NCBI GenBank assembly: GCA_964371245.1 | Contig: CAYJKP010000002.1 | Span: 257,469-321,468 of the forward strand | Source: an uncultured Gammaproteobacteria bacterium | GTDB taxonomy: Bacteria; Patescibacteriota; Patescibacteriia; JAHIZJ01 | DNA length: 64,000 nt | Direction of reading: 5' to 3' | Shown: in pieces, positions 1-64,000 of the stretch | Numbering within the stretch: the first letter of the stretch is position 1 | Layout of the letters: the number at the start of each line of letters is the position of its first letter | The notes under the pieces: model-generated | Told to the model about the DNA's origin: nothing | Databases searched by the model: none | Seen by the model: the letters and a program-made list of their open reading frames with translations, nothing else | Program-made: the position numbers and the translations under genes

Positions 1-345
1 ATGACGCCAGGCTGCACCACCGAAGCTTGTACGTTCCGGGACAACTTTGACGTGCTCCAAAAAGTAAACGCAATTGTTTTGGGCGTGAGCACAGATTCCG
101 TATCGAGCCATCGGCGTTTTGCCGACAAACACGCTTTGCCGTTTCCGCTCTTGGCGGACGTTGAAAAAACAGTCGTAAACTTGTATAATGTCTGGGGAGC
201 GAAGAAATTCCTCGGCCGCGAGTTTTTCGGAACAAAACGCGTTTCCTTCCTGATCCGACCCGATGGTCACATCGCGACGATATATGAACAGGTCAAACCC
301 CAATCCCACCCGGATGATGTCCTTCATGATATAGCCACCTTATAA
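1..345 (+). CDS. bcp: thiol peroxidase Bcp (AhpC/TSA peroxiredoxin), 5'-truncated by window edge
   Basis: N-terminus TPGCTTEAC matches the Bcp peroxidatic Cys motif (FTPGCT); ORF starts at the window edge. Confidence 0.8.
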   Translation: MTPGCTTEACTFRDNFDVLQKVNAIVLGVSTDSVSSHRRFADKHALPFPLLADVEKTVVNLYNVWGAKKFLGREFFGTKRVSFLIRPDGHIATIYEQVKPQSHPDDVLHDIATL

Positions 346-372
346 TCATTTTTTTATCACCTAGGAAAAACC

Positions 373-2409
373 ATGATCACTCAATCGCATCTCGACCGTG
401 GCGTTGCCTTATTAGCCAGCATCGCTGTCGTTTTAGGCGGTGTTGTTTTGTTTATTGGTCTGATTCAAACGACTCCGACTAATACCGACGCTACCCTTTC
501 CGTTCCGCCAAAACTTGCTTTTGGCAATATGACCGCGTTTACGTCGGCCGATGAATTTACGGCGTATCTCGAAACGGCCAAGCAGTACACAAATTACTTT
601 TCGGGGTCGTCACGAGCTATTAGTGAAGCCCTGCCATCAAGCACAGACGCGGGTTTGCCAACCAAAGAGGGCTCAGCCGCAGGCATCAGCCGTGTCTCTG
701 AAACAAACGTTCAAGTTCAGGGTATCGACGAGCCTGATGTTGTCAAAACCGACGGCACAAACATCTTCTTTTCGTCCGATTTACTCTATTACGGCGTCGA
801 TGACGTCATCCCGCTTTTGGAAAAAAGTGTGACAAGTGAGACGGTCGCCCCTGACGCGACAGAACCGTCGACCGGTACCGGGAGCAGTTCCGTCTCACCG
901 CCAATCACGCCGCAAAATAAAACACGGGTATTAAAGGCCTTTCCGCCTGAGCAGATCGCACAACTGGCCTCACTAACAGATAATGGCGAACTTTTACTCG
1001 ATGGCAAGACGTTGCTCGTTTTGGCCTACAATAAAATATCAGGCTACGACGTGACCAGCCCGGCCAGTCCGAAATTGCTTTGGTCGATGACCTTAAAAGA
1101 ACAATATATCACCGCCCGCCTCTGGCAAAACAAGCTATATCTTGTAACCGCGGTCACGCCCGACTATGGGACACCGTGTCCGCTCAAACCAGCCAGCCTC
1201 GATGGCGCCGAGATCAGCATCCCGTGTACGCGCATTTACCACCCAACCGTCGATATGCCGGTGTCCTCGACCTACACCGCGATGGTTATTAATCCCCTAA
1301 CCGGAAAGTCGGAACGGGACATTTCCTTCGTCGGTTCGACCGATAGCACGGTGGTCTACATGTCACCGAACGCGCTGTATGTCACCTACGCCATTACTCA
1401 GAACTACTACAAGCTTCTCTTTGATTTTATCGTCACCGGGACGGAAGGACTCATTCCGGCCGACGTCACCGCGCGGATGAAAAAAATTCAAACCTATGAC
1501 ATCAGCGATGAGTCAAAAATGACCGAGCTGGGAACAATCATGGAAGCCTATATGCAAAAACTCAGCGACGAGACACAAACCAAGTTTTCAGATGACATGA
1601 GTAAGAAGATGGACGAGTATTTTTCGAAGATCAAGCGCGACCTGACCCATACCGGCATCGTAAAAATTGGTCTTGACACGTTTACAATTTCGAAAACCGG
1701 CGAGATACCCGGTCAACTGTTAAATCAGTTCTCGATTGATGAATACCAAGACAATCTCCGGCTCGCAACCACAATTACGAATATCATGGGCACGAGCAGC
1801 CAGAGCGCTAACGATATCTATATCCTCGACAGCAATCTGAACAAGGTCGGCCAGATTCAAGACCTGGGCGTCACCGAAACGGTCCAGTCAGCCCGCTTTG
1901 TCGGCAACCGTGGCTATCTCGTCACCTTCCGCCAAACCGACCCGTTCTTCGTGCTCGATCTCTCAAATCCGGCCGCCCCAAAAATGACCGGCGAATTGAA
2001 GCTGCCCGGTTTTTCCTCGTATCTCCATCCATTGACCGATACGCTGGTGCTCGGCGTCGGCCAAGACAATTGGAAAACAAAGCTCACCTTGTTCGATGTC
2101 ACGAACGCCGCCCAACCGGTCGAATTGGCCACCGCGCCGCTCACGGACGACTGGTCTGAGGCGCAAACCAATCACCACGCCTTTCTCCAAGACGCGAAAC
2201 ACAAGGTGTTTTTCTTGCCCGGCGGCCAGGGCGGGTACATCTTCTCGTACGACAATAATACCCTGACGCAAACGAAGGCGGTTCCAGACTTCGCGATGAA
2301 ACGCGCCCTCTATATCAACGACTATCTCTACCTCATCAGTCAAACGAAGGTCCAGGTGCTCGACGAGACAAAGTGGGAAAAGGTGAAAGAATTCGACCTA
2401 CCTGTATAA
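373..2409 (+). CDS. membrane-anchored secreted protein with C-terminal beta-propeller domain
   Basis: N-terminal TM helix; C-terminal region (SARFVGNRGYLVTFRQTDPFFVLDLSNP...) resembles the beta-propeller domain family; good RBS. Confidence 0.55.
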   Translation: MITQSHLDRGVALLASIAVVLGGVVLFIGLIQTTPTNTDATLSVPPKLAFGNMTAFTSADEFTAYLETAKQYTNYFSGSSRAISEALPSSTDAGLPTKEGSAAGISRVSETNVQVQGIDEPDVVKTDGTNIFFSSDLLYYGVDDVIPLLEKSVTSETVAPDATEPSTGTGSSSVSPPITPQNKTRVLKAFPPEQIAQLASLTDNGELLLDGKTLLVLAYNKISGYDVTSPASPKLLWSMTLKEQYITARLWQNKLYLVTAVTPDYGTPCPLKPASLDGAEISIPCTRIYHPTVDMPVSSTYTAMVINPLTGKSERDISFVGSTDSTVVYMSPNALYVTYAITQNYYKLLFDFIVTGTEGLIPADVTARMKKIQTYDISDESKMTELGTIMEAYMQKLSDETQTKFSDDMSKKMDEYFSKIKRDLTHTGIVKIGLDTFTISKTGEIPGQLLNQFSIDEYQDNLRLATTITNIMGTSSQSANDIYILDSNLNKVGQIQDLGVTETVQSARFVGNRGYLVTFRQTDPFFVLDLSNPAAPKMTGELKLPGFSSYLHPLTDTLVLGVGQDNWKTKLTLFDVTNAAQPVELATAPLTDDWSEAQTNHHAFLQDAKHKVFFLPGGQGGYIFSYDNNTLTQTKAVPDFAMKRALYINDYLYLISQTKVQVLDETKWEKVKEFDLPV

Positions 2410-2427
2410 AAGTATCTCATATTATAT

Positions 2428-2457
2428 GAAAAACCGGCGATTTCGCCGGTTTTTTCT
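2428..2457 (+). terminator. rho-independent terminator
   Basis: aaaccggcgatttcgccggttttttc hairpin plus T-run immediately after the stop of 373..2409. Confidence 0.7.
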
Positions 2458-2630
2458 TTTCCCGAACCCTTGACAAGGTCGTCGTTTTTGATATCGTCAG
2501 GCTGACCCTTAAAGCACCTGCCTTAAGAGTCATTGTTTTTGCTCATTTCTTGCGCCGATGACGGCGCCACATACACGGACGGATCACGCAAACCGACCAC
2601 GGATGGATTTCTGGCTACCAAGGGGGTACG

Positions 2631-3659
2631 ATGCCACAGACAATGCGCGAGGAAGTCCTGACCATGAACGAACGGATGTCGGCGCTGTTTATTCAGACGA
2701 CGCCGCAACGACGAGAGTACCGGCGGATGCATCCGACCGAGTGGCTCGTGACCAAATGCATGGACGGACGGATCAACTTGCGTCGCTGTAGCCATATTCC
2801 ATTTGGCTTGACGACAGTGATGCGAAACATCGGGGGTAGATTTAGGGCGGGTTGGCCGAAATTCCGCGACAGCGTATTGGAGTGGTACGAATATACTCAC
2901 AGCCAACACGTTGACGCCGGGATGTACGCTACACGCCACCTCTCCCCGTCCGAACGGGATTTGGGCTGCGCCGGCTTTGACCATGATGAACAGCAGGCAC
3001 TTGAATACCTTCTTCACTTTCTGACTGAAATACGGCGCGCGTTTCCCGGGATGATCTGGCCATTCCTGCTCAGCATCGATACCGACAGTGACGCTCTCAT
3101 CCTGCACCTTGAGGATGGCAGCGTCATTGACATGAGAGAGATCACTGATCCAACGCCCCAGTATTTCGAGCACGTGCTGTCACGGGGGTGCCGGAGCTAT
3201 CCCGAACAGGTCTTGCGAGACGTGGTGCCGTTTCTGATCGGCAATCACGAACACCTACTTGAACTTCGATCGGGCAGCGCCCATACTGATTTGGTTCGCC
3301 GCCACAATGAGCGCGGGATCGCTCTCGGCCAGGGTTTCGATTGGATCGACCGGGACAATTTCATGCTCATCCTCGGACCCTGCGACCCCGCCTTGGACAA
3401 TGCCATTGTCCGCGCCGCGTCCATCGTCGAACAGAATCTCAACGATGAAGAGCGCGGTAAGGGTGGCGTCCTGCTCGTCTCCACGCCCTATCGCAGTCGC
3501 CGGCCTTGGCAGAGAGCCAGCGCGGTGGAACAGTCCCGCTACCTAGCACACTTCGCGCTCGACCATATTCGCAGGGCTTTGCCAGGCATGACTGACTACT
3601 TTGTTCCGCTTGTCGGCGTGCTCGACCTGGATACGCGCCACTTCGAGGAAATCAAGTAG
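2631..3659 (+). CDS. hypothetical protein, possibly divergent beta-carbonic-anhydrase-like fold
   Basis: RBS AAGGGGG upstream; motifs CMDGR and LGCAGFDHDE loosely recall beta-CA CxDxR / HxxCG signatures; weak. Confidence 0.4.
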   Translation: MPQTMREEVLTMNERMSALFIQTTPQRREYRRMHPTEWLVTKCMDGRINLRRCSHIPFGLTTVMRNIGGRFRAGWPKFRDSVLEWYEYTHSQHVDAGMYATRHLSPSERDLGCAGFDHDEQQALEYLLHFLTEIRRAFPGMIWPFLLSIDTDSDALILHLEDGSVIDMREITDPTPQYFEHVLSRGCRSYPEQVLRDVVPFLIGNHEHLLELRSGSAHTDLVRRHNERGIALGQGFDWIDRDNFMLILGPCDPALDNAIVRAASIVEQNLNDEERGKGGVLLVSTPYRSRRPWQRASAVEQSRYLAHFALDHIRRALPGMTDYFVPLVGVLDLDTRHFEEIK

Positions 3660-3800
3660 CCGGCATCATCTCGATCAACCGATCCTTCGTTACCAACTAT
3701 GGCGTACGCCCTTAACCAGCGTACGCTTTTATTTTATTCAGGGGATTGACGATTTCCCGCTATTGGATACAATGACGGGGTCATCATTTTTTTTCATCAC

Positions 3801-4538
3801 ATGAACACGGAAAAACTCCACCGTCATTGGTCGGAACAATCGAAACGGATTGATGCGATTATGCAGTCCGACGGCTTTGCACCGTACATCAACAAACAGC
3901 CCAATCAGGATGAGATCTGGCGTTTGCCGAACACCGTGCTTGGCTGCATCGACGAGGGATGCAAAAATACCAGCTTTCATCTAGCTGGCTCGGGGATATT
4001 ACTCGGCTTGGATAAAACCGCCGAACTGTTGGTTAATTCTGGCGCCACGGAAATAACCAGCCACGACGGCTGCGGCGCGGCCGGCTTATATGCCCAACGC
4101 GAAAATCTCGCCACTGACAACGCCGACAACTATGGGATCGTGTTTGCCCAGAAGCTGGCCGAAAAAACCGGCCTGTCCTATCGTCACATTACCGCCCAGG
4201 AGATGTCGCGGCCGCCGGAATTCCACATCGCCCGGCTCGCGGTTTATGATGGTTCGGGTAACTTTAACCCGGCGGCGATCCCGGGATTTCCCGCCTGTTT
4301 TTGGATCAGCCGGTATCTGAACCCAGAGGCAAAAGAAGAAGCCGCAATTAGCGCCCAGATTGCGCTCGGTGGCCATGGTTACGGAAACTTGCTTACGCCC
4401 GAAGAACCCTTTTATTTTATTATCATTGGCCACCCAAGTAATCCGGCACTATCAGAACGCACCCTACTCAATGAATTGTCGTCGATATTTGAACAGCCGG
4501 GCCGTATTTCGTTGGTTAGCCTGACACCGCAAAAATAA
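3801..4538 (+). CDS. hypothetical protein, beta-carbonic-anhydrase-like motifs (CIDEG ... HDGCGAAG)
   Basis: HDGCGAAG resembles the beta-CA zinc ligand motif; possible distant paralog of the preceding gene. Confidence 0.4.
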   Translation: MNTEKLHRHWSEQSKRIDAIMQSDGFAPYINKQPNQDEIWRLPNTVLGCIDEGCKNTSFHLAGSGILLGLDKTAELLVNSGATEITSHDGCGAAGLYAQRENLATDNADNYGIVFAQKLAEKTGLSYRHITAQEMSRPPEFHIARLAVYDGSGNFNPAAIPGFPACFWISRYLNPEAKEEAAISAQIALGGHGYGNLLTPEEPFYFIIIGHPSNPALSERTLLNELSSIFEQPGRISLVSLTPQK

Positions 4539-4550
4539 CATTCCTCTATA

Positions 4551-4582
4551 TAAAAAACGGCTGCAAGTGAGCCGTTTTTTTG
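4551..4582. terminator. rho-independent terminator (bidirectional hairpin between convergent genes)
   Basis: aacggctgcaagtgagccgttttttt. Confidence 0.6.
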
Positions 4583-4588
4583 TTCTCG

Positions 4589-5509
4589 TTATGGCTGTAG
4601 CGTTGTATCGACGTTCCCATTAACGGAAATAACGACATCCTGAACGGTGGAAAACTGTTTCAATGTTTGCGTGATCTGAGCCCGGATGGTCGTAACGCGA
4701 CATGATCCAGCGCTACCTTCATTTAGGGTTTCATTAAAGTCGGCCCGGGCAACGCCGTTCTGAATTGACAGACTATTGAGCTGAACCCCGTCTGGGATCA
4801 GGCTTGTGTAGCCGGTACTGGTTTCCTCGGCCGTCGGTCCCGCGAGCAAAGCGGTAATGGCCGCTTGAGCAATCGTTTCGGTTTTCGGTATGGTCCGGTC
4901 AAAGGGGTACACCGTGGCGCAGGAAGTTTCCGTGGTTACGGTTTTTGGTAGGTACACCTTGATTACACTCATATCCGCTGTCAGCAACCGAACGGGCAGA
5001 GAAACGAGATCGGTTTCAGAGCCATCCATGGCCGAGAGATCAAATACTTCCAAGGTGCCCTCATCCGACGCTGGCGTTTGATATTCAACCGACACAGAAA
5101 ACGGACTCAGCTGGCTCGGATCAGAACCGGTTGCCGTGATCGTCCCCTGGGCAAGAATGGCTTCCGTATCATCAATGAGACGATACTGGAACTGGTTTTC
5201 AAAGACGCGCGCCTGGCCTGAGATGGTGAAAGGCTTTGCCAAAACACTGTCAGCCAGCGGCTCATCGACAATGATATTGCCGCTCTCACTTGCCGTTGGC
5301 TGGTTGGTGTTGAGCGGCTGATTTGTGGCATTCGTGTTTTGATTCGTACCGCACGGCGTGGTCGGCATGGCCGAGGTCGGGTTTCCGTGTTTCACCCACT
5401 GGTTATTCTGACAGATCCAGGAATCTTCACCGACCGCCCGTAAAATAGCAACCACGACGAGCAGGATAAAAATAATGATTCCAAAAACGATCACTACTTT
5501 TTTTGTCAT
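4589..5509 (-). CDS. membrane-anchored GerMN-domain protein (sporulation/germination-like lipoprotein domain)
   Basis: N-terminal TM (KKVVIVFGIIIFILLVVVAIL); C-terminal ...ARADFNETLNEGSAGSCRVTTIRAQITQTLKQF... typical of GerMN domain. Confidence 0.5.
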   Translation of the reverse strand: MTKKVVIVFGIIIFILLVVVAILRAVGEDSWICQNNQWVKHGNPTSAMPTTPCGTNQNTNATNQPLNTNQPTASESGNIIVDEPLADSVLAKPFTISGQARVFENQFQYRLIDDTEAILAQGTITATGSDPSQLSPFSVSVEYQTPASDEGTLEVFDLSAMDGSETDLVSLPVRLLTADMSVIKVYLPKTVTTETSCATVYPFDRTIPKTETIAQAAITALLAGPTAEETSTGYTSLIPDGVQLNSLSIQNGVARADFNETLNEGSAGSCRVTTIRAQITQTLKQFSTVQDVVISVNGNVDTTLQP

Positions 5510-5661
5510 ACATGGTTTGAGTAAATAATTACCACTTGTATCCTACCACAATCGGCAAATAAATAAAACAATCCGGCACGTATCGGATTATTATATTTTG
5601 TCATATCACCGAATTGTTTTCTTCCGCTGTCGTATCCTCGAATCGCTTTATTATGAAACGT

Positions 5662-5737
5662 TGGTGGACCCTACCGGGCTCGAACCGGTCACCTCCGCGA
5701 TGCAAACGCGGCGCTCTACCAAATGAGCTAAGGGCCC
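5662..5737 (-). tRNA. tRNA-Ala(TGC)
   Basis: cloverleaf on minus strand; anticodon loop tTTGCAt; 3' CCA encoded. Confidence 0.8.
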
Positions 5738-5744
5738 CCGTAAT

Positions 5745-5981
5745 TTACTTTCCGAACGCGCCCTGAATACCGCTCGTATCGCACCGGCCGAACATGACCA
5801 CCACCGAGAGGATGACGAGCACAATCCCAATCAGCTGAAAAAATGTCCGGGAGCCTCCAAAGGTCGCGATCACGCCTCGATTGGCGAAATCGATTTTACC
5901 AAATGTGTTGAGAAACCAATTCGGTTTCAAGGCCATGGTAAACCCAACGGCCAGCATGATCAGTCCTATAAGATAGCGCAT
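5745..5981 (-). CDS. small hypothetical membrane protein
   Basis: 78 aa, two predicted TM helices, between two tRNAs. Confidence 0.35.
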   Translation of the reverse strand: MRYLIGLIMLAVGFTMALKPNWFLNTFGKIDFANRGVIATFGGSRTFFQLIGIVLVILSVVVMFGRCDTSGIQGAFGK

Positions 5982-6001
5982 CGTGTAAAGTTTATTTTTC
6001 C

Positions 6002-6076
6002 TGGTGGACGATGAGGGATTCGAACCCCCGACCCTTCGGATGTAAACCGAATGCTCTACCGCTGAGCTAATCGTCC
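6002..6076 (-). tRNA. tRNA-Val(TAC)
   Basis: GGACGATTAGCTCAGCGGTAGAGC...TTCGAATCC...CCA; anticodon loop tTTACAt. Confidence 0.8.
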
Positions 6077-6210
6077 GTAAGTCGGAAGATTCGCCTGCCT
6101 ACATGGTATATACAACCATGATTCTCCGTTTCTGACAAGAGGATAGATTCGATGTTTTCCCATATTTTTGTTATAATTCTGAGAGACATAAACAATAATA
6201 CTACGATTCG

Positions 6211-6579
6211 ATGGCTTGTTTACTCGCTCCGACAACAGCGGCAATAATCGTTATGGCAGCCAAGAAAAAGATACCGGCGCGCTATCACATCAACTGGCTT
6301 CTCGCCCTACTCTGGGGCGGGGCGGCCTGGCTCATACCCGAGCATATTTATCACGGTGAGATTGTACTCTACCCGCCCTTCTTTACCGCCGGCTTGTCAA
6401 ATGTCCTCCACGAGGTTATGAGAGTCGGTGTTCCCATGACTTTTGCGGCGGTCACTATATGGCTGGCCATGATCGCGCTCCCAGCAGTATTTAAACGAAA
6501 AACGCTGCAGCCGCGCTTTGCCTATCTGATCGTTATCGGCGCAATAATCATGGTTGCGGTTGACCGTATATTTGCCTGA
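6211..6579 (+). CDS. hypothetical membrane protein
   Basis: 122 aa, 3-4 TM helices. Confidence 0.4.
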   Translation: MACLLAPTTAAIIVMAAKKKIPARYHINWLLALLWGGAAWLIPEHIYHGEIVLYPPFFTAGLSNVLHEVMRVGVPMTFAAVTIWLAMIALPAVFKRKTLQPRFAYLIVIGAIIMVAVDRIFA

Positions 6580-6600
6580 TGCTTTTCTGAAACAATGGCA

Positions 6601-6666
6601 GAAAAGACCCTATAGGGGTCTTTTTCAGTAAATAAAAAGTACCGCTAAGCATTGCGGTATTTTTTC
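6601..6666. terminator. two adjacent terminator hairpins
   Basis: gaaaagaccctataggggtctttttc followed by gtaccgctaagcattgcggtatttttt; marks the host/island boundary. Confidence 0.6.
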
Positions 6667-6782
6667 ATCTAAAACTGGGGGGCCATCCGCCTCTGGCGAG
6701 ATGGGGAAAGGGGCATGCGCCCCAAGGGTGGAGCAGGAGCGACTTGATCGCTCATGCGCAACCCGCAGGGCGCTTTGACCCG

Positions 6783-6839
6783 TGGTGCGCAACGTGGAAC
6801 GAAGTCAGAACTTGGATCCGCGATACGACCGAGTACTTT
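6783..6839. repeat. 57-bp imperfect direct repeat, copy 1 (4 mismatches vs copy 2)
   Basis: tggtgcgcaaNgtggNacgaagtcagaacttggatccgNgatacgacNgagtacttt also present at 8483..8539. Confidence 0.85.
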
Positions 6840-7023
6840 CACATACCTGACTTATCGCCGCCACCGACTACAGCGATTAAACCATATGCTATTCCCTTGC
6901 GGTAGAGCGGGTAAAGTTTCGTTACCGCAACCACTTGTGCATGCCACCTTAACCTAAAGCGTTGGTGTCCTTGTTATTACACAATAAAAGGACCCACCGG
7001 GATGGCAGGTCAGGAACGAGCGA

Positions 7024-7449
7024 CTAGACGTCGTGAACGATGTGGAGGATGTTGGGCACTTGTGTCGGGGGTTCGCCGATCTGAGCGGCAAACGCGGCGA
7101 TGAAGTGCGGCGGGCACTGTACCGTCTTCCAGTGGCAGACGAAAGCTGGACGATCTCTCAAGTCGAGGGATAGTCGTTGAAACGCGAACTTCCCGTTTGG
7201 AACACCTGCCCCATAGCTGATGCTAGTCTGTAGGTCATAGAAGCGGCGATAGTTCCGCAGGTTGAGGCCTTCAGCTTCTGCGATAGCCGCGATGATATAT
7301 TCGGCGCCGCAAATGGTGTTAGGCCCTGCTGTCGAGTGCGGAGCAATTCCGCTAAACACGCAGCATCTACCCGGAAACATGGCGTAGACAAACCTGCCCG
7401 GACCACCCTCGTAGAACGTCAGTTCTTTGAGAACCACAGGGTCTGGCAT
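7024..7449 (-). CDS. hypothetical protein, tandem paralog A (MPD... N-terminus, FSGIAP / IAEAEG motifs)
   Basis: Strong RBS AAGGAGG; ~35% identity to the adjacent upstream gene. Confidence 0.55.
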   Translation of the reverse strand: MPDPVVLKELTFYEGGPGRFVYAMFPGRCCVFSGIAPHSTAGPNTICGAEYIIAAIAEAEGLNLRNYRRFYDLQTSISYGAGVPNGKFAFQRLSLDLRDRPAFVCHWKTVQCPPHFIAAFAAQIGEPPTQVPNILHIVHDV

Positions 7450-7480
7450 ATCCCTCCTTTCTTAGGGGGTATGCGTTGAT

Positions 7481-7897
7481 CTACAGATCGAACGCGTCCC
7501 TGACCTGCCGGGGTGGATGGCCGATCTGTTCGGCAAACACCCGGATAACGTCCTCTGAGCACGTCTCCCCGATCCAGCCGGAAACGAAGTACGGACGGAC
7601 GCCCCATTCGATGTTGAGCTGCGAAAAGGCGAGTTTTCCAGTAGGTGCTTTCGCCCGTCCGTAGCCCAGGCTGGTCTGGAGATCGTAGAAGAGGAATTGA
7701 CTCGGATCAATCCCTTCGGCTTCAGCGATTACCCGGACAATCCCTCCGGCGGCATTCACCGTTGAGGTGCGATTGTGAGGCGGCGTAATACCGCTGAAGA
7801 CGATCCGATTACCCGGAAGTCTGGCATAGACGACCCGCGACGTGCCCTGATTGAAGTTGCGATACTCAGCCTCTTTCAGTACAACCGTATCCGGCAT
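7481..7897 (-). CDS. hypothetical protein, tandem paralog B
   Basis: Start trimmed to the internal ATG (MPDTVVLKEAE) preceded by RBS AGGAGGGAGAT; paralogous to 7024..7449. Confidence 0.55.
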   Translation of the reverse strand: MPDTVVLKEAEYRNFNQGTSRVVYARLPGNRIVFSGITPPHNRTSTVNAAGGIVRVIAEAEGIDPSQFLFYDLQTSLGYGRAKAPTGKLAFSQLNIEWGVRPYFVSGWIGETCSEDVIRVFAEQIGHPPRQVRDAFDL

Positions 7898-8045
7898 ATC
7901 TCCCTCCTTTCCGATGATACAGAAGTACAAGCCACAATAGGCGCAAATGTATAACTTGTCAAGGTGGACACGTACAACACGCCTCACGACACGGAGATGT
8001 GTAACTTATGTTTGATACTATTCATGCCATTCTTGCCATGCAGGA

Positions 8046-8333
8046 TCATCGCATGGTAACAAGATTCGTGTATAAGGTTTTCGAGTGAGCGTTGAGGGTC
8101 TTGCGTAAGGACAATAGGCGTGCCATCGACGGTAGACGGTGGCCACATTCCCAAGCAGAGATGGTGCTGCGATTAGAACCCAAGACACCAGCGAGTGTTC
8201 GCTGGGTCCAGCCAAGACGAAGACGGTAGCTGCGGATAGTGTTGGGATAGCGCGCTTTCGTCTTCGTAAAGCGATGAGTGAATTGTGGACCCATGTATGT
8301 CCTAAAATATATTAGGCGACTACAATCGTTCAA
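8046..8333 (-). CDS. XRE-family helix-turn-helix transcriptional regulator
   Basis: YRLRLGWTQRTLAGVLGSNRSTISAWECGHRLPS matches the HTH_3 signature. Confidence 0.7.
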   Translation of the reverse strand: MNDCSRLIYFRTYMGPQFTHRFTKTKARYPNTIRSYRLRLGWTQRTLAGVLGSNRSTISAWECGHRLPSMARLLSLRKTLNAHSKTLYTNLVTMR

Positions 8334-8482
8334 GTCCCGCTTGCTCTGTGGACAATTGGTTCAGGACGTTCCCGATGCGGTACGTCTCCCATCCTGAGTT
8401 TAGACACACAAAAACCGCTCACCTAAGCGGTTCCCTTGTCTTTATCCCCATGGATGTGTTGCCTCTGTAACGTCTCCCATCA

Positions 8483-8539
8483 TGGTGCGCAAAGTGGGAC
8501 GAAGTCAGAACTTGGATCCGTGATACGACGGAGTACTTT
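8483..8539. repeat. 57-bp imperfect direct repeat, copy 2
   Basis: See 6783..6839; lies between the OLD nuclease stop and the XRE regulator start. Confidence 0.85.
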
Positions 8540-8666
8540 GCGATTCCGAACCTGGAAGAAACGAGCAATTGCCCACCGGCAAAGTCATTATCTCCCATCG
8601 ACCCATAATCTGGTAAGTAGGGGTGAGGTCGCGACTCTGGCACGTCCTGTGGGGGATGTGAGGCAT

Positions 8667-10529
8667 CTACTGCTCGAGTTTCTTCCCGATGGCCTCCAAC
8701 CAACCAACAACCTCCTTCTTCCCACCCCGTTCATCTATCCGCCCCGGCGTCATCGCGTCAACGGCCTCTGTATTCAGCCGTCGTTTTGCCTGGCACACCT
8801 TCTTACCCCGCACTTTCTCGGTCAGGTCGTTCCATGGGGTCTTATGCGGATCGGTCGCAGCGCTATGAGTGGCTTCCGCCACCAACTCTGGGACGTTGCA
8901 GTCGTCTGTCACAGTTACACAAACCGAGAGCTTTGCCTCTATCGCTTCAGCGTGGAGGTAGTTCTCAAGTTCTCGCTTGTTCGTAATGAATGCGATTGAT
9001 CCATCGCTACGCCCGTTCACGCTGTTTGCCTCGCCTTGGTATTTTGGTGGGTCATCTGATCCTCGATCGAACAAGTGGATTTCCGGTATTCCCAAGTTCC
9101 GCAGATAATGGGCGCGGACCCAATCGCGGAGGTTTTCCCCGCCGAGAGCAATGACCGCGATACGTGGATCATTCTCGATATCCGGCAACATAGGCGTTTC
9201 GGAACGGAGGCAGCGGCTCATGCGGGTAAGATGCTGGACATCGTTTGGTCCCTCTACACAGACAAGGACGCGAACGCGGCTGTCAGGGAGTACACCAAGG
9301 TCATCGGCCACTCGTCGATAGGTTGACTCATCGCCAACTTCGATCATGGTCGTGCCGTCGACCGTACGCGTAACGTGCCGAATGCTGCATACGGGAATGA
9401 GGCCCGCAAGTCCTGGGACGTGGGTCGTGAGGATCACCTGACATCCGTCGGTCGTTGCGAGATCCTGCAGAGCTTCAACAAGCATCTTCTGATTTTCAGG
9501 ATGCTGCGAGGCTTCAGGCTCCTCGATCGCATATATGATGCTCGCTTGTCCCTTCTCAAGTCGTCGGCGTTCTGCTTCGGCACGGAAGAAACTGAGCAGG
9601 ACGAGCCGACGAAGTCCGCTACCACGCTTATTCAGTGGAATACCATCATCGCTGTCGAGTGAAAGTTTGAAAATCGAATCCCACTTCGGTTCGTTCTTGA
9701 ACTTAGGTGTGAGAGCAGAGCCGAGTCTCGGGTCGAGCTCCTGGAGCTTCTTCAAAGTACGATCTGCTACTTTGAGAACGGAATCCTGCACCTTGGTCTT
9801 CACGCGTTCTAGGTCGGACATCATCTCCGCGACGGCCTGCTTGACAGCAACCTGCATGGGATCCTGGGCTTCCGTGTCCTCGTCTGTGCTTGGCCGATCC
9901 GCACGGAAAATCGCAAATGCGGGCAGCTGCTGGGAGAGCTGCTCCCATATTGCTTTGGCATCCTCCTTGTTGAGAGGGATCTCGGTCGGTTGAAGGCGCA
10001 GGTCTTCGATCGACGACCGGATGGCAGTCCGGAGGGCGGAGTTGCATCGAAGATCAACGTTGGATGTGCCCACCTTCAAATCCGAAGCACGCTTCTTCAG
10101 ATCGGTGTTCTTCAGAAGAAGGAGATCACCGGCACCCTGGGCGGTCGGGTGAAGTGCCGCGGCCCAGAACCCCCGGTCAGCCACCTTCCCGTCCTTACAC
10201 TCGAAAACCCTATGGATCTCAAGATCTCCATCCGCATTGAGAAGTAGCTCGGCTGAGAGCGTGGTCGTGGCTGTGGCATCGATCACCACCTTGTCGGGGA
10301 GCTCAGTAAAGATGCAGGCAATCCGAACCTCATGATCCGCCGCGTGGACACACTTGTCGCCAGCGTCAAGCTTCAGATTCGGAGCGCCCAAGAAAATTCC
10401 GATGGCGTCGAGGATGCTCGATTTACCAATGTCGTTCTTGCCCACGAGGGCGGTGAGGTCATCGATGGGTATTAGCGTATTGCCGCGATAACCGCGGAAG
10501 TTCTGTAGCTTTACGGCCTTTAATTTCAT
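8667..10529 (-). CDS. OLD-family ATP-dependent endonuclease (N-terminal ABC-type ATPase + C-terminal Toprim), stand-alone
   Basis: Walker A GKNDIGKSS, Walker B IIYAIEEPEASQHP, H-loop ILTTHVP; Toprim-like VLVCVEGPNDVQH ... AVIALGGEN ... LFDRGSDD. Confidence 0.7.
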   Translation of the reverse strand: MKLKAVKLQNFRGYRGNTLIPIDDLTALVGKNDIGKSSILDAIGIFLGAPNLKLDAGDKCVHAADHEVRIACIFTELPDKVVIDATATTTLSAELLLNADGDLEIHRVFECKDGKVADRGFWAAALHPTAQGAGDLLLLKNTDLKKRASDLKVGTSNVDLRCNSALRTAIRSSIEDLRLQPTEIPLNKEDAKAIWEQLSQQLPAFAIFRADRPSTDEDTEAQDPMQVAVKQAVAEMMSDLERVKTKVQDSVLKVADRTLKKLQELDPRLGSALTPKFKNEPKWDSIFKLSLDSDDGIPLNKRGSGLRRLVLLSFFRAEAERRRLEKGQASIIYAIEEPEASQHPENQKMLVEALQDLATTDGCQVILTTHVPGLAGLIPVCSIRHVTRTVDGTTMIEVGDESTYRRVADDLGVLPDSRVRVLVCVEGPNDVQHLTRMSRCLRSETPMLPDIENDPRIAVIALGGENLRDWVRAHYLRNLGIPEIHLFDRGSDDPPKYQGEANSVNGRSDGSIAFITNKRELENYLHAEAIEAKLSVCVTVTDDCNVPELVAEATHSAATDPHKTPWNDLTEKVRGKKVCQAKRRLNTEAVDAMTPGRIDERGGKKEVVGWLEAIGKKLEQ

Positions 10530-10684
10530 AAGGGGAATCTTAGTTGATTATGCCTGCGCGTCAAGCTAGCCCGCTGGAGCGTGCAGTTTGTAGTAGGGGA
10601 CGAGCGTGCTCTTTCCAGTAGGGGTGTAACAGGGGTAATATCAGGCAGTTACAGTCTAGCAGGTTTGTAGCTGTTCTTCGAGAT

Positions 10685-12634
10685 CTAGCGCAATACCACC
10701 TTGGTCCGTTCAAGAAAGGCTGCCAGTTTTGCCTTAAGCCGGCGATCGGTGGGTCGATGCCTGCTGCGCTCCCAATCCAGAACCGTGCTTGGATCAACCT
10801 CCAGCTGTCGGGCAATGTCCGCGTGGGAGAGGCCGAGCCGTCTTCGGGTCGCCCGGAGCTGCTCTCCAATCGTGGACCCGATCTCTGTAGGTTCGTAGCC
10901 TAGGAACCGAATCACTCCCGGGATCGCCCGGAGGTTTGGGGTAGCGGTTCCGACCTCCCAGTTATGGACCGTGGTCTTATCGACGCCGATCCGCAACGCA
11001 ACCTCCCGCTGGAGAAGTCCGAGGTCCAAGCGACGTTTTCGAACGTGGTCGCCGATCGACCGGAGTTCCGTAGGATACGCTCTATCAATGGGTTTCGGCG
11101 TTCGGAGCACGAGATCACAAAATGGCAACGCAGGGGTGACGTTGTGTTGCCCTTTTGTGACGACTTCCGAAGCCGAAGGGAGGTAGCAGAGGTGTATTTC
11201 GACGTCGCCTTTCCCAATCACGATCCGTTCGACGATGTGCTCCACGATCTGTCGCCGGTCTTCGACCGCCAGGGTGGACCATCGGGAATAGAGGTCTTTG
11301 GCCTCGGTCAGGATCTCATCTCGGGAGAGGTACTGGATCTTGAGGAAATCGACGTCTCCCTGGAGTTGTGGGAGCTCTTCCTCGATCTGCTTGAGACGCT
11401 CTTCGAGGGGGCGGTACTGCCTGCCGTACCCTTCGACGGTGATCGCGTCGCTCATATAGGCACGATGGACTTTATCCATCTCCCGGACGACTCGGTCCCG
11501 CTCGGTCTCCATGGTCTGGAGGGTCTCCTCCTTCGCTTTGATCTCCTGGTCGGCCTGGCCGAGGTGTGCCGCGATGTCCTCCGGGGAGAAGAAGAATCCC
11601 TTGAGCTGCTCCTCGAAGACGGTTTCGAGGTCCTCGATCGGGATCTTGTTGCGGCACTTCTGGCAGCCGTACTTTGTCGTCTTCGTGAGGACGTACATCT
11701 TCTGACCGCAGAAGCAGAAGACGAGACCGGCGAAGAGATGGACCGGCTTCTTCGCCTCGCGTTTGCCGTTCCGTCGCCGCTCATCGAGAATCGCGTTCGC
11801 CTGGAGCCAGATTTCTTCGGAGATGATTGGCTCGACTGGAGTTAGGACCCATTCATCCTGCGGCTTGAGCTTCCAGTTCTTCTTCTCGCCGAGGGACTTC
11901 GTGTAGTTCGCCCGGCGGATCCCCTTGGCCATCGGGTCCCGCAGAAGCCGGTCCACAGTTGTATCCGAGAACTTCGAGCCGTTCCGGGTCCGGTAGCCCT
12001 TCTCGTTCAGAAGCCGCGCTACGGCCTTCTTGCGTTTGTGCTCCAAGAAGAGTTCGTACATGAGCTTGCGGACCGGGGCTTCTTTCGGATCCGGGACGAG
12101 CTCCCGATTCTCCCATTGGTAGCCGAAGGGAGCGGCACCGCCGAGGGGCTTGCCGAGTTTCGCCCTGACGGGCACGGACGCCGCCACCCGTTCGGCGATC
12201 TCCTCCCGTTCCCACTGGGCCATCGCCGCGACGACCGTGAAGAAGAGCCGCCCAGCCGGGGTCGAAGTGTCGATCGCCTCCGAGAGGGAGATGAGGTCCG
12301 CCTCGTGATCCCGGAAGATGTCCGCGAACTCCAGAAGCTCTCGGGTGTTTCGGGCGAGCCGCGCGAGCTTCGAGAAGATGAGCGCCGTGATGTGACCACC
12401 TCGGATGTGCTCAAGCATTCGCTCGGTTTCGGGAAGCCCCATGACAGACTTTCCGGAGACCGCTTCGAGGTGGTAGACCTCGCGGACCCGCCAGCCTTTG
12501 GCCTCGGCATACATCCGCGCCCGCTTCTCATGATGTTCAGGACTTTCACCCCTCGCTTGGTCCTCGGTCGAGACGCGGATCCAGATCCCGACCTGCCTTT
12601 GAGTCTGCGGTTCTTCCTTTTGCTGCTTCTTCAT
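10685..12634 (-). CDS. large serine recombinase (resolvase/invertase catalytic domain + recombinase domain + zinc ribbon + coiled coil) fused to two C-terminal XRE HTH domains
   Basis: IWIRVSTEDQ catalytic Ser motif; CFCGQKMY...CQKCRNK zinc ribbon; C-terminal RKRRLDLGLLQREVALRIGVDKTTVHNWE and RRRLGLSHADIARQLEVDPSTVLDWE HTH repeats. Confidence 0.8.
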   Translation of the reverse strand: MKKQQKEEPQTQRQVGIWIRVSTEDQARGESPEHHEKRARMYAEAKGWRVREVYHLEAVSGKSVMGLPETERMLEHIRGGHITALIFSKLARLARNTRELLEFADIFRDHEADLISLSEAIDTSTPAGRLFFTVVAAMAQWEREEIAERVAASVPVRAKLGKPLGGAAPFGYQWENRELVPDPKEAPVRKLMYELFLEHKRKKAVARLLNEKGYRTRNGSKFSDTTVDRLLRDPMAKGIRRANYTKSLGEKKNWKLKPQDEWVLTPVEPIISEEIWLQANAILDERRRNGKREAKKPVHLFAGLVFCFCGQKMYVLTKTTKYGCQKCRNKIPIEDLETVFEEQLKGFFFSPEDIAAHLGQADQEIKAKEETLQTMETERDRVVREMDKVHRAYMSDAITVEGYGRQYRPLEERLKQIEEELPQLQGDVDFLKIQYLSRDEILTEAKDLYSRWSTLAVEDRRQIVEHIVERIVIGKGDVEIHLCYLPSASEVVTKGQHNVTPALPFCDLVLRTPKPIDRAYPTELRSIGDHVRKRRLDLGLLQREVALRIGVDKTTVHNWEVGTATPNLRAIPGVIRFLGYEPTEIGSTIGEQLRATRRRLGLSHADIARQLEVDPSTVLDWERSRHRPTDRRLKAKLAAFLERTKVVLR

Positions 12635-12644
12635 CGGACTACAC

Positions 12645-15600
12645 CTATTTCTTGTCGCCCTTCAGGCGTTTCATAGCCTTGGCGATCACCTGGGAGACCG
12701 CATCTCGTTTGGCGGTCTTGTCCTGCTCCGTAACCGACTTATACTTCACTTTCACTTTGTAACCGCGAACCGTCCCAGATGTGCTCGCGGCTTCAGCCTC
12801 GATTCCTTCGAGCACCGCGAACGCCTCCTCCGGAGTCGAGAAATGCACGCGCTTCAATTCATCTTCCGAGAGAGTATTCGCCGCGAGCTGTCTGATCTTG
12901 GTCAGCGCCTTCTTCTCGGATGACACGACCACGATTTGCTCGAATCCGGCCGCGAGGCACTTCTGTACATTCCCGAGTTCGTGGTCCGGTGTCGTCGTGA
13001 CCGCGATCTCGCAGGCGACAGATCGGTCGCCCTTCCGCAGGGCCACGTCCACGCTTCCGAGTCCGTCGAGGATCTTCTCCTCGATGGTTGCCCGCCACTC
13101 CCGAGACTCGGCCCAACGCTTCAGGAGTTCCTGCAGATACTTGTGCTGCTGACCACCCCGACCTGGAGTTGGTATAGCTGACGGCGGCAACTGGGGTGGC
13201 TCCGCCCGCTTCGGTCGTTCGGTACTGGTTGGCGTCGGGACCGGCGGGGAAGGTGCGAGGATAGTCGCGCTCTGCGGGACGGGCTCGGCAGGTCGGACCG
13301 GGACCCGGCCGGGAACGGAGCGCTGAAGGATCGCCTCGATCTCTTCCCGCCTCATCGCATACTTCTCGCGCGATTGGGAAATGACCGCATTCCTGCGGCT
13401 GCGAGCCTCTTGAGGATCGACCTCAGCAAGCCTCGGAGTATCGAGGTTGAAGTCGAATTCCGCCCGTTCGACCCTGGCGATGGCCTGGCCGATTCCGAGG
13501 TTCTGGAGGTCCTTGGCTTCATAGGAGGCGAAACCTTCATTGAGGGTACGGGCGTCCTGATCGCCCACCCGGAAACAGATCCTGGTATATGGATTCGACA
13601 GCACGGAGCTCAGAACCTCCGGGCTCTTGCTCCCGATTTGCCGGAGGTCCTGATGCGCCAGGACCAGACCCAGCCGGTACTTGCGCGCACCCGAAAGGAT
13701 CTGCTCCATCGTGGGCGTGACGAAGTTCTGAAATTCGTCGATGTAGACGTAGAATGGCCGGCGTTCAGCTTCAGCCACCTCCTGGCGGCTCATCGCTATC
13801 TGCTGAAGTTTGGAAACGAGGAGACTGCCAAGAAGATGCGCGTTCTCCTCGCCAATCGCACCTTGGGAGAGCCGGGCGAGGAGGATCTTCCCCTCATCCA
13901 TCATCCGGCGGAAGTCGAGCCGGTCATCCTTCTGCGCGACCATATATCGGATGAGTTTGGGTCGGAGAAACGTGTCGAGACGGGTGAGGATCGACGCCTG
14001 AGGATTCCCTTTGAGGAGCTGGAACTCCTTCTGCCAGTAGTACACGACGTCCGGATCACGGACGGTTGCGAGGAATTCGTCACGGAAACTCTTCTCCACG
14101 AGGAACCGGCGAAGATCGACGAGAGTGCCGCCCCGGTCGCTTTCGAGGAAGGCGAGGATCGCGTTCCCCAGAACCGAGGTCATCTGATCGCCCCACGAGG
14201 TGGAGAGCCTGCGGAAGACAGCGGCAAGATCGGAGGAGAGAAGCGTCTTTTCGAGCTCGGAGTGCGCCGAGAGTATGTTGAATCCTACCGAGTATTCGGT
14301 ATCGGCGGGATCGAAGAGGATGACGTCATCGATCCGCTCTTCCGGCACTCTCTCCAGGATCTGGTCGATGAGGTCCCCGTGCGGGTCTAGGACGGCGACA
14401 CCCTGGCCCGTCTTCAGATCCTGGAGGATGAGATTCAGAAGGAGCGTGGACTTGCCGGTGCCCGACGCACCGATGACGTACATGTGTCGGGACCGTTGAT
14501 CGGGAGTGAGTGCAACCTCCACGGTCTTTCCGGCATGAGCGTTTATGCCGAGAAGGAGCCCGGAACCTGTTGCGATCGCCGGCGCAGCCCGCGTCTTCCG
14601 TTGCTCGCGCTTCAGTTTCTCGACGCGGACCGAGGCCGAAGGCGGGTGAACCAAGGAGACGAGCTCCTCCGTGTTCAGAATCATTCCGCTCCGGCGGGAT
14701 CGCCGAAGAATGAAATCCTCCATGTGATCGGTGTTCTCGTACCCGTCGTTCGATAGTGGGATGAGCTCGTTTCCGGCCGGATTCCCGAAGGTCTTGAGGC
14801 TTCCACCGATGGCCCGGGCGAATTCCCAGACCCGTCCCGGATCGGGACTGGTGACTCCGAGCCTGACCACAGAGGCGAAGAGAGGGTGCGCAACCTTCGC
14901 CTTGGCCGCCGCCGCGATCTCGGGTGCATCGAAGAAGAAGGGGTTCCCCTCATCGTCCAGGGCCGAGTTCATGATGCTCTCGGCCCATGCATGCCGGACC
15001 GGCTGGAAGAGGATCTGCAGGACGGCGATCTCGCCCTCCTCGAGATCGGAAAGGGCCGACGTGACTCCGATCAAGGGGTCGATGTCGAAACCCTTGAAGG
15101 TCCGGAGCGGCAGCATGAATTCCCTGGAGAGCCCGAAGTCCACGATGATCGTCTGAGCTCCCTCAAGCTCGGCCCACTGGGACAGTAGGAATTCGGGTTC
15201 GCTGGTGATGACCACTTCGGGGAAGTGGCCTTTGAGCTGCTGGGAGATCTTGGAGGCGTCCTGTTCCCGCACCGCGACCTGGATTGTGATGGAATCCGGG
15301 AGGCCGATGACCTCATAGGAGAGCGGCCCCACGGCGACGGGAAGACTGCGCAGGAACTGCTCGACTGCTTCCCGGGCGACCTTGAACGGGGGTGGAACGG
15401 AGAGCCGCAACTCGGCGATCGGGAACTCATCCTCCAGTGCATCAGGTTCGGGCTCACGCACGTCGGCGATTGGCGCGTCGTCTGTCGGGGAGGTTCGTGG
15501 CTGACCCGTTACCAGGCTCCGAAGTCCGTCGGTGAGATTGCTGAGCAGGGTTGGCCTGCGGCCGTCATCGACCTTGGATCGGATCGGTGGGACCCGGTGC

Positions 15601-15779
15601 ATCCGAAATGGAGCGAACGGCGGTTCCAGCTCGACCGGATATGGAAAGACCTGCCAGCCCCGGCCGCGCTTTTCCCACGTGTAGAACTGTGCGGTAAGGC
15701 GCTCAATCTGAGTCGGGGGACCTCCCAGGACGGAGGTCTCTGCCTTCTCCCAGGGAATCAGATCCCGATCGTCTTCCAT
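12645..15779 (-). CDS. large FtsK/HerA/T4CP-like P-loop ATPase with unknown N-terminal region and possible C-terminal nuclease-like domain
   Basis: Walker A GASGTGKST, VLDPHGDL (DPKGD-like), Walker B YIDEFQNF, ARKYRLGLVLAHQ arginine-finger region typical of TraD/VirD4/HerA; C-terminal RSVACEIAVTTTPDHELGN... may be a PD-(D/E)xK-like fold. Confidence 0.55.
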   Translation of the reverse strand: MEDDRDLIPWEKAETSVLGGPPTQIERLTAQFYTWEKRGRGWQVFPYPVELEPPFAPFRMHRVPPIRSKVDDGRRPTLLSNLTDGLRSLVTGQPRTSPTDDAPIADVREPEPDALEDEFPIAELRLSVPPPFKVAREAVEQFLRSLPVAVGPLSYEVIGLPDSITIQVAVREQDASKISQQLKGHFPEVVITSEPEFLLSQWAELEGAQTIIVDFGLSREFMLPLRTFKGFDIDPLIGVTSALSDLEEGEIAVLQILFQPVRHAWAESIMNSALDDEGNPFFFDAPEIAAAAKAKVAHPLFASVVRLGVTSPDPGRVWEFARAIGGSLKTFGNPAGNELIPLSNDGYENTDHMEDFILRRSRRSGMILNTEELVSLVHPPSASVRVEKLKREQRKTRAAPAIATGSGLLLGINAHAGKTVEVALTPDQRSRHMYVIGASGTGKSTLLLNLILQDLKTGQGVAVLDPHGDLIDQILERVPEERIDDVILFDPADTEYSVGFNILSAHSELEKTLLSSDLAAVFRRLSTSWGDQMTSVLGNAILAFLESDRGGTLVDLRRFLVEKSFRDEFLATVRDPDVVYYWQKEFQLLKGNPQASILTRLDTFLRPKLIRYMVAQKDDRLDFRRMMDEGKILLARLSQGAIGEENAHLLGSLLVSKLQQIAMSRQEVAEAERRPFYVYIDEFQNFVTPTMEQILSGARKYRLGLVLAHQDLRQIGSKSPEVLSSVLSNPYTRICFRVGDQDARTLNEGFASYEAKDLQNLGIGQAIARVERAEFDFNLDTPRLAEVDPQEARSRRNAVISQSREKYAMRREEIEAILQRSVPGRVPVRPAEPVPQSATILAPSPPVPTPTSTERPKRAEPPQLPPSAIPTPGRGGQQHKYLQELLKRWAESREWRATIEEKILDGLGSVDVALRKGDRSVACEIAVTTTPDHELGNVQKCLAAGFEQIVVVSSEKKALTKIRQLAANTLSEDELKRVHFSTPEEAFAVLEGIEAEAASTSGTVRGYKVKVKYKSVTEQDKTAKRDAVSQVIAKAMKRLKGDKK

Positions 15780-15787
15780 GGTTCACC

Positions 15788-16498
15788 CTAGCCACGCAGA
15801 AAATCCCGCATGATTGGCTTCTTCTCTTCGTCCGTCAGAGCCCGCAGCCCCTTCGCCGTTGTGAGGCCATCGATGACCTCGGTCACCGCGGAGTGCATCG
15901 CCGACTGGAACATGAGCATCGTGTCGATGCGATAGTAGGTAAGCGGACGGAAGAACCGCTCATAGAGCGGCCCGAGGAGCGGGACCGCCAGGATTGGATC
16001 ATCGGCATCCATATCGAGTGCCTTGGTAGCGGCTCGATAGACGTACCAAACGACGATGAGGGTCACAAGCGTGATGAGAAGTCGTATCAGGAAGTACGGG
16101 CCACGGATGTGTTGACCGTGCCGGCCGAGTTGCATGAGAATATTCACGATTCCGCTGTGGACCGCGTAGTAGGCGACGAGAGTACCGAGGAGGATCGCCC
16201 AGCAAAGCCATCTTGGCGGGCGCTTCTCTCCCACCCACCACGAAAAAAAGAACCCCGTCCCGAAGGGCGCGGCGCAGAGGTCGAAGGCGAGCTTCTGCCT
16301 GGTGACGCGAAGGTACTCCCGCTTGGCGGAGAGGACCCCGCCCTCGTGCCAGTCCACCCGTGACGTGGAGATCCCGGGGGTCTGACGGCGTTGGAGCGCC
16401 GCCTCGACGGAGGTATAGAAGTCGAGCGCGGACGTCTGGAAGTTGTCGTAGGGCTTTTGCCAATGCGAGAACAGATTGGCCAACAAGGGCTTAGGCAT
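15788..16498 (-). CDS. hypothetical integral membrane protein, translationally coupled to the downstream ATPase
   Basis: 236 aa, about 4 TM helices; stop 8 nt before the ATPase start. Confidence 0.45.
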   Translation of the reverse strand: MPKPLLANLFSHWQKPYDNFQTSALDFYTSVEAALQRRQTPGISTSRVDWHEGGVLSAKREYLRVTRQKLAFDLCAAPFGTGFFFSWWVGEKRPPRWLCWAILLGTLVAYYAVHSGIVNILMQLGRHGQHIRGPYFLIRLLITLVTLIVVWYVYRAATKALDMDADDPILAVPLLGPLYERFFRPLTYYRIDTMLMFQSAMHSAVTEVIDGLTTAKGLRALTDEEKKPIMRDFLRG

Positions 16499-16579
16499 GC
16501 GACCTCCCTTCTCTGATGGATCCTATCGATAGTCGAGGATACGTCTATACGATAAGCAACGCAAGGGGTTGCGTTGCCA

Positions 16580-19500
16580 CTACGACTCCGCCCAGCCCTG
16601 GGAGAGTACTTCCGCCTGCTCAAGGACAGTTTGTGTCGCCTTCTCTTGCTTGTCCGGTGGGTAGCCATATTTGCGCAGGATGCGCTTGACGATCGTTCGC
16701 AGGTGCGCGCGCACATTCTCCCGCTGGGTCCAGTCGATCGTTACGTTGCTCCGAACGGAATCCACCAGTTCGCGGGCAATCGTGCGGAGCGTTTCGTCTC
16801 CAAGCACTTGCACAGCACTATCATTGACGCCGAGCGCATCGTAGAACGCTACTTCGTCCTCGTTGAGTCCGAGCTTCTCCCCGCGCTGGTTCGCCTTGCG
16901 CATCTCCTTGGCAAGACCGATCAGCTCCTCAATGACTTGAGCTGTTTCGATGGCGCGATTTTGGTAGCGTCGGATGGACTGCTCAAGTAGCTCAGCGAAG
17001 GAACGGGCCTGAACAACGTTCTTCAGGCGCCGGCTTCGAATCTCCCCGCTGAGCAGCTTGCGCAGCAGTTCGACGGCGAGGTTCTTCTGCGGCATCCCCC
17101 GGATCTCGGTCAAGAACTCGTCCGAGAGGATTGAGATGTCGGGCTTCTTGAGACCCGCGGCGGCGAAAATGTCCACGACTTCGTCGGAGGCGACCGCCTC
17201 GGAGACGATCTGTCGAATCGCGTGCTCGATCTCCTCGGGGGACTTGCGGTCGCCGGGCACGTTCTTCACCAGCACCGAGCGCACGGCTTGGAAGAATCCC
17301 ACATCGTCGCGGATTCGGATAGACTCCAAGTGCGGAACAGCCAGGGCAAACGCCGCCGACAGTTCGCCTACGGCTTGAACAAGCCGATTCTTGCCGTCCG
17401 GCTGGGTCAGAACGTGCTCCTGTGCGATAGGCAGCAGGCTGAGACGATCCGCCGGCTTGCCGTCCTTCCATTTCGTCCACTCAAAGCCGTGGAAGATACC
17501 GCAGCAGATCTCATACTTCTCAAGCATGACGGAGACGGCCTCACTCTGGTCAATCGTAGTGTCACCCTTGCCGCCACTCTCGGTGTAGTTTGCGAGTGCC
17601 TTGCGGAGCTCATCAGCGAGCCCGAGGTAGTCGACGACCAAACCGCCCGGCTTGTCCTTGAAGACACGGTTGACACGGGCAATCGCCTGCATGAGTCCGT
17701 GGCCCTGCATCGGCTTGTCGATATACATAGTGTGGAGGCAAGGCGCGTCGAATCCGGTCAGCCACATGTCGCGCACGATCACGATCTTGAACGAGTCCGC
17801 CGGATTCTTGAACCGCTCCGCCAGCGTCTCACGTCGGGCTTTGTTACGGATGTGCTCCTGCCAGTCTTCCGGGTCGGCGGCCGCACCGGTCATCACGACC
17901 TTTACCACACCCTTGTCGTCGTCCTCGTTGCGCCAATTGGGCCGCAGAGCGACGATGGCGTCGTAGAGTTCGACGCAGATGCGCCGGCTCATGCACACCA
18001 CCATAGCCTTGCCGTCAATTGCGGACAGGCGTTGCTCGAAGTGACTTATGAGATCCGCAGCGATGATATTGATTCGCTTCTCGGTGCCGACCAATGCCTC
18101 GAGTTGGGCCCACCTCGTCTTCAGCTTCTCCTTGTGTGAAACCTCCTCGCCTTCAGTGGCCTCCTCGAATGCCGCATCAAGCACAGCATGTTGGCTGTTC
18201 CTCAATTCGAGCTTGGCGAGACGGCTTTCGTAGTAGATCGGCACAGTCGCACCGTCTTGGACCGCACGCTGGATGTCATAGACGGAGATGTAGTCGCCGA
18301 ACACTGCCCGTGTGTTCTTGTCCGTCAGCTCGATCGGCGTGCCGGTGAATCCTATGAATGAGGCGTTAGGCAGGGCGTCGCGCATGTGCCGCGCGAACCC
18401 GTCGATAAAGTCGTACTGGCTCCGGTGTGCTTCGTCGGCGATAACAACGACATTTCGCCGGTCTGAGAGCAGCGGGTGCATGTCCCCGCGTTCTTCGGGG
18501 AAGAATTTCTGAATCGTAGTAAAAATCACACCCCCAGCGTCGCGGTGCAGTAGCTGTCGCAGCTGAGAGCGGCTTTCGGCCTGATCGGGAGGCTGACGTA
18601 AAAGGTCTCTGCAGCGGGAGAAGGTTCCGAAGAGTTGCCCGTCCAAGTCATTCCGATCAGTGAGGACCACGATGGTTGGATTACGCATTTCCGGCTGAAG
18701 CACAACCCTGCCCGCATAGAAAGCCATGGTCAGGCTCTTGCCGGACCCTTGAGTGTGCCAGACGACGCCGATCCGACGATCACCGGGTTTCGCCTGGTTC
18801 GATTCTTGGTCGCGGCGCTCGTCTCGACCGTCGCCGATCCGGTCGGAACTCTCAGCTATAGCCGCGCGGAGGGTCTCCTCCACTGCTACGTTGACCGCAT
18901 GGTACTGGTGGTAACCAGCCATCTTCTTTAGCAGCAGCCCGCCGCCCATGTCCTCGAACACGAGAAAGTACCTGATGAGATCGAGAAATCGACGCTTCTC
19001 GAAAATGCCTTCGATGACCACCTGGGCCTCCGGTAGACGCCGATCGGCAAGCTCCCCTCCGGTGATCGTGCGCCAGGGCATGAACCACTCGCGTTCAGCC
19101 GTAAGAGTCCCCACTCGGGCCTGGACGCCATCCGAGATGATGAGTGCTTCGTTGAAGGCAAATAGAGACGGGATTTCCCGCTTATATGTTTGAAACTGAC
19201 GAAAGGCAGACCAGATTGTTGCCATCTCATCTGCCGGATTCTTGAGTTCGATCGCAGCAAGCGGGAGGCCGTTGACGAACACGACGACATCGGGTCGCCG
19301 GTTGTTCCGGTTCTCCATCACAGTGAACTGATTAACAACGAGCCAATCGTTGTTGTTGGGATTCATGTAGTCAAGAAGCTGCGCTTGCGCACCTGCGATC
19401 GTCCCATCTGGACGGCGGTACTCGACTGTGACGCCGTCGACAAGCATCAAGTGTGCGGCATGGTTAGTTGTGACCAGCAGAGGCGACGTTATCCGAGTTA

Positions 19501-19720
19501 CCTTCCGAAATGCTTCATCGACCGCGTCGCCCGGGAGATCGGGGTTCAGTCGCGTCAGCGCGGAGCGAAGGCGATCCTCAAGGATGACCTGGCTGTAATC
19601 GGACCTTTCAGAGCTCGGTTCCCCCGGGGCCATGTCTGGACCGAATCGCGTGCCGTAGCCAAGCCCATCAAACCAGATCAGCACGGCGTCCTCTACTTCA
19701 GATTCGATGAATTTCGTCAT
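16580..19720 (-). CDS. hsdR: type I restriction enzyme R subunit HsdR
   Basis: HsdR N-terminal domain ([22 protein letters not shown]), SF2 helicase motifs ([15 protein letters not shown]), C-terminal T1RH-like region. Confidence 0.9.
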
Positions 19721-21671
19721 ACTATGCGCTTTATCTCATAAATCTCTTGGTTGTCAGGACCCTCGTCCAGAGCAAGACCTGTGGCCGCTGCTTCGCGTTT
19801 GATCAACCATCTGAGGGAGTAGTTCCGTACTCTTTCATACAGACCTTTGACCGTCGACCCAACTACGAGATTGGCCAGAGAAACAAGAACAAGAACACCA
19901 GAACCACAGGTGAGTACCCATCCGACTAAGACATTACTTGAACGAAGACCGAGACCCACGGCAAAGCCAGCTATCAGCAGCATTCCAATAAAGCCAGACA
20001 CTAACCTTGCGCAGTTCCTCGCTCTTCTCCAACACCGCCAATAGAGCCGCTCTTGCACCTGCTTATTTCCTGCAAGTGCAGATACCAGGGCCTCCCGGGT
20101 TCTCTTATGCTCGGTCTCCTCCGCGGTGAGCTTTTCAGTCTCCTCTCTTTTCATCTCGGTTGACACCCTGCGAAGTGTCTCAGCGACTGTTTCCTCAGTC
20201 AAGGCGTCTTCGTCTCCGAGCGTCAGGCGCATGAGCTCTTCTTGTGCAAGCGCGCTACTCCGCAGTAGTTGATGGTCGCGCGCCGTTATCTTCCCTAGTT
20301 TCTGCAGCCTGTTGATCTCGGCCAGGTACTTGCAGAGGAGCTCCTTTGATGGTTGCAGTGCCGCATACGAAAACGCCAGGATTTCAGTAGTTGGAAGAGT
20401 CGGAGCACCCATTGGCGCTTTGAGCCATGCCATGTTTGCCAAGCTGAAGTCGGTGATTACGCTCGACACCTCACGCGATTCCTCATGCCTCTGCCCGTAT
20501 TCCCACGCCGCCCGAGCAAAACCAGAATTGCTGGTCACAAACACCGCTCGGCATTTTTCGACCGTGGCCGGCGCCGTGTGCGCTCTCAGTGCGTAGATAC
20601 TACGCACTGAGTTGATATCATAGTCTTTGGCTCGCGGATTGAAATACGACACTTCGTCGTCGAGGACCTTCTCAAATATTCTTTCGTCGATCTGGAAATC
20701 AGGTATGTACTGCGGTGTGTCCTTCACGTCGATTTGCGCTTCTGCAAGCTTCTCATCTACCTGCCCCGCCATCAGAAGGAGGTCCGACCTAGTGGTGCCG
20801 TTTCGCCGTGCTTCCGTGACAATGGCCCCGCGGCCGGCCTCTCCATCCACGTGGTCCGCGGCACCTTTCAGCACGCGTACAAGTTCATCTCGCGAGTGTG
20901 CGAACGCAGCCACCGTAGCCCCGAGGTTACCAAGCAACGAGACCAGGTCTGCAACCGAAGCCCTTCGCGGTTCGCCTTCGAGGCCAAGTCGGCGAACCAG
21001 TAGCGGGGTATCAAGGTAGAATGTCACGCCGCTATATGACATTGGCGCGTTCTGCAGGTCTGGGCATAGTAAGCCGTTGGCGAGCATGTTCCCTTGCACC
21101 ATGATCATGAAGCTCTCAAAACGCTCTGGGTCGCGGTCCTGGATGTGTAAGACATACTGGCTGACTAAGATGATATCGCTCTCTCTCTTGACCTCCACGG
21201 TAGGAATCGCTGACCCTTGTAGATACGCGCGGAGACATACGATGCTGGACTGACCCAGGAACGTGCATATGGCAGTCACAGCGTCATCGATAATGGTGAC
21301 CTCTCTAGGCGTGCTTCTCGAGAACTCCATCAGACCGGACACCACTGCTTTGATATGGCGATCGGCTTGGCTCTTCTTTGCAAGGATACCGGGATCAGGC
21401 AAGATACCTGCAATGTGATAGACTCCCGCTTCCTTTCGTAATGGGTACGCCCGGGAGAGACGTCTAAGCACTACTTGTATGGCGCGTTCTGGAATTGCCA
21501 GCCCATACTGCGTACGGATGTGATCTCTAACACCCCGGTCCGTTATCGGGTCGGGCTTGTGGTCGACAAGGACCTGTAGAATAAACGGGCGAAGATAGTC
21601 AAGATAGTCCCTACCGTGGTCAACGTTGACTTTCAGCATCGCCAAACTGGTAAGGGTTGCGGTTGTGGACA

Positions 21672-21672
<1 letters not shown>
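19717..21672 (-). CDS. unknown 651-aa protein embedded in the type I R-M operon, C-terminal double TM anchor
   Basis: Overlaps the hsdS stop by 1 nt and the hsdR start by 4 nt; no P-loop; two C-terminal TM helices; occupies the PrrC/RloC position. Confidence 0.5.
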
Positions 21673-22956
<1,284 letters not shown>

Positions 22957-22973
<17 letters not shown>

Positions 22974-24507
22974 GTTTCTTTAGATTGGCAGCGATTGCGG
23001 CATCGAGGGTTGCTGTGTCTTTCTGCTGCTCTCGCAATGCCGTGGTGAGCCGTTTTATCTTTTCGTTGAACGGTTCTCCATCGTCCAACAGCTCTTCAGC
23101 GCCGACGTAGCGACCAGGTGTGAGCACGTGACCGCGCTTCCGGATCTCTTCCAGGTTCGCGCTTTTGCAGAACCCCAGGAGGTCTCCGTACTTCTTCTTT
23201 ACATCCTTGTCTCCGCGCCAAGCATGATAGGTGTCCGCGACCCTTGCGATGTCTTCGGACGTGAGCTCTCGATGCACGCGGTCGATCATCGTTCCAACCT
23301 CTCGAGCATCGATGAAGAGCACCTCGCCCCGTCGGTTACGGAAGCGACCGTTTTCTCTGTTCCGCGTCAGGAACCAAAGGCACACTGGGATTTGCGTGGA
23401 ATAGAAGAGCTGCCCAGGAAGGGCGATCATGCAATCGACGAGATCGGCCTCGATAATCGCTTTGCGGATCTCACCCTCCCCTGACTGGTTCGATGACATG
23501 GAGCCATTGGCGAGCACAAAGCCGGCGAGTCCAGTGGGCGCAAGATGGTAAATGAAATGCTGGACCCAGGCGAAGTTCGCGTTGCCAGGAGGCGGGATGC
23601 CGTACTTCCAGCGCTTGTCGTCTTTGAGGAGATCCCCGCGCCAGTCGCTGTCATTGAAAGGAGGGTTGGCAAGGACGTAGTCGACCTTAAGGTCCGGGTG
23701 CCGGTCGTTATGGAAGCTGTCGCCCTGAGTGATGTTCCCTTCGATCCCGCGAATCGCGAGGTTCATCTTGCAGAGCCGCCATGTAGTGTAGTTCGACTCC
23801 TGGCCAAAAACGCTGATTTGCCCGATGCGGCCACCATGTTCCTCCATAAATCGCTCGGATTGGATGAACATGCCGCCGGAGCCGCAGCAGGGGTCGTAGA
23901 CGCGGCCCTTGTAGGGTGCGAGCATGGCGACGAGGAGCTGAACGACGCACCGCGGCGTATAGAATTGACCACCCTTTTTCCCCTCGGCGCTTGCGAAACG
24001 AGAAAGGAAGTATTCATAGACTCGACCGAGTATGTCCTTCGAGCGGTTCTCTTTGTCACCGAGTCCGAGGTTCGTGATGAGGTCGATGAGTTGGCCAAGT
24101 CGTTGCTTGTCGAGCCCGGGTCGCGCATAGTCCTTCGGGAGCACACCCTTTAGACTTGGGTTGTCTCGCTCGATCGCGGTCATCGCGTCGTCAACAATCT
24201 TGCCGATTGCCGGCTGTTTTGCGGTGTCCTTGAGCTTGGACCATCGCGCTTCCTCCGGAACCCAAAAGACATTCGCCGCACGATACTCATCCGGATCCTC
24301 GGGATCAGCCCCCTGGCGACGTTCCTGGTCAAGCTGAAGACGACGCTCCTCGAAAGCGTCGGAGATGTATTTGAGGAAGATGAGACCGAGGACGACGTGT
24401 TTGTACTCCGCTGCGTCCATGTTGTTGCGGAGGGCATCAGCCGTAGCCCAGAGTTCAGCCTCGAAGCCGATATTGCCTCCGTTGTTTTTTGCTTTCGTTC
24501 GAGCCAT
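22957..24507 (-). CDS. hsdM: type I R-M DNA methyltransferase subunit HsdM (N6-adenine)
   Basis: HsdM_N motif ([36 protein letters not shown]), catalytic NPPF (VLANPPFN); start set at ATG 24507, excluding a spurious 120-aa N-terminal extension. Confidence 0.85.
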
Positions 24508-24713
24508 GGATTCACTCCGTATTCTGGGTGCGTCCTTTGTTAGTAGCACGGAAATTGGGAGGGCCTCCGCACCCTCCGGCATATTAGTTAATGTATTGCA
24601 GCCCAACGTATTAGCGCCCTTTACAGTACAAGATTCCGGGCCATTCGTCAAGCTAAACTCCTGCTGTAAGTTACGAAGCCGGAGACTGCACATGGGGCAG
24701 TCTCCGGCTGAGA

Positions 24714-25442
24714 TCAGAGCGCGAGCGCGCTCCGAAAGGTGCTGGAGAGCCTGAGCCCAGAGTCCATTTGGATCCTGGGGCTTCTGGATTTCTGGACCTC
24801 GGTGAAGGCATTGAAGAGCGACCAGGCAGTTCGAGGAATGAACTCTCCGTGAGTCGGTTTCTCCCATGCTTCGATCACCTTCGGCAGGTTCGAGGCCGGG
24901 AGGACGTTCCTCCGAACGGCTTCGACCATGAGATGGTCGGCCATCTCTGGCGAGAGACCCCGTTCCTTCATTGCCGCGATCTCTCCGTGGATCCGGCTCT
25001 GCATCGACGAGACCTTCGAGAGCATCCGGTAGATCAGGTCGGGGAGATCCCGGAACACGTTGATCGTGTGCTTCCGCGCCGCGCCGACTTCGCCCGAGAA
25101 GGCAAGGTTGTCACAGCAGAAGACTCGGCTTCCCGCGACCAGACTCACCGAGAGGGACCGGTCGTAGGAGTTGCGAAGCCCGATGGCGAGCGCGTAGTCG
25201 GGATGACCCCCACCGTTCGTACAGGTTAGGACCCCGAACATCTGGAGCCCTTCGTGCGCGAGGCCGAACCGCTGCTCTGTGATCGTGAGCCCGAAGCGCG
25301 GAATGTGCAGCTCGACCTCCTCGACGAACCGGGCATAGGGTACCGGCACGTACGAATCGGTCTCCTCGGGAACCGCGACGGCTGCGAGATCGACTTTGGT
25401 CGCCTCCCAGCCGCCACGATGCAGGACAAGCTGACCGGACAT
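24714..25442 (-). CDS. hypothetical protein (mobile-element associated; possibly DUF932-like)
   Basis: 242 aa, no clear motif; located between the recombination module and the R-M operon. Confidence 0.3.
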
Positions 25443-25463
25443 GTGACGAGATCTCCTTTCTCC

Positions 25464-25892
25464 TCAGAGGAGCAGACCTTTCTCTCGGAAGGACAGGAAC
25501 GAACCGTTCCCGCCCACGATGACGTGATCGAGGACGTCGATCCCGACGAGCCGTCCCGTGTCCACGAGCCGATTCGTGATCTCGACGTCGTCGTCCGAGG
25601 GACTTACGTCTTCGGACGGGTGGTTGTGCGCGAGGATCATCGCGGCGGCGGAGGCCACGATGGCCGGCCGGAAGACCTCGCGAGGATGAACGATCGAGGC
25701 CGAGAGGCTTCCCACCGAGACTGTCTCGATGCCGAGCACCGTGTGGCGGCTCGTGAGGAGCACGACGATGAAGTGTTCGCGCTTTGCGTCCTTGAGCGAG
25801 CGCGCGAGGAGCTTCGCAACATCCTCGGGGCGCGTGACGGCCGGTGGTTTCTTCCCCCGGTAGTGACGGGTCCGCAGTTCGGCGACGTACAT
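25464..25892 (-). CDS. radC: RadC-like JAB/MPN domain protein
   Basis: AHNHPSEDVSPSDDDVEITNRL matches the JAMM HNHPSG motif; start trimmed to MYVAELR preceded by RBS AGGAGGA. Confidence 0.7.
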   Translation of the reverse strand: MYVAELRTRHYRGKKPPAVTRPEDVAKLLARSLKDAKREHFIVVLLTSRHTVLGIETVSVGSLSASIVHPREVFRPAIVASAAAMILAHNHPSEDVSPSDDDVEITNRLVDTGRLVGIDVLDHVIVGGNGSFLSFREKGLLL

Positions 25893-25997
25893 AGGGTGAA
25901 TCCTCCTGGTTGTCGAGCGAGAAGAAGCGGGCCTCCAGGGAATTCCCCAAAGGCCCGGTGGTGGTTGCACGAAGCGCAGAGAACGGCGGATAGGCAG

Positions 25998-26759
25998 TCA
26001 TTCCCCGCGCCACGATTGGCAATGGGCAAAGAACTCGCACTCCGAACACTTCCAGGAGGGGTTCGGGAAGAAGGAGCTACCACGGATCGCGAGGGCGACG
26101 CTCTCAATCAAGCGCGCGGTCCAGGCGAGATCCTCGACCGTGCGAGAAGCGGGAAGGCGTTCCAGTCGCGGGACCTTGGTCTTGAGGAGGGCGTCGATGC
26201 GGAGGGGTGGGATCTGGCCCGTCGCAAGGAAGCGGACAAGCGCATACGTTGAGAGCTGGAGATGCCGTTCGAGGCTCCCGGTGTCGAAGGTCCGAGCGGC
26301 GGTCTTGAGTTCCACGAGCGTGCCGTCCGTCTCGATGAGGTCAATGACGCCGCGCAGGCGCACGTCGAGCACTTCACCCGTCTCGGGATCGACGAGGTCG
26401 ATCTCGAATCGGTCCTCGATGAGCTGCGGCAGCGTCCCGTCGACCTGCTCGGCATAGAGGCGGACGAGATCCCGCCCCTTCTCCCCGAGGATCTCTTTCG
26501 ATTCCTTCGCGGGGAAGACCACGGGCTCGAGGTTCTGGGCGAACCAGTCCGCGTCGAAGACCTTGACCACCGCCTCCGGGTCGGGCGTGCGCCCGGCGAA
26601 CCGTTCCTTCTGGAACCACTCGATGGCGGCGTGAACCGACGATCCGAACGCGAGCGCGGCGGCTCGCCACGGCGGCGGGATCCGGTCGATGTACTGGAAG
26701 CGGTACTTCAGGGGGCAGAAGAGATACGACTGGACCCGGCTAACGCTGAGCGGCTCCAT
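25998..26759 (-). CDS. PD-(D/E)XK exonuclease, Cas4/RecB-like with C-terminal 4Fe-4S cysteine cluster
   Basis: D...ELK core (DLIETDGTLVELKT); N-terminal C (YLFCPLKY) plus C-terminal WKCSECEFFAHC Cys cluster, as in the Cas4/AddB nuclease family. Confidence 0.65.
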   Translation of the reverse strand: MEPLSVSRVQSYLFCPLKYRFQYIDRIPPPWRAAALAFGSSVHAAIEWFQKERFAGRTPDPEAVVKVFDADWFAQNLEPVVFPAKESKEILGEKGRDLVRLYAEQVDGTLPQLIEDRFEIDLVDPETGEVLDVRLRGVIDLIETDGTLVELKTAARTFDTGSLERHLQLSTYALVRFLATGQIPPLRIDALLKTKVPRLERLPASRTVEDLAWTARLIESVALAIRGSSFFPNPSWKCSECEFFAHCQSWRGE

Positions 26760-27417
26760 CGGGAACCTCCTTCAGGAGCCGGTCGATCGCATGAGTCGCC
26801 TGGAGCTTCGTCACCTCCTTGAGCGAGACGACGCAGAGATAGTTCTTCAGGTAGTCGTGCGCCGCTTCCCCTTGGAGCCCTTGGCCGGCGAGGATGCGGA
26901 AGAGGTAGCGGCGCTGCGCCTCGGTCATCAGGACGCCGTTGCCGTTCCCGCCAGCCTGGGGGGCTTGCGGCATCGGACGGGTCTCACTTGGAACCGGGTA
27001 CTCTTGGACGGACGGTGCACCCGATCCGAGGTCGTGACCATTCGCGGCGAGACCATCGCTGTCCAACTCCTCGAAGGAGACGATACCGATGTTCACGGCA
27101 TCACGGAGAGCGCGGGCCTTCGCCCGGGTCTCGGCCATGCGGATCAGGTGTGGGACGATGAAGGAGTTCACGTTGTCGGGACAGGCGTCGCCGATCCCTT
27201 CGAACCGCCCCTTCGTCGTCTCGACGAGCGCTTTCGCGATCGCCATGCGGCCATTCTCGTCGGAGGGGATCTGGAGAAGTTTCGTCGCGACCCGCTGCAA
27301 GCCCTCGTCATGGGCTTTCGAGAGCAGCCCCGGGTACGTGACGACTTCCTTGGTCCCGACCACGCGGCCGGTGCGGTCTTTGATCTCGATCGTGCGGATG
27401 AGCTCAACTGGTTTCAC
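26740..27417 (-). CDS. phage single-strand annealing protein (RecT/Red-beta-like), GTG start
   Basis: Partner of the adjacent exonuclease; MAETRAKARALRDA helix reminiscent of RecT family; GTG start chosen because of the AAGGAGG RBS. Confidence 0.4.
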   Translation of the reverse strand: MKPVELIRTIEIKDRTGRVVGTKEVVTYPGLLSKAHDEGLQRVATKLLQIPSDENGRMAIAKALVETTKGRFEGIGDACPDNVNSFIVPHLIRMAETRAKARALRDAVNIGIVSFEELDSDGLAANGHDLGSGAPSVQEYPVPSETRPMPQAPQAGGNGNGVLMTEAQRRYLFRILAGQGLQGEAAHDYLKNYLCVVSLKEVTKLQATHAIDRLLKEVPDGAAQR

Positions 27418-27534
27418 TTCTGAACCTCCTTTGTGAAGGAACTGGTGGGAAATGAGAGAGGAGCGAGAGGGTGTTCCCATCCTTCACGATACGGAGGTCC
27501 GGAGGTTGGCCGTAGAGAGGGAGAGGTTGCGGAG

Positions 27535-28062
27535 TCAGCTCTCCTTGGGGATGGCGATCTGCCGTACGGCGAGGGCAACCGCGAGCGCGTCAAACATGTG
27601 AAGCCAATACTTGTCCTTCGGTTTGAATCCGAGCACCGGATGCGGCGGATCCTTCGGGAGCTTCACCCGGAGATCCTCAAACCCCATCTGGACGATCGCC
27701 CGAGCGACGTCGAGCTTTCTTGCGTGTGCATTGCCGACGACGATTCGGCGGACTTCGCGGGGCGAGAGCTCATAGACACGCATCCCGAGATCCCGCGAGC
27801 GGGCATGAAGCTCCTGCGCGATGACGGAGACAAGGGCAGCGCGTTTGGTCGGGAAGAGCAGCGGCTTCTCGATTCCGACGATCGCGGGCGCATACTCCTC
27901 GATGTACGAGAGCACGACCCGGCGGGCCTGATCGATCAGGTCGCGCGGACGGTCGCCGTTCTTGAGGGTGTGAACCCCGAGCGCGAGCAGGTCACGGCCG
28001 CGAAGAACGACCGCGCCCATCTCTCTCGTTCCAGGGTCAATACCAAGGATGACTGGGTGCAT
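27535..28062 (-). CDS. RuvC-like Holliday junction resolvase (phage type), paralog 1
   Basis: ILGIDPG (catalytic Asp), VGIEKP (Glu), HMFDALAVALA C-terminal acidic motif. Confidence 0.65.
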   Translation of the reverse strand: MHPVILGIDPGTREMGAVVLRGRDLLALGVHTLKNGDRPRDLIDQARRVVLSYIEEYAPAIVGIEKPLLFPTKRAALVSVIAQELHARSRDLGMRVYELSPREVRRIVVGNAHARKLDVARAIVQMGFEDLRVKLPKDPPHPVLGFKPKDKYWLHMFDALAVALAVRQIAIPKES

Positions 28063-28230
28063 AGGTGTTGATTCGTAATGAGGTCAAGGTAGAGCCCTCC
28101 CGAAAGGAACCGTCCGGCCTCGCGCGTCTTGCTGGCGGATGAGGCGGACGGCGGCAGTCCGCAAGAGATGCTGCCTTCCGAAGGAACGGGATCAGCCGAA
28201 GAATCGGCTGCGGGAGGGCTGGTTTGTAAC

Positions 28231-28728
28231 TCAGACGCTCTTCGCCTGGTGATGGAGAGCGAGCGCGATCGCGTCGAACATGTTCTGGAAATACAGCTCC
28301 TTCCACTTGCGGTCTTGGGTGAGGTAGACGCGGAGCGCCGGAAACCGGTGGCCAACTGCGATCGCCGTCTCCTTCTTCGTGGCCCAGCCGTTTCCGACGA
28401 GAGCCTTGCGGACGGTCTGCGGCGCATAGGTGGTCACGGGCAGCTTCTCCCTCCGGCCGAGTCGACGGACGGATCCAGCGAGCTTGTCGAGCGCGTTGAG
28501 CCAGGTCACGGGATGACCATGTGTGGCTTCGAGAACGAGGATCCCCGGCCGGTACGCCGTGATCCAGGTGGCGACAAGCTTTCGGGCTTCGCGGAGTCGG
28601 CGCTCCTTCGGGAGCAGGCGCAGAGGACGGACGCCGCTCGCGATGAGCCGAGAGCCTTTGAGGACCGCGAAGCCGAGATCGCGGAGGCCGGGGTCAAGGG
28701 CGAGGATTGTTTGGTGCTTCATGGGCAT
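28231..28728 (-). CDS. RuvC-like Holliday junction resolvase, paralog 2
   Basis: ILALDPG, LVLEAT, NMFDAIALALHH; same architecture as 27535..28062. Confidence 0.6.
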   Translation of the reverse strand: MPMKHQTILALDPGLRDLGFAVLKGSRLIASGVRPLRLLPKERRLREARKLVATWITAYRPGILVLEATHGHPVTWLNALDKLAGSVRRLGRREKLPVTTYAPQTVRKALVGNGWATKKETAIAVGHRFPALRVYLTQDRKWKELYFQNMFDAIALALHHQAKSV

Positions 28729-29245
28729 GGCGTTTTAGTAAGTAAAGGAAGAGGGCAGTGCGTGAACGCCGGATCTCCTGTTGCGGAACCGCGAGCGTTC
28801 CGGCAAGCGCGCGGCGTAAGGTCTCGTCAGGGTAGCTGGCGATCGCTTCTTCCAGCGCGTCAGTGTCCCGCTTCTCCCCGAGCGAGCGGGCGAGCTTCTC
28901 CGTCGTGAAGGCGCGCGGTGGTCCGGCCGGAACCTCCAACGCATCGGGCGCATGGGAAGACCGTTTCATGCGGACCTGGATGGTTCCGTTCGTCCGCCGG
29001 GCCTCGATATATCGGTGCTTTCTGAGATGGCCGAGCCAGCTTCGGATCGTCCCTTCCGGCAGCCCCATCGTCCGGGCGAGCTCGGAGGATTCGACCGCCA
29101 GAGTGTCGCTGCCCGGGGACAGGCGCGAGAGAAGAACGAGGTATAGCCAGACGGCGGCGCGCATCCGATGGATGTGGAGCGCCTGCGGGTGTTCGAGGAT
29201 CCCTCGGTCGAGGTGAATGATGTTGGGAGTTGGATTGCGGGTCAT
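28694..29245 (-). CDS. winged-helix DNA-binding protein (regulator/replication-initiator-like), paralog 1
   Basis: wHTH-like N-terminal half; shares a C-terminal motif (IRRSRTALFLYLLKRHAHE) with the adjacent paralog. Confidence 0.4.
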   Translation of the reverse strand: MTRNPTPNIIHLDRGILEHPQALHIHRMRAAVWLYLVLLSRLSPGSDTLAVESSELARTMGLPEGTIRSWLGHLRKHRYIEARRTNGTIQVRMKRSSHAPDALEVPAGPPRAFTTEKLARSLGEKRDTDALEEAIASYPDETLRRALAGTLAVPQQEIRRSRTALFLYLLKRHAHEAPNNPRP

Positions 29246-29862
29246 GGGTGGTCGTTGGTATTCACGATGAGATAGCGGAAGAAGGCGAGTCGTGACTTGC
29301 GGATTTTCTCCGGAGGAGTGTTCCGGACGCGGTCGAGTACGCGGAGAACGTGCGCCTCGGAGTATCGTTTCAGGATCGCCGGGAGTTCCTCGTCCGCGCC
29401 TGCACCTAGAATCTCGCGGGCGAGCTTGAGCAGCGCCCCTTCCCCCGCGCCCCCTTCCCCGATAGCTATTGCCGTATTGTCTGAAGACTTCTTATTGCTG
29501 CTATTGCTATAGCTACCTTCTAAGTGTTGCCCGGAAATAGCAGGGCGATTGCTCGGAAGGTCTGCTCCCCTTGGCACTTCGCCAGACCATGACCGCAGCC
29601 GCGCGACAAGGTAGGGAAAAGGTGACTGCACGCGAACGAGTTTCGCTTCGATAAGCCGGGAGAGCCATGCGGCGATTTCTGATTCGGACACGCCGAGCTC
29701 ATCGACAAGCCGCTCCTGCGTGCGGATTACGGTTCCGCCGTAACTCGCGTGACGCATGAGCGCTACATAAAGCCAGAGCGCGCGACCGATCGACTGGACG
29801 CCGTTTGGAACGGCGATCACAGCATCGAGAGCGCAAGTGGGAATCGGGCGGAGAGTGGTCAT
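29242..29862 (-). CDS. winged-helix DNA-binding protein, paralog 2
   Basis: Same architecture; C-terminal IRKSRLAFFRYLIVNTNDH. Confidence 0.4.
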   Translation of the reverse strand: MTTLRPIPTCALDAVIAVPNGVQSIGRALWLYVALMRHASYGGTVIRTQERLVDELGVSESEIAAWLSRLIEAKLVRVQSPFPYLVARLRSWSGEVPRGADLPSNRPAISGQHLEGSYSNSSNKKSSDNTAIAIGEGGAGEGALLKLAREILGAGADEELPAILKRYSEAHVLRVLDRVRNTPPEKIRKSRLAFFRYLIVNTNDHP

Positions 29863-30137
29863 CCGTCTCGGGGATTAGCATCTCGATCATCGCGCGGTCG
29901 GAAATAGAGGTTGCCGTAGAGCGACTCGGTGAGCGTGCCGAGGCCCCGTGCCAGACGGAAGACGTTCGGAAGGTTCGGCAATCGCCGGCCCCGCTCCCAA
30001 GATGAAATGATGCAGCGGCCCTTGCCGACAAGCTGCCCGAGTCCTTTCTGGGTGAGACCGGCCTTCAGCCGATACTCGCGTATTCGATTGGGGAATTTGG
30101 CGCGGGAATGGGTCCGGCGCAGAGTGTATTCGACCAT
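29859..30137 (-). CDS. XRE-family HTH transcriptional regulator (cI-like repressor candidate)
   Basis: Start trimmed to MVEYT; REYRLKAGLTQKGLGQLVGKGRCIISSWERGRRLP HTH; paralogous to 8046..8333; divergent from the integrase operon. Confidence 0.65.
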   Translation of the reverse strand: MVEYTLRRTHSRAKFPNRIREYRLKAGLTQKGLGQLVGKGRCIISSWERGRRLPNLPNVFRLARGLGTLTESLYGNLYFRPRDDRDANPRDG

Positions 30138-30295
30138 GTACTCAAGATACCGACCCGAACGAAAACCGAACAGAGGGGGAAAGGTGCATAACCCATCACA
30201 TCCTGTGGATACCGGAGAAAACGCCCATAAAACGCGCTGGATTTGGCACCTCTCCCCTCCTACGGAAACGGATCCAGGTATGGGATTGTAAGAAC

Positions 30296-30541
30296 ATGGA
30301 AGTCGCAGATTATGAACGCGAAGACGACCTGAATCGCGAACCGATCCAGGCTCGGCATCCGACCGGCGACGCCGCCGGTCTATGTCCGCTATCTCCCGAG
30401 GAAGTGAGCGCATTCCGGGAGATCATGCGGGAGGAGACGGGTGTGGATATGTCCGAAACCGAGGCTTGGAACCGGGCGATCGAACTCATTGCGCTTTTCC
30501 GAATGCTGATCGGCCCGATGCCTGAAGACCCCGAAGGTTAG
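30296..30541 (+). CDS. small acidic hypothetical protein (cro/excisionase/anti-restriction position)
   Basis: 81 aa, D/E-rich; divergent from the XRE repressor; immediately upstream of the serine integrase. Confidence 0.35.
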   Translation: MEVADYEREDDLNREPIQARHPTGDAAGLCPLSPEEVSAFREIMREETGVDMSETEAWNRAIELIALFRMLIGPMPEDPEG

Positions 30542-30624
30542 CGGCGTTTTGGCGTTCGAACGTCGTCCCCACTTGCGCGTTTCCGAACTTAAAGAGAGAA
30601 TTGCGTTTAGCCAACCATACACCC

Positions 30625-32187
30625 ATGCCTTCCTACGTCATCTATGCCAGAAAATCCACGGAGTCCGAAGACCGCCAGGTGCTTTCTATCGACTCCCAGA
30701 TCCGGGAGCTGCAATCGCAAACTGCTCGGCGCGGTCTTCGTGTTGCCGAAGTTCTGACGGAGTCGCATTCCGCGAAGGCCCCCGGGCGTCCGGTATTTGG
30801 GGCACTCATGCGGCGCGTCCGGCGCGGCGAGATTCGTGGGATCGTCTGCTGGAAGATGGATCGGCTGGCGCGCAATCACCTCGATACCGGGTCGATTCTC
30901 CAGGCACTTGCCGACGGCCAGTTACAGGAGGTCATCACTTCCGATCGCACCTATACCCGAGACGGCAATGACCGGTTCATGGGTTCCTTCGAGTTCGGCA
31001 TGGCGACGAAATTCATCGATGACCTGCGAGCGAACGTCCGGCGGGGCAACCGGGCGCGGTTTCGACGTGGATGGCCAAACTATGTGCCGCCACTCGGTTA
31101 TCTAAATGACAAGGCCACCAAGACGATCATCAAGGATCCGAAACGCTTCGACCTCGTCCGAAGAATGTGGGAGCTACTTCTGACCGGTGCCTACCGCCCG
31201 GATCAGATCTTGGGAATCGCCAACGAGAAGTGGGGATTCCGGACGCGCAAGTTCAAGCGCTACGGCGATTGTCCCCTTCCGCGAAAGATACTCTATCGCA
31301 TATTTGGAAATCCGTTTTACATGGGGCTCATCCGCCTGCGGTCCGGCGAGACGTTCGCTGGTGCCTTTCCTCCGATGGTTAGCCGCCAGGAGTTCGACCG
31401 CGCTCAGGAAATCCTTGGCCGTGCTGGGCGGCCCCGTCCCAAGCGCCATGAGTTTCCCTACACCGGGATCATCCGATGCGGCGGCTGTGGCGGCGCGATC
31501 ACAGGTGAAGAACACTACAAGAGTTCCGGCAGACGCTACGCCTACTACCACTGCTCACGCCGACGGGTCGGAACCGACTGCCACGAACCCTCGGTCTCCG
31601 AGCGGGACCTTGAAGCCCAGATCCTCCACGTCTTGGAACGGCTCACAATTCCGGAACGCGTCATCACTTGGATCCTGAAGCAAGTCACGCAATCCTTCCA
31701 ACTCGAAGACGATCGTCGGCAGGAAGCCCAGCGATCTCTCGCGGACTCCCTTGCCTCCGTTCAGCGGGAGCAGGAGAACCTCGTCACAATGCGCCTTCGG
31801 GACATGGTCACCGACGACATCTATACGGCCCGGAAGCACGAGATCGACGAGCGCAGGGCGCGATTGGAGGCCCAAATCGCCGCGCCTCTCCGCTCGCCGG
31901 AGGAGATTCTTCAGTATACGAACACGACCTTCGCATTCGCTTCGAAGGCGGTTGATGTATTCCGCTCAGGAACGGGAGTTCAGCGGCGGATGATCTTGGA
32001 AGCCGTAGGTTTGAACTCGGAGCTGCGAGCCAGAAAACTGCTAATGCAACTGAAGAATCCGTTCCAGATGATCGCTGATGCAGGCTCTAGTAGCGACTGG
32101 TGCCCAGGGCGGGACTTGAACCCGCACCCGCTTTCGCGGCTAGGCCCTCAACCTAGTGTGTATGCCAATTCCACCACCTGGGCGTAG
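30625..32187 (+). CDS. large serine recombinase (integrase); computed ORF reads through the 3' end of tRNA-Leu
   Basis: YVIYARKSTESEDRQ catalytic Ser motif; recombinase domain; CGGCGGAI...YYHCSRRR zinc ribbon; coiled-coil C-terminus; last ~30 codons overlap the tRNA. Confidence 0.8.
   Translation: MPSYVIYARKSTESEDRQVLSIDSQIRELQSQTARRGLRVAEVLTESHSAKAPGRPVFGALMRRVRRGEIRGIVCWKMDRLARNHLDTGSILQALADGQLQEVITSDRTYTRDGNDRFMGSFEFGMATKFIDDLRANVRRGNRARFRRGWPNYVPPLGYLNDKATKTIIKDPKRFDLVRRMWELLLTGAYRPDQILGIANEKWGFRTRKFKRYGDCPLPRKILYRIFGNPFYMGLIRLRSGETFAGAFPPMVSRQEFDRAQEILGRAGRPRPKRHEFPYTGIIRCGGCGGAITGEEHYKSSGRRYAYYHCSRRRVGTDCHEPSVSERDLEAQILHVLERLTIPERVITWILKQVTQSFQLEDDRRQEAQRSLADSLASVQREQENLVTMRLRDMVTDDIYTARKHEIDERRARLEAQIAAPLRSPEEILQYTNTTFAFASKAVDVFRSGTGVQRRMILEAVGLNSELRARKLLMQLKNPFQMIADAGSSSDWCPGRDLNPHPLSRLGPQPSVYANSTTWA
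32098..32183 (-). tRNA. tRNA-Leu(GAG), long variable arm
   Basis: GCCCAGGTGGTGGAATTGGCATA...CTAGGTTGAGGGCCTAG...GGTTCAAGTCC...CCTGGGCACCA. Confidence 0.8.
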
Positions 32188-32199
32188 TTATCAAAGGCC

Positions 32200-32565
32200 T
32201 TACGGCTTGCGTTTTGCCTTTTTCGGCTCCACCACATCTTTCAACGGCCGGGCTTTCTTGTCCCGCAAATAATACAGCTTGGCGCGCCGCACTTTGCCTT
32301 GTTTCACAGCTTCGATCTTGGCGATCTGCGGCGAGTGCAACGGGAATATGCGTTCAACTCCAATGCCTTCGGAAATCTTGCGCACGATCATGGTTGCGTT
32401 TAACCCTGCCCCGCCGTGCCGGGCGATAATTAACCCCTCAAAAACCTGAATCCGTTCCTTGTCCCCCTCTTTCACTTTTTGGTGCACGCGCACGGTCAGG
32501 CCCGGTTTTAAATCCGGCAGATCGGTCTTGCGTTTTTGTTGCTCCTGCTCTTTAATAACGTCCAT
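32200..32565 (-). CDS. rplS: 50S ribosomal protein L19
   Basis: [47 protein letters not shown] conserved L19 core. Confidence 0.85.
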
Positions 32566-32621
32566 ACAAAAAATAACCAATAATTAGACTAAAATTAATA
32601 TACGCTATCCGGCTGAATCAG

Positions 32622-33554
32622 TCAACCGTCCCTCAGCTCACTCAGCGCGTCTGAAAATGGCTTAGGTAAGGGCAGAGAATACTCTTTTTTTCGGCCCGCC
32701 GGATCGGTAAATAACAGGTAGTCGGCGCACAAAAACAGCCAATCCCAGTGCCGCGTGTTAATAAAACGCTTTATTTGATAGAGCGTGTCGCCGACAAGCG
32801 GATGGCCGATACCATGAAAATGCGCCCGGATCTGATGCGTTCGCCCGGTAAAGGTCGTTACCCGAACAAAGGTGTGATTCGGAAAGCGCTCGAGCACTTC
32901 ATATTCTGTTTTGGCCCATTTTGCTTCATCCGATGGGCGACCGCTTTCCGGCACGCTGACCATTTTGCCATCCTTTGATCGCTGAAGTGGAAAGGTTATT
33001 TCACCGGTCGCCGGCAAGTCAGCGCCGTAGACGAGAGCGGAATATTTTTTCGAGACGGCATGCGTTTGAAACTGTTTTTTGAAATATTCAAACGCTGGCT
33101 GAGTGAGCGCGACAATCATTAAACCAGCCACCTCTTTGTCGAGACGATGAACGATGCCCGGTCGGACCAGATCGTCACCAACTTGGGCGATGCTAGGATA
33201 TTTGGCCAGTAGCCCATTCACCAGCGTACCGCGCTTCGTCCCTTCCGACGGATGGACGACTAAACCAGCAGGTTTATTAATTACCAGGTAGTCCGGCGTG
33301 GCCTCAAGCGTTTGCCAATCAATTGCGGCATCCGGCGTCAACTCGATCTCGGCTGGCGGCTCAAGCGTTCCCGCGATCGTGTCGCCCTCACGCAGACGAT
33401 AATGCGCTGTTACCGTCCGTCCGTTTACGCTAATTCGCCCTTGGGTAATGTGTTTCTGTATAACCGCTCGGCTGAATTCCGGGTACTGCGCGTGCAGAAA
33501 GACATCAAGACGCTGACCGCCTGGTGGCGCGACGATGTGTATTCTTTTTTCCAT
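32622..33554 (-). CDS. rluD: RluA-family 23S rRNA pseudouridine synthase (RluD-like) with N-terminal S4 domain
   Basis: HRLDKEVAGLMIVA catalytic Asp motif, HQIRAH. Confidence 0.8.
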   Translation of the reverse strand: MEKRIHIVAPPGGQRLDVFLHAQYPEFSRAVIQKHITQGRISVNGRTVTAHYRLREGDTIAGTLEPPAEIELTPDAAIDWQTLEATPDYLVINKPAGLVVHPSEGTKRGTLVNGLLAKYPSIAQVGDDLVRPGIVHRLDKEVAGLMIVALTQPAFEYFKKQFQTHAVSKKYSALVYGADLPATGEITFPLQRSKDGKMVSVPESGRPSDEAKWAKTEYEVLERFPNHTFVRVTTFTGRTHQIRAHFHGIGHPLVGDTLYQIKRFINTRHWDWLFLCADYLLFTDPAGRKKEYSLPLPKPFSDALSELRDG

Positions 33555-35007
33555 AGTATCGTTTCAGAAAAGACAAAGCTTGCTTTTTCGACCGAATCAC
33601 TTTTTTTAGCTGGGCTGCCCGCAGGCGGGCGAGGATTTGGCCAACGCGCGGGCCGGGCGTCAGCTGAAGCGCTTTGATAACCTCGTCGCCATTGAGAAGG
33701 CGTACTGGCTGGTGCGTTTTTTTCGTGTAGCCGATCTTTTTTATTTCCTCGATTACCTCAACCAAGTCGTAAAAATTTCCCAGGGACGGCTGATTGTCCA
33801 CTGTTCGGCTAGCAAAGCGATCAGCCCAGATAAGCTGCAATAGTTTCGTTCCGCGATCCGGCGTTAAAAAATATTTTTCGATCGTTGCTGGCCGAAACTG
33901 CGACGGCGGCGTGTGCAAAACCAGTAAATGGTGACGAATCAGCCAGGCGACCCGTTCGCCGTCGACCAGGCCATCATAGCTCGACAAGCGCAAACGCTCG
34001 CAGATGTCCTGCGCCAGCCGACTGCCAACAAGTTCGTGACCATAGAACGAAAGCTTTCCGCCGGGTAAGCGACGGAAAGTGTAAGCCTTGCCAAGATCAT
34101 GGAAAAGCGTCGTCAGAATGAGTTCAAGGTCTGGCCGTATTTTCGGAAACTGACGGCGGAATTGGCTGGAAAACAGGGCTTCAACCGCTAACCGCGTGTG
34201 CGTCCAGACATCGCCCTCGGCTTGATAGTTCGGTCCTTGCGGACAACCTTTGAGGTGGATGATCTCGGGCATGAGGACACGAAAAACTCCGGCCAGGTCG
34301 AATATATCGATCGTGTGAAGCGGATCGGCGGTAAACGCTTTCCCGATTTCTCGGGCAATGGCCTCGCGAGGCAACTTCGTGCTATTTAAAAAGCCGATCA
34401 TCTTTTTAATAGCTCGCCAGGTTTTATTTTCAAATCTGAAGTTCAATTGAATGGCGAACCGGAGACCGCGGAGAATTCGTGAATAATCCTCGCTCAGACG
34501 CTGTTCCGCCTGCCCAACCGCCCGGATTGTTCGGCTGGCGATATCAGAACTTCCGCCCACCGGATCAATTAGCTTTTTGTTTCGAATATCCCAGGCCAGC
34601 GCATTAATCGTATAATCGCGCCGTTTCAAATCGTGCTCAATCGGCAAGCGGTAGTCCGGTTTGACGGCAAACTCGCGATACCCGCCGGAAAAATAGAGCG
34701 AGTGCTCGGTGCGCGGCAAGGCAATGTCAATCGAATCCGACGCAGACGCCCCCTTTGGTTGGAACTTATAAACCCCGAACGTTTTGCCGACAAGATCAAC
34801 CCGGCCGTGCTGTCGTAAAAACTTTTCCAAAATCGCTGGCTGAATTCCGCGAATGACAAAATCGAAATCTTTTGAACCGCGGCCCAGGATGATATCGCGC
34901 ACCATGCCGCCAACTAAATACGCTTCAGACCGACGGTATCTTTTTAGCAGTGCCGACAGAAAAACTAGGTCTTGGTTTTTATCGAGTTGATGTTGTATCT
35001 CGTGCAT
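33505..35007 (-). CDS. cca: CCA-adding tRNA nucleotidyltransferase with HD domain
   Basis: GGMVRDIILGRGSKDFDF polymerase-beta head motif; HD domain downstream; start taken at MHEIQ. Confidence 0.75.
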   Translation of the reverse strand: MHEIQHQLDKNQDLVFLSALLKRYRRSEAYLVGGMVRDIILGRGSKDFDFVIRGIQPAILEKFLRQHGRVDLVGKTFGVYKFQPKGASASDSIDIALPRTEHSLYFSGGYREFAVKPDYRLPIEHDLKRRDYTINALAWDIRNKKLIDPVGGSSDIASRTIRAVGQAEQRLSEDYSRILRGLRFAIQLNFRFENKTWRAIKKMIGFLNSTKLPREAIAREIGKAFTADPLHTIDIFDLAGVFRVLMPEIIHLKGCPQGPNYQAEGDVWTHTRLAVEALFSSQFRRQFPKIRPDLELILTTLFHDLGKAYTFRRLPGGKLSFYGHELVGSRLAQDICERLRLSSYDGLVDGERVAWLIRHHLLVLHTPPSQFRPATIEKYFLTPDRGTKLLQLIWADRFASRTVDNQPSLGNFYDLVEVIEEIKKIGYTKKTHQPVRLLNGDEVIKALQLTPGPRVGQILARLRAAQLKKVIRSKKQALSFLKRYYGKKNTHRRATRRSAS

Positions 35008-35128
35008 ATAATCATTGTAACACACCTACCCACGAAACGCATTACCAGCTTTTTACTTACCTGGCAAATACGGTATACTATCAGTGGATTGGGTACTGGC
35101 TTTCTCTTAACGGATGAGGAGGGTAGCC

Positions 35129-35395
35129 ATGCCAAGTATTTCCAACCCTGGACTTCCGGCACAAGCCGAGGAACCGAAATTGCCGGAAAAACCGCCGACA
35201 TTGCCCCGGAGGATTTACATCGGTCCGACATCTGACAACTGGGTGGCAATTGTACGGTCACAGGGAGTTGATCCTTCGAAAGGCGAGGTCGCGAATGAGG
35301 CCGGTGGGTATTACTGGGAACTGCGTCCCGAGGAAATCACCGATCCCGATGAACGGGCGCAGGCAGAACGCGATCGCTCCGCGTGGAGCGGCTGA
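35129..35395 (+). CDS. small hypothetical protein
   Basis: RBS GAGGAGGG before the ATG at 35129; followed by a terminator. Confidence 0.35.
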   Translation: MPSISNPGLPAQAEEPKLPEKPPTLPRRIYIGPTSDNWVAIVRSQGVDPSKGEVANEAGGYYWELRPEEITDPDERAQAERDRSAWSG

Positions 35396-35428
35396 CTAGG
35401 ACGCCACGGCTCGCACCTTTGTTTCGTG

Positions 35429-35456
35429 TCCCGTTTCGAAAAACGGGATTTTTCTT
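35429..35456 (+). terminator. rho-independent terminator
   Basis: gtcccgtttcgaaaaacgggatttttc. Confidence 0.65.
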
Positions 35457-35642
35457 TATAACAAAAACGCTCGCTACCGGTGTGTAGCGGGTTTCGTTAT
35501 TCTCCGCCGTTCGTTTTACCACTGATCCGATGACGTCGGATGGGCCGGTCAATTGTTTCCCGTATCTACTGATGGGTTCGAGAGGAGTTGAATCCCCAAC
35601 CCAGTCGAGGACAGGCCCTCTGGCCTCCATCCCCCACTTTCC

Positions 35643-35721
35643 TGGTGCGCGTACCTGGACTCGAACCAGGGACCTTCACAATGTCAATGTGACGCTCTAA
35701 CCAGCTGAGCTATACGCGCGC
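35643..35721 (-). tRNA. tRNA-Val(GAC)
   Basis: GCGCGCGTATAGCTCAGCTGGTTAGAGCGTCACATTGACATTGTGAAGGTCCCTGGTTCGAGTCCAGGTACGCGCACCA. Confidence 0.85.
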
Positions 35722-35735
35722 ACCAGGAAGACGGG

Positions 35736-35773
35736 GGATCAATGTGACGCCCTAACCAACTGAGCTACGAACC
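35736..35773 (-). pseudogene. 5'-half tRNA fragment (acceptor + D-arm + anticodon stem/loop with GAT anticodon), no matching 3' half
   Basis: GGGTTCGTAGCTCAGTTGGTTAGGGCGTCACATTGATCC immediately upstream of tRNA-Val(GAC) and homologous to its 5' half. Confidence 0.5.
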
Positions 35774-35894
35774 CATCTGGACCAAAAGGCGCAGGATCAA
35801 TGGCAACGCTCGAATATACTTAATTATGAAATAGCATATCGACAGCTTCCGTATTCTTATCTGTGGTAGGTGCGGATGCCCCGGATCTGAGTCC

Positions 35895-35925
35895 GGGGGA
35901 CCCCTGCCTTATAGCGACGCTTCTC
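35895..35925 (-). pseudogene. 3' tRNA-like fragment related to the adjacent UAU tRNA
   Basis: CTATAAGGCAGGGGTC shared with the tRNA at 35986..36061, followed by a noncanonical T-arm-like hairpin. Confidence 0.35.
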
Positions 35926-35985
35926 ATATTTTGTTAAATATTTGTAGCGTCGATATATCGATGACCTTCCTCTTTTATTTTCTCA

Positions 35986-36061
35986 TGGTGGGCATGGATG
36001 GATTTGAACCATCGACCCCTGCCTTATAAGGGCAGTGCTCTAACCACTGAGCTACATGCCC
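35986..36061 (-). tRNA. tRNA with anticodon TAT (Ile, AUA-reading)
   Basis: GGGCATGTAGCTCAGTGGTTAGAGCACTGCCCTTATAAGGCAGGGGTCGATGGTTCAAATCCATCCATGCCCACCA; clean cloverleaf, loop cTTATaa. Confidence 0.7.
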
Positions 36062-36144
36062 AGAAAAACGCACCGCGTTTCATACCGTACTTTTCGAAAA
36101 ACCAAAAACATAATCGTCTTGAGTAGACGCGCTATGCAAACACG

Positions 36145-37137
36145 CTACATCTTGGCCGCGTTCTTCGATCTTGTCAAGCCGCGAAATATACGAGTGAAAA
36201 ACCCGACCTGTTTACCCTGATCAAGTCGCAAGAAAAGAAGCACCCAGGCGCTTAGCTGGAAGCTTGAAATGCCGGAACCGACGACAATTAATATCATGAA
36301 TGAAATCGCCGTTAAGAGATAGATTAGCAGCACGCCCAGGCTCGGCAGCGCTCCTTGATTGAGGATCATCGTAAGCAGCAGGAATGGAACGGCAATAAGA
36401 ATAACCACAAACAGTAAAATCAGGCTGACGATAAAATTTATTAAGAATATAATGATTGCCATTTCTAGGCTCGTCACCCAATGCTTGGTAAAAAGCCTCC
36501 AACCCGAACGAATTGCCGTTGAGGCGTTTTGGTTGCGCGCCACGACATAGCAGGCGGCATACTTGGCGACGAACGAGAGAATTAAACTGACAAAAACTGA
36601 AATGATCACCAGGATCAGCGCGACGGTAGTTTTCAATGCGCCCAGTACCGCCAGCGAGGCAATTAAGCCAAACCCGATTAAGACAACATAATCAAAAACC
36701 TTGGCTAGCAGATAGATAAAGAAGTTAGGCCTGAAATTTTTCTGACCAACATGCATGCTCTCGTAAAAAAGATATGGTTTGTTGTTTTCAATCTGCATCG
36801 TCCCGTGGATTAGGCCGCCGGCCGACACCACTGTCAACCAAACAATAAACGCCCCGACCACCAGGACCATGAGAATAAAAAGGGCGGTACCGGCAGTTGT
36901 CTGCGTGATGGTGTCCCAGAGCGTGGCATACCCGCCGCCAAAACCGTTTTGAAACAGCGCGCGCCAGCTCTCGAGCGTCAAGGTCTTGTCTTGATACGTG
37001 TAAATATTGCGCAAGACGATCTCAATTTCCTGGCCAATAAACAACACAAAGAGGCCAAAAAACCAGAGCGACTTGTGATGCCAGATAGTTTGCCAGGCTT
37101 TTTTGAGAATTTCACTGTACAGTGAGTTCATAGACAC
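36145..37137 (-). CDS. polytopic integral membrane protein, function unknown
   Basis: 330 aa, at least 7 hydrophobic helices. Confidence 0.45.
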   Translation of the reverse strand: MSMNSLYSEILKKAWQTIWHHKSLWFFGLFVLFIGQEIEIVLRNIYTYQDKTLTLESWRALFQNGFGGGYATLWDTITQTTAGTALFILMVLVVGAFIVWLTVVSAGGLIHGTMQIENNKPYLFYESMHVGQKNFRPNFFIYLLAKVFDYVVLIGFGLIASLAVLGALKTTVALILVIISVFVSLILSFVAKYAACYVVARNQNASTAIRSGWRLFTKHWVTSLEMAIIIFLINFIVSLILLFVVILIAVPFLLLTMILNQGALPSLGVLLIYLLTAISFMILIVVGSGISSFQLSAWVLLFLRLDQGKQVGFFTRIFRGLTRSKNAAKM

Positions 37138-37184
37138 CTCCGTTATATTTCCTGATCGCTACCCGGGCGTGTCAGGAAAGGTAA

Positions 37185-39014
37185 TTATGTTGTGGCTGGC
37201 TGGGGTTGAAATAGCGCCTGGAATTCGTCTTGTTCCAGCGTTTCTTTCGTGATCAGCAGGTCAGCAATCTCTTTTAATTTCGGCTTCATCGTTACCAACA
37301 TTTTTTTCGCTTTCACGTAGCACTGTTTAATAATCTTTAAGACTTCCTGATCGATCAATGACGCCGTCGCGTCGCTATAATCACGCTGTTCGTGGATCTC
37401 GCGACCAAGAAAGATCATTTCCTCGTGCTCCCCGTATGTCCGTGGGCCGAGGGCATCGCTCATGCCATACTGCGTCACGAGCCTCCGCGCCAGGCGCGTC
37501 GCCTCTTTCAAATCATTGCTCGCACCGGTCGTGACCTCTTTATACGTGAGCTGCTCGGACGCGTGCCCCGCGAGTAGCACGGTGATTTCATCAACAAAAT
37601 AGGTCCGACTATGCATATGCCGGTCTTCGCTGGGTAATTTCAAGGTATAGCCGGCGGCAGCGCCGCGGGCGATAATCGAGACCTTGCGTACCGGGTCGGC
37701 GTTCGGCAGTAGGTGGGCAATGAGCGCGTGACCAGCTTCATGGTAGGCGGCAATCTTTTTTTCCTGTTCATTAAGGATGTGGCTTTTTCGTTCCGGACCG
37801 AGCATTACCTTATCAATGCTTTCCAGACACTCTTTCATGCCAACCTTCTTCAGATTTCGACGCGCCGTAAGAATAGCCGCTTCATTGAGCAGGTTCGCGA
37901 GATCAGCCCCGGAAAATCCCGGTGTGCGCACAGCTAAGGTGCGCAAGTCAACATCGCTGGCCAACGGTTTGCCGACGGCATGCACCTTGAAGATCGCTTC
38001 ACGATCATTCACGTCTGGCAAATCGAGTACCACCCGGCGATCAAACCGACCCGGCCGGAGCAGCGCCGGATCGAGAACGTCCGGCCGATTGGTGGCGGCG
38101 ATGACAATAACATTCGTATCAGTATCAAAGCCGTCCATTTCAACAAGAATTTGGTTGAGGGTCTGTTCGCGTTCGTCGTGCGAACCGCCCAAGCCCGAAC
38201 CGCGCTGGCGGCCGACAGCGTCGATCTCATCGATGAAAACGATGCAGGGCGCAGATTGCTTCGCCCGGCGGAAAAGATCCCGCACGCGCGAGGCGCCGAC
38301 GCCGACAAACATTTCGACGAATTCCGAGCCCGAAATATGAAAGAATGGCGCATTCGCTTCACCGGCCACCGCCCGGGCTAACAGTGTTTTTCCGGTACCG
38401 GGCGGACCGACTAAGAGAACGCCTTTTGGAATTTTTGCTCCGAGCGAAAGAAAGCGGCGCGGAGACTGCAAAAATTCAACCACTTCCAATAGCTCTTCTT
38501 TAGCTTCTTTCACGCCAGCCACTTCTTTGAACGTAATTTTGTCGCGCGCCTGGGGCTGGTTTTCCCGGGCCCGGCTTTGGCCAAACATGAGCGCGCGATT
38601 GTTCTGTCCCTGGACCTGGCGCATCATAAACCAGATAAAACCACCAATGACTAAAAACGGCAGCAAAACATACAACACAATGTTTAACCAAAACGAGCTG
38701 CTGGAGCTGTTGGTGATATCAACATTCAAGGCGCGTATTTTTTCGGGTGTGACACCATAATTATTTAGCAGATCACCCAATGACTGCCCGGTTTCCTTAT
38801 ACGCCACCGCTTTCGTGTTGTCGTTTAAGACGATATTCAGTTTATTGTTATCAACAACAACCTGCTTTACTTGTCCCTTGTCGACTTGATCCACAAACTG
38901 ATTGATTGTCTCCGTGTTGACCTTCTGCGTCGAAGACTGGTACAGACTAAAGACGCCTCCGACCACGAGAAACAGTATGATGAAGAAGAGAAAATTTTTG
39001 AATGCTTTGCCCAT
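37185..39014 (-). CDS. ftsH: ATP-dependent zinc metalloprotease FtsH
   Basis: AAA Walker [17 protein letters not shown] zinc motif. Confidence 0.95.
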
Positions 39015-39163
39015 ATAGTGAAGTAAGGTTAGATTGCTAACGCGTGTATTATACAGAATTTAGCGGGTTTTGACAAACGGTCTGTCCGCCCTCTTTGTGG
39101 ACGCAGACAGAGCACAACAGGAAAAGAGTCCTCCGCCACAATTTCGTTGCATTATTGCGTCGG

Positions 39164-40420
39164 TTATTCCGGTTTTTTCTCGGCGGCGTCAGGGACCACT
39201 GGGTCTGGCGGTGGCGTTTCAACCGCCGGATTTTCTGAAGTTTCGGCTGGCGCGCCTTCCTCTGGAGTCGCTTCTTTCGCCGGTTCGGCCGGCGGTGTCG
39301 GTTTCTTTTCGAGCGCTTTGAGCGAGAGGCCAAGCCGATGGTTATCGGGTTCGATCGATAAAATCTTAAACTTTCTCGTTTCGCCGACTTTCACGATTTC
39401 GCCCGGGTGACGGACGAGCTTATAGGATAGCTCTGAGATATGCGCTAAGCCATGGATGTCCTGGTCCAGCTCGACAAAAACGCCGAAGGGGTTCAGTTTG
39501 AGGACCTTGCCGGTGACTGCTTGTCCGACTTTGTATTTCTCGAGTGCCAGGCTCCACGGATCGCGCATGAGCTGTTTTATACTCAGGGATATTCGCGAGT
39601 GTTCCAAGCTGATGATTCGCGCTTTTACCGTTTCTCCGACCCTGACGATGTCCCGTGGATCGTCGATGCGCTGCCAGGCGAGCTCGGAAATATGCACCAA
39701 GCCCTCAAGCCCGTCGCCAAACTCGACAAAGGCGCCGAAATCAACCACCCCGGTAATTTTTCCTTCGACAATGTCGCCGACCTTATACTTTTTCAGCTTC
39801 TCGACGTGCTGTTCTTCCCAGGCCATCTTTTCTGATACAATCAGCTTCTCTTCGGCCTCGTCAACGTCGATCACTTTCACCTTAAACGTCTGGCTCATGA
39901 AGCTCATCAAGCGTTCGAGGATTTTTTCTTTATCGCCGCCCTCGACCCGAGGATAGTGTTCAACTGTCAATTGGGAGACTGGCAAAAATCCGCCGACCCG
40001 GCCGACCTTGACCATTAAGCCCCCGCGATTCGCTTCAGTGATGACAACGTCGACCACCGTTCCTTCGGCTTTCAAATCCATCAGGTGATCCCAGGCTTTT
40101 TTGTGCCCGGCTTGCCGGAACGATAATTCCATGACCCCTTTTTCATTTTCCAGATCGACTACGGTTGCCTGAACCGTATCGCCGACCTTCAGATCGGTGT
40201 ATTCGCCCGATTCGTCGAAAAGCTCGCGGCCGCGGACAATTCCGCTCGACAATCCGCCCAGATCGACGTGGACTTCGTTTTTTGAAACGCTAAGAATCGT
40301 TCCTTCAATAATGTCGCCAACTTTCGGAATGTGAAAAAGACCCTGCTCGTTAAGGAGTTTTTCCATCTCCCCCGACCCGGTCTTTGGTGTATCGATTGGC
40401 TCGTTTTTTGATGTTTTCAT
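39164..40420 (-). CDS. rpsA: 30S ribosomal protein S1 (four S1 domains)
   Basis: Repeated S1 domain pattern (VGDIVEGKI...G..GLVHISEL). Confidence 0.85.
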   Translation of the reverse strand: MKTSKNEPIDTPKTGSGEMEKLLNEQGLFHIPKVGDIIEGTILSVSKNEVHVDLGGLSSGIVRGRELFDESGEYTDLKVGDTVQATVVDLENEKGVMELSFRQAGHKKAWDHLMDLKAEGTVVDVVITEANRGGLMVKVGRVGGFLPVSQLTVEHYPRVEGGDKEKILERLMSFMSQTFKVKVIDVDEAEEKLIVSEKMAWEEQHVEKLKKYKVGDIVEGKITGVVDFGAFVEFGDGLEGLVHISELAWQRIDDPRDIVRVGETVKARIISLEHSRISLSIKQLMRDPWSLALEKYKVGQAVTGKVLKLNPFGVFVELDQDIHGLAHISELSYKLVRHPGEIVKVGETRKFKILSIEPDNHRLGLSLKALEKKPTPPAEPAKEATPEEGAPAETSENPAVETPPPDPVVPDAAEKKPE

Positions 40421-40438
40421 AGATTTTTCTTAATAATT

Positions 40439-41248
40439 ATGCAACAAAAAAAGGCAGGTATTACTGATTATAGACAATATTTTCTTTCCTGGCAAGAGGA
40501 AGGCAATGGCACGGTATTAATTGACAAATACCGATATTCATGGTATTATATAGGTATGAAAGTATCAACTGACAGGTTTAGTCAGCAGACATTTCGTAAA
40601 ACGGTCGGGAGCCAGCTGCGGCCCGGCTACGAGGTAAAACCGGGCAGCACCGTTGGAAATGTTTTGCGTAGCAAGAAAATGTCCGGCGTGTTTTACAAAC
40701 CCTCGGTGAGCAATAAGGAAATGATGGGGGCGATAAAAGCTGTACGGACAAACCGAACTATTTACAAAAACCTTGGAAAAAGCGTCCAATATGTCGTCGG
40801 CAAGGCAAAACAGGAGCAAAAAGAACAGCAGCGCGTCGAGAAAGTTGAAATACGAAAAGGCCAGCAACGCCAGGATCGGATGATAAAAGAAATGTTCGGT
40901 TGGCGAAAACAGGGCGAGGAAAAGCAGGGCTTGAGTTTGACCGACTTGCGGAAGAAGTCGGCCGGCGCCAGTCAGGGTACTGCTACCGGTAAATCAACTG
41001 CCGGCAAACCAGTCGGCGCCAATGCAAAATTCGCGCCGCGCAGTCGTGCCGCCTTGAGCACTCTCCCACGGTTGCACCGATCCTCAAGCGTCGAACGACC
41101 GGAGACGCATCCGGTGAATATTGAAGAGTTGAATAAAGAAGCGACAACGCCCGTTAAAAAAGAGGAAAAAACGCCGACAGAAAAGGCTGAACCGGCCGAA
41201 TCAAAATCGGAAAGTACGAGCAGCCCAGATGACATGATGCTGGATTAG
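40439..41248 (+). CDS. hypothetical low-complexity K/Q/E-rich protein
   Basis: Long ORF with no recognisable domain; start uncertain. Confidence 0.3.
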   Translation: MQQKKAGITDYRQYFLSWQEEGNGTVLIDKYRYSWYYIGMKVSTDRFSQQTFRKTVGSQLRPGYEVKPGSTVGNVLRSKKMSGVFYKPSVSNKEMMGAIKAVRTNRTIYKNLGKSVQYVVGKAKQEQKEQQRVEKVEIRKGQQRQDRMIKEMFGWRKQGEEKQGLSLTDLRKKSAGASQGTATGKSTAGKPVGANAKFAPRSRAALSTLPRLHRSSSVERPETHPVNIEELNKEATTPVKKEEKTPTEKAEPAESKSESTSSPDDMMLD

Positions 41249-41353
41249 AAGGATATTACAAAAACGAACCGCCACGAGCGGTTTTTTATTACCGAAGAAT
41301 GTTTTTTCTATGTGACACAATGAAACCGGTATTTTTATCCACACAACCTATTT

Positions 41354-41698
41354 TTATTTTTTGAGTTTTTTCGCAATGTTGTAATTCAGCTTTTCGCGCC
41401 AGTTTTCGGAATAGGTTTTTTCGCCTCGCAACAGTTCGTCACAGAACGCCGCCACATCCTCGCCGGTGATTTCTAGTGCACCCTTGCCGTTGGCCGCACC
41501 TTCCTCAAAGAGGTCAAGCAAACCCTTAAATATGTCAATTGATGAGCTAAGAAGCCCAGAACCTTTCCACAGGTACAGTTTAATTTCGCCATAGACGACC
41601 TGATAATCGCGCGGCAACTCTTTGGCGCGCGCTTCCATTGCATTCCACTCTTTTTTATCTTCAAAATCTCCTATTATCTTCTTTAAAAAGTCTTTCAT
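41354..41698 (-). CDS. DUF1048-like protein co-transcribed with the PadR regulator
   Basis: Typical PadR-partner small helical protein. Confidence 0.4.
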   Translation of the reverse strand: MKDFLKKIIGDFEDKKEWNAMEARAKELPRDYQVVYGEIKLYLWKGSGLLSSSIDIFKGLLDLFEEGAANGKGALEITGEDVAAFCDELLRGEKTYSENWREKLNYNIAKKLKK

Positions 41699-42000
41699 TT
41701 GCTTCTCCTTAATTCATTAATTTTTGATAATACGAAGTTCCAGTTCGCCCAAAAATGGTGCAGCGCCTCGCGTCCCGCATTGTTAAGTGTGTAAAACTTG
41801 CGAGGCGGTCCCAGATCGGACGGTTTTTTCTCTATGTCAACAAGTTTGTTTTTTTCAAGCCGAACTAAAATGGTGTAGACCGTTCCTTCCACTACATCCG
41901 TAAAACCAAGCTGGCGCAGTTGCTTGGCTATATCATAGCCATAGGTCTTACCACGGCTGATGATCTCAAGCACACAGCCTTCAAGCACGCCTTTTAACAT
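41695..42000 (-). CDS. PadR-family transcriptional regulator
   Basis: GCVLEIISRGKTYGYDIAKQL...GTVYTILVRLEKNKLV winged helix. Confidence 0.75.
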   Translation of the reverse strand: MLKGVLEGCVLEIISRGKTYGYDIAKQLRQLGFTDVVEGTVYTILVRLEKNKLVDIEKKPSDLGPPRKFYTLNNAGREALHHFWANWNFVLSKINELRRSK

Positions 42001-42209
42001 TTCCGTAAGGTTTTCCAGAATATGTCTCCTTTATTTATATAATTTATTTAACATATATACAGTTCTATTTACTACCACTATATCGTATCACTGAGTAGCA
42101 GAGCTTGTCAATAGAGATAAAGAATATGACAGTCGAGCAGTCGTCAAATACTGAATAAATCTTAATTTTCCGCGTGGATCTGCTTATATGAAAAGTAATT
42201 ATCTAATTT

Positions 42210-42485
42210 TTATTTTCTATAAAACTCTCTTAGCCGCAATCGGCCAGCCCCGCTTTTCCACCATCTTTCTCGTTGTTTAGCTTCTTTTTTATTCGAATGT
42301 TTTTCCAAATACATGAGAGCAAGCGGTCGCCGATTTCTTGTCGAACGAACTTGGCCATTATTATGTTTGCCCAGTCGTCTCTGAAAATCATTTGTATACC
42401 CAACATAAGTGCGACGATCACGTAAGCTTTTTAATATGTAAACGTAGTACATAAAAACAGGGTTATACTCCCTGCCATTTTTCAT
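42210..42485 (-). CDS. GIY-YIG nuclease family protein (stand-alone)
   Basis: YVYILKS...YVGYTNDFQRRLGKHNNG. Confidence 0.7.
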   Translation of the reverse strand: MKNGREYNPVFMYYVYILKSLRDRRTYVGYTNDFQRRLGKHNNGQVRSTRNRRPLALMYLEKHSNKKEAKQRERWWKSGAGRLRLREFYRK

Positions 42486-42624
42486 GATAGATATGTTTTA
42501 TTTTCCTGAGCGGGCCGCCTTTGGCGAGCCTCGCATTCATTGGATCGGGCCGCTTCGCCCAGGACGAGCGAGCCTCGGCCTCCCTTGGCGGGCGACCCTC
42601 GCTCCAGCCTCGCCTTCGGCGCGC

Positions 42625-42699
42625 TGGAGCGGGTGAGCGGAATCGAACCGCCTTCTCGTCCTTGGCAAGGACGCATAATAACCGTTATACGACACCCGC
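42625..42699 (-). tRNA. tRNA-Gly(GCC)
   Basis: GCGGGTGTCGTATAACGGTTATTATGCGTCCTTGCCAAGGACGAGAAGGCGGTTCGATTCCGCTCACCCGCTCCA. Confidence 0.8.
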
Positions 42700-42826
42700 A
42701 CGTTTTATATAAATTACTTGGGGCCCCCGACGCATTTTGATGCGGTGGGGGGAGGGACGTGCTCAGTGAGGGCGCAGTGGAGTCAACTAGATTGACTACA
42801 CGGAGCCCGAACCGAGCTTCGGCCCG

Positions 42827-42900
42827 TGGAGGCGTGGAGGGGACTCGCACCCCTGTACGCGGTTTTGCAGACCGCTCCCTAACTCCTCGGGCACCACGCC
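42827..42900 (-). tRNA. tRNA-Cys(GCA)
   Basis: GGCGTGGTGCCCGAGGAGTTAGGGAGCGGTCTGCAAAACCGCGTACAGGGGTGCGAGTCCCCTCCACGCCTCCA. Confidence 0.8.
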
Positions 42901-42981
42901 GCAAATCCACGCCGGGGATAACACTTCAACAACTATACCAAAAACAAAGCGGAACGGTCAACGGCGCCCTATCTACCTGTC

Positions 42982-43491
42982 CTAGAGTATTTCTATCACC
43001 AGCGTTTTCACGCCCCACTGCTTGGCTTCCATTTTACTGGGCAGCCAAATGTCGAAATGGGTGCGGCTGGCACCGGCGCGTAAGCGATCTTCAACCACAA
43101 ATATTTTATCGCCGTATATTTCGGGAATTCGTATTCTCGTGCCGAACGGAAGGTGGTTATAGGCGATGATGCCCGAATGCGTTTTCGCGCCCGAGGCGGT
43201 CGTGAACGGATCGCTGTCCGTTTCATCGATGGAACTGGAATAGGCGGTTACGGTCGCACGCAGCGTTTTTCGGGCTGGCCGATCAGCAATCTCCGGCAGT
43301 TTACAGACAATTTCCGGCTGGTTGGACGACACCAACGCGACCGGCTGTTCGTCCATTTCAGGCTGTGACAAGGCAGTACCGATTTCAGCGGCCACGGATC
43401 GTGGGTAAATAAACTCGAGTAAGGCGATAACGCTTAGCCAAAAAACAAACTTTTGGCTACGGGCGAGTTTATTGAATGTTGGCTTAAACAT
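42982..43491 (-). CDS. 3D-domain (MltA/YuiC-like) cell-wall associated protein with N-terminal TM
   Basis: TVTAYSSSIDETDSDPFTTASG ... VVEDR three-Asp motif. Confidence 0.6.
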   Translation of the reverse strand: MFKPTFNKLARSQKFVFWLSVIALLEFIYPRSVAAEIGTALSQPEMDEQPVALVSSNQPEIVCKLPEIADRPARKTLRATVTAYSSSIDETDSDPFTTASGAKTHSGIIAYNHLPFGTRIRIPEIYGDKIFVVEDRLRAGASRTHFDIWLPSKMEAKQWGVKTLVIEIL

Positions 43492-43639
43492 AAGGGTTCT
43501 GATTAATTAAAAAAACCCTGTCTTTTCAGGATTTTTTCGTTTTCTGGCCGTATCCTATCACACCTCAGCCATGGTGTCAATAGTAGGGTGCGGCCCCTTT
43601 GAACCCCCGTTCGGTAACTTGTTTTCCTCTAATTTGCTA

Positions 43640-43828
43640 TTATTTCAAGGAAATTGCCTGACTTGGGCAACTGTCGACCGCCGCCTGGCAATCGCACTCG
43701 CCCGTTTCGCAACCAGCCGCGTTAATCACGTCGGATTTACCGTCGTCGCCTATGGCGAAAACGGTTGGGCAGAGCGAAACGCAGGTTCCGCAGCCGATGC
43801 ATTTTTCCTTATCTACTTGTGGTTTCAT
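43640..43828 (-). CDS. 4Fe-4S ferredoxin
   Basis: CIGCGTCVSLCP and a second Cys cluster. Confidence 0.8.
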   Translation of the reverse strand: MKPQVDKEKCIGCGTCVSLCPTVFAIGDDGKSDVINAAGCETGECDCQAAVDSCPSQAISLK

Positions 43829-44391
43829 TGTTTTGAGTTAACGGTTTCCGCTTGAATAAGCTTTTCCCTCGATGCCACCCGTCGTCGAATCGCCTCGGCA
43901 ATAGTAAATCCGGCCGTGACAAAAACAAGATTACCAACCAGCTGATATTTCAAAAACGGTATACCCATGTAATAGCAGTAGAGCAGTCCGTTGAGACCGC
44001 GTTCGTACCACGGGGTCATGAACCAAACGCCAAAATTGGTATAGAGGTAGAAGAAGAGCGTAAAGAAGAGACCGAGACCGACGCCCTTGGCAGTGAGCCA
44101 GCGCCGGCGTGTCTGTCGAAGCAGATAACCAGCCAATCCGCCGACCAAATACGCCGACCAGGTGAAGAGGAATATTCCTGTGTTGCCGATGAAAAAGTCA
44201 GATCCGGCCATGACGCCAAACGGCACGACAAGCGCAAACCAGCCGCCCAAATAAAACCCGGCGAGCAATGACAGGACCGTGACAATTTCAACGTTCGGCG
44301 CGATTGGATGATCGTGGAAAAATAGCCGACTGGCAATTCCGACAGCGATCATGGCAACGGCGAGAAGGAGTTTTTTTTGATATCGCTTCAT
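43825..44391 (-). CDS. integral membrane protein, ECF-transporter S-component-like (putative cobalamin-related uptake)
   Basis: 5-6 TM helices; co-transcribed with DUF4430 downstream of a cobalamin riboswitch. Confidence 0.4.
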   Translation of the reverse strand: MKRYQKKLLLAVAMIAVGIASRLFFHDHPIAPNVEIVTVLSLLAGFYLGGWFALVVPFGVMAGSDFFIGNTGIFLFTWSAYLVGGLAGYLLRQTRRRWLTAKGVGLGLFFTLFFYLYTNFGVWFMTPWYERGLNGLLYCYYMGIPFLKYQLVGNLVFVTAGFTIAEAIRRRVASREKLIQAETVNSKQ

Positions 44392-44396
44392 GGCCG

Positions 44397-44855
44397 TTAA
44401 AAATTGCTTTTCTCAAAGCGAAATTCTATCGCGTCGCCGACTTTGACCTGATATTGATCGGCCGCCACTTGGCCGAGCGTTCCGTTTACGTAGTACGCCC
44501 AGTATTTATCGTCAGTACCATTCGCCACCGAACCAATGCCCTCAACGAGCGTACCCATGTCTCCGTAGTCTTTTGTTTTTAATTCGAGATTGTTCTTTTG
44601 TGTCGCATAGGTCAGGAGATCAAGCGCGGTGGCGCCGTTCGTGGGCAGATTTTCCACCCCTTCGGTCAACGGTTCTTCCAGTCCCTGGATGGCGACGCTC
44701 GCCTGTGCGCTTGTCGACACGCCTTTTACATTGGTGCGAAACTGAGCCACGGCCACGACATCGTTTGGCGTGGTCTGGGCTGATGTAAAAATGAGCGCGC
44801 CGGCAATGATGGCGACAATCCCGAGAATTGCGAAATGAATTCGTGTGCGTTTCAT
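44397..44855 (-). CDS. DUF4430 (transcobalamin-like) secreted/membrane-anchored protein
   Basis: N-terminal TM; GTDDKYWAYYVNG...GDAIEFRF typical of DUF4430. Confidence 0.6.
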   Translation of the reverse strand: MKRTRIHFAILGIVAIIAGALIFTSAQTTPNDVVAVAQFRTNVKGVSTSAQASVAIQGLEEPLTEGVENLPTNGATALDLLTYATQKNNLELKTKDYGDMGTLVEGIGSVANGTDDKYWAYYVNGTLGQVAADQYQVKVGDAIEFRFEKSNF

Positions 44856-44883
44856 ACTTGCTATATGTTACGAATTAGCGAAA

Positions 44884-45110
44884 CAAAAAACCCGCGTTCC
44901 TCGATCGGGACGGGGCGAAAAAGACGCCCTTTCTTTCGACCGAAGATTGGCTGCACGAGGGTATCCTGACTTATGGAGGATTGGCTTAACGCGCCTTCCC
45001 GCACCAGTCGAACGAGGCTCGGCTGACGCAGTGGTTTTGGCGTCTTGCTTCTCCACATACAGTGGCGGGACCGTGCTGGATTCTCACCAGCTTCCCCTGT
45101 TAAATTGTGA
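44884..45110 (-). promoter_or_regulatory. cobalamin (AdoCbl) riboswitch with terminator expression platform
   Basis: Minus strand GGAAGCTGGTGAGAATCCAGCACGGTCCCGCCACTGT plus B12 box AAGTCAGGATACCCTCG, then GC hairpin and T-run before the DUF4430 start. Confidence 0.65.
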
Positions 45111-45159
45111 ATCAGCTCTTCGTTATCAGAATAGCGCGTCGGCGCGCCACTGTCAATTG

Positions 45160-45726
45160 CTAATAATCAATGCCTGGCTGGGCGAGCTTACCTTTTTGAA
45201 ACGGATGCTTGATCTCTTTCATTTCCGTGACGAGATCAGCGAGTGAAACGAGGCGTGGGCTGGCCTGCCGGCCCGTCAAGACGAGGGTCAATGATGGCGG
45301 TTTCGTTCGGATGAGCGATATAACATCGGCCAGACGTATCAATTTCCCTTTGATCGCGCCGTTTATTTCATCCAGGATCAGAACGTCGCAACGCCGCATT
45401 AAGTTTTTTGCGCGGCGCAACGCGGCGCGGGCGGCGCGGACGTGGTCCTTCCGTTTCCGTCGATCGTTCAAGATCCCGACGAAGCCGAGACCGAGCGAAT
45501 AAATCGGAAACGGGAGCTTTACGTGTTTCGCCAGGAATTGTTCACCCGACTCGCGATCGGATTTCACGAATTGGAGCATGACCACTTTCTTCCCCCGGGC
45601 CGACGCGCGCAAGGCTAGGCCGAGCGCCGCCGTTGTTTTCCCTTTTCCATTACCGGTGTAGATGATGGTTAAACCGGGAAATGTCGGTTTCATGGACTTA
45701 GGAAATACTGCAGGCTGAAAAACCAC
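45160..45726 (-). CDS. cobA: cob(I)yrinic acid a,c-diamide adenosyltransferase (CobA/BtuR type)
   Basis: P-loop TGNGKGKTTAALGLALRA; CobA/CobO family length. Confidence 0.8.
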   Translation of the reverse strand: MVFQPAVFPKSMKPTFPGLTIIYTGNGKGKTTAALGLALRASARGKKVVMLQFVKSDRESGEQFLAKHVKLPFPIYSLGLGFVGILNDRRKRKDHVRAARAALRRAKNLMRRCDVLILDEINGAIKGKLIRLADVISLIRTKPPSLTLVLTGRQASPRLVSLADLVTEMKEIKHPFQKGKLAQPGIDY

Positions 45727-47986
45727 AGTTGGTGCACGTTTTGCACCCCTCTTTTATCTCAAGTTTCGCGCCGCAGTCCGGACATTTATCTTTATCAACG
45801 ATTTTGCTCAAAGCTACTTCTTGCTTCGTCGAGGCGTTGCCAACCGCGTCGTCGTTTGTGACCGCCTTTTTTTCCGGACTGGCTCCAATATTCAGCACTT
45901 GCGTGTCCCGGCTGCGATCGCGATAAATCGTCACGCCTTTGCAACCGAGCTTATAGGCCAGCATATACACTTTTTCAACATCCGCAATCGTCGCGTCATG
46001 AGGAAAGTTCACCGTTTTCGAAACGGCGTTGTCCGTATACTTTTGAAACGCGGCCTGCATCTTGATGTGGTCTTCCGGCGTGATATCGTGGGCGGTCACG
46101 AAGACTTTGCGGATCCGCTCCGGTATTTCCGGAAATTCCTGGATGGTGCCCTTTTCCGCGATTTTGCGCATCAATTCATCGCTGTAAAAGCCCTGCTCTT
46201 TCGCAACTTTCTCAAAATACGGATTTACCTCAACCAGTTCATCGCCCGAGTCGAGGATGTTCCGGCGTATGTAGGAGATGGCGAATAGCGGTTCAATGCC
46301 CGACGAGCTGCCGGCGATAATAGAGATGGTGCCGGTCGGGGCGATTGTTGTCCGCGTTGAATTTCTGATTTTCTTGCCTTTTTTCTTGTTGTAGGTGCTT
46401 TGAGGAAAGCTCGGAAAAGCGCCCCGGATTTCTGACAGCGCCTCGGAAGCTTCGCGCGCCTCGTTTGATATAAACTGCATTATCTTCTCGGCGAGCTTCA
46501 AGGCTTCAGCCGAATTATACGGAATTTCCAGCTGGATCAGCAGATCGGCAAAGCCCATGACGCCCATGCCAATTTTCCTGTTTTTCTCAACCATTTCCTC
46601 GATCTGAGTTAATGGAAAACGGTTCATGTCGATCACGTTGTCCAAGAAATGGGTGGCGGTTTGCACCACGCGGCGCAATTTGTCCCAATCGATTTCTTTT
46701 TTCTCGCTGACGAGGCGCGAGAGATTGATCGAACCAAGGTTACACGACTCATAGGGCAAGAGCGGTTGCTCACCACAGGGGTTGGTCGATTCGATTTCGC
46801 CGAGCGCCGGCGTTGGGTTGTCTCGATTGATCCGGTCGATAAAGATGATGCCCGGATCGCCGTTCTTCCAAGCCATCGTGGTCATAAGATCGAAAACTTT
46901 CCGGGCCGGCATCTTCTTGAAGACCAGTCGGTTGCGGGGGTTGATCAGGTCATACTCGCGGTCTTTCTCAACCGCTTTCATAAATTCCTCGGTTATCGCC
47001 ACCGAAATATTGAAGTTGTTGAGCTCGGCATTATTCTCTTTACAGGTGATAAATTCAAGAATGTCCGGATGGTCCACTCGGATAATGCCCATGTTGGCTC
47101 CGCGTCTGGTTCCACCCTGCTTGACCGCTTCGGTCGCGGCGTTAAAAACCTTCATGAACGAAATCGGCCCGGAGGCGATTCCGCCGGTCGACTTGACGAT
47201 ATCGCCGGACGGACGCAGCCGGGTAAAGCTGAAACCGGTGCCGCCGCCGCTCTGATGAATCAGGGCGGTATTTTTGATCGCTTCAAAAATGCTCTCCATT
47301 GAATCGTCGACCGGGAGAACAAAACAACCGGCTAACTGCTGGAGATCGCGGCCAGCATTCATCAGGGTCGGCGAATTCGGCAAAAATTCCATGTTACTGA
47401 GGACTTCGTAAAATTCCTTGGCTGTGTCCTCGATATTGACGTCCTGATGATACAGCGTCTTATACAAATTGTCCGCGTAGGCAATATTGTTGGCCACCCG
47501 CTTGAACATCTCTTCCGGCGTTTCCGTGACCTTGCCCTGTTCGTCTTTGCGGAGATAGCGCTTCTGCAAAACGACCATCGCGTTCGGCGTCGATTTCACC
47601 TCAACGCGGTAGGATTGCAACATTTTCCGGGCTTCGCGGATTTCCTTGTGTTTCTGGCGGTAGAGGATGAACGACTTCGCCACCCGGTACTGGTTTTCTC
47701 GAATCAACACCTCCTCGACAATATCCTGGACGCCTTCGACTGTCGGGATTTCGCCCGCCGGGAGACGCTCGGTCAAGATGGCGGCTACTTCGCTCGCCAT
47801 GCGCTTGGCTTGGGCTTTATTCACTTCGTTGACGGAGTGCATGGCCTTCATGATCGCCAGGGCGATTTTGTTATGATCGAACGGTACAATCTGGCCGTCG
47901 CGCTTCCGGATCTGTTGCGCGTGTTGTTTGACGAGCCGGGCGAAGAGCTTGGTGGGAAAATCGGTCGAGGGAGTGAACTTTGCCAT
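45698..47986 (-). CDS. nrdJ: class II (adenosylcobalamin-dependent) ribonucleotide reductase with N-terminal ATP-cone and C-terminal zinc finger
   Basis: ATP-cone (QIVPFDHNKIALAIMKA), RNR catalytic core, CPDCGAKL...CKTCTNCG. Confidence 0.85.
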   Translation of the reverse strand: MAKFTPSTDFPTKLFARLVKQHAQQIRKRDGQIVPFDHNKIALAIMKAMHSVNEVNKAQAKRMASEVAAILTERLPAGEIPTVEGVQDIVEEVLIRENQYRVAKSFILYRQKHKEIREARKMLQSYRVEVKSTPNAMVVLQKRYLRKDEQGKVTETPEEMFKRVANNIAYADNLYKTLYHQDVNIEDTAKEFYEVLSNMEFLPNSPTLMNAGRDLQQLAGCFVLPVDDSMESIFEAIKNTALIHQSGGGTGFSFTRLRPSGDIVKSTGGIASGPISFMKVFNAATEAVKQGGTRRGANMGIIRVDHPDILEFITCKENNAELNNFNISVAITEEFMKAVEKDREYDLINPRNRLVFKKMPARKVFDLMTTMAWKNGDPGIIFIDRINRDNPTPALGEIESTNPCGEQPLLPYESCNLGSINLSRLVSEKKEIDWDKLRRVVQTATHFLDNVIDMNRFPLTQIEEMVEKNRKIGMGVMGFADLLIQLEIPYNSAEALKLAEKIMQFISNEAREASEALSEIRGAFPSFPQSTYNKKKGKKIRNSTRTTIAPTGTISIIAGSSSGIEPLFAISYIRRNILDSGDELVEVNPYFEKVAKEQGFYSDELMRKIAEKGTIQEFPEIPERIRKVFVTAHDITPEDHIKMQAAFQKYTDNAVSKTVNFPHDATIADVEKVYMLAYKLGCKGVTIYRDRSRDTQVLNIGASPEKKAVTNDDAVGNASTKQEVALSKIVDKDKCPDCGAKLEIKEGCKTCTNCGFSACSIS

Positions 47987-48002
47987 ATAAGTATTTTTAT
48001 GA

Positions 48003-48509
48003 TTATTGAATATTTTTTAATTTATCTATTTCCACGTCAAAGGTCTGGATATCGGGAAAAGACTTGTAAACCGAAGCGAAACGCAAATAGGCTACCGGAT
48101 CAAAGCTTTTAAGCTTTTCAATAACGATTTGCCCGATTTTTTGGCTCGAAATATGGGGGCAAGCGTTCTTTTGTATTTCCACTTCAATGGCCGCAATCAG
48201 CCGCTGGACCTGCTCCTCGCCGGCCGGTCGCTTTTCGAGGGCTTTTCTGATGCCGGATTCCAGCTTTGAACGGCGATAGGTCTCATGGCTGCCGTCTTTC
48301 TTGATCACCTGGACATCGAGCAGCTCGATTTGCTCGTGGGTCGTGAAGCGAAACTGACAGCTCGTACATTCGCGGCGACGGCGGACCATCATATCGCTGT
48401 TCACCGAACGTGAATCAACAACCTTGGTTTCGGCATGACACAAGGGGCAGAGCATGGTATCGAAAAATAAAGATAAAAAGGTGTTTTTATGACCACGAAT
48501 GAGGTGCAA
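48003..48509 (-). CDS. nrdR: transcriptional repressor NrdR
   Basis: MLCPLCHAETKVVDSR...CTSCQFRFTT zinc ribbon plus ATP-cone. Confidence 0.9.
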   Translation of the reverse strand: MHLIRGHKNTFLSLFFDTMLCPLCHAETKVVDSRSVNSDMMVRRRRECTSCQFRFTTHEQIELLDVQVIKKDGSHETYRRSKLESGIRKALEKRPAGEEQVQRLIAAIEVEIQKNACPHISSQKIGQIVIEKLKSFDPVAYLRFASVYKSFPDIQTFDVEIDKLKNIQ

Positions 48510-48723
48510 AAAAAATCGCCGTCTGATTTGCGCAAATCTGTCACCGCAACTATATCTCGTGGTGCAATTACTATTATATCACGAGGTCAGGTAGTGTCAA
48601 AACGGTCAATTAATTTATTTTTTTCGCTCAGGTCAGTGGTTTATGCCTATGTGTCGTCTAATGCTTTATAATAATGTGGATAACTTCGCCTGTACTAAAA
48701 AGAAATTTGCCAATCTCATCAAG

Positions 48724-48984
48724 TTACTTCATATCACCCTCAATTTCTTGGAGAATGCAGTCGTGACCGTCGACGTGACGAATTATTATCTCGGCTTTTT
48801 CAGCAATCGTGTCCTGGCGCAACAGGTTGAGATTAAACGTCAGATTATCGGCGCTTATAACATCACCGTGGTCTTCAATGTGACCAAGGGAAATAACCAG
48901 TTTTGTTATTTTCTTCAACTTTTTTTGTTTCGCGGTTGCCAAGGCAGCCTTGAGGATGTCTTGAGCGGCATAGAGGTCGTGCAT
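48724..48984 (-). CDS. HypA-like N-terminal domain protein lacking the C-terminal zinc finger
   Basis: MHDLYAAQDILKA...LVISLG pattern resembles the HypA N-terminus; no CxxC pairs; adjacent to the hydrogenase cluster. Confidence 0.3.
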   Translation of the reverse strand: MHDLYAAQDILKAALATAKQKKLKKITKLVISLGHIEDHGDVISADNLTFNLNLLRQDTIAEKAEIIIRHVDGHDCILQEIEGDMK

Positions 48985-49009
48985 ATAGAAGACAATTAAT
49001 AATTCATAA

Positions 49010-49090
49010 TTGATAAGTAATAATTATTGACGTCCCGCAACGGGACTACTATCATTCTTCTTTCTGAATTTTGAATTCTTAATTTCTTCA
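49010..49090. repeat. MITE-like palindromic intergenic repeat (family member 3)
   Basis: aattcataatt...taataattattg + GC hairpin gtcccgcaacgggac + cattcttctttctgaattttgaattc. Confidence 0.6.
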
Positions 49091-50338
49091 GTGGGTGGCA
49101 CAGGTCATGCAGGGATCGTAGGCCCGCACCATCGTTTTAATACGTTGCTGTGGAACTGAGCGGGTGGTTTTCCCCTGCAAATATTCTTTCAAATCAGCCT
49201 CGAGGTTCGAGAGCATTTGAACCGTCGGTGTAATAATGTTGCAGGCGGCTATTTTTCCGTCTTTTCCTATGGTATACGCGTGATAGAGCGTGCCGCGTGG
49301 CGCTTCGACTGCGCCAACACCTCGACCTGCCTTCAGTGTAAATGTTTTCAGCGGCTGTGTCAGGGCGCGTGAGCCGAAGGAGCGGAGTAGTTTTTGAGCT
49401 TCCTCAAGACAGTGCATAATTTCAATTAGTTGGGCAAAGATATTATAGAGCGGGTTGTAAATCGGACGCTTCGGCAGATATTTGATAATTGATTTGGCTT
49501 TCGGATTCAGTGCCTGTTCGTTTAGGTGGAGCCGGGCCAGTGCGCCGACAAAATAACTCCGGCCTTTCCAATAGGCGCGTTTCGACATTTCGTACGGTCG
49601 CTGAATCTCGGTGACGTCGTGTTCAAATTGCTTTACTGGAATACTCAATCCCGTTGTCGAACGGATGGCGTCGCCCTGGTAAAAGGCATAATGACTGTTG
49701 CTGACCAGCGCGTAGTATTCGGTCGGCCGAGTGAACTCTGGAAACTGGATACCTTTATATACTTCGACCAGCGCCCAGACGTGATCAATGATTTCCGGAA
49801 TCTCCCGGCTCAGTTTATGGAGCTCGTCCGGTTTGGGTAGTTTCGTAAAGCCGCCCACTGTCGTTCGGAGCGGGTGGATGCTTCGGCCGCCGAGAGTCGT
49901 AATCAGCTGGTTTCCAAAATCGCGTATTTTCAGGGCGTTTAAGGTGGCAACCGGGAATTTTTTCGTCAGATCGAAAGCGTGCGGCAGATTGAAATAATCG
50001 CCCAAGGCCATGAAATAGGCATGCAATGAATGACTCTGGATCGTTTGGCCGAGTTCCATTATTTCCCGAAGGATCGCGTTTTGCGTGGAGAGCCGGATAT
50101 CGAGCGCGTTTTCCAGAGCTTTCAGGGAGCATAAATTATGGACCACCGGGCAAACACCGCAGATGCGCGCGGTGATCAGCGGCGCTTCTTGATACGAGCG
50201 GCCGATAAGGAGGGCTTCGATTAAACGAGCGCCCTCATTGGTTTTAATCTTGGCCTCTTTCACCCGCCCGCCTTCCAAGTCAGCCACAAACCCGCCGTGG
50301 CCTTCAATCTTCGCGATGTGTTTGATTGTTATTTTCAT
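49088..50338 (-). CDS. hydA: [NiFe]-hydrogenase large (alpha) subunit, group 3b sulfhydrogenase type
   Basis: RICGVCPVVH N-terminal and DPCMTCATH C-terminal Ni-binding motifs; start trimmed to MKITIKHIAKIEGHGG. Confidence 0.85.
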   Translation of the reverse strand: MKITIKHIAKIEGHGGFVADLEGGRVKEAKIKTNEGARLIEALLIGRSYQEAPLITARICGVCPVVHNLCSLKALENALDIRLSTQNAILREIMELGQTIQSHSLHAYFMALGDYFNLPHAFDLTKKFPVATLNALKIRDFGNQLITTLGGRSIHPLRTTVGGFTKLPKPDELHKLSREIPEIIDHVWALVEVYKGIQFPEFTRPTEYYALVSNSHYAFYQGDAIRSTTGLSIPVKQFEHDVTEIQRPYEMSKRAYWKGRSYFVGALARLHLNEQALNPKAKSIIKYLPKRPIYNPLYNIFAQLIEIMHCLEEAQKLLRSFGSRALTQPLKTFTLKAGRGVGAVEAPRGTLYHAYTIGKDGKIAACNIITPTVQMLSNLEADLKEYLQGKTTRSVPQQRIKTMVRAYDPCMTCATH

Positions 50339-50348
50339 GGTGGTGTAA

Positions 50349-51146
50349 TTATCGTTTTTTTGTGGCTGCCGTTTTATCCGAGGCGGCCTTCGCCTGGGCA
50401 ATGAGCATTTCCTGAACACCGTAGACCTGGAGCGCGTGTTCGTATTCTTCCTGAGTGGCGTATGAGCGGATAGTTTTTTCGAGGCTCGCCAAATTCGGCT
50501 CGTTCACCGGTCCGCGGCAACCGAGACACTGCTGGCCGTGCCGCGTGCAAATCGCGTTGCAACCGGTCTGCGTCACCGGACCGAGACAAATGATCTTCTT
50601 CTGAAGTAAGCAGCCGGCTTGCACCAACGGACAGTCATAGCACACCGGGCGCTCCGGTATCGGCTGGAGTCTTCCGTCTTTAATGTCGAGCAATATCTGG
50701 GCGAATTCTTGATTGTTGATCGGACAGCCGGGAATAACATAGTCGACTTTGACATGCGACGCGATTGGTACAATCTTCGGATTGTCAATTTTGTCCGGTT
50801 TCGAATAGACGGCGCGAAGCGTGGCTTCTTTATTCGGTAGATAATTTTTTATTCCTTGGACGCAGCCGATGTGCGCGCACGTGCCGAGGGCGATTAAAAA
50901 CTTTGATTTTTTCCGCATTTCCTTGAGCCGGCGGATGTCGTCCTCGGTGATCGGCGAACCCTCGACAACCGCGATGTCGTACTGCGGCCGCTCGCGCATA
51001 TCTTCGACCAGCCCGAACTCGCCAAGATCATAGTGTTCAAAAATCTCCAGTAGCCGCTGACCGAGATCGAGGATGGCAAACTGGCAGCCTTCGCAGCAGG
51101 TCAGGCTGATAATACCGATGGTAGGTTTTTTTGGAAAGGTAGGCAT
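50349..51146 (-). CDS. hydD: [NiFe]-hydrogenase small (delta) subunit
   Basis: IGIISLTCCEGCQ proximal cluster motif. Confidence 0.8.
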   Translation of the reverse strand: MPTFPKKPTIGIISLTCCEGCQFAILDLGQRLLEIFEHYDLGEFGLVEDMRERPQYDIAVVEGSPITEDDIRRLKEMRKKSKFLIALGTCAHIGCVQGIKNYLPNKEATLRAVYSKPDKIDNPKIVPIASHVKVDYVIPGCPINNQEFAQILLDIKDGRLQPIPERPVCYDCPLVQAGCLLQKKIICLGPVTQTGCNAICTRHGQQCLGCRGPVNEPNLASLEKTIRSYATQEEYEHALQVYGVQEMLIAQAKAASDKTAATKKR

Positions 51147-51881
51147 TTAGATCGTCAGATTAGCGAGCGCGATCGCTTCGCGGGTATAATGCGCCAAATT
51201 TCTGACCTGGCGCGTCGTTAGTATTTCGCAAGCAAAACCCCAGTGGAACGATACCCAGTCGCCGACGTTCGGCGTGCGTATAAACGTTTTGTCGTCAAGA
51301 GAACGCTGGATCGTCTTTTGTGCCGGGTGGCCAAGGCATAGTTTTTGATCAACGAGTTCGAGTGGCCGGCTCCGAACATCAAATTCATCCGGTCGCACCG
51401 CGTTTATTCGTCCCCAGCTCACGCGACAGTTGTCCATTGTCTCGATCGTATGCTGGACTGCATGATGTCCAGTCCGCCAGAACACATTGAGTACATGGAA
51501 CGTATGGTGTGGCTTGGCGCCGAGGGGCAATTTGCCGGCTAAATACTCGAGAGACTTTCCGTCGAGCCGTTTTTTGAAGTTCATGGTTTCAGCCAGGTGC
51601 CGGTAGAACTCCTGGATTGGGGTTTGCTCAAGCAGTTCATTTCCGATCCAATATGCTTCGACCACCTTTTCATCGAATGGATCGTTGGTCTGATTGCTGG
51701 AAGCGATCAGCCGCAGATACGGCCACATGGTTTGAAAATCAATCAGGATTTCTTTCAGTCCGGCGTCAACTGTTTGGGTCGCGCCGTATTCAAATAAGTC
51801 GCGATTCTTATCCGGACCGCAATACAACAGACGGTTTGGCATAAAGGCATATGTTGTGCAGGAAAGGATGCCGGAGTTCAT
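51147..51881 (-). CDS. hypothetical protein within the hydrogenase operon
   Basis: 244 aa, no recognisable motif; translationally coupled to hydD. Confidence 0.35.
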   Translation of the reverse strand: MNSGILSCTTYAFMPNRLLYCGPDKNRDLFEYGATQTVDAGLKEILIDFQTMWPYLRLIASSNQTNDPFDEKVVEAYWIGNELLEQTPIQEFYRHLAETMNFKKRLDGKSLEYLAGKLPLGAKPHHTFHVLNVFWRTGHHAVQHTIETMDNCRVSWGRINAVRPDEFDVRSRPLELVDQKLCLGHPAQKTIQRSLDDKTFIRTPNVGDWVSFHWGFACEILTTRQVRNLAHYTREAIALANLTI

Positions 51882-52774
51882 ATACTTTTTGTATTAATCA
51901 ATCGTGAGGCGTTGCGTTGAAGCAATAGTAATGGAATTGCGCCCAGGATCATCAGCACAAAACCAGCCAGCTGATCAGCGGTGAACGACTTCCCGTCAAA
52001 TATTACCGTTAGTAGACTTGTGATCGGAAAACCGAGCGCCAGGATCGCCGTGGCCACCGTAACTGGCAAACGACGCAGGCCCGCATACCAGGCAATCACG
52101 TAGCCGAACAGAAGCGCGGCAGTCAAACCGGTCCAGCTCAGTTGCGACCAGGTAAGCTTTGCTAACAACGGCAATTGGCCAGTGGTTAACAATAAGTCGA
52201 CAATCACCAAAAGGCCGAAAAACATCCGACCCCAGGCAACGATCGTCGGGGAAATATCAGCCAGCGCGCGTTTCGCCAGAATAGCCTCAGCCGCCCAGAG
52301 TAATGTCGCGACCAGCACCAATCCATCGCCCAGGCCGATCGGCTGGAATTTCCCCTGGCTCATGAGCCAAATCCCAGCGGCGATGCTCGCCAGTCCGACA
52401 AACGACCACCGGCTGAAGCGTTCCTTCAAAAACACAGCCGCCATAAGACCAGCCCAGAGAAACATCGATTTGTGGATCAGCGCGCCTTGGCTGGCCGAGG
52501 TCAGACTCAAGCCCTTGAAAAAAAGCAGGAACGGCACGCCACCGCCGACAAACCCGATCACTACGAGCTTGTACCATTGTCGACGGGAGAGACGTCGCAA
52601 TTCTTTCCAGCGACCAGCGCCAAGAATAACCAGACCGAGTAATCCGACCACGGCTGCATTCTTCACGCCCGTGAAAATATACGGATTAATAACGCTAACG
52701 CTGAATTTATTGAGATAGATTGAGGCGCCGGAAATGAGCGCTGTCAGAAAAATATAGAGATAACCCTTAGACAT
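51878..52774 (-). CDS. EamA/DMT-family transporter
   Basis: 10 TM helices, duplicated EamA domains. Confidence 0.7.
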   Translation of the reverse strand: MSKGYLYIFLTALISGASIYLNKFSVSVINPYIFTGVKNAAVVGLLGLVILGAGRWKELRRLSRRQWYKLVVIGFVGGGVPFLLFFKGLSLTSASQGALIHKSMFLWAGLMAAVFLKERFSRWSFVGLASIAAGIWLMSQGKFQPIGLGDGLVLVATLLWAAEAILAKRALADISPTIVAWGRMFFGLLVIVDLLLTTGQLPLLAKLTWSQLSWTGLTAALLFGYVIAWYAGLRRLPVTVATAILALGFPITSLLTVIFDGKSFTADQLAGFVLMILGAIPLLLLQRNASRLINTKSI

Positions 52775-52961
52775 GGCTGAGGAGTGTTAATATTTTTTTT
52801 GCTTCGGCGGCCGGTACTTTTCGAATGGCCAAGTCCGCATTCACCAGCACCCAATCGCCAGCCTTGGCTCGCGGAATGAGGGAAATGTTAATGGCACCGC
52901 TTTTCACGCGGGCCGTGGTGCCGTTGATCGAGAGTATTTTTTTTGGAATCGTTAGACACAT
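52767..52961 (-). CDS. hypC: hydrogenase maturation factor HypC/HupF
   Basis: N-terminal MCLTIP (MCL[AG]IP signature); start trimmed from the longer ORF. Confidence 0.75.
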   Translation of the reverse strand: MCLTIPKKILSINGTTARVKSGAINISLIPRAKAGDWVLVNADLAIRKVPAAEAKKILTLLSHV

Positions 52962-52963
52962 CG

Positions 52964-53782
52964 TTAGATCGCGCCAGGGATATCTTTTATCGTTTGATAT
53001 GAAAAAACCGGGCCGTCCTTGCAAACATATTTCGAGCCGAGAGCGCAATGCTGGCAGACGCCGACGCCACAATCCATCCGGCGTTCAAAGGAAAAATACA
53101 TTAGCTCGTCGGGTATGTTGCGCTGTTTTAATTTCTCAAGACAGAAGTGATACATGATTGGCGGACCGCAGGCCAGGACGGCGATATTTTCAAGCAGCGG
53201 CACGGTGTCGAACAGGTTGGTGATCAAGCCAGTTTGCCCCTTCCATTCCGGTGTTGGTTCGGAAACGATCAATTGAAGATCGAGGTGTTTCTTCCAGGTT
53301 GGATATTCGCTTCGGAAAAGGAGGTCATCGGGCGTGCCCACGCCGAGAAAAAGCTGGATTTTCTGATTGGCTGGTTTCTGTTTTATGTAATCGAGAATGA
53401 TGGTCCGCATCGTTACAAAACCGCAGCCGCCGCCGAGCAAAAGGAGGTTTTTTCCGGCAAAGGTGGCCATAGGAAAACCATTGCCGAAGGGACCGCGGAT
53501 CATCATCGTCTGACCGACCGTTAATTCATGGATTTTTTCCGTCACTGAACCAACCCGGCGCACGGCAATCTCGAACCAGCCGCGCTCGAGCGAGCTCGAA
53601 CAGATGTCGAACGGTCCTTCGCCGTGTCCGAGTAAACCGGCGAAGACGAATTGTCCAGGCGTAAATCGAAATTCTTTCCGTAGTTTTTCGTCAACAAATT
53701 GAAGGGTATACAAATTCGTCCGCGTTGATTCTTTTCGGATCTTAACTATTTTCGCCTGGGTTGGTAGATAATAATTTTTCAT
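52964..53782 (-). CDS. hydG: sulfhydrogenase gamma subunit (FAD/NAD-binding oxidoreductase, 2Fe-2S)
   Basis: FNR-like fold; C-terminal CGVGVCQHCALG. Confidence 0.75.
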   Translation of the reverse strand: MKNYYLPTQAKIVKIRKESTRTNLYTLQFVDEKLRKEFRFTPGQFVFAGLLGHGEGPFDICSSSLERGWFEIAVRRVGSVTEKIHELTVGQTMMIRGPFGNGFPMATFAGKNLLLLGGGCGFVTMRTIILDYIKQKPANQKIQLFLGVGTPDDLLFRSEYPTWKKHLDLQLIVSEPTPEWKGQTGLITNLFDTVPLLENIAVLACGPPIMYHFCLEKLKQRNIPDELMYFSFERRMDCGVGVCQHCALGSKYVCKDGPVFSYQTIKDIPGAI

Positions 53783-54810
53783 GGCTTCGAAGGATTTTTT
53801 TTAAGTGACGGTTGGGACTTCCCGCCAGCCGGGGCTGGTGTTAGCGCGGCCAGTGTTTTTCGTAAATCAATGCCGACCGGGCAGACCGCGATGCAACGAC
53901 CGCAACCGACACAGCCAGGAATCGAGTATTCATCCGGGATGCGAACGAATTTGTGTTCATACCAGAAATATATCCGTTTCGCGATCGTATCGAGAAAAAT
54001 ATGTCCGCCCGCGACCTTTGAAAAATCGGGATAAAAACACGTTTCCCAATGCCGCTGACGTTGGCCGGATTTTTTCTTTTGACCGAATTCATAGTTGGTC
54101 GTGAAACAGAAACAGGTCGGACACACCAAGGAACATTTTCCGCAGGCGAGGCAACGCTTGCCGAGCTCCTCCCAGACTGAGCGGTGCCGCTCAAACGAAT
54201 TTTTCACCTTGCGATAATTCACCACCATCACCGGATCCAGGCCGGACTCTTTGATCGGGCCGACGTAGACGGAATTCTCGTACTCCGTCAAACCAGCTTC
54301 GGTGATGATTGTCCGGCCGGTTTTACTACCGGCGTAGAGATAGCTGCCAGTTCCGGTTTCGAGCACAAATATATCAAATTCAAGGTGCTCGAGCGTGTCT
54401 TCCTCGAGCCGCTCCTTGAAAATGCCGAAGCTCTTCTCGGAAACCGGCCCCTTCAGGTACCCGATGACGAGCGTGCGCTGCTTGATCGCTTGATAGACGG
54501 CGTCATGTCGAAAAACTTGATTATACAGTCCCAGCGCCCGGAGATCGACGATTTGAATGCCGAAAAGCGCCTGTTTCGGATATTCGCGTTGGTTCGGTTC
54601 CGTTATCGTCTCACCCTCAAATCGATACAACGTTTGATGCTGCGGAAAAAGAAAATCTTTAAAGGTATTATGGGTAAGCTGAGCCGAAAAGACGATTTTT
54701 TTCAGATCGGTAACCGTCGACAAAAAAAGCCCTCGGCTCTTCTGAGTCGGAGCAATGAGGGCATACTCGCGCTGGATATGTGAAAAAAGTTTTTTTATTA
54801 TCGGATTCAT
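53779..54810 (-). CDS. hydB: sulfhydrogenase beta subunit (4Fe-4S cluster protein)
   Basis: CLACGKCSLVCPTCFC and CVGCGRCIAVCP. Confidence 0.75.
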   Translation of the reverse strand: MNPIIKKLFSHIQREYALIAPTQKSRGLFLSTVTDLKKIVFSAQLTHNTFKDFLFPQHQTLYRFEGETITEPNQREYPKQALFGIQIVDLRALGLYNQVFRHDAVYQAIKQRTLVIGYLKGPVSEKSFGIFKERLEEDTLEHLEFDIFVLETGTGSYLYAGSKTGRTIITEAGLTEYENSVYVGPIKESGLDPVMVVNYRKVKNSFERHRSVWEELGKRCLACGKCSLVCPTCFCFTTNYEFGQKKKSGQRQRHWETCFYPDFSKVAGGHIFLDTIAKRIYFWYEHKFVRIPDEYSIPGCVGCGRCIAVCPVGIDLRKTLAALTPAPAGGKSQPSLKKNPSKP

Positions 54811-54872
54811 TGCGGTGATTATACCATAAAAAAACCGAGTTCACAACATCCGGTGACTCGTTTTTCAACCGT

Positions 54873-55634
54873 CTATTTAACCGAAAGCAGCCCGTCTAAC
54901 AGCTCGTGCCATTTCTCGTCGGTGATGACGCCGGGGATCGGATATCCGTTGATAATAAACAACGGCGTACCGAGCGTTGGCAGGTTTTTGCCAAGCTCGA
55001 CGCCATCCTGCAAATCTTTCGCGACCTCGATGGCGTTTATACCCGAGTCAAGGCAGGAATTAAACGTATCGGTATTTAAGCCGACTTGAACGGCGTAGTT
55101 TTTTAAATCGGCCACGGAGAGCGCATTCTGATTTTCAAAAAGCTTATCATGCATCGCCCAAAATTTATCTTGATCGTTCGCGCATTCACCCGCCTCGGCC
55201 GCTTTCTCGGCATCAGGGTGGAGGTCAGCCACCGGGAAATCGCGATAGACAAATAAGACGTCATCCGCGTATTCATTCATAATCGATCGAACAATTATTG
55301 AGGCTTCCTTGCAAAACGGGCATTGGAAATCGCCGAATTCAACTATTTGAATAGTGGCTTGGGAATTGCCAAATCGCGGGTCGTCTTCGGTTACGCCTGA
55401 GGGACCTGCTTGGACGACATCCGTATTGCTGTTTGACGCCGCCACAATGTTTTTTTGGAATATAACGAGTAAGCGCCAGGCAAAAAATGTGAGTGTGCCG
55501 AATAATGCCACGCCGAATACAATAAACAAAACCCCCCACCAGGTTCGGTACCAGTGCCACGTTTTCGGTTTGGCTGGCGGGGTAGCCTGTTTTTGAATTT
55601 GTGTTGGTTGGTTTGGCATAGTTTTCCTACCCAT
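54873..55634 (-). CDS. membrane-anchored DsbA-like thiol:disulfide oxidoreductase
   Basis: N-terminal TM; FGDFQCPFC active site. Confidence 0.8.
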   Translation of the reverse strand: MGRKTMPNQPTQIQKQATPPAKPKTWHWYRTWWGVLFIVFGVALFGTLTFFAWRLLVIFQKNIVAASNSNTDVVQAGPSGVTEDDPRFGNSQATIQIVEFGDFQCPFCKEASIIVRSIMNEYADDVLFVYRDFPVADLHPDAEKAAEAGECANDQDKFWAMHDKLFENQNALSVADLKNYAVQVGLNTDTFNSCLDSGINAIEVAKDLQDGVELGKNLPTLGTPLFIINGYPIPGVITDEKWHELLDGLLSVK

Positions 55635-55881
55635 CCATCATAGCGCAGATCGGCTGTTGCGTAAATACAAAAACCGCCAGGCGCGGCGGTTTTTGCGGAA
55701 TTGCCTTTTTCTTGGCCGGCGAAGCCAGTGGCCGATTGCCATAGCCCCGGAAATAGCCAGGGGTAACGGCAGCGGTGAAACCAACTGTGATACAAACGCC
55801 CGAGGAGAGAGATTTTTTTCGAACGCTCACATCGGACAGTCGATCCAAAGGTTCGCCGGTCGAGAAAGAGGCGAAGGTAGG

Positions 55882-55961
55882 CCCTTCTCTGAATCTGCTA
55901 GCTTTATTCTAGCAAATTCAGAGAAGAGGGGTAGGCGTGGCGGCATCGGTCGTGCCTACCC
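55882..55961. repeat. pair of palindromic elements (20-bp arms, then GGTAGGC...GCCTACC hairpin)
   Basis: cccttctctgaatctgctag/ctagcaaattcagagaagaggg inverted repeat; ggtaggcgtggcggcatcggtcgtgcctacc. Confidence 0.6.
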
Positions 55962-55979
55962 TTTGAAAGAGAAGAGGGG

Positions 55980-56369
55980 TCATCGGACAAGCATTCTCCG
56001 GATCTGGCGTTTCAACCGCTGCAGCGCGATTGGATATGCCAGTCCGGCCATCATCCCGACCCAAGTGCCAGCGTACTCAATCGGCTCGTTCCCGCGGAAA
56101 CGGAGAAGCCACGAGGCTGTGAGTACGATGATGCCGATGATGCCGAAGAGGAGCAGTTTGGGACGCGGGTAAAATATCGGTAGCCGACTGAAGATTGTCG
56201 CTATCGTGACAATACCCGCAAACCCGATCAGGAACGGGAACCACGCGGTAGACAATGTATGGGTCATAAAAACACCTCCTTCATCCAGTTGTCGGACCAC
56301 TTCCTCTGAACTCAGAAACCGACGCTTCTGAATTCGGAAAAAGTGAGGAGTCCCCGCACCGGAAGTCAT
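55980..56369 (-). CDS. small hypothetical membrane protein
   Basis: 129 aa, 3 TM helices. Confidence 0.35.
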   Translation of the reverse strand: MTSGAGTPHFFRIQKRRFLSSEEVVRQLDEGGVFMTHTLSTAWFPFLIGFAGIVTIATIFSRLPIFYPRPKLLLFGIIGIIVLTASWLLRFRGNEPIEYAGTWVGMMAGLAYPIALQRLKRQIRRMLVR

Positions 56370-56435
56370 GAACCGTCTGGTACATGACGACTGGTGCAGG
56401 GTTATGGCGTCTCCTCAGAACACCTATAAAGATCG

Positions 56436-56891
56436 TCAAGTCGTCACAGTCACCTTGAGCTCGCCGAAGAGTTGACGGTAGGTCCGCAACGCCTTGGCTT
56501 CTTGGCGATAGGAGGGTGTCACCTCGCAGGGTAGCGTGATGACGTATTTTCCTTTCCATTCGCCGATGCCCGGTGACGGCGACCGAACGTCGTCGCGGAC
56601 CAGCCTCCAGGCCTGATAGATCTTCTCGGCCGTCAGTCTGGAGTCTTCACCCGCGTCGACTATGATCGTGTAGATCGGAAGCGCTGTGATGGTCTTAGGT
56701 GATATTATCCCGTGCCAGATGACACAGGGATACCCCCAGTTATCAACCCGAACCTCCTCGAGCCGGCTGAGAGAACAGACCGGCGAGGCGTGATTCATGC
56801 GCACGTCAAGTTCGAAATACCTCGACAGACCGACGATCAGAACTCCGGTCATCAACGACGTTGTCAGACAGCCGAGAATGTAGCGCTTCAT
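56436..56891 (-). CDS. hypothetical membrane-anchored protein
   Basis: N-terminal TM/signal; first gene in a run of co-directional small genes. Confidence 0.4.
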   Translation of the reverse strand: MKRYILGCLTTSLMTGVLIVGLSRYFELDVRMNHASPVCSLSRLEEVRVDNWGYPCVIWHGIISPKTITALPIYTIIVDAGEDSRLTAEKIYQAWRLVRDDVRSPSPGIGEWKGKYVITLPCEVTPSYRQEAKALRTYRQLFGELKVTVTT

Positions 56892-57550
56892 GTCTTTGCC
56901 CCTTTCGAGCGAATCGTCTCTTCGATCAGCTCCACCACCTGCTTAGCCTTGAGTCGTCCCCGGGGCGTAGCTTGCAGAGTCAGCTGATAGTCATAGGCCG
57001 TATACGCCCGTACTTCGAGATACCAGTTGTCGCCCCAGAGCCGGAAGTGCCGGGGGTGGTCGTGGAGACTGGCGGTGTAAAACACAAAGCCTCCAATAAC
57101 CTGGGTTTCTCCGGGACCGATTGAATCCATCGGCTGAAAAGCCAGTGGATCAGCAAACGGGTCGCCCTTATGGTCTACGGTCGGGTATCTGTCCCAGACA
57201 AGCCGGCGCATGGCTTGTTCGTCGCGGACACCATTGCCGTCAAACACGGTCCAGACGTCGGCCCCTCGCGTGACACAGACTGGCACGAAGCTGGTCGCGC
57301 CCGTCATAGGAAACATCGTCTTACCGGGCGTGAGAACATGGTTCTGCGCCTTGGTAAGTTCCTGGAGAACTCGCATGGCCTGATCGCGCGGGACGTTGTA
57401 TGTCGTATGGCCCGACTTACCCGGCGCGCAGACGAACGCGCCGAGCACGACCGGCAGCAGCGCCGTGATGAGAACCAAGGCCGGGATGCGGCCGCCCTTC
57501 ATGGTGACATGAAACGTGGCCAACCGGTACATCAAACTCTTGACCCGCAT
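56888..57550 (-). CDS. hypothetical secreted protein
   Basis: RBS AAGGAGG; N-terminal signal/TM. Confidence 0.45.
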   Translation of the reverse strand: MRVKSLMYRLATFHVTMKGGRIPALVLITALLPVVLGAFVCAPGKSGHTTYNVPRDQAMRVLQELTKAQNHVLTPGKTMFPMTGATSFVPVCVTRGADVWTVFDGNGVRDEQAMRRLVWDRYPTVDHKGDPFADPLAFQPMDSIGPGETQVIGGFVFYTASLHDHPRHFRLWGDNWYLEVRAYTAYDYQLTLQATPRGRLKAKQVVELIEETIRSKGAKT

Positions 57551-57566
57551 GACTCAACCTCCTTGT

Positions 57567-57866
57567 CTAGAGACTTCTGACCAACCGGCTGCAGCGCGGA
57601 ACCGCCTGAAAGGCGATCGCGAAATACAGCGCTTGTTTCGTGATCAACCCGGCCACCCCGAGGTCCAGCTGGCTAACCAACAGGGCTTCGAGCACTCCCA
57701 ACAACAGCACTGCAAACGTCATCCGCTTCCGTAAGTGCTGGTAGGTCACGTCTCCGGGGCGCGGCCGTAACCACATCAGGCGGATGCAGATGACGAATCC
57801 GGCGACACTGGGAAGTAAGAGCATGACGTTCACTGCAATAAGCAATGCCCTGCTCCACGAACCCAT
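57567..57866 (-). CDS. small hypothetical membrane protein
   Basis: Start trimmed to MGSWSRALL preceded by RBS GAAGGAGGTG; 2-3 TM helices. Confidence 0.45.
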   Translation of the reverse strand: MGSWSRALLIAVNVMLLLPSVAGFVICIRLMWLRPRPGDVTYQHLRKRMTFAVLLLGVLEALLVSQLDLGVAGLITKQALYFAIAFQAVPRCSRLVRSL

Positions 57867-58177
57867 CGAACCCACCTCCTTCGTAGATAGCGCTACGTTC
57901 ACAAGTAGCCTGCGGCGGTGGAAGTCCCGAAAGAGAAACTTAGCATCTCGCCGTTTCCTCTCAGGGACGCTGCTGCTAGCCAAAGACGTGTTCCTTGAGA
58001 ACGTGTAATACTCATACCCGTTTGAAATGCATGATGGCATAAACCATCCCGCGCTTCAAGAGGTACCTCGCTGATACAGTCGTGAAAGACTGCGCCAGCG
58101 AGGCGATAGTGTAAGCCCGTATGGCTAACGGACAGCGCAATGATCAGGCGACCCCGGCCGAACAAACGACTCTTCGG

Positions 58178-58576
58178 TCAACAGCCGACGAGCCGTTCAA
58201 CCTTGAGTCGGTGACAGACGTAGTGCCCGAATCCGTACGTGACGAGCAGTACAAACACACGCATTACCGGAATGTCCTTGACCGCGTCACCCTGGTACAG
58301 ACCGAGCAGACATCCGGCAACAACCAGGACGACGACGAACGCAAGTGTGACATTGGCCGCAACGACATTCGGGATGCGTTTGATGAGTTCGTAGGCGACA
58401 ATAATAATGAACGGCGCGATAAACCCCACCGCGCCAGCAATCAGGTAGCTCACTTTCAACCTCCCGGCGGACATTTGTTGCCGTCCGTTTTCACATGTGG
58501 CGGATCCGAACGATCGAAGATTACTTCCCCGGTGTAAGAAAGTCGCAAAAACCGAGAAACAGACAGATGAGAGCAA
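58178..58576 (-). CDS. small hypothetical membrane protein (start uncertain, alternative ATG at 58474)
   Basis: Hydrophobic helices; no strong RBS at either start. Confidence 0.3.
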   Translation of the reverse strand: MLSSVCFSVFATFLHRGSNLRSFGSATCENGRQQMSAGRLKVSYLIAGAVGFIAPFIIIVAYELIKRIPNVVAANVTLAFVVVLVVAGCLLGLYQGDAVKDIPVMRVFVLLVTYGFGHYVCHRLKVERLVGC

Positions 58577-58775
58577 GCACGACGCCGAGACCGATTCCCG
58601 CGTACGCTGTCTTGATCAAGCCCGTCGCTTCGAGTGCAAAGCCGACGGCCAAGGCAAATGCTGATAAGGTAAAGAAGATGCCCTGGGGATCGCGTCTGAT
58701 GGCCTGGTAGTTGCTGAACCACAGAAAGACGACACTGGCGGCAACGAACGCTGAGATGATCTGACGGTCACTCAT
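58521..58775 (-). CDS. small hypothetical membrane protein
   Basis: Start trimmed to MSDRQIIS with RBS GGAAGGG; 3 TM helices. Confidence 0.4.
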   Translation of the reverse strand: MSDRQIISAFVAASVVFLWFSNYQAIRRDPQGIFFTLSAFALAVGFALEATGLIKTAYAGIGLGVVLALICLFLGFCDFLTPGK

Positions 58776-58994
58776 TGTAACCCTTCCTGGCGGATATTGA
58801 CTTCCATCCGCACCGAGCTGACCGGCATTTTTTATATTGCTGGACAATTCGGTGAGGAGAATTATGTACCTTCTTCTGAACCTGCGAACCGTGTCCGATT
58901 CCCAGACTCGGAAGAGGTGGAGAGGCGCGCGCTGAGCATGGAATGCGCGCGTCTCTCCGATTGTGGCCATTGCCCCGACCACGGGGGTGTTCTG

Positions 58995-59630
58995 TCAAGA
59001 GATAGCCAGCTGCGCCCGGAAGTACTGAATCGGGTTGTCTCCGTAGAGCATCCGATAGTACCGGCCCTCCAGCTTGACGTGAGTCGTCAGCTGGTTGGCT
59101 AAGTGCACGCCCCAGCGATCCGTCATGTCCACTTTGTTGAAATGAACCCCGACAGTGTACTCGCCGGTTCTGTCCTTCGCCTTCGAATCGGCCGGACCGT
59201 TGAACTTCAGGTCGGCGGTATGATACCAGAATTTGGTCCGGTGATTGCCGACCGCCGAAAAGCGCTTGAAGTCCAGGGTTAGATACACCGGTCCTGCCTT
59301 GGTCCCGGCAACGAGAGCCAACGACAGGGCATCGTGTTTCTCGTACCAGCCGCCGAGGTAACTTACGGCCGGCTGAACCCAGCAGTCATGCGGCAGCGGC
59401 TGCTTGATCCCGACGGTGGCGAAGTAAACCTCGCCGCCAGTACTCGGGATCTTCAGGTATTCACCGACGAACATCACCGTCGCGCCGCTCGCAGCGATCG
59501 GCTTGCTGCCGATCGCCACAACCTGGAGCTGGGTGCCGGTGTTGACGCACTCATCCGCGAGCGCGTATTCGGCGATAACGGCCAATAGCGCCACCGCCAC
59601 GACCAGCATCAGGGCTCTTTGAAATGTCAT
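58995..59630 (-). CDS. hypothetical secreted protein with cleavable signal peptide
   Basis: Start at MTFQRALMLVVAVALLAVIAEYALA with RBS GGAGGAAG; alternating amphipathic beta-like segments. Confidence 0.45.
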   Translation of the reverse strand: MTFQRALMLVVAVALLAVIAEYALADECVNTGTQLQVVAIGSKPIAASGATVMFVGEYLKIPSTGGEVYFATVGIKQPLPHDCWVQPAVSYLGGWYEKHDALSLALVAGTKAGPVYLTLDFKRFSAVGNHRTKFWYHTADLKFNGPADSKAKDRTGEYTVGVHFNKVDMTDRWGVHLANQLTTHVKLEGRYYRMLYGDNPIQYFRAQLAIS

Positions 59631-59784
59631 TGTTCTTCCTCCGTGCCTACGTATCGGCCTCAACTAGCAACGCACCACTCTGGCGCGAGCGTTTAGAACC
59701 GATCTCTGTCATGTCATGACCAGAGACATCGAAACTCCGGGAGAGAGTACGGAGCCTCGATGCCGCCGACCATAATGGAGAATA

Positions 59785-59890
59785 ATTCACAATTCAAAAT
59801 TCAGAATTAATAATTATTGTATCCGCCGTTGGCGGATTTCTTTAATTATTCCTTCTGGATTATGAATTCTGAATTACTATTTTATCCACT
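59785..59890. repeat. MITE-like palindromic intergenic repeat (family member 1)
   Basis: aattcagaattaataattattg + perfect hairpin atccgccgttggcggat + ...attatgaattctgaatt terminal inverted repeats. Confidence 0.7.
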
Positions 59891-60045
59891 TCTGTGCTTA
59901 CAAGGTTTCCCTTCCAAGCGCGGAAGTGGTGGAGACGGACAGGACGTCTCCGAAGATGTGCGAAATGTGCGTTGGTGCTCTCACGCCTGTCTACCTCGCC
60001 GGATGGCGGGTCTTCCGTTGTTCACGGAACGTGAGAGTGTGCTCA

Positions 60046-60861
60046 TCAGCTATCGAGCAGCTTCAGGTCGGACTTGGTCAGGCCGACCATGGCAGTGGCG
60101 ATGCGGTATTCACGGCAGGCGTTGTGCGCCTCCCAGAGTTCCCAGCGACGGTCGTCGCCGCGGAGCGTGTGGGCGTAGATGACCTTCTCGGTCACGTCCT
60201 GGATCAGAGCCTGCCGGAGATCAGCCGCCGTCCAGCCGATGTCGGTCGGCGTGGCATTGACATTCTCCAGCGCCCGCTGGACTTCATACATCAGGCGACC
60301 GCAGTCGTCCAGCTCCCAGGACCCTTCGCCCTGTCCGAACGTTACCGTCCGGCGGATGTTGAGCGGTTCATCGAAGAGACGTGTCAGTTCCCGAGCCGTG
60401 CGTAGCCCTTCCTCGCGGAAGCGGGCCAGCGTGGTCTTCCGGTCGAGGCAGACCTCTTCCCAGCTTGCCTTCGGCCAGATGATGTCAGGGCTGTCCAGCA
60501 CCGACACCGCGAACTCCATGCTGTGGAAGCGACTGCATTGGTCGTTGAGGTTGGAGTACCAGCCACCGTCGCTGACCAGCTGCTGGCTCCAGTTGAGCGA
60601 CGGCACCAGGCTCTGGCGGACGCGCTCCACATCCTCGACGTGGTTCTTCCAGTCGTACTGCTCGTTCTCGAACTTCTTCTTGGCCTGCGCGAGCGCGGTC
60701 TTGGCCGAATCGAGGCTGGCCTGCTGGTGCTGCAACTCGGCGTTCCAGCTCGTCAACTCAGCCTTCTGCGTGTTGACGTTGTGGAGACCGACGAGCGTGA
60801 TGACCAGAAACACTGCCCAGACCATCCCGATTGCCCCGACGACACCGATCCGCTTCCTCAT
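60046..60861 (-). CDS. hypothetical membrane-anchored coiled-coil protein
   Basis: Start trimmed to MRKRIGVVGAIGM with RBS AAGGAGGA; one TM then a coiled-coil region. Confidence 0.45.
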   Translation of the reverse strand: MRKRIGVVGAIGMVWAVFLVITLVGLHNVNTQKAELTSWNAELQHQQASLDSAKTALAQAKKKFENEQYDWKNHVEDVERVRQSLVPSLNWSQQLVSDGGWYSNLNDQCSRFHSMEFAVSVLDSPDIIWPKASWEEVCLDRKTTLARFREEGLRTARELTRLFDEPLNIRRTVTFGQGEGSWELDDCGRLMYEVQRALENVNATPTDIGWTAADLRQALIQDVTEKVIYAHTLRGDDRRWELWEAHNACREYRIATAMVGLTKSDLKLLDS

Positions 60862-61169
60862 GACTGCGATCCTCCTTGGCATTTCTGCCGTGACGTACCC
60901 CCGTGTTTCGTATCTGAGACCCATCGTCCCGATCCTTCGATATGCTCGCTGGATCAGGACGCTCCGCTTAACCCTTATATCCATAAGAATCAAACGGAGG
61001 ATAAATTGTCAACGTTCGAGGCATACTCAGCACCGAACTGGAGGCGAGACTGACATGTTTTGAGCCGAAGCTCACATGCCCAGTCCGCTTTCCTGAAGCC
61101 GCGAGGGTTAGCCCGGGAGAATCAGGTCGACGGACCGTTCTCTACTCCCCTCCATGTCGGTGTGGAGAA

Positions 61170-61290
61170 CAATGAATAATTCAGAATTAAAAATTAATAA
61201 TTATTGTATCCGCCGTTGGCGGATTTCCTTCATTCTTACTTCTGAGCCCCGATCACGTCGGGGATGAATTTTGAATTGTAACGTACGATA
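61170..61290. repeat. MITE-like palindromic intergenic repeat (family member 2)
   Basis: 32-nt core aataattattgtatccgccgttggcggatttc identical to 59814..59845; flanked by aattcagaatt / gaattttgaattg. Confidence 0.7.
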
Positions 61291-61982
61291 TTCCCGCCGG
61301 AGCATACCATCGACAACAGCCGCGGTACGCTCTGGCGGAAGCCCGAAGGGACAAAGCTGGAGGCGAGGTGTCCGTCTTTGAGCCGAAGCTCGACGGACCG
61401 GTTTGTTTCACTGAAGCCTCGAGGTAATCCTGTCATACGACGGGACATAGCCCGAATGAATCAGCTATCCAAACCGTTCTCTACTCCCCTCCATGTTCGT
61501 CCCCTCCGATGTATTTCCCCAAATTCCGGGGCGATAGTTCAGGCCCATATAATATGTGTGACCTCTATCAGCCCCGATATTCGGAGAAACAAAAGGGTGG
61601 CGCTTTGCTGCGATGTTCTTCAGAAGAGAGAACGCCGCAACAAACCACCACCCAAGATAATAAAAGCAGGTTTGGTTGCATTTTGCCGCTTTCTCAGGGC
61701 GGCGATTCCGCTAATATTAGCGGAAACTCTCTCCTCGCTTGCCCCAGACTTGATCTGGGGTCAATCTATATAATGTTCGCTATTTCACTGTGTAACTTGG
61801 CATAATAGCGCACTTTTTGCTTGTTGTCAAGACCTTATTGATTATATTTAGCTAATATCAGCATAAAATAATTATCTAATGTGATTTTATTGGCATTTTT
61901 GATAAACTCTACCGCAGGTGAACAATCGCTTGTTCACCTGCTATTACTCATGGTAAATTTACATAATTGAACGAATAAAACC

Positions 61983-62417
61983 ATGGCAACGGCAGGAAAA
62001 AATTTTCAGGTAGGGATAAAAGCCTTTCTCCAGAACGGTTCGCGCTTCTTAGCGTTGAAAGATGCCTATAGCGAATATTGGGACGTCCCCGGCGGCCGGA
62101 TTGAAGCGTCGGAAATCGATCAGCCCGTCTCTGAATGCTTGCGCCGTGAATTGTTGGAGGAACTCGGCTTAAATATACGCTTTGTGATTAATAATCTCTT
62201 TGACGTTTTTAAGTTTCGCGTTGCACCGACGAATGTTAGACATCCGAATATGAATCTGTTCTTAGTTTTTTATTGCTGCCGTTTTCTCGAAGGCGAGATT
62301 GTTATCAACGAGGAATCAAAGGGCTATCGCTGGCTGACAAAAGAAAACTATACTGAGTGTAGTTTCGGGGCATATCAAAAAGTAGTTGATGGTTTTGTCC
62401 AACAATGCCTGTCGTGA
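61983..62417 (+). CDS. NUDIX hydrolase
   Basis: Nudix box GGRIEASEIDQPVSECLRRELLEELGL. Confidence 0.8.
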   Translation: MATAGKNFQVGIKAFLQNGSRFLALKDAYSEYWDVPGGRIEASEIDQPVSECLRRELLEELGLNIRFVINNLFDVFKFRVAPTNVRHPNMNLFLVFYCCRFLEGEIVINEESKGYRWLTKENYTECSFGAYQKVVDGFVQQCLS

Positions 62418-62872
62418 AGAAAAACCGTGCCGCCGTCCTCATCCTCTTTAATATCCGAAGCCGGTTCAATGTCGGGGCGATGTTCCGAACAGCTGATGCA
62501 GCTGGTGTCACAAAACTTTTCCTCGGTGGCATCACACCCCGGCCGCCCCATCACAAAATTGCCAAAGTTGCCCTTGGCGCAGAAAAGTATTTGCCCTGGG
62601 AACACCACACCCAAACCGTCCGGCTCATCAAGCGTCTGAAGAATGACGGGTATACGATCGTCGCCCTTGAACAATCCCGCAAAAGCGTTCAATATAATAT
62701 GTGTCGGGTACGCGCGCCTTTCGCGCTCGTTGTCGGCAATGAAGTGAAAGGCTTGCCACCAAAAATACTGTCGCTGGCGGATTGCGTTGTTGAAATCCCG
62801 ATGCGCGGCCGCAAAGAATCTCTAAACGTTGCCGTGGCCGCCGGGATCGTGCTGTTTCACATGATACAATAA
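62405..62872 (+). CDS. SpoU/TrmH-family RNA 2'-O-methyltransferase
   Basis: SPOUT motifs (LVVGNEVKGL, EIPMRGRKESLNVAVAAGIVLF). Confidence 0.8.
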   Translation: MPVVKKNRAAVLILFNIRSRFNVGAMFRTADAAGVTKLFLGGITPRPPHHKIAKVALGAEKYLPWEHHTQTVRLIKRLKNDGYTIVALEQSRKSVQYNMCRVRAPFALVVGNEVKGLPPKILSLADCVVEIPMRGRKESLNVAVAAGIVLFHMIQ

Positions 62873-62913
62873 ACGTGGCGAGCAAACCTTTGCTCGCCTG
62901 CATAGTAACATTT

Positions 62914-63000
62914 GCCGCGGTGGTGGAACTGGTATACACGCAGGACTTAAAATCCTGTGGGGGTAACCCCATGAGAGTTCGATTCTCTCCCGCGGCACCA
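62914..63000 (+). tRNA. tRNA-Leu(TAA), long variable arm
   Basis: GCCGCGGTGGTGGAACTGGTATACACGCAGGACTTAAAATCCTG...GAGTTCGATTCTCTCCCGCGGCACCA. Confidence 0.8.
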
Positions 63001-63054
63001 ACTAAAAAACACTCGGCCATTACGGACAAGTGTTTTTTAGTATATTGAATGAGG

Positions 63055-63972
63055 CTAGACAGTTTCAGCCGACTCAGCCATGGCAATCGGGAGAACAATC
63101 TGCCGGGCGATAATATTGAGGAGAATTTGATTGTTATAATTGAAGTCCTGCATGTCTACCTTGTCGCCCAGGAGAATGGCGCCCACCACCCGGTCGCCGA
63201 TCTGCAACGGCACGCCCATCATGCCCGGACTAGAGTACGCCACACGCAAAGCCGCTTTTTTTCGGTACATCTCGCGCGTCACGATAATTTCGCGCCGGGT
63301 TTTGTACATCAGACCAAGGAGCGGGTCTTTGAATAGATCAATTTTCAGATTTTTTATCCGTTGGTCGCTCGGATACCCGCGCGCCTGGATTATCGAGACC
63401 GTTCCTTCCTTCGGCCGATAAAAAGCGAAAAGAGCGCGATTCGCCTTGATGATTTTCAGGATCGTGGTTGTAATCAGCTCGGTCAGATTATCGAGGTCGG
63501 TATAGGTCGAGGCGATTTTGCCGGTCGAGTAGATCGTGACCAGTTTGTTGTTCGCGTGATGGAGGCGTTCGGCCAAATTGGCGATGATGTTGCCATAGAC
63601 CTTGTTGGCGATTTGCGGATAGTCATCGGCCAGCCGGAGAAAATCCTTACCGAGAATTTCGATCATATCGCCGGCCTCAGTTACTTCGCTGCTGTGGTCA
63701 TGTTTGAGTTTTGGATTGGTCAGCGCGCTTTCGACGGCGAAATTGTTCTTACCAAGGATGGCTAAGGTCTGAACTTCATCGTTGAACATCCGGTAGACGT
63801 GAACCTGCCCGCTTAAAACAATGAAAAACGATTTTCGGACATCGCCTCGCTCGAACAAGACCTCGCCTTTCTTGTACTTCTTCACCGTAATAATTTTTGA
63901 CAGTGCTGCCAGTTCCGGCGTACTCAAACCGGCAAGGACGGGTATCTTTTCGAGAATTTTTGTATCAATCAT
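63055..63972 (-). CDS. cyclic-nucleotide-binding domain + GAF domain protein
   Basis: N-terminal cNMP-binding fold (GEVLFERGDVRKSFFIVLSGQV); C-terminal GAF-like region. Confidence 0.55.
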   Translation of the reverse strand: MIDTKILEKIPVLAGLSTPELAALSKIITVKKYKKGEVLFERGDVRKSFFIVLSGQVHVYRMFNDEVQTLAILGKNNFAVESALTNPKLKHDHSSEVTEAGDMIEILGKDFLRLADDYPQIANKVYGNIIANLAERLHHANNKLVTIYSTGKIASTYTDLDNLTELITTTILKIIKANRALFAFYRPKEGTVSIIQARGYPSDQRIKNLKIDLFKDPLLGLMYKTRREIIVTREMYRKKAALRVAYSSPGMMGVPLQIGDRVVGAILLGDKVDMQDFNYNNQILLNIIARQIVLPIAMAESAETV

Positions 63973-64000
63973 GAGTCGTGATGTTATCGGCTTAGGTGTT

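Follow-up and report, generated by a model that had tools for sequence, protein, structure and literature searches.

The window analysed here, 64,000 nucleotides of a Patescibacteria (CPR) chromosome, contains an intact tRNA-Leu(GAG) gene with encoded CCA on the minus strand (32098-32183), the host target (B' arm) of an integrase gene that runs into it from the opposite strand. This gene (30625-32187, plus strand) encodes a large serine integrase in its integrated state. Residues 1-491 are native, and W492 is followed by a final 28 codons of antisense tRNA-Leu; the W492 codon (TGG, 32098-32100) coincides with the tRNA's CCA. The initial annotation had described an open reading frame without stop through the 3' part of the tRNA gene. 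The read-through is real, and the frame crosses the entire gene in antisense before it stops at 32185-32187.

The integrase matches PF00239 (resolvase) at residues 13-157 (E 1.3e-17) and also contains PF07508 and PF13408 domains. Serine 11 of its catalytic motif YARKSTES is nearly invariant among 63 homologues. An AlphaFold model of a 66%-identical homologue (P0007) displays long antiparallel helices at 344-419, and its best Foldseek matches are SPbeta, Bxb1, PhiC31 and LI integrases, with E-values down to 2e-20. The protein thus has the resolvase catalytic domain, Recombinase domain and zinc ribbon with inserted coiled coil of large serine recombinases, and is predicted to catalyse attP x attB recombination. 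Just upstream of it lies an 81-aa ORF (30296-30541, plus strand), conserved in eight related loci and with no family match, a candidate excision cofactor or regulator. All other island genes are on the minus strand, in agreement with the nearly uniform orientation noticed initially, and the HTH repressor next to the integrase forms the divergent pair seen at the right end.

Leftwards follows a core conserved in the element family (24714-30137, minus strand). It consists of genes for DUF932 (24714-25442), RadC (25464-25892), PD-(D/E)XK nuclease (25998-26759), a 246-aa protein (26740-27480), two RuvC-like proteins (27535-28062 and 28231-28728), a DnaD-like protein (28694-29245), a replication-initiator-like HTH_36 protein (29242-29862) and the XRE repressor (29859-30137). 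In related loci with other cargo, the core genes show 60-82% identity, and their closest relatives reside on GC-rich contigs that do not look like CPR.

The cargo, likewise on the minus strand, begins with a type I restriction-modification system (16580-24867; Pfam and PADLOC). HsdR (16580-19720; REase_I 1123 bits), HsdS (21672-22973; Specificity_I 5e-85) and HsdM (22957-24867; N6_Mtase 6e-111; 578 aa, 22957-24693, in public gene calls) are encoded together, with a 651-aa protein of no assigned family (19717-21672) between hsdR and hsdS. The MADS defence system was considered and rejected, as matches were only partial (73 bits to PADLOC mad8 across the P-loop region, and 28 bits to NCBIfam MAD3, for which the cutoff is 420). 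Next come a 236-aa ORF without family match (15788-16498) and a 1044-aa NTPase resembling type IV coupling proteins (VirD4/TraD; 12645-15779). The NTPase recurs in five related loci and matches TrwB_AAD_bind (2e-9), NCBIfam conju_CD1115 (58 bits versus a cutoff of 250) and PADLOC mad8. A second large serine recombinase (10685-12634; Resolvase and Recombinase fused to two C-terminal XRE HTH domains) and a defence-type 620-aa AAA_15/AAA_21 ATPase resembling AriA, OLD and GajA (8667-10529) complete the set. The element is a replication/recombination core with defence cargo: the type I system and the OLD/AriA-like ATPase, together with the coupling-protein-like NTPase and the second recombinase. 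Of the parts expected in an ICE or IME, just the one coupling-protein-like NTPase was found; no relaxase, VirB4 or T4SS component was detected in the element, several ORFs of which match nothing.

The far end of the island explains the unusual C-terminus of the integrase. Homologues (n = 2647, E <= 1e-20) share the C-terminus '...AGS.S.W[CW]....DVRTW...EYF.LPDL', and the integrase tracks the family consensus up to W492 and departs exactly there. The missing tail (WCA.W.EVRTWIRDTTEYF...) was found at just two places, 6783 and 8483, both at the opposite end of the island and on the strand that also encodes the integrase. The outer copy, P'1 (6783-6905, plus strand), comprises 40 codons (WCATWNEVRTWIRDTTEYFHIPDL...) and a stop, and constitutes the outer attL, with the predicted crossover GC at 6787-6788. 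The inner copy, P'2 (8483-8608, plus strand), comprises 41 codons (WCAKWDEVRTWIRDTTEYFAIPNL...) and a stop, and is attL of the main element, with the crossover GC at 8487-8488. Both tails open with TGGTGC, the hexamer found at the tRNA end. Against the family profile, reconstituted integrases score 915 bits with 520-524 of 531 positions aligned, and the integrated fusion 876 bits with 494 aligned, so that each tail adds about 40 bits. The attachment site attP of the integrase falls within the last part of its own gene. Therefore the integrated integrase ends in 28 antisense-tRNA codons, and its own last 40-41 codons are at the other end of the element. Excision would rebuild an integrase of 531-532 aa together with an intact attB. 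The reading frame that runs into the tRNA is thus the attR junction and no quirk of ORF calling.

Positions 8483-32097 are a 23,615-bp (23.6-kb) integrated mobile element, and 6783-8482 are a 1.7-kb remnant of an older related element, 25.3 kb in total. The limits 6675-32187 proposed initially give way to the sequence-defined junctions at 6783 (outer), 8483 (main element) and 32098-32103 (right). Since the tRNA is host DNA, 32187 lies beyond the end of the element. At the left flank, one hairpin of the supposed double terminator (6640-6659) passes a terminator scan, and the other (about 6596-6625), seen by eye, fails the T-tract criterion. GC content is 0.592 for 8483-32097 versus 0.517 and 0.513 in the flanks. 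Means of 1-kb windows are 0.592 inside versus 0.514 outside (Mann-Whitney p = 8e-10), and GC3 is 0.59-0.85 in island genes and 0.51-0.69 in host genes. The GC elevation reported initially is therefore confirmed, without the sharp step at 6675: GC of 6783-8482 is 0.532, near the host value, and the true rise begins near 8.6 kb.

A search for att repeats, as the initial annotation suggested, revealed TGGTGC as the sole block common to the element ends, present in attR (32098-32103) and at 6783-6788 and 8483-8488. In 8/8 pairs of ends, positions 5-6 from the junction codon are the only dinucleotide common to attL and attR. From these shared dinucleotides we infer that a large serine integrase inserted the element, with strand exchange at positions 72-71 of tRNA-Leu(GAG), GC at 32102-32103. 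With the crossover at this place, it would be the element that supplies the discriminator base and the CCA of the tRNA, from the W492 codon. Over the first 18 positions, P'2 agrees with the tRNA at 14. Own pairs of tRNA and P' share on average 11.1/18 positions and non-own pairs 8.0/18. A GAAC motif is found at +26 in P' versus +21 in the tRNA (B'), and an offset of 4-5 bp between attP and attB motifs is documented for serine integrases (10.1101/2025.01.03.631226). The P' arm thus resembles the tRNA 3' end, with its T-loop-like GAAC placed 5 bp further out in what is probably the known zinc-ribbon-domain offset. The half-site downstream of the tRNA is unconserved. As a point against the model, no clear GAAC mirror was seen by eye in the P arm of element-end sequences. 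Most target recognition is probably supplied by the tRNA half-site. The predicted attP junction, GCAGGCTCTAGTAGCGAC-TGGTGC-GCAAAGTGGGAC, is absent from viral contigs.

The remnant has a history of its own. It contains two tandem paralogous genes on the minus strand, of 141 aa (7024-7449) and 168 aa (7481-7987), in place of which the relative L172 has a single hybrid copy. An HTH_3 (XRE) gene follows (8046-8333, minus strand), which shares 44-53% identity with the family's repressor and can be read as what is left of an older family element minus its integrase. A terminator-type hairpin (8413-8432, minus strand) is probably DNA predating the arrival of the main element, on the B arm side; it was matched by eye to the hairpin downstream of the relative's tRNA-Leu, a similarity that local alignment failed to return. 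P'1 sits left of DNA resembling the old tRNA terminator, an order unpredicted by simple tandem accretion. The composite structure suspected initially is correct, because two integrase-tail sites are present together with the leftover family repressor gene. The two serine recombinases then cited both exist, but the second is not what shows this structure: it is a cargo gene with no close homologue in related loci and no att sites found for it.

In a close relative (L172/L173), whose flanks show 79-91% identity, 725 bp separate the membrane gene from tRNA-Leu. Window positions 6638-6982 and 7390-32088 (about 24.7 kb) are missing there between syntenic flanks. The element is thus absent from the same site, which is not pristine. 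tRNA-Leu and the membrane gene, expected initially to adjoin directly, are separated in the relative by a 140-aa gene and by the scar 'agtagcgac', 9 nt identical to the end of the integrase P arm. The split of the integrase from its tail, this relative, the GC and GC3 deviation and the conserved modules elsewhere bear out the view of a horizontally acquired, integrase-borne island at tRNA-Leu.

Related elements occur at other tRNAs in dozens of uncultivated bacteria. Among 68 complete related int ORFs, 40 run into the 3' end of a tRNA gene in antisense, always in the same reading register, with TGG equal to CCA in 29 of the 40; the tRNA targets of these 40 loci comprise nine amino-acid types. 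Both ends are visible in six other elements, 5.9-10.9 kb in length. About 28 of the 68 homologues have their native tail intact and no tRNA within 10 kb, and some of these are located on contigs of 0.4-1.3 Mb, followed by cargo or host-like genes. Such intact homologues far from any tRNA are unpredicted by the simple model and count against it.

Taken together, we favour, at a probability of about 0.8, an integrated non-prophage element with attP inside int, inserted by its serine integrase at nucleotides 72-71 of tRNA-Leu(GAG) alongside an older remnant. [quoted passage not shown] Integration would carry the int tail to the far end and provide int with its antisense-tRNA codons, leaving the tRNA intact. 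More speculatively, the swapped C-terminal helix, which is conserved, may alter integrase directionality or the response to an excision factor, and transcription that continues from rplS and tRNA-Leu in antisense to int may dampen int expression while the element is integrated.

A temperate prophage would share the divergent XRE repressor and integrase, and the RuvC-like, PD-(D/E)XK exonuclease, DnaD-like and replication-initiator-like genes match PHROGs families, as expected of a phage-like replication and recombination module. However, no capsid, portal, terminase, tail or lysis family was found among ORFs of at least 80 aa (28 ORFs with Pfam, 10 core ORFs with PHROGs). The integrase family is absent from IMG/VR at >38% identity, and identity is <=25% to anything in a phage collection of 50,697 records and <=30% in a plasmid collection. 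Related elements of 6-11 kb are, moreover, too small for tailed phages. A prophage is thus quite improbable, though the element could be a satellite using the capsid of a helper phage. It is also rather unlikely that the block is a fixed, immobile relic, a vertically inherited defence island whose int was truncated into a pseudogene by integration. In favour of a relic, every sampled contig of the population (22-23 of 22-23) carries the element, so that current mobility is unproven. Neither an excised circle nor a pristine attB was found in databases, where the integrase cluster consists of four members, all fused and 520 aa long, and no terminal overlap was found on any related contig. The scar in the approximately 10% diverged relative suggests that insertion may predate the lineage split, and the neighbouring remnant indicates that such elements decay at this site. 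On the other hand, no interruption affects the int ORF, the two tail ORFs or any core gene, GC still exceeds that of the host by 8 points, and 40 related loci show the tRNA fusion as their normal integrated state.

Coincidental ORF extension through the tRNA, with a true attP outside int and unrelated tail-like sequences at the left end, would agree with the many intact-tailed homologues in chromosomal contigs, and attP lies outside coding sequence in most characterised serine integrases. We hold this to be very improbable, given the profile score gained with each tail, the tRNA-end hexamer that opens both tails, the recurrence of geometry and register in 40 loci and the two ends seen in six further elements. 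A chimera joining foreign GC-rich DNA to a CPR contig could be suspected from the metagenome-assembly source, the GC gap and the non-CPR-looking relatives of the core genes. It is barely credible, since junctions with precise att structure were assembled independently from many samples and by many assemblers. Both recur in >20 contigs from >10 samples, the entire island is contained in a 252-kb contig of 51x coverage, and the integrase also lies on a contig of up to 1.18 Mb. The block is genuine and no assembly artefact.

An integrase-internal attP is already known from streptococcal ICEs and IMEs with a single serine integrase that target rumA, in which a short repeat is located within the target gene on one side of the element and within the integrase gene on the opposite side (Ambroset et al. 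2016, PMC4701971). The present element resembles them in this and in being integrative with non-phage cargo. In contrast, their target is an altered protein-coding gene and both protein reading frames change, whereas here a tRNA gene is kept intact and a conserved tail of about 40 aa, containing a helix modelled with confidence, is displaced. The present family moreover targets nine or more tRNA amino-acid types, and its identity to any record of the plasmid and phage collections reaches about 30% at most. No literature report was found of a tRNA target for serine integrases with an integrase-internal attP. With SPbeta SprA, Bxb1, PhiC31 and Listeria A118/LI, its top structural matches, the integrase shares resolvase, recombinase and zinc-ribbon domains, a coiled coil, a 2-bp crossover without long flanking repeats and an outer motif about 5 bp further out in attP than in attB. 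Identity is only 16-18%, however, and their attB sites are in protein genes or intergenic DNA with attP outside int; in the present case int contains attP, a tRNA acceptor/T-arm serves as attB and the left half-site lacks conservation.

Islander-type islands of tyrosine integrases similarly insert at the 3' end of a tRNA that stays functional, with int adjoining the tRNA and a tRNA-like far end. They differ in recombinase family and chemistry, and in a displaced tRNA fragment of tens of bp versus a 6-bp identity block. Assignment to this type was rejected, given a recombinase of the serine type, a repeat of 6 bp and a P' that is only tRNA-like (14/18 positions). Archaeal SSV-type integrases also combine a tRNA target with attP inside int and leave two int parts at opposite element ends. 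They are tyrosine recombinases from archaeal viruses and plasmids, whose int is inactivated by the size of the split, whereas the displaced part here is no more than about the final 8%.

tRNA genes are classic targets of tyrosine integrases. Serine integrases were not known to use them in a 2014 survey (PMC4383910), and the word tRNA is absent from a systematic serine-integrase catalogue of 2022 (PMC10083194). A serine-integrase clade acting at a fixed nucleotide of at least nine tRNA amino-acid types would fill this gap. We tentatively propose, as something that could well prove otherwise, that such a clade is large and undescribed, with the 3' acceptor/T-arm, conserved in all tRNA genes, as specific attB half, exchange at nucleotides 72-71, attP in its own gene and a C-terminal helix swap as state switch. 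Its GC-rich, defence-loaded elements would travel among widely differing hosts, CPR bacteria included, and accumulate as arrays at tRNA sites. Genome engineering makes use of serine integrases. Members with a conserved tRNA half-site and an arbitrary second half-site could offer ready-made landing sites in many organisms, and the family would be a natural test case for half-site retargeting. The C-terminus of SPbeta integrase makes contact with the excision factor (10.1101/2025.01.03.631226); a C-terminus changed at each integration is a natural experiment on the control of directionality. Mobile elements of Patescibacteria are poorly known, and the present one carries several defence systems. 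That its closest relatives occur in GC-richer, non-CPR-looking genomes bears on gene flow into CPR bacteria. The element accounts for some 2% of the genome, whose size is roughly 1.2 Mb.

The GC-rich island proposed in the initial annotation is real. GC content is about 0.51 in the window outside the block and 0.592 in 8483-32097, mean GC of 23 island one-kb windows exceeds that of 37 flank windows (0.592 vs 0.514; Mann-Whitney, p = 8e-10), and GC3 ranges within 0.59-0.85 in island genes vs 0.51-0.69 in host genes. The sharp left step that had been placed at 6675 was not found: the segment 6783-8482 has GC content of 0.532 and the rise starts near 8.6 kb. The predominance of minus-strand genes also holds, since every gene between 7024 and 30137 lies on this strand. 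The only plus-strand genes are an 81-aa ORF (30296-30541) and, downstream of it, a large serine recombinase (int, 30625-32187) with Resolvase, Recombinase and Zn_ribbon_recom domains. An XRE repressor on the minus strand is divergent from these two, so that the right end has the expected repressor/integrase arrangement. An intact tRNA-Leu(GAG) gene is located at 32098-32183 (minus strand; ARAGORN, Rfam), directly after rplS, and tRNAs are the only Rfam matches between 5500 and 33000. Both junctions were found again in over 20 contigs from over 10 samples, which rules out an assembly artefact. The whole island is spanned by one 252-kb contig with 51x coverage, and the integrase is also present on another contig (up to 1.18 Mb).

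The recombinase ORF indeed has no stop codon until it has passed the tRNA; it crosses the whole tRNA gene in antisense, not merely its 3' part as first described. Homology search retrieved 2647 integrase homologues at E<=1e-20, and the best 120 of these 2647 are 52-70% identical to int. Homologues share the C-terminal consensus '...KNPF..IA.AGS.S.W[CW]....DVRTW...EYF.LPDL...'. The window integrase keeps this consensus until W492, whose TGG codon (32098-32100) is the CCA of the tRNA; beyond W492 it continues as CPGRDLNPHP..., i.e. antisense tRNA. The missing tail is found at the opposite end of the block in two plus-strand copies, P'2 (8483-8605, WCAKWDEVRTWIRDTTEYFAIPNL...) and P'1 (6783-6902, WCATWNEVRTWIRDTTEYFHIPDL...), both starting with TGGTGC, the hexamer of the tRNA end. 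Residues 1-491 joined to either tail give a protein of 531-532 aa that matches the family profile with 915 bits and 520-524 of 531 positions aligned, compared with 876 bits and 494 positions for the tRNA-fused integrase.

Since the displaced tails start with the same hexamer and restore the profile match, attP lies within the 3' end of int, with attR at 32098-32103 and attL-type junctions at 8483 and 6783. Search for att repeats revealed no long direct repeats, and the 57-nt tail pair is the only informative one. The deduced attP of the main element is ...GATGCAGGCTCTAGTAGCGAC TGGTGC GCAAAGTGGGACGAAGTCAGAAC, that of the composite element combines the main-element left arm (...GATGCAGGCTCTAGTAGCGAC) with TGGTGC GCAACGTGGAACGAAGTC, and the deduced restored attB is ...CTCTGTAACGTCTCCCATCA TGGTGC CCAGGGCGGGACTTGAACC. 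The initial reading of an integrase-borne island at tRNA-Leu was thus essentially right. Its boundaries are refined to 8483 (or 6783) on the left and 32097-32103 on the right, and its mechanism appears to be recombination of an integrase-internal attP with a tRNA 3' end.

To locate the crossover, att positions -20 to +24 were scanned, the first base in the junction codon counting as position 1. In all eight attL/attR pairs, only positions 5-6 carry a common dinucleotide; they correspond to tRNA nucleotides 72-71 and in the window are GC (32102-32103, 8487-8488 and 6787-6788). The sequence 'agtagcgac' is common to the window and locus L172, from a relative species without the main element, and would be accounted for by a crossover 9-11 nt before TGG. 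This position was rejected, as no in-register dinucleotide is common to attL and attR between -21 and -1. According to a comparison by hand, an out-of-register 'CT' crossover would also shift the rebuilt integrase out of the reading frame of the family tail, and a crossover within TGG is ruled out by loci L062, L085 and L102, where attL and attR differ inside that codon. With the crossover at tRNA nucleotides 72-71, the discriminator base and CCA of the tRNA would be supplied by the element. In L085 (120 and 11003), tRNA-Gln gained an encoded CCA on integration (CTG to TGG); in L102 (57 and 8439), tRNA-Ser lost it (TGG to CTG).

The P' arm of attP resembles its own target tRNA. Identity of the first 18 positions is 14/18 in the window and 11.1/18 on average for own pairs, as opposed to 8.0 +/- 2.1 when arm and tRNA are mismatched. 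Most tail copies use GT(Y) (A/C)GA AC for their invariant 'VRT', so that GAAC falls at +26-29; in 38 of 40 loci, the antisense T-loop of the tRNA carries GAAC at +21-24. Sites of large serine integrases are documented to have, as a hallmark, a zinc-ribbon-domain motif positioned 4-5 bp further out in attP than in attB (10.1101/2025.01.03.631226). B arms, located downstream of the tRNAs, display no conservation by eye. These comparisons of arms suggest that the tRNA half carries target specificity.

The same architecture occurs in related loci. The 82 related loci contain 68 complete int ORFs, of which 40 extend into a tRNA 3' end in antisense; their targets are tRNA-His (12), Asn (10), Gln (6), Ser (3), Glu (3), Arg (2), Trp (2), Leu (1) and Tyr (1). 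For example, the homologue P0031 (59% identical) reads into tRNA-Arg(TCT). The in-frame TGG corresponds to the CCA in 29 of the 40; the remaining 11 tRNA genes do not encode CCA, yet the reading register is the same fixed one. Six further elements of 5.9-10.9 kb (L045, L052, L062, L085, L102 and L103) show the displaced tail on the same strand at their opposite end.

The principle of an integrase-internal att site with 3' end exchange is already known, since it was described for streptococcal ICEs targeting rumA, in which the att site likewise lies inside the serine integrase gene and the integrase 3' end is exchanged on integration (PMC4701971). The most interesting part is tRNA targeting across the whole family. 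According to the Islander paper, tRNA genes were not known as serine integrase targets (PMC4383910), the word 'tRNA' is absent from the 2022 systematic catalogue of serine integrases (PMC10083194), and we found no report of tRNA-targeting serine integrases in open-access literature.

Comparison with the relative species (L172 and L173) confirmed that the island is missing between similar flanks, which are 79-91% identical to the window in nucleotides and have the same gene order. The membrane gene is separated from tRNA-Leu by 725 bp, and window segments 6638-6982 and 7390-32088 are absent. This site is not a pristine attB, however, because it contains a 140-aa gene, a match to a terminator-like hairpin and 9 nt of the P arm. 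The product of the 140-aa gene (L172:6464-6886), 60% identical to the window 141-aa protein, seems to be a hybrid between the window 141-aa and 168-aa proteins, which are tandem paralogues of no assigned function (7024-7987). The 3' part of the hybrid gene resembles the 141-aa gene, its 5' part and promoter the 168-aa gene. With about 70% nucleotide identity, the hybrid is far more diverged than the flanks. The L172 hairpin, followed by 'tgtaacgt', resembles window 8405-8473 (matched by eye). The sequence 'agtagcgac', identical with the final 9 nt of the P arm of the window integrase, adjoins tRNA-Leu (L172:7085-7093, L173:2054-2062); the 18-nt filler preceding it in L172 is unmatched in the window. 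We read these 9 nt as a probable scar of imprecise loss.

In our reading, DNA left of 8483 would be older than the main element, which would thus comprise 8483-32097 (23,615 bp). Besides P'1 and both paralogues, segment 6783-8482 contains an XRE gene with 44-53% identity to the family repressor, and is probably a remnant of an older family element; together with the main element it amounts to 25,315 bp. The order of P'1 and the putative old terminator is not as simple tandem accretion predicts. Exact-protein search with both flanking genes retrieved only island-bearing contigs, and synteny is lost in more distant relatives of the membrane protein.

In about 28 of the 68 homologues the tail is intact, and neither a tRNA nor a fragment of one lies within 10 kb. 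Some of these lie on contigs of 0.4-1.3 Mb, among them ERZ25039597 contig_16304 and contig_1763 and Ga0679466_0000003, with cargo or host-like genes after the tail. Three loci on such contigs, L024 (410 kb), L178 (1.33 Mb) and L179 (864 kb), have integrases with 65-70% identity to that of the window; these are followed by GGDEF and ABC transporter genes, a LexA-like protein and transposase, and KAP NTPase and AbiE, respectively. Tandem accretion would explain intact tails: a newcomer would enter between the resident integrase and the tRNA, capping the older integrase with its own tail. Extra P' copies, located downstream of intact integrases and separated from one another by 0.6-5 kb, fit accretion (L033:6011, 6692 and 11609; L034:7886 and 10930; L059:4070 and 4814; L035:7869 on the plus strand, 3944 and 565 on the minus strand, the last locus having two divergent integrases). 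Such arrays suggest repeated accretion or cassette-like turnover. No direct example, with an intact int followed by a tRNA-fused one within 10 kb, was detected in related loci, and there are no circular contigs among relatives. Present-day mobility of the element is unproven, since no excised form or pristine attB was found in integrase cluster members, viral contigs or related contigs.

The core of the element encodes two HTH_36 proteins (replication-initiator-like and DnaD-like), two RuvC-like proteins, a 246-aa protein of no family, a PD-(D/E)XK nuclease, RadC and DUF932. Cargo comprises a complete type I R-M system, a 236-aa protein of no assigned family, a 1044-aa coupling-protein-like NTPase (12645-15779; DUF8128, TrwB_AAD_bind, PADLOC mad8 match), a second large serine recombinase with two XRE domains fused to it, and a 620-aa ATPase (AAA_15) similar to AriA, OLD and GajA. 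An additional 651-aa ORF between hsdR and hsdS (19717-21672) has no match in Pfam, PADLOC or NCBIfam. Assignment of the NTPase and ATPase to MADS was dropped, as scores are under family cut-offs, and so was a shufflon or phase-variation role of the second recombinase, there being no convincing inverted repeats around hsdS. Strains of one population also differ within the island (L016 and L018 vs L013): the RuvC-like region is called as 161/198 aa vs 175 aa, and HsdS length is 425 vs 431 aa.

Genes from DUF932 to int are kept at 40-82% protein identity in L023, L024, L027-L029, L031, L032 and L078, while cargo of core-sharing loci varies (TIR proteins, nSTAND3/Mrr, DUF6119). L179 has the same core genes by Pfam, with KAP NTPase and AbiE as cargo. 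The coupling-protein-like NTPase recurs at 25-39% identity in L038, L039, L059, L078 and L152, next to integrases of the same family, which hints at a backbone role, e.g. in DNA transfer, rather than random cargo. Neither a relaxase nor a secretion system was detected in the element. Virion, packaging and lysis families were not found among island genes by Pfam, nor among core genes by PHROGs, and relatives of the integrase reach at most 38% identity in IMG/VR, 25% among 50,697 phage records and 30% among 72,556 plasmids. Given the conserved core, the varying cargo, the NTPase in five loci and no detected relaxase or secretion system, the element is an integrative, probably replicative and possibly mobilizable carrier of defence genes, and no prophage. 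GC content of element vs host is 0.605 vs 0.507, 0.589 vs 0.396 and 0.651 vs 0.584 in three related cases. GC-rich family members reside in clearly lower-GC hosts in L031, L038, L023 and the window, with a gap of up to 19 points (L038). This repeated mismatch fits elements that retain their own composition while moving between different hosts.

The exchanged tail may also matter for the enzyme. In the AlphaFold model of native-tail homologue P0007 (mean pLDDT 86), residues 492-505 are helical (pLDDT about 88-90), and 60 native-tail sequences all carry W492 and R500. The C-terminus of SPbeta integrase touches the excision factor and was called part of a directionality 'toggle'. The tail swap might alter integrase behaviour. 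Antisense read-through into int is plausible, because a promoter-like site is present upstream of rplS and no terminator-like hairpin was found after the tRNA on the minus strand.

As for the host, named homologues of the neighbouring 122-aa membrane protein all belong to Patescibacteria or Candidatus Kerfeldbacteria, except for one weak match in Candidatus Omnitrophica. One flank protein (Gmad2/Germane) has a 96%-identical counterpart on a MAG contig from the Patescibacteria group, which stops before the island. Elsewhere in the window, a second GC-rich patch (56000-61100; GC 0.55-0.61) with mostly minus-strand ORFs lacking Pfam matches lies about 2 kb from tRNA-Leu(TAA) at 62914-63000; it is possibly another acquired block.

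Follow-up and report, generated by a model that had tools for sequence, protein, structure and literature searches.

The myxophage Mx8 encodes a tyrosine integrase whose attP lies in the 3' part of the int gene, and integration into a tRNA gene swaps the C-terminus of Int for host-encoded residues; the functional effect of this swap has reportedly been studied for the Mx8 intP/attP. For the large serine integrases phiC31, Bxb1 and A118, attP is usually intergenic and located next to int, and attB typically lies in protein-coding genes. In archaeal tyrosine integrases of the SSV1 type, attP is situated within the int gene, and integration into a tRNA gene partitions int such that its parts border the integrated element (PMC3293823). 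We found descriptions of an integrase gene that is split at a tRNA for archaeal tyrosine integrases, and found none for serine integrases.

The window considered here, i.e. the whole 64-kb stretch of DNA that was analysed, comes from a bacterium of the Patescibacteria group and contains two copies only of a 57-nt sequence, repeat A (6783-6839) and repeat B (8483-8539), which are identical at 53 of 57 positions. They enclose three genes and no others, all on the minus strand, namely that of an XRE-family regulator and those of the proteins P2 and P1 (Table 1). An earlier, sequence-only reading had described 57-bp imperfect direct repeats with four differences around an XRE gene and two paralogues, which is confirmed. 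It further had the repeats flank these genes exactly, which holds for the enclosure and is loose as to the distances, as P1 stops 184 nt away from copy A and XRE starts 188 nt away from copy B. From our point of view, and judging the best explanation as a whole, it is very probable on sequence grounds that both repeats are coding sequence for W-C-x-x-W-(D/N)-E-V-R-T-W-I-R-D-T-T-E-Y-F, a C-terminal motif that is conserved in one family of large serine recombinases (LSR), to which the integrase termed LSR2 belongs.

Table 1. Positions of the features discussed in the text. L028 is a related strain without the island, which served as the empty-site comparator.
Feature	Position	Strand	Description
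Segment of 357 nt absent from L028	6630-6982		Holds repeat A centrally; in blastn against the window, the L028 alignment breaks off at 6625 and resumes at 6983
Left flank of repeat A	6660-6782	+	Homologue of the spacer that directly follows tRNA-Cys(gca) on its 3' side, in register with the tRNA CCA end / TGG
Orphan LSR2-family C-terminal tail	6783-6905	+	Repeat A encodes WCATWNEVRTWIRDTTEYF; frame runs on through HIPDLSPPPTTAIKPYAIPLR; stop 6903-6905
P1	7024-7449	-	141 aa; uncharacterised alpha/beta family; terminator-like hairpin 7011-6991
P2	7481-7897	-	138 aa; 31 nt upstream of P1; sigma-70-like promoter at 7962-7934
XRE-family HTH regulator	8046-8294	-	82 aa; Pfam HTH_3 (PF01381), E 9e-11, above cut-off
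Native flank downstream of tRNA-Leu	8400-8473		Hairpin ACACAAAAACCGCT..AGCGG, then ..TGTAACGT; adjoins tRNA-Leu directly in L028 (alignments)
Detached LSR2 3' end	8474-8608	+	Encodes LPSWCAKWDEVRTWIRDTTEYFAIPNLEETSNCPPAKSLSPIDP; stop 8606-8608; holds repeat B
Genomic island	8474-32088		23.6 kb, beside tRNA-Leu; from synteny break against L028, Pfam, PADLOC, gene tables and higher G+C
LSR2 body	30625-32088	+	488 aa; Resolvase and Zn_ribbon_recom domains
tRNA-Leu(gag), intact	32098-32183	-	3' end TGGTGCCCAGGGCGGGAC on the plus strand matches the start of repeat B at 14/18
tRNA-Cys(gca) with downstream spacer	42700-42900	-	tRNA 42827-42900; spacer 42700-42826, relative of the repeat A left flank

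Probable coding identity of the two repeats

Both copies end sharply, and their flanks share no similarity with each other on either side. The 22-nt core that is identical in the two copies matched twice in the window, compared to zero matches expected from 100 shuffles, and had no match in the species-representative genomes and JGI metagenomes. Across 28 occurrences in contigs of the same organism from other samples, the repeat copies were constant, the exception being one variant of copy B.

Read on the plus strand, and hence opposite to the strand of XRE, P2 and P1, both repeats translate into WCA(T/K)W(N/D)EVRTWIRDTTEYF. A tail profile, built from the tails of 103 outside homologues with no sequence of the window among them, was searched against all six-frame fragments of the window and matched 8471-8605(+) with E 1.2e-14 and 6636-6902(+) with E 1.1e-13, the next best match having an E of 0.42. 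In the LSR frame, two of the four differences between the copies are synonymous (CGC/CGT, ACC/ACG) and the other two are conservative (T/K, N/D). The substitution pattern and the profile match show protein coding on the plus strand, and the protein similarity between the two tails runs beyond the 57 nt, with 23 of 38 residues identical when the LSR2 tail is compared to the repeat A tail (tblastn, E 1e-14). At the DNA level, identity amounts to 93% inside the 57 nt and drops abruptly 3' of the repeat, an observation that a split integrase leaves unexplained.

It had also been proposed that the repeats represent a repeated cis-regulatory RNA element. One could indeed imagine a minus-strand cis-regulatory or small RNA, for instance a structure close to a terminator, given that each copy follows a minus-strand gene and precedes a terminator-like hairpin, and that copy A folds better than its shuffles (z -2.3 to -2.6). 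The folding of copy B, however, is no better than that of shuffles (z -0.15 and -0.4), and of the four substitutions, taken on the plus strand, two break predicted pairs, two leave a G-U wobble and none is compensatory. As searches against Rfam returned nothing at the gathering thresholds or at E <= 10, and as the pattern described above is that of coding remnants on the plus strand, we find an RNA element scarcely credible and have abandoned this proposal.

Two other candidates were discarded. The similarity of the repeats to the N-terminus of LSR1, a second recombinase of the window (WIRVSTE vs WIRDTTE; blastn E 0.17), was judged to be due to chance once the tail homology had been seen. A dyad-symmetric serine-integrase site centred in the 57-mer was rejected as well, as the symmetry reaches 15/23 in copy A and only 11/23 in copy B, and the 'B arm' that such a site requires is absent from L028.

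The island at tRNA-Leu and the apparently divided LSR2 gene

L028 is collinear with the window up to 8473 and again from 32089, which places the borders of the island at 8473|8474 and 32088|32089. The identity of L028 to the window is 80-93%, and L028 has 18 extra nt at the site itself. The cargo of the island comprises an AAA_15 ATPase, LSR1, a TraG/HerA-like NTPase, a type I restriction-modification system, DUF932, a PD-(D/E)XK nuclease, RuvC-like genes, an HTH regulator and LSR2. Neither an excised circle nor an empty site was seen in the same population, in which every contig with the flanking genes carries the island. The native flank at 8400-8473 is read as the putative host-side (B) arm of the attL of the present island.

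The LSR2 gene is located at the right border of the island, and the resemblance to its relatives ends just before the tRNA. The protein has an N-terminal Resolvase catalytic domain with the active-site serine (Pfam E 1.3e-17; N-terminus ..VIYARKSTESEDRQ..) and a C-terminal Zn_ribbon_recom region (E 4.7e-12), and most of its homologues also have a precomputed match to PF07508 Recombinase. In the integrated state, the LSR2 frame continues to 32187 through the antisense strand of tRNA-Leu and thereby acquires a foreign tail of 32 aa, which gives an integrated form of 520 aa. A profile of the 28 residues upstream of the motif matched LSR2 only, and this match ends at 32097. The missing tail of LSR2, which consists of 44 codons and includes repeat B, is found 23.6 kb away at the left border of the island, and an in-frame join of 32088|8474 gives ..QMIADAGS|LPSWCAKWDEVRTW.., in agreement with the family consensus. 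Joining the two ends of the island in this way restores an open, full-length LSR2 of 532 aa, in the form that is normal for the family. The reconstituted protein, searched in three junction variants, is not on record, and no relatives of LSR2 were found in viral contigs.

We infer from this arrangement that the element has its attP within the 3' portion of its integrase gene, with a crossover within about 15 nt (8474-8488 and 32089-32103). Since attP would be located within the gene, integration would split LSR2 and replace its conserved tail by a peptide that is read from the tRNA antisense strand, and excision would restore the full gene. The predicted attP junction of the circle is ..GATGCAGGCTCT|CTCCCATCATGGTGCGCAAAG.., or a variant joined within TGGTGC, and the predicted empty attB is ..TGTAACGT|AGTAGCGACTGGTGCCCAGG.. 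The four half-sites have no motif in common: P' and B' match at 14/18, the P and B arms share none, and the crossover is bracketed to ~15 nt. With regard to its exact point, L028 favours a position 9 nt 5' of TGG, whereas the repeat A junction and the tRNA fusions favour TGG itself.

The correspondence of TGGTGC.. in the repeats to ..GCACCA had suggested that the repeats are a displaced fragment of a tRNA 3' end. This idea was rejected as statistically weak, as local alignment of the repeat to the tRNA 3' end gave p = 0.03-0.3 and the end-anchored comparison gave 13-14 matches of 22 vs 8-13 for other tRNAs. No tRNA model matched over the repeats at E <= 10.

All of the 120 database homologues align at full length with the exact LSR2 body (51-70% identity), and 103 of them possess the contiguous tail xW(C/W)....(D/E)VRTW(I/L)(Q/R)DTTEYFx(I/L)P(D/N)L. 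Unsplit homologues at the loci L040, L041, L043, L048 and L049 end in ..SW.A.VEDVRT(F/Y).. Tails that are read through a tRNA occur in seven proteins (P0183, P0228, P0232, P0249, P0251, P0259 and P0280), among which P0183 is the LSR2 of the window itself, in the form of a 99.8%-identical cluster representative. In P0251, which directly adjoins tRNA-Arg, the Trp codon falls on the CCA end. Homologues that are more distant extend into, or are found next to, tRNA-His, tRNA-Ser and tRNA-Trp. The unsplit members form the majority (103/120), and one of them, on a 1.33-Mb contig, has no tRNA in its vicinity, which speaks against taking an intragenic attP for granted across the family.

One could nevertheless propose, as a tentative generalisation, that LSR2 belongs to a widespread LSR family that inserts at tRNA 3' ends via an attP in its own frame, each integration detaching a conserved tail of ~40 residues and substituting a tRNA-antisense peptide, and excision restoring the original form. 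This would constitute a built-in, integration-dependent switch of the integrase form, which possibly controls directionality or silences the integrated enzyme. If true, the family would be the serine-recombinase counterpart of the SSV-type partitioned integrases, and orphan tails like repeat A would be fossil markers of past integrations.

Repeat A and the genes between the repeats

The two repeats belong to two separate events, copy B being the left end of the 23.6-kb island and copy A lying in the 357-nt segment. The latter is flanked by a short direct repeat of 8 bp, ATAAAA(A)G (about 6621-6629 and 6983-6990). Terminal inverted repeats are not apparent on this segment, no other copies of it were found in the window, plasmids or phages, and its two strands score alike in RNA folding. 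In the left flank of repeat A, the integrase-body profile had no match. When this flank was compared to the tRNA-Cys spacer, the score was 25 vs 3.4 +/- 2.1 for 2000 dinucleotide shuffles (z = 10.4), and the same comparison with the flanks of six other tRNAs gave scores of 1-6. We read 6660-6782 as the putative host-side (B) arm of an old attL junction. Because an orphan family tail is fused to a tRNA-Cys-like flank, repeat A would hence represent a relic attL-type junction from another integration event. L028 has neither of the repeats and no tail relic. Why the tRNA-Cys-like junction is placed between a 122-aa gene and P1 is left unexplained by a split integrase.

The sequence-only reading had suggested a small inserted or duplicating module, in which case the repeats would form the ends of a small mobile or duplicating cassette with XRE, P2 and P1, either as att sites or as a duplicated target. 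The part that stands is the mobile-DNA origin of the region, where insertions and deletions relative to L028 are concentrated. The repeats are directly oriented and enclose only these three genes, as a cassette would have it, and XRE resembles the regulators of LSR2-type elements, so that all three may originally have been part of a mobile element with repeat A as its left end. However, the repeats do not delimit a 1.7-kb cassette, as L028 has an orthologue of P1 (60% identical) at the same position with neither repeat, repeat B is part of the 23.6-kb island and repeat A of a separate 357-nt indel, and the DNA from XRE to repeat B (8400-8473) is native tRNA-Leu flank. In addition, large serine integrases are not known to create long direct repeats, and no hybrid junctions were present among the 28 repeat occurrences in other samples. 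As such, we hold a cassette bounded by the repeats to be highly improbable. That the repeats enclose the regulator and the two genes is a historical accident, and they are neither ends nor regulators of a cassette; they look like direct repeats around three genes because the two tails are co-oriented, both events having targeted minus-strand tRNA genes.

With the repeats read as two integrase tails, repeat A may have been brought in by an older element, and XRE, P2 and P1 could be what is left of it. XRE is 41% identical to the product of 29859-30137(-) (E 2e-21) and 53% identical to the regulator beside the L057 integrase (E 4e-22) and, judged by these similarities, is a homologue of the regulator that adjoins LSR2-family integrase genes.

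The paralogy of P1 and P2 and the motifs that had been listed as common to them are borne out (45% identity, E 8e-34). The same applies to the statement that they fit no nameable family, as no match was obtained in Pfam, NCBIfam, PHROGs, PADLOC and PDB sequences. Their family comprises 443 cluster representatives and is uncharacterised, and no fold match was found for P1/P2, the AlphaFold2 model of P2 having a mean pLDDT of 92.7. Tandem-domain fusions were considered as a sign of a P1-P2 complex and dismissed, as the '2 stretches' turned out to be one domain with an insertion. With P1 and P2, a well-folded family without named relatives joins the functionally uncharacterised cargo of mobile elements.

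A toxin-antitoxin or immunity pair under XRE control had been suggested too, and more generally XRE, P2 and P1 could form a toxin-antitoxin, immunity or defence module in which the P2-P1 operon is under repression by XRE and the repeats play no role. This would be in line with the position of the operon behind a sigma-70-like promoter just downstream of XRE, with weak matches of XRE to antitoxin-type HTH models (below their cut-offs), and with the P1/P2 family itself, which occurs in mobile-element-rich contexts, is sometimes fused to TPR repeats and has many conserved polar residues. Conservation, however, does not support such a pair: the P1/P2 homologues at six other loci are solitary genes with no HTH neighbour, and L028 keeps a single, apparently chimeric P1/P2-family gene and no XRE. 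Considering also that no toxin, antitoxin or defence model was matched, and the lack of a fold match, we regard a module of this kind as unlikely.

Comparison with known integration systems

A short and highly conserved integrase-tail motif that occurs at a great distance from any integrase body is a marker for the distal border of an island, or for the scar that an old island has left, and could as such help to delimit islands in uncultured bacterial genomes. The locus further points to tRNA-targeting serine integrases that split their own gene, with the tail as a candidate for studies of integration and excision control, and such integrases and the tRNA-adjacent sites that they naturally use are attractive for genome engineering.

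As in islands of tyrosine integrases that are recognised by the Islander signature, the island is found at a tRNA 3' end and a short repeat marks its far end. In contrast to that signature, the far end is marked by a piece of the integrase gene instead of a tRNA fragment, and the resemblance of this piece to the tRNA 3' end (14/18) is statistically weak. With phiC31, Bxb1 and A118, LSR2 shares a Resolvase domain followed by recombinase and zinc-ribbon regions, the lack of a long duplication and the position of int at one end of the element. It differs from them in its target, which is a tRNA 3' end or flank, and in an attP that apparently lies in the reading frame. The putative position of attP in the 3' part of int and the predicted tail swap at a tRNA gene are features that LSR2 would have in common with Mx8, the integrase of which is, however, a tyrosine and not a serine integrase.

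The SSV1-type integrases provide a further parallel, as the island beside tRNA-Leu has the LSR2 body at one border and the LSR2 tail at the other, and the attachment site, as far as can be deduced from the sequence, lies within the integrase frame. Unlike in the SSV1-type systems, only the last 44 codons of LSR2 are detached, such that the catalytic domain is not separated from the DNA-binding domain, the tRNA is intact and no segment of it is duplicated, and the host is a bacterium. Being a serine recombinase without the tyrosine recombinase fold, LSR2 would hence work like the SSV-type family without being a member of it.

Probable integrase-tail coding sequence in the two repeats

The sequence-only reading had noticed imperfect 57-bp direct repeats around an XRE-type regulator and two paralogous genes, and this observation proved to be real, since the two copies (A and B) agree at 53 of 57 positions and enclose three minus-strand genes, of which P1 and P2 are 45% identical (E 8e-34). 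The ends of the repeats are sharp, with dissimilar DNA flanking the two copies; their identical 22-nt core matches twice in the window against 0 expected, and no third copy of the repeat lies within the 64 kb. The same reading had also considered a repeated cis-regulatory RNA element. Copy A does fold somewhat better than its shuffles, but copy B does not, and with an Rfam search over both repeats that returned no match at gathering thresholds or at E <= 10, we regard an RNA element as extremely unlikely. The 22-nt core was absent from species-representative genomes and JGI metagenomes, and the segment around the repeat was unmatched among plasmids and phages.

Features of the repeat region and of the neighbouring DNA (window coordinates)
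Feature	Position	Strand	Description
Repeat A	6783-6839		57 nt
P1	7024-7449	minus	141 aa
P2	7481-7897	minus	138 aa
XRE-type regulator	8046-8294	minus	HTH_3, E 9e-11
Repeat B	8483-8539		57 nt
LSR1	10685-12634	minus	second large serine recombinase, unrelated to LSR2; 649 aa, two C-terminal XRE-type HTH domains
Cobalamin riboswitch	44939-45140	minus	Rfam, 73.9 bits

Read on the plus strand, repeat A translates as WCATWNEVRTWIRDTTEYF and repeat B as WCAKWDEVRTWIRDTTEYF. Metagenomic homologues of LSR2, the large serine recombinase (integrase) encoded further to the right, come in two kinds, namely (i) unsplit proteins with the C-terminal end ..SW.A.VEDVRT(F/Y).. and (ii) proteins running into or beside an opposite-strand tRNA gene (tRNA-His, tRNA-Ser or tRNA-Trp), with frames read into the tRNA. 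The exact 488-aa body of LSR2 aligns over its full length with all 120 database homologues at 51-70% identity (99.8% for P0183). Most of these are unsplit, with the contiguous tail xW(C/W)....(D/E)VRTW(I/L)(Q/R)DTTEYFx(I/L)P(D/N)L in 103 of the 120; tRNA read-through tails occur in seven, the window's own LSR2 being counted through its representative P0183. The unsplit integrase of L057, a 1.33-Mb chromosome-sized contig, lies in a syntenic module with no tRNA nearby. When all 2148 six-frame fragments of the window were screened with a profile made only from the 103 outside tails, there were just two matches, 8471-8605(+) (E 1.2e-14) and 6636-6902(+) (E 1.1e-13), the next one having an E of 0.42.

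In the integrase frame, two of the four differences between the repeats are synonymous and two conservative, and the protein likeness runs past the 57 nt (AIPNLEE..PP versus HIPDLS..PP; 23/38 identical, E 1e-14). At the DNA level (6783-6905 versus 8483-8608), an identity of 93% over exactly the conserved motif collapses directly 3' of it, even at unchanged residues: codons are kept at 12 of the 14 identical non-Trp residues within the block, and the next three identical residues all have a different codon. A conversion tract, a recombination breakpoint or a constraint on the DNA itself could possibly account for the block. We consider it likely that the repeats are coding remnants of an integrase tail, serving as markers of two integration junctions, and that they neither define nor regulate the three genes. 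A weak in-frame likeness of the repeat to the catalytic-serine motif of LSR1 (12560-12592; WIRVSTE versus WIRDTTE; blastn E 0.17) was judged to be due to chance. In one contig among the loci L001-L027, repeat B differs by two substitutions (GCA to TCA, GGG to GTG), by which the tail would read S for A and C for W.

Comparison with a related strain and extent of the island

Through a relative of one flanking protein (90% identity) we reached L028, a contig from a related strain, which runs collinear with the window on either side (80-93% identity). In window orientation it reads a 122-aa gene, a terminator, one P1-like gene, a promoter, a hairpin, about 66 nt and tRNA-Leu(gag). This gene order and collinearity show that the 23.6 kb from 8474 to 32088 are an inserted island and that 8400-8473 (the hairpin and ..TGTAACGT) is the native flank downstream of tRNA-Leu. 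L028 homology picks up again at 32089, 9 nt ahead of tRNA-Leu.

To the left of the repeat region lie host genes, namely two tRNA genes and the gene of a 122-aa membrane protein with a terminator. For one neighbouring protein, a close homologue is attributed to a bacterium of the Patescibacteria group. The minus-strand genes to the right encode an AAA_15 ATPase (AriA/GajA-like), LSR1, a TraG/HerA-like NTPase, a type I restriction-modification system, DUF932, a PD-(D/E)XK nuclease, RuvC-like proteins and an HTH regulator; they are followed on the plus strand by LSR2, the frame of which enters tRNA-Leu(gag) at 32098-32183. The G+C content climbs from about 0.50 to 0.55-0.65 over the island stretch. 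The cargo at 8667-24867 is of defence type (AriA/GajA-like ATPase, mad8-like NTPase, type I hsdR, hsdS and hsdM), with a 651-aa gene without assigned identity (19717-21672) between hsdR and hsdS. LSR1 stands in an operon-like row between the TraG/HerA-like NTPase (DUF8128, mad8-like) and the AAA_15 ATPase.

The comparison also bears on the proposal of a small inserted or duplicating cassette bounded by the repeats, which did not hold. Although the repeats do enclose the three genes, repeat B belongs to the end of the island, beginning 9 nt inside its left end, and repeat A sits halfway along a distinct 357-nt segment (6630-6982) with no counterpart in L028; moreover, L028 has a P1 orthologue (7807-8229) at the same place with neither repeat present. 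We therefore consider a mobile cassette bounded by the repeats very unlikely. The 357-nt segment is bordered by the 8-bp direct repeat ATAAAA(A)G (6620-6629 and 6981-6990), which could be either a target duplication or microhomology used by a deletion in L028. The L028 orthologue is 60% identical to P1 and 41% to P2. Its body resembles P1, but its first ~45 nt and its promoter align better with P2, which suggests a P2::P1 chimera formed by deletion between tandem paralogues; the P2-P1 tandem would thus probably be the older state.

The split integrase gene and its proposed attachment site

A profile of the 28 residues ahead of the motif in the homologues matches the LSR2 body only and ends at 32097, so that LSR2 is without its tail precisely at the right border of the island, and the tail lies at the left one. 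The join of 32088 to 8474 keeps the frame and gives ..QMIADAGS|LPSWCAKWDEVRTWIRDTTEYFAIPNLEETSNCPPAKSLSPIDP*, the normal form of the family; an alternative join within the shared TGGTGC is likewise in frame. In the simplest reading, the attachment site of the element (attP) would be located within the 3' portion of the integrase gene, and integration beside tRNA-Leu would have separated the body of LSR2 from its tail. That such tRNA fusions recur speaks for a systematic site and against an accident. In P0251 the Trp codon falls exactly on the CCA end of tRNA-Arg, and the residue following Trp seems to differ from one tRNA end to another (WC with ..GCACCA in two cases at the DNA level; WQ and WW in other fusions, seen in protein sequence only).

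Beyond a 9-nt spacer, the left arm of the island (ctcccatcaTGGTGCGCAAAGTGGGAC) agrees with the tRNA-side arm (agtagcgacTGGTGCCCAGGGCGGGAC) at 14/18 positions. The crossover can be narrowed to 8474-8488 and 32089-32103, and not to the base, because L028 (about 7600-7630, window orientation) has 18 extra nt (tagcggaatattaaaaac) between ..TGTAACGT and AGTAGCGAC, exactly at the predicted crossover of the host site (attB). These 18 nt look as if the neighbouring GTAGCG had been duplicated in part. By L028, the crossover would fall at the outer end of this range, whereas repeat A and the tRNA fusions favour TGG. No sign of the excised form was seen among same-organism contigs or recorded proteins.

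Repeat A, like repeat B, is a detached tail starting at the Trp codon, and the integrase-body profile found no match in its left flank. This flank (6660-6782) is instead homologous to the spacer directly 3' of tRNA-Cys(gca) (42700-42826), in register with the CCA end (alignment score 25 versus 3.4 +/- 2.1 in 2000 shuffles, z = 10.4; 1-6 for six other tRNA flanks), and this homology points to an attL-type (left) junction from integration at a tRNA-Cys gene. Since the identity to the genome's own tRNA-Cys spacer is only about 60%, another genome is the probable source of the junction. The XRE protein is homologous over its full length to two regulators, the one adjoining LSR2 (29859-30137; 41% identical, E 2e-21) and the one adjoining the unsplit integrase of L057 (L057 3270-3515; 53% identical, E 4e-22); given these relationships, repeat A through P1, P2 and XRE may be the remains of an older element of LSR2 type.

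The P1/P2 family and relation to known systems

HMMER searches returned 443 cluster representatives of the P1/P2 family at 50% clustering (310 below 1e-10), mostly of 115-150 aa, some with C-terminal TPR repeats. Most are unnamed metagenome proteins; the few for which a source is given belong to Parcubacteria-type candidate phyla and, in one case, to an Asgard archaeon. The family, an unnamed one, consists of alpha/beta proteins with a strongly conserved motif set (Y..Y, FSG, STINAAE, E, FDLQT, W, CP), the conserved residues including Y24, S45-T46-x-N48, E51, E61, D72-x-Q74-T75 and W108. Homologues that had seemed to contain two domains have a single one, interrupted by an insertion. For P2, AlphaFold2 gives a confident model (mean pLDDT 92.7), for which Foldseek found nothing significant in PDB or BFVD. 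The neighbouring regulator could be read as controlling a toxin-antitoxin or immunity module independent of the repeats, which we hold to be rather improbable; in six other loci the homologues occur singly, with no HTH gene beside them, and some lie among transposase, integrase or conjugation genes. Our best guess, of low confidence, is that P1 and P2 are accessory cargo of mobile elements.

Overall, the puzzle of the repeats resolves in the ordinary direction of likely mobile-element scars, and it is the integrase family behind them that deserves a closer look. In the literature, of which our coverage is incomplete, we found no description of a serine integrase with a split gene and an in-frame attP. 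The SSV1-type archaeal integrase has its attP within int, and this gene is partitioned when the element integrates into a tRNA gene (PMC3293823). This is the closest parallel to the arrangement of LSR2, but the SSV1-type enzyme is a tyrosine recombinase and LSR2 a serine recombinase. Myxophage Mx8 has a similar arrangement, and its enzyme, too, is a tyrosine recombinase.

What the first reader, a model, noticed from the sequence alone, without database searches (positions are those of the whole stretch)
8667..10529. Stand-alone OLD-family (ABC ATPase + Toprim) nuclease on the island
The ATPase motifs are complete and the Toprim acidic residues are present. There is no adjacent UvrD-like helicase, so this is not a Gabija GajAB pair. 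It therefore looks like a class 1 OLD or a fused PARIS-like (AriA-AriB) single-gene defense. It lies directly downstream of the recombinase.
Basis: partly seen in the sequence, partly recalled or inferred. Interest (0 to 1): 0.55.

Follow-up and report, generated by a model that had tools for sequence, protein, structure and literature searches.

The report
Stand-alone OLD-family ATPase-nuclease defence gene
The gene encodes a single-protein OLD-family enzyme, an ATP-driven switch fused to a hard-to-detect Toprim nuclease, of the kind bacteria use against phages; it is an uncharacterised but ordinary member of a known family.

Summary
The ORF at 8667-10529 (minus strand, 620 aa) is real and intact.

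- **ATPase half.** Residues 1-374 are an OLD-type ABC ATPase (Pfam AAA_15, 4e-73). Every nucleotide-binding motif is invariant or nearly so (97-100%) in 200 relatives.
- **C-terminal half.** No Pfam model detects residues 398-620 in this protein. An AlphaFold model (pLDDT 91) matches only the Toprim-plus-helical-domain C-terminal regions of the class 2 OLD nucleases of Xanthomonas and Burkholderia. A 39%-identical enterobacterial relative passes Pfam's cut-off for OLD-like_TOPRIM.
- **Active site.** E426, D430, D488, T516, E522 and K582 are invariant or nearly so. The second Asp of the Toprim DxD motif is Gly here, as in 22% of the family.
- **Partners.** No UvrD/GajB helicase, reverse transcriptase or AriB-like partner is present. 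Across 111 related loci no neighbour is conserved.

By gene context it is therefore a class 1 (stand-alone) OLD nuclease. It is not Gabija and not a fused PARIS system, because it shows no DUF4435 signal.

About 14% of relatives have BREX type 3 or type I restriction genes in their flanks, often with the gene inside the operon, in bacteria and archaea. In this window a type I system lies 6 kb upstream on the same mobile island.

The likely role is a phage-triggered, ATP-gated nuclease. Its trigger and substrate are unknown. It is a new member of a known kind and of modest interest.

The parts
8667..10529 (-). Complete gene for a 620-aa OLD-family protein (ABC ATPase + Toprim + helical domain), including the stop codon at 8667-8669
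   Evidence: ORF list and translation. Full-length relatives at 49-61% identity. Best whole-chain structural match is 6P74, the Thermus scotoductus OLD nuclease.
9345..10529 (-). N-terminal OLD-type ABC ATPase, residues 1 to about 395, with a predicted helical insertion at residues 224-272 (the counterpart of the OLD dimerisation domain)
   Evidence: Pfam AAA_15 4e-73 over residues 1-374. A family profile hits the PDB chains of Ts OLD (1.8e-19) and GajA (6e-12). AlphaFold secondary structure. Motif invariance in 200 relatives.
10419..10442 (-). Walker A codons, G30 to S37 (GKNDIGKS)
   Evidence: G30 and K36 are 200/200 conserved; S37 is 194/200.
9513..9524 (-). Walker B and catalytic Glu codons, E336-E337-P338-E339 (IEEPE)
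   Evidence: E336 is 199/200; E337 and E339 are 200/200. Aligns with IEEPE of Ts OLD.
8970..9281 (-). Toprim core, residues about 417-520: four strands (421-425, 457-461, 483-487, 512-515) alternating with helices. E426 (9252-9254) and D430 (9240-9242) follow strand 1. D488 (9066-9068) and G490 (9060-9062) follow strand 3. T516 (8982-8984) follows strand 4.
   Evidence: AlphaFold model of residues 398-620, pLDDT 91.4. Foldseek best hits are 6NJV/6NJX/6NJW and 6NK8, the class 2 OLD C-terminal regions. PF20469 is passed by the 39%-identical relative over its residues 423-494. Residue conservation.
8670..8969 (-). C-terminal helical domain, residues 521-620. It starts with the ENYLH helix (E522 at 8964-8966, H526 at 8952-8954) and contains the near-invariant K582 (8784-8786).
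   Evidence: Helices predicted at 521-524, 527-534, 546-557, 571-587, 589-592, 595-600 and 604-619. The whole 223-aa region aligns to the Toprim-plus-helical-domain regions of Bp and Xcc OLD. K582 is 198/200. Equating E522 with Bp E508 and K582 with Bp K562 is an inference from position and spacing.
10537..10564 (-). Promoter-like site (TTGACG, 16 nt, TAAGAT) ending 8 nt before the ATG. It suggests the gene has its own promoter and a very short leader.
   Evidence: Consensus scan only: 5 sites found against 1.8 expected in the region. Weak evidence.

Best explanation
The gene encodes a self-contained OLD-family nuclease carried as cargo on an integrated mobile element.

**Shown or strongly supported**
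- The N-terminal ABC ATPase has every catalytic motif intact. It also has a helical insertion of the kind that dimerises Thermus OLD.
- It is fused to a Toprim nuclease fold followed by a helical domain, arranged as in the C-terminal regions of the Burkholderia and Xanthomonas OLD nucleases.
- The gene has no conserved partner gene, so it most likely works alone.

**Inferred from the characterised OLD enzymes (P2 Old, Ts OLD, Vc OLD, GajA)**
- The protein idles as an oligomer.
- A phage-derived cue changes the ATP-binding or hydrolysis state of the ATPase heads.
- That licenses the Toprim site to cut nucleic acid by metal-ion catalysis, using E426 and D488 at metal A, D430, T516 and E520/E522 at metal B, and K582 as the general acid or charge stabiliser.
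- Cutting blocks phage replication or kills the infected cell.

**Open points**
- The substrate is not determined. I favour DNA nicking or cleavage over tRNA cleavage, roughly 60:40, because the C-terminal region resembles the DNA-cutting class 2 enzymes.
- The trigger is unknown. Because relatives are repeatedly built into BREX type 3 and type I restriction operons, a phage anti-restriction protein is a reasonable candidate.

**What the confidence covers.** The value 0.65 is for the whole statement, including autonomous anti-phage nuclease function. For the narrower claim that this is an OLD-family ATPase-Toprim protein I would give about 0.85.
For: **Domain identity**
- AAA_15 at 4e-73.
- PADLOC Old 1.3e-24 and GajA models about 1e-22. 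Two GajA models align through the Toprim region: query 292-563 to profile 261-541 of 604, and 250-558 to 248-525 of 600.
- A family profile against PDB ranks Ts OLD 1.8e-19, then GajA 6e-12, AriA 2e-4 and Eco8 OLD 5e-4.
- The whole-protein model is closest to 6P74, then GajA and Eco8 OLD.
- The C-terminal model is closest to 6NJV, 6NJX, 6NJW and 6NK8, at probability 1.0 over about 224 columns.
- PF20469 is passed by a 39%-identical relative (29.2 bits against a 23.2 cut-off) and is weakly hit by 8 of 26 close relatives.
- hhalign of the family against P2 Old gives 96.5% probability, and against YbjD 85.9%. Both put the VEG glutamate on the Toprim glutamate.

**Selection on the active site**
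- E426, G427, D430, D488, T516 and E522 are 200/200. K582 is 198/200.

**Stand-alone status**
- No neighbour family occurs in more than 7 of 86 loci.
- Of the window's neighbouring genes, only the recombinase (2 loci) and the 95-aa HTH protein (1 locus) have relatives in the 111 related loci.

**Defence and mobile context**
- Relatives lie next to an integrase and AlpA, CBASS, an nSTAND-Mrr protein, GmrSD, in a Tn7-like element on enterobacterial plasmids, and next to a type I system carrying a SIR2 gene.
- 9 loci carry BREX type 3 genes and 6 carry type I restriction genes, out of 111.
- 26 loci lie in predicted viral contigs.

**Published function of stand-alone OLDs**
- PMC12392090 (Vc OLD, a DNA nickase that needs its ATPase and Toprim residues).
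- PMC12445682 (P2 Old, which cleaves tRNA).
- PMC7049728 and PMC6755086 (two-metal mechanism).
- PMC12839542 (OLD/Toprim modules embedded in BREX as back-up effectors).
Against: - No Pfam or PDB sequence profile detects the C-terminal region of this protein itself.
- C-terminal-only profile comparisons with P2 Old and YbjD are not significant, at 1-21% probability.
- Foldseek TM-scores to the class 2 regions are modest, 0.42-0.51.
- The second Asp of DxD is Gly. The equivalent D470A mutation abolished defence by Vc OLD. By contrast, the single D457A change had no discernible effect on Bp OLD cleavage in vitro, where that Asp contacts the metal only through water.
- The mapping of T516, E522 and K582 onto published catalytic residues rests on position and spacing, not on a superposition. 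I could not obtain coordinates.
- I found no experimental study of this family.
Confidence: 0.65

Rival explanations
1. It is a restriction-linked back-up module. The protein is not autonomous but guards or complements an adjacent restriction-type system (type I here, BREX type 3 elsewhere). It fires when a phage anti-restriction protein disables that system, as PrrC does in EcoprrI or PARIS does with Ocr.
For: - 15 of 111 related loci carry BREX type 3 or type I genes.
- In L015, L016, L018 and L023 the gene sits between pglXI and brxHII with junctions of 0-9 bp or, in L023, overlapping ORF calls.
- In L053 and L084 it sits between hsdM and hsdS with overlapping junctions. In L059 it is also between them, but with gaps of 777 and 239 bp.
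- The Vibrio plasmid copy abuts hsdM.
- In the window a type I operon lies 6 kb upstream on the same strand.
- The literature describes OLD/Toprim modules embedded in BREX as back-up effectors.
Against: - About 86% of loci show no such neighbour in the flanks held (up to 5-8 kb).
- In the window three unrelated genes and a separate promoter-like site lie between the restriction operon and this gene.
- Embedding in restriction operons is common for many unrelated defence genes, so it shows shared location rather than a shared mechanism.
Confidence: 0.15
2. The nuclease is crippled. Because the second Asp of DxD is Gly, the protein acts mainly through its ATPase, by sensing, binding or toxicity, as reported for E. 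coli YbjD.
For: - G490 in this protein.
- D470A abolishes Vc OLD defence.
- The YbjD Toprim domain is dispensable.
Against: - All other predicted active-site residues are 100% invariant, including in the 44 relatives that carry Gly. No other column co-varies with position 490, so the site is still under selection.
- In Bp OLD this Asp is an outer-sphere ligand, and its single mutation is silent in vitro.
- The archaeal OLD Cran1 is an active nickase with Leu in place of the first Asp of the motif.
Confidence: 0.1
3. It is a fused PARIS system, with AriA and AriB in one chain. It would sense a DNA-mimic anti-restriction protein and release a tRNA-cleaving Toprim domain.
For: - The best PADLOC hit is AriA, 1.6e-58.
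- The EGxxD motif after strand 1.
- The restriction-linked contexts listed under the first rival.
Against: - The AriA hit covers only residues 1-372 of a 373-position profile, close in span and length to Pfam AAA_15 (374 positions); that this PADLOC model is just a generic ATPase model is my inference.
- No DUF4435 hit for the query or for 26 relatives. The AriAB model is hit by 1 of 26 at E 0.027.
- PDB AriA ranks far below Ts OLD and GajA.
- AriB is absent from the structural hits.
- No clear split versions of the C-terminal region were found.
Confidence: 0.04
4. It is an orphan Gabija GajA that has lost GajB, or uses a GajB encoded elsewhere.
For: - The C-terminal region is class 2-like: Toprim plus a helical domain with a conserved Lys.
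- Many GajA profiles are hit.
- In one published phylogeny class 2 is nested inside class 1.
Against: - No UvrD-like gene lies next to this gene. In the related loci no recurrent UvrD-like neighbour turned up; the only recurrent helicase is the BREX BrxHII SNF2 helicase, in 7 loci.
- The ATPase half is closer to Ts OLD than to GajA.
- The loss would have to be family-wide.
Confidence: 0.04
5. It has a housekeeping, non-defence role such as chromatin or cell-cycle function, like the archaeal OLD protein Cran1.
For: - The family is present in archaea as well as bacteria.
- Cran1 shows that OLD proteins can have non-defence roles.
Against: - The distribution is patchy across many phyla, on plasmids, transposons, viral contigs and islands, with no conserved neighbour.
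- Here it lies on a G+C-atypical integrated element.
Confidence: 0.02

Closest known systems
Thermus scotoductus OLD (PDB 6P74), class 1 OLD nuclease
   Same: - Single stand-alone gene.
- ABC ATPase with a helical insertion, followed by a Toprim domain.
- Best whole-chain match by sequence profile (1.8e-19) and by fold (8.9e-18).
- An acidic residue four positions after the Toprim Glu (Ts D381, here D430).
   Different: [quoted passage not shown] Its charge-stabilising residue is an Arg in a loop.
- This protein is 620 aa, has a helical domain of about 100 aa with a conserved Lys, and has Gly for the second Asp of DxD.
- Sequence similarity stops at the end of the ATPase.
Burkholderia pseudomallei and Xanthomonas campestris OLD C-terminal regions (PDB 6NK8, 6NJV), class 2 / GajA
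   Same: - They are the only significant structural matches to residues 398-620. The matches cover Toprim plus helical domain end to end.
- The residue pattern matches: Glu, acidic at +4, Asp after strand 3, Thr after strand 4, Glu in the first helix of the helical domain, Lys in a late helix. The spacings are similar (E400 to K562 is 162 residues; E426 to K582 is 156).
   Different: - Class 2 genes always have a UvrD-like helicase (GajB) downstream. None was found beside this gene or recurring beside its relatives.
- No helix is predicted between helix 3 and strand 4, where class 2 has its Insert 3.
- The motif after strand 4 is T-x-K-x-E-x-E rather than T-x-E.
- TM-scores are only 0.42-0.51.
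P2 Old, Vibrio cholerae Vc OLD and E. coli YbjD (characterised stand-alone OLDs)
   Same: - Same domain order and stand-alone context.
- hhalign probability 96.5% to P2 Old and 85.9% to YbjD, with the Toprim Glu aligned.
- Carried on mobile or prophage DNA, like P2 Old.
   Different: - The C-terminal region alone does not match P2 Old or YbjD significantly; I had no Vc OLD sequence to compare.
- Their triggers and substrates differ from one another (RecBCD inhibition and tRNA for P2 Old; DNA nicking for Vc OLD; Toprim dispensable in YbjD), so none can simply be transferred.
Enterobacterial plasmid protein WP_001239419.1 ('AAA family ATPase' / 'OLD family endonuclease')
   Same: - 39% identity over 583 residues, including the Toprim and ENYL motifs.
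- Same architecture.
- Lies in the cargo of a Tn7-like element on conjugative or mobilisable plasmids.
   Different: - It has a canonical D-S-D motif and passes Pfam OLD-like_TOPRIM.
- Its last 30 or so residues do not align.
- It is uncharacterised as far as I could find.
PARIS (AriA + AriB, class 4 OLD) and HEC-04 (fused ABC ATPase-Toprim)
   Same: - An ABC ATPase coupled to a Toprim effector.
- Found embedded in other defence systems.
- HEC-04 is a validated single-gene defence with the same logic.
   Different: - AriB is a DUF4435-type Toprim protein encoded by a separate gene. No DUF4435 signal is present here.
- HEC-04 is shorter (Toprim Glu at 319) and was not among the best 25 of 137 PADLOC hits shown.

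Membership tests
OLD family nucleases (any class) | N-terminal ABC-type ATPase with Walker A, Q-loop, signature, Walker B/catalytic Glu and H-loop | tested here: met
   AAA_15 at 4e-73. All motifs are 97-100% conserved in 200 relatives. Profile hits to the PDB chains of Ts OLD and GajA.
OLD family nucleases (any class) | C-terminal Toprim fold (four-stranded parallel sheet with flanking helices) | tested here: met
   AlphaFold model at pLDDT 91 with strand-helix alternation. Foldseek top hits are the OLD C-terminal regions 6NJV and 6NK8, at probability 1.0. PF20469 is passed by the 39%-identical relative and weakly hit by 8 of 26 relatives. The query itself gives no Pfam hit.
OLD family nucleases (any class) | Toprim Glu after strand 1 with an acidic residue at +4, and the DxD motif after strand 3 | tested here: inconclusive
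   E426, D430 and D488 are invariant. The second Asp is G490 in this protein, and D/G is 154/44 in the family.
OLD family nucleases (any class) | Metal-B ligands (Ser/Thr and Glu after strand 4) and a Lys/Arg reaching the active site | tested here: inconclusive
   T516 and E522 are invariant; E520 and K582 are 97-99% conserved. Equivalence to Bp T506, E508 and K562 is inferred from position and spacing, without a superposition.
OLD family nucleases (any class) | ATPase activity and metal-dependent nuclease activity | not testable with these tools
   Needs biochemistry.
Class 1 OLD | Single isolated gene with no conserved partner | tested here: met
   No neighbour family in more than 7 of 86 loci. 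Of the window's neighbouring genes, only the recombinase (2 loci) and the 95-aa HTH protein (1 locus) have relatives in the 111 related loci.
Class 1 OLD | Shorter protein lacking the C-terminal helical domain (as in Ts OLD) | tested here: not met
   620 aa, with predicted helices at 521-619 that align to the class 2 helical domain. This is a structural trait of the one solved class 1 enzyme, not the formal definition of the class.
Class 2 OLD / Gabija GajA | [quoted passage not shown] | tested here: not met
   Downstream ORFs are a 95-aa HTH protein and two unknown ORFs of 168 and 141 aa. No GajB hit. No recurrent UvrD-like neighbour turned up in related loci.
Class 3 OLD (retron Eco8 type) | Adjacent reverse transcriptase and retron non-coding RNA | tested here: not met
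   No RT domain in the 19 neighbouring ORFs scanned (the small ORFs between 6080 and 8700 were not all scanned). Rfam finds only a tRNA in 6000-11000. The NCBIfam Eco8 effector model scores 22.6 bits against a cut-off of 250.
Class 4 OLD / PARIS (AriA-AriB, split or fused) | DUF4435-type Toprim (AriB) partner or domain | tested here: not met
   No PF14491 hit for the query or 26 relatives at E up to 10. The AriAB model is hit by 1 of 26 at E 0.027. No AriB chain among the fold hits.
MADS (methylation-associated defence system) | MAD6, MAD7 and MAD8 together; MAD3 ATPase | tested here: not met
   NCBIfam MAD3 scores 28 bits against a cut-off of 420. Only a mad8-like P-loop region occurs, in the 1044-aa neighbour. 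The neighbours scanned against PADLOC gave no mad6 or mad7 hit (hsdR, hsdS and hsdM were not scanned there).

The most novel reading that the evidence does not exclude
This 600-640-aa family would be a distinct, uncharacterised OLD clade with three traits: stand-alone gene context, a class 2-like Toprim-plus-helical C-terminal region that current domain models miss, and a Toprim site that tolerates loss of the second DxD aspartate. The family comprises about 1,100 clusters at 50% identity and occurs in bacteria and in methanogenic archaea. On this reading its ATPase would be a sensor of phage anti-restriction proteins. That would explain why it is repeatedly built into BREX type 3 and type I restriction operons. 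It would be a single-chain functional analogue of PARIS that arose independently.
Probability: 0.2. Interest if true: 0.55.

Novelty: new member of a known kind. Interest (0 to 1): 0.3.

Why it matters
Stand-alone (class 1) OLD nucleases are the least understood branch of a family that includes Gabija, PARIS and retron effectors. Only P2 Old, Vc OLD and YbjD have been tested, and each behaves differently.

This gene belongs to a widespread branch that annotation pipelines mostly label only 'ATP-binding protein', because its nuclease domain escapes Pfam. At least 554 relatives were found among genomes that each represent one species. Defence-system censuses may therefore undercount it.

Two features give concrete, cheap experiments:
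- The natural D/G polymorphism at the second DxD position bears on which Toprim ligands are really needed.
- The recurrent embedding in BREX type 3 and type I operons bears on what OLD ATPases sense.

For the window itself, the finding adds one more probable defence gene to a mobile island that already carries a type I restriction system.

Tried and rejected
- **Direct detection of the C-terminal domain.** Pfam on residues 386-620 at E up to 10 gave nothing. A profile of 26 C-terminal regions against all PDB sequences gave only a chance hit. phmmer of the C-terminal region of the enterobacterial relative against PDB gave nothing.
- **C-terminal-only hhalign.** Against P2 Old and YbjD, with a 26- or 218-sequence profile, probabilities were 1-21%. 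One alignment was a spurious match of ENYLHP to the P2 Walker B region. Only the full-length profile carried the alignment into the Toprim domain.
- **Foldseek against viral structures.** The C-terminal model gave no hit at E below 0.001; an RloB-like protein scored E 0.06.
- **MADS.** Considered because the mad3, mad8 and mad1 models gave hits to this protein and two of its neighbours. Rejected because MAD6 and MAD7 gave no hit and the MAD3 score is far below the cut-off.
- **A system formed with the upstream recombinase, the 1044-aa TraD-like protein or the 236-aa ORF.** Rejected because the TraD-like protein and the 236-aa ORF never accompany a relative, and the recombinase has relatives in only 2 of 111 loci.
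- **Split versions of the Toprim region.** All but one of the seven short database hits inspected begin inside the end of the ATPase and are fragments; P0144 begins with Met near the linker and is ambiguous.
- **A compensating acidic residue in the Gly490 variants.** No column co-varies with position 490.
- **Island att sites.** Only a 19-nt imperfect repeat (6547-6565 and 32387-32405) was found, and it may be chance.
- **Organism.** I did not identify the organism of the window.
Full report
**The observation.** The window has an ORF of 620 codons on the minus strand, from ATG 10529 to the stop at 8667-8669. Its first residues (MKLKAVKLQNFRGY) and its length match those of more than a hundred full-length relatives at 49-61% identity. 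These come from Eisenbacteria, Planctomycetota, Actinomycetota, Bacillota and others, so the gene is intact and the start is right.

It lies 155 bp downstream of a large serine recombinase with two C-terminal HTH domains, on the same strand (10685-12634). A sigma-70-like match sits just upstream of its ATG (10564-10537). That is weak evidence for a separate promoter.

The surrounding segment, about 6.1-32.2 kb, looks like an integrated mobile element:
- It is bounded by tRNA genes.
- Its G+C is 55-65%, against about 50% outside.
- It carries a second serine recombinase, phage-like replication and recombination genes, and a type I restriction system.

**The ATPase half.** Residues 1-374 match Pfam AAA_15 end to end at 4e-73. 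The following are invariant or nearly so in 200 aligned relatives:
- Walker A (G30, K36, S37)
- Q222
- the signature S304-G305
- Walker B and catalytic Glu (E336-E337-P338-E339)
- Q342-H343
- H370

A family profile searched against all PDB sequences ranks Thermus scotoductus OLD first (1.8e-19), then GajA (6e-12), PtuA, AriA (2e-4) and the Eco8 OLD (5e-4). A full-length AlphaFold model (pLDDT 84.5) is closest to 6P74, then to GajA and the Eco8 OLD nuclease. Long helices at 224-272 occupy the place of the OLD dimerisation insertion. I did not test that domain separately.

**The C-terminal half.** It is also the least trivial part of the analysis.

Sequence searches fail on this region:
- The last 235 residues hit no Pfam family even at E 10.
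- A profile of 26 C-terminal regions finds no PDB chain.

Four independent lines nevertheless show a Toprim nuclease domain of the OLD type.

1. A model of residues 398-620 is confident (pLDDT 91.4). It has four strands alternating with helices, followed by a helical bundle.
2. Its only meaningful structural matches are the C-terminal regions of the class 2 OLD nucleases of Xanthomonas (6NJV, 6NJX, 6NJW) and Burkholderia (6NK8). These matches have probability 1.0, cover about 224 columns, and have TM-scores of 0.42-0.51. Everything else is noise.
3. A relative common on enterobacterial plasmids (WP_001239419.1) is 39% identical over 583 residues, including this region. It passes Pfam's gathering cut-off for OLD-like_TOPRIM. 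In addition, 8 of 26 close relatives hit that family weakly, and none hits DUF4435.
4. hhalign of the whole-family profile runs from the ATPase into the Toprim of P2 Old (96.5% probability) and YbjD (85.9%). In both, VCVEG falls on their LLVEG.

C-terminal-only comparisons with these two proteins are not significant. I report that as a limit of the sequence evidence.

**The active site.**
- After strand 1 come E426-G427 and D430. After strand 3 comes D488. After strand 4 comes T516, followed by K518, E520 and E522-N523-Y524 in a short helix.
- E426, G427, D430, D488, T516 and E522 are 200/200 conserved. E520 is 195/200. K582, in a late helix, is 198/200.
- These positions parallel the published ligands. 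Metal A is Bp E400, D455 and D457, or Ts E377, D431 and D433. Metal B is Bp E404, T506 and E508, or Ts D381, S478 and E480. The lysine is Bp K562.
- The spacing also agrees: E to K is 162 residues in Bp OLD and 156 here.
- This mapping is an inference. I could not superpose coordinates.

The one departure is the second Asp of DxD, which is Gly in this protein. The family has D at 154 and G at 44 of 200 positions. No other column co-varies with it, and there is no consistent compensating acidic residue.

Published data on that position point both ways:
- In Bp OLD that Asp binds metal A only through water, and D457A alone has no discernible effect in vitro.
- In Vc OLD, D470A abolishes defence.
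- Cran1 is an active nickase with Leu at the first position of the motif.

Because every other residue stays invariant in the Gly variants, I consider the site functional, perhaps as a nickase.

**Partners and class.**
- The ORFs downstream are a 95-aa HTH protein (8046-8333) and two paralogous unknowns.
- Upstream lie the recombinase, a 1044-aa DUF8128/TraD-like P-loop protein, a 236-aa unknown, and then hsdR.
- None is a UvrD-like helicase, a reverse transcriptase or a DUF4435 protein.

I compared 86 loci, most of them from a scan of genomes that each represent one species. That scan confirmed 554 relatives, including Methanosarcina and Methanomethylovorans. Clustering all flanking ORFs found no neighbour family present in more than 7 loci. 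After adding the 26 loci from predicted viral contigs, none of the window's neighbouring genes recurs next to any relative in 111 loci, apart from the recombinase (2 loci) and the 95-aa HTH protein (1 locus).

Five annotated contexts show typical defence or mobile surroundings:
- an integrase with AlpA
- CBASS with an nSTAND-Mrr protein
- GmrSD with an IS110 element
- the cargo of a Tn7-like element
- a type I system with an inserted SIR2 gene

By the context definition used in the field, this is a class 1 OLD. Structurally its C-terminal region is class 2-like, because it has the helical domain that Ts OLD lacks. It shows no predicted Insert 3 helix. That mix fits a published phylogeny in which class 2 is nested within class 1 and at least eleven clades remain unnamed.

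A profile of the C-terminal region finds 1,113 clusters at 50% identity. Full-length members are 595-640 aa. Seven of the short hits were inspected; all but one begin inside the end of the ATPase and are fragments, so I found no clear split, AriB-like form.

**A recurring context.**
- In L015, L016, L018 and L023 the gene is inserted between pglXI and brxHII of complete BREX type 3 operons, with junctions of 0-9 bp or, in L023, overlapping ORF calls. The hosts are a Thermodesulfobacteriota MAG, Methanosarcina, Methanomethylovorans and Thermoanaerobaculia.
- Five further loci carry partial or rearranged versions.
- In L053, L059 and L084 it lies between hsdM and hsdS. The junctions overlap in L053 and L084; in L059 the gaps are 777 and 239 bp.
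- PADLOC confirms the BREX and type I assignments at E from 0 to 6e-60.
- In all, 15 of 111 loci (14%) are linked to BREX type 3 or type I systems.
- In the window the type I operon is 6 kb upstream on the same strand.

OLD/Toprim modules embedded in BREX, and defence genes embedded in other systems generally, have already been described and read as back-up effectors. This fits known biology. It is a lead for the trigger, not proof.

**Mechanism and confidence.** I am confident (about 0.85) that this is an OLD-family ATPase-Toprim protein. I am fairly confident (about 0.65) that it acts alone as an ATP-gated, phage-triggered nuclease. Trigger and substrate are open. I lean to DNA over tRNA because of the class 2-like catalytic region, but P2 Old and AriB show that tRNA is a real alternative.

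Noticed in passing
window 6783-6839 and 8483-8539: A 57-nt direct repeat, 93% identical, with unrelated flanks. One copy lies 128 nt past the OLD stop codon and the other near the left end of the island. Together they bracket a 1.7-kb segment that holds the HTH gene and two paralogous ORFs. There are no other copies in the window and no Rfam match. Its function is unknown; it could be a recombination site or a duplicated regulatory element.
   Followed up: partly
window 7481-7987 (-) and 7024-7449 (-): Two tandem paralogous ORFs of 168 and 141 aa. They share motifs such as PDxVVLKE and FSGIxP. Neither hits any family in Pfam, PADLOC, NCBIfam or PHROGs, and the 168-aa ORF, the only one of the two checked, is not found beside OLD relatives.
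   Followed up: partly
window 19717-21672 (-): An unknown 651-aa ORF sits inside the type I restriction operon, between hsdS (21672-22973) and hsdR (16580-19720), with overlapping junctions. It hits no family in Pfam, PADLOC or NCBIfam. A SIR2 gene occupies the same slot in a Vibrio plasmid type I operon. It is possibly an embedded defence gene.
   Followed up: partly
window 12645-15779 (-) and 15788-16498 (-): A 1044-aa protein with DUF8128 and a TraD/VirD4/HerA-like P-loop region (PADLOC mad8 5e-21; NCBIfam CD1115-type coupling protein 9e-16). It is preceded by a 236-aa ORF with no family hit. No other conjugation genes lie nearby. It could be an uncharacterised defence pair or a mobilisation pair.
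   Followed up: partly
window 10685-12634 (-) and 30601-32187 (+): Two large serine recombinases on one island. The first carries two C-terminal XRE-type HTH domains, an unusual fusion. The 3' end of the second ORF overlaps tRNA-Leu (32098-32183) on the opposite strand. A 19-nt imperfect repeat at 6547-6565 and 32387-32405 might mark the ends of the island, or it might be chance.
   Followed up: no
L015, L016, L018, L023 (about 4.1-14.8 kb of each); L053, L059, L084: Relatives of the gene are inserted inside complete BREX type 3 operons, between pglXI and brxHII, in bacteria and in methanogenic archaea. Others are inserted between hsdM and hsdS of type I systems. In L016 the BREX locus also holds a variable 597-aa ORF between brxC and pglXI, with a weak SIR2-like PADLOC hit.
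   Followed up: yes
L008 (E. coli plasmid NZ_CP047128.1, 29133-30959): A 608-aa relative lies in the cargo region of a Tn7-like element (a transposase, an ATP-binding protein, TnsD and a TniQ-like gene upstream), next to the sil silver-resistance genes, with a small HTH gene upstream. tblastn with the window protein matches 372 plasmid records, 294 of them conjugative, mostly from Salmonella, Escherichia and Enterobacter; the enterobacterial ones listed are about 39% identical. It is variously named AAA family ATPase, OLD family endonuclease or TOPRIM domain protein.
   Followed up: partly
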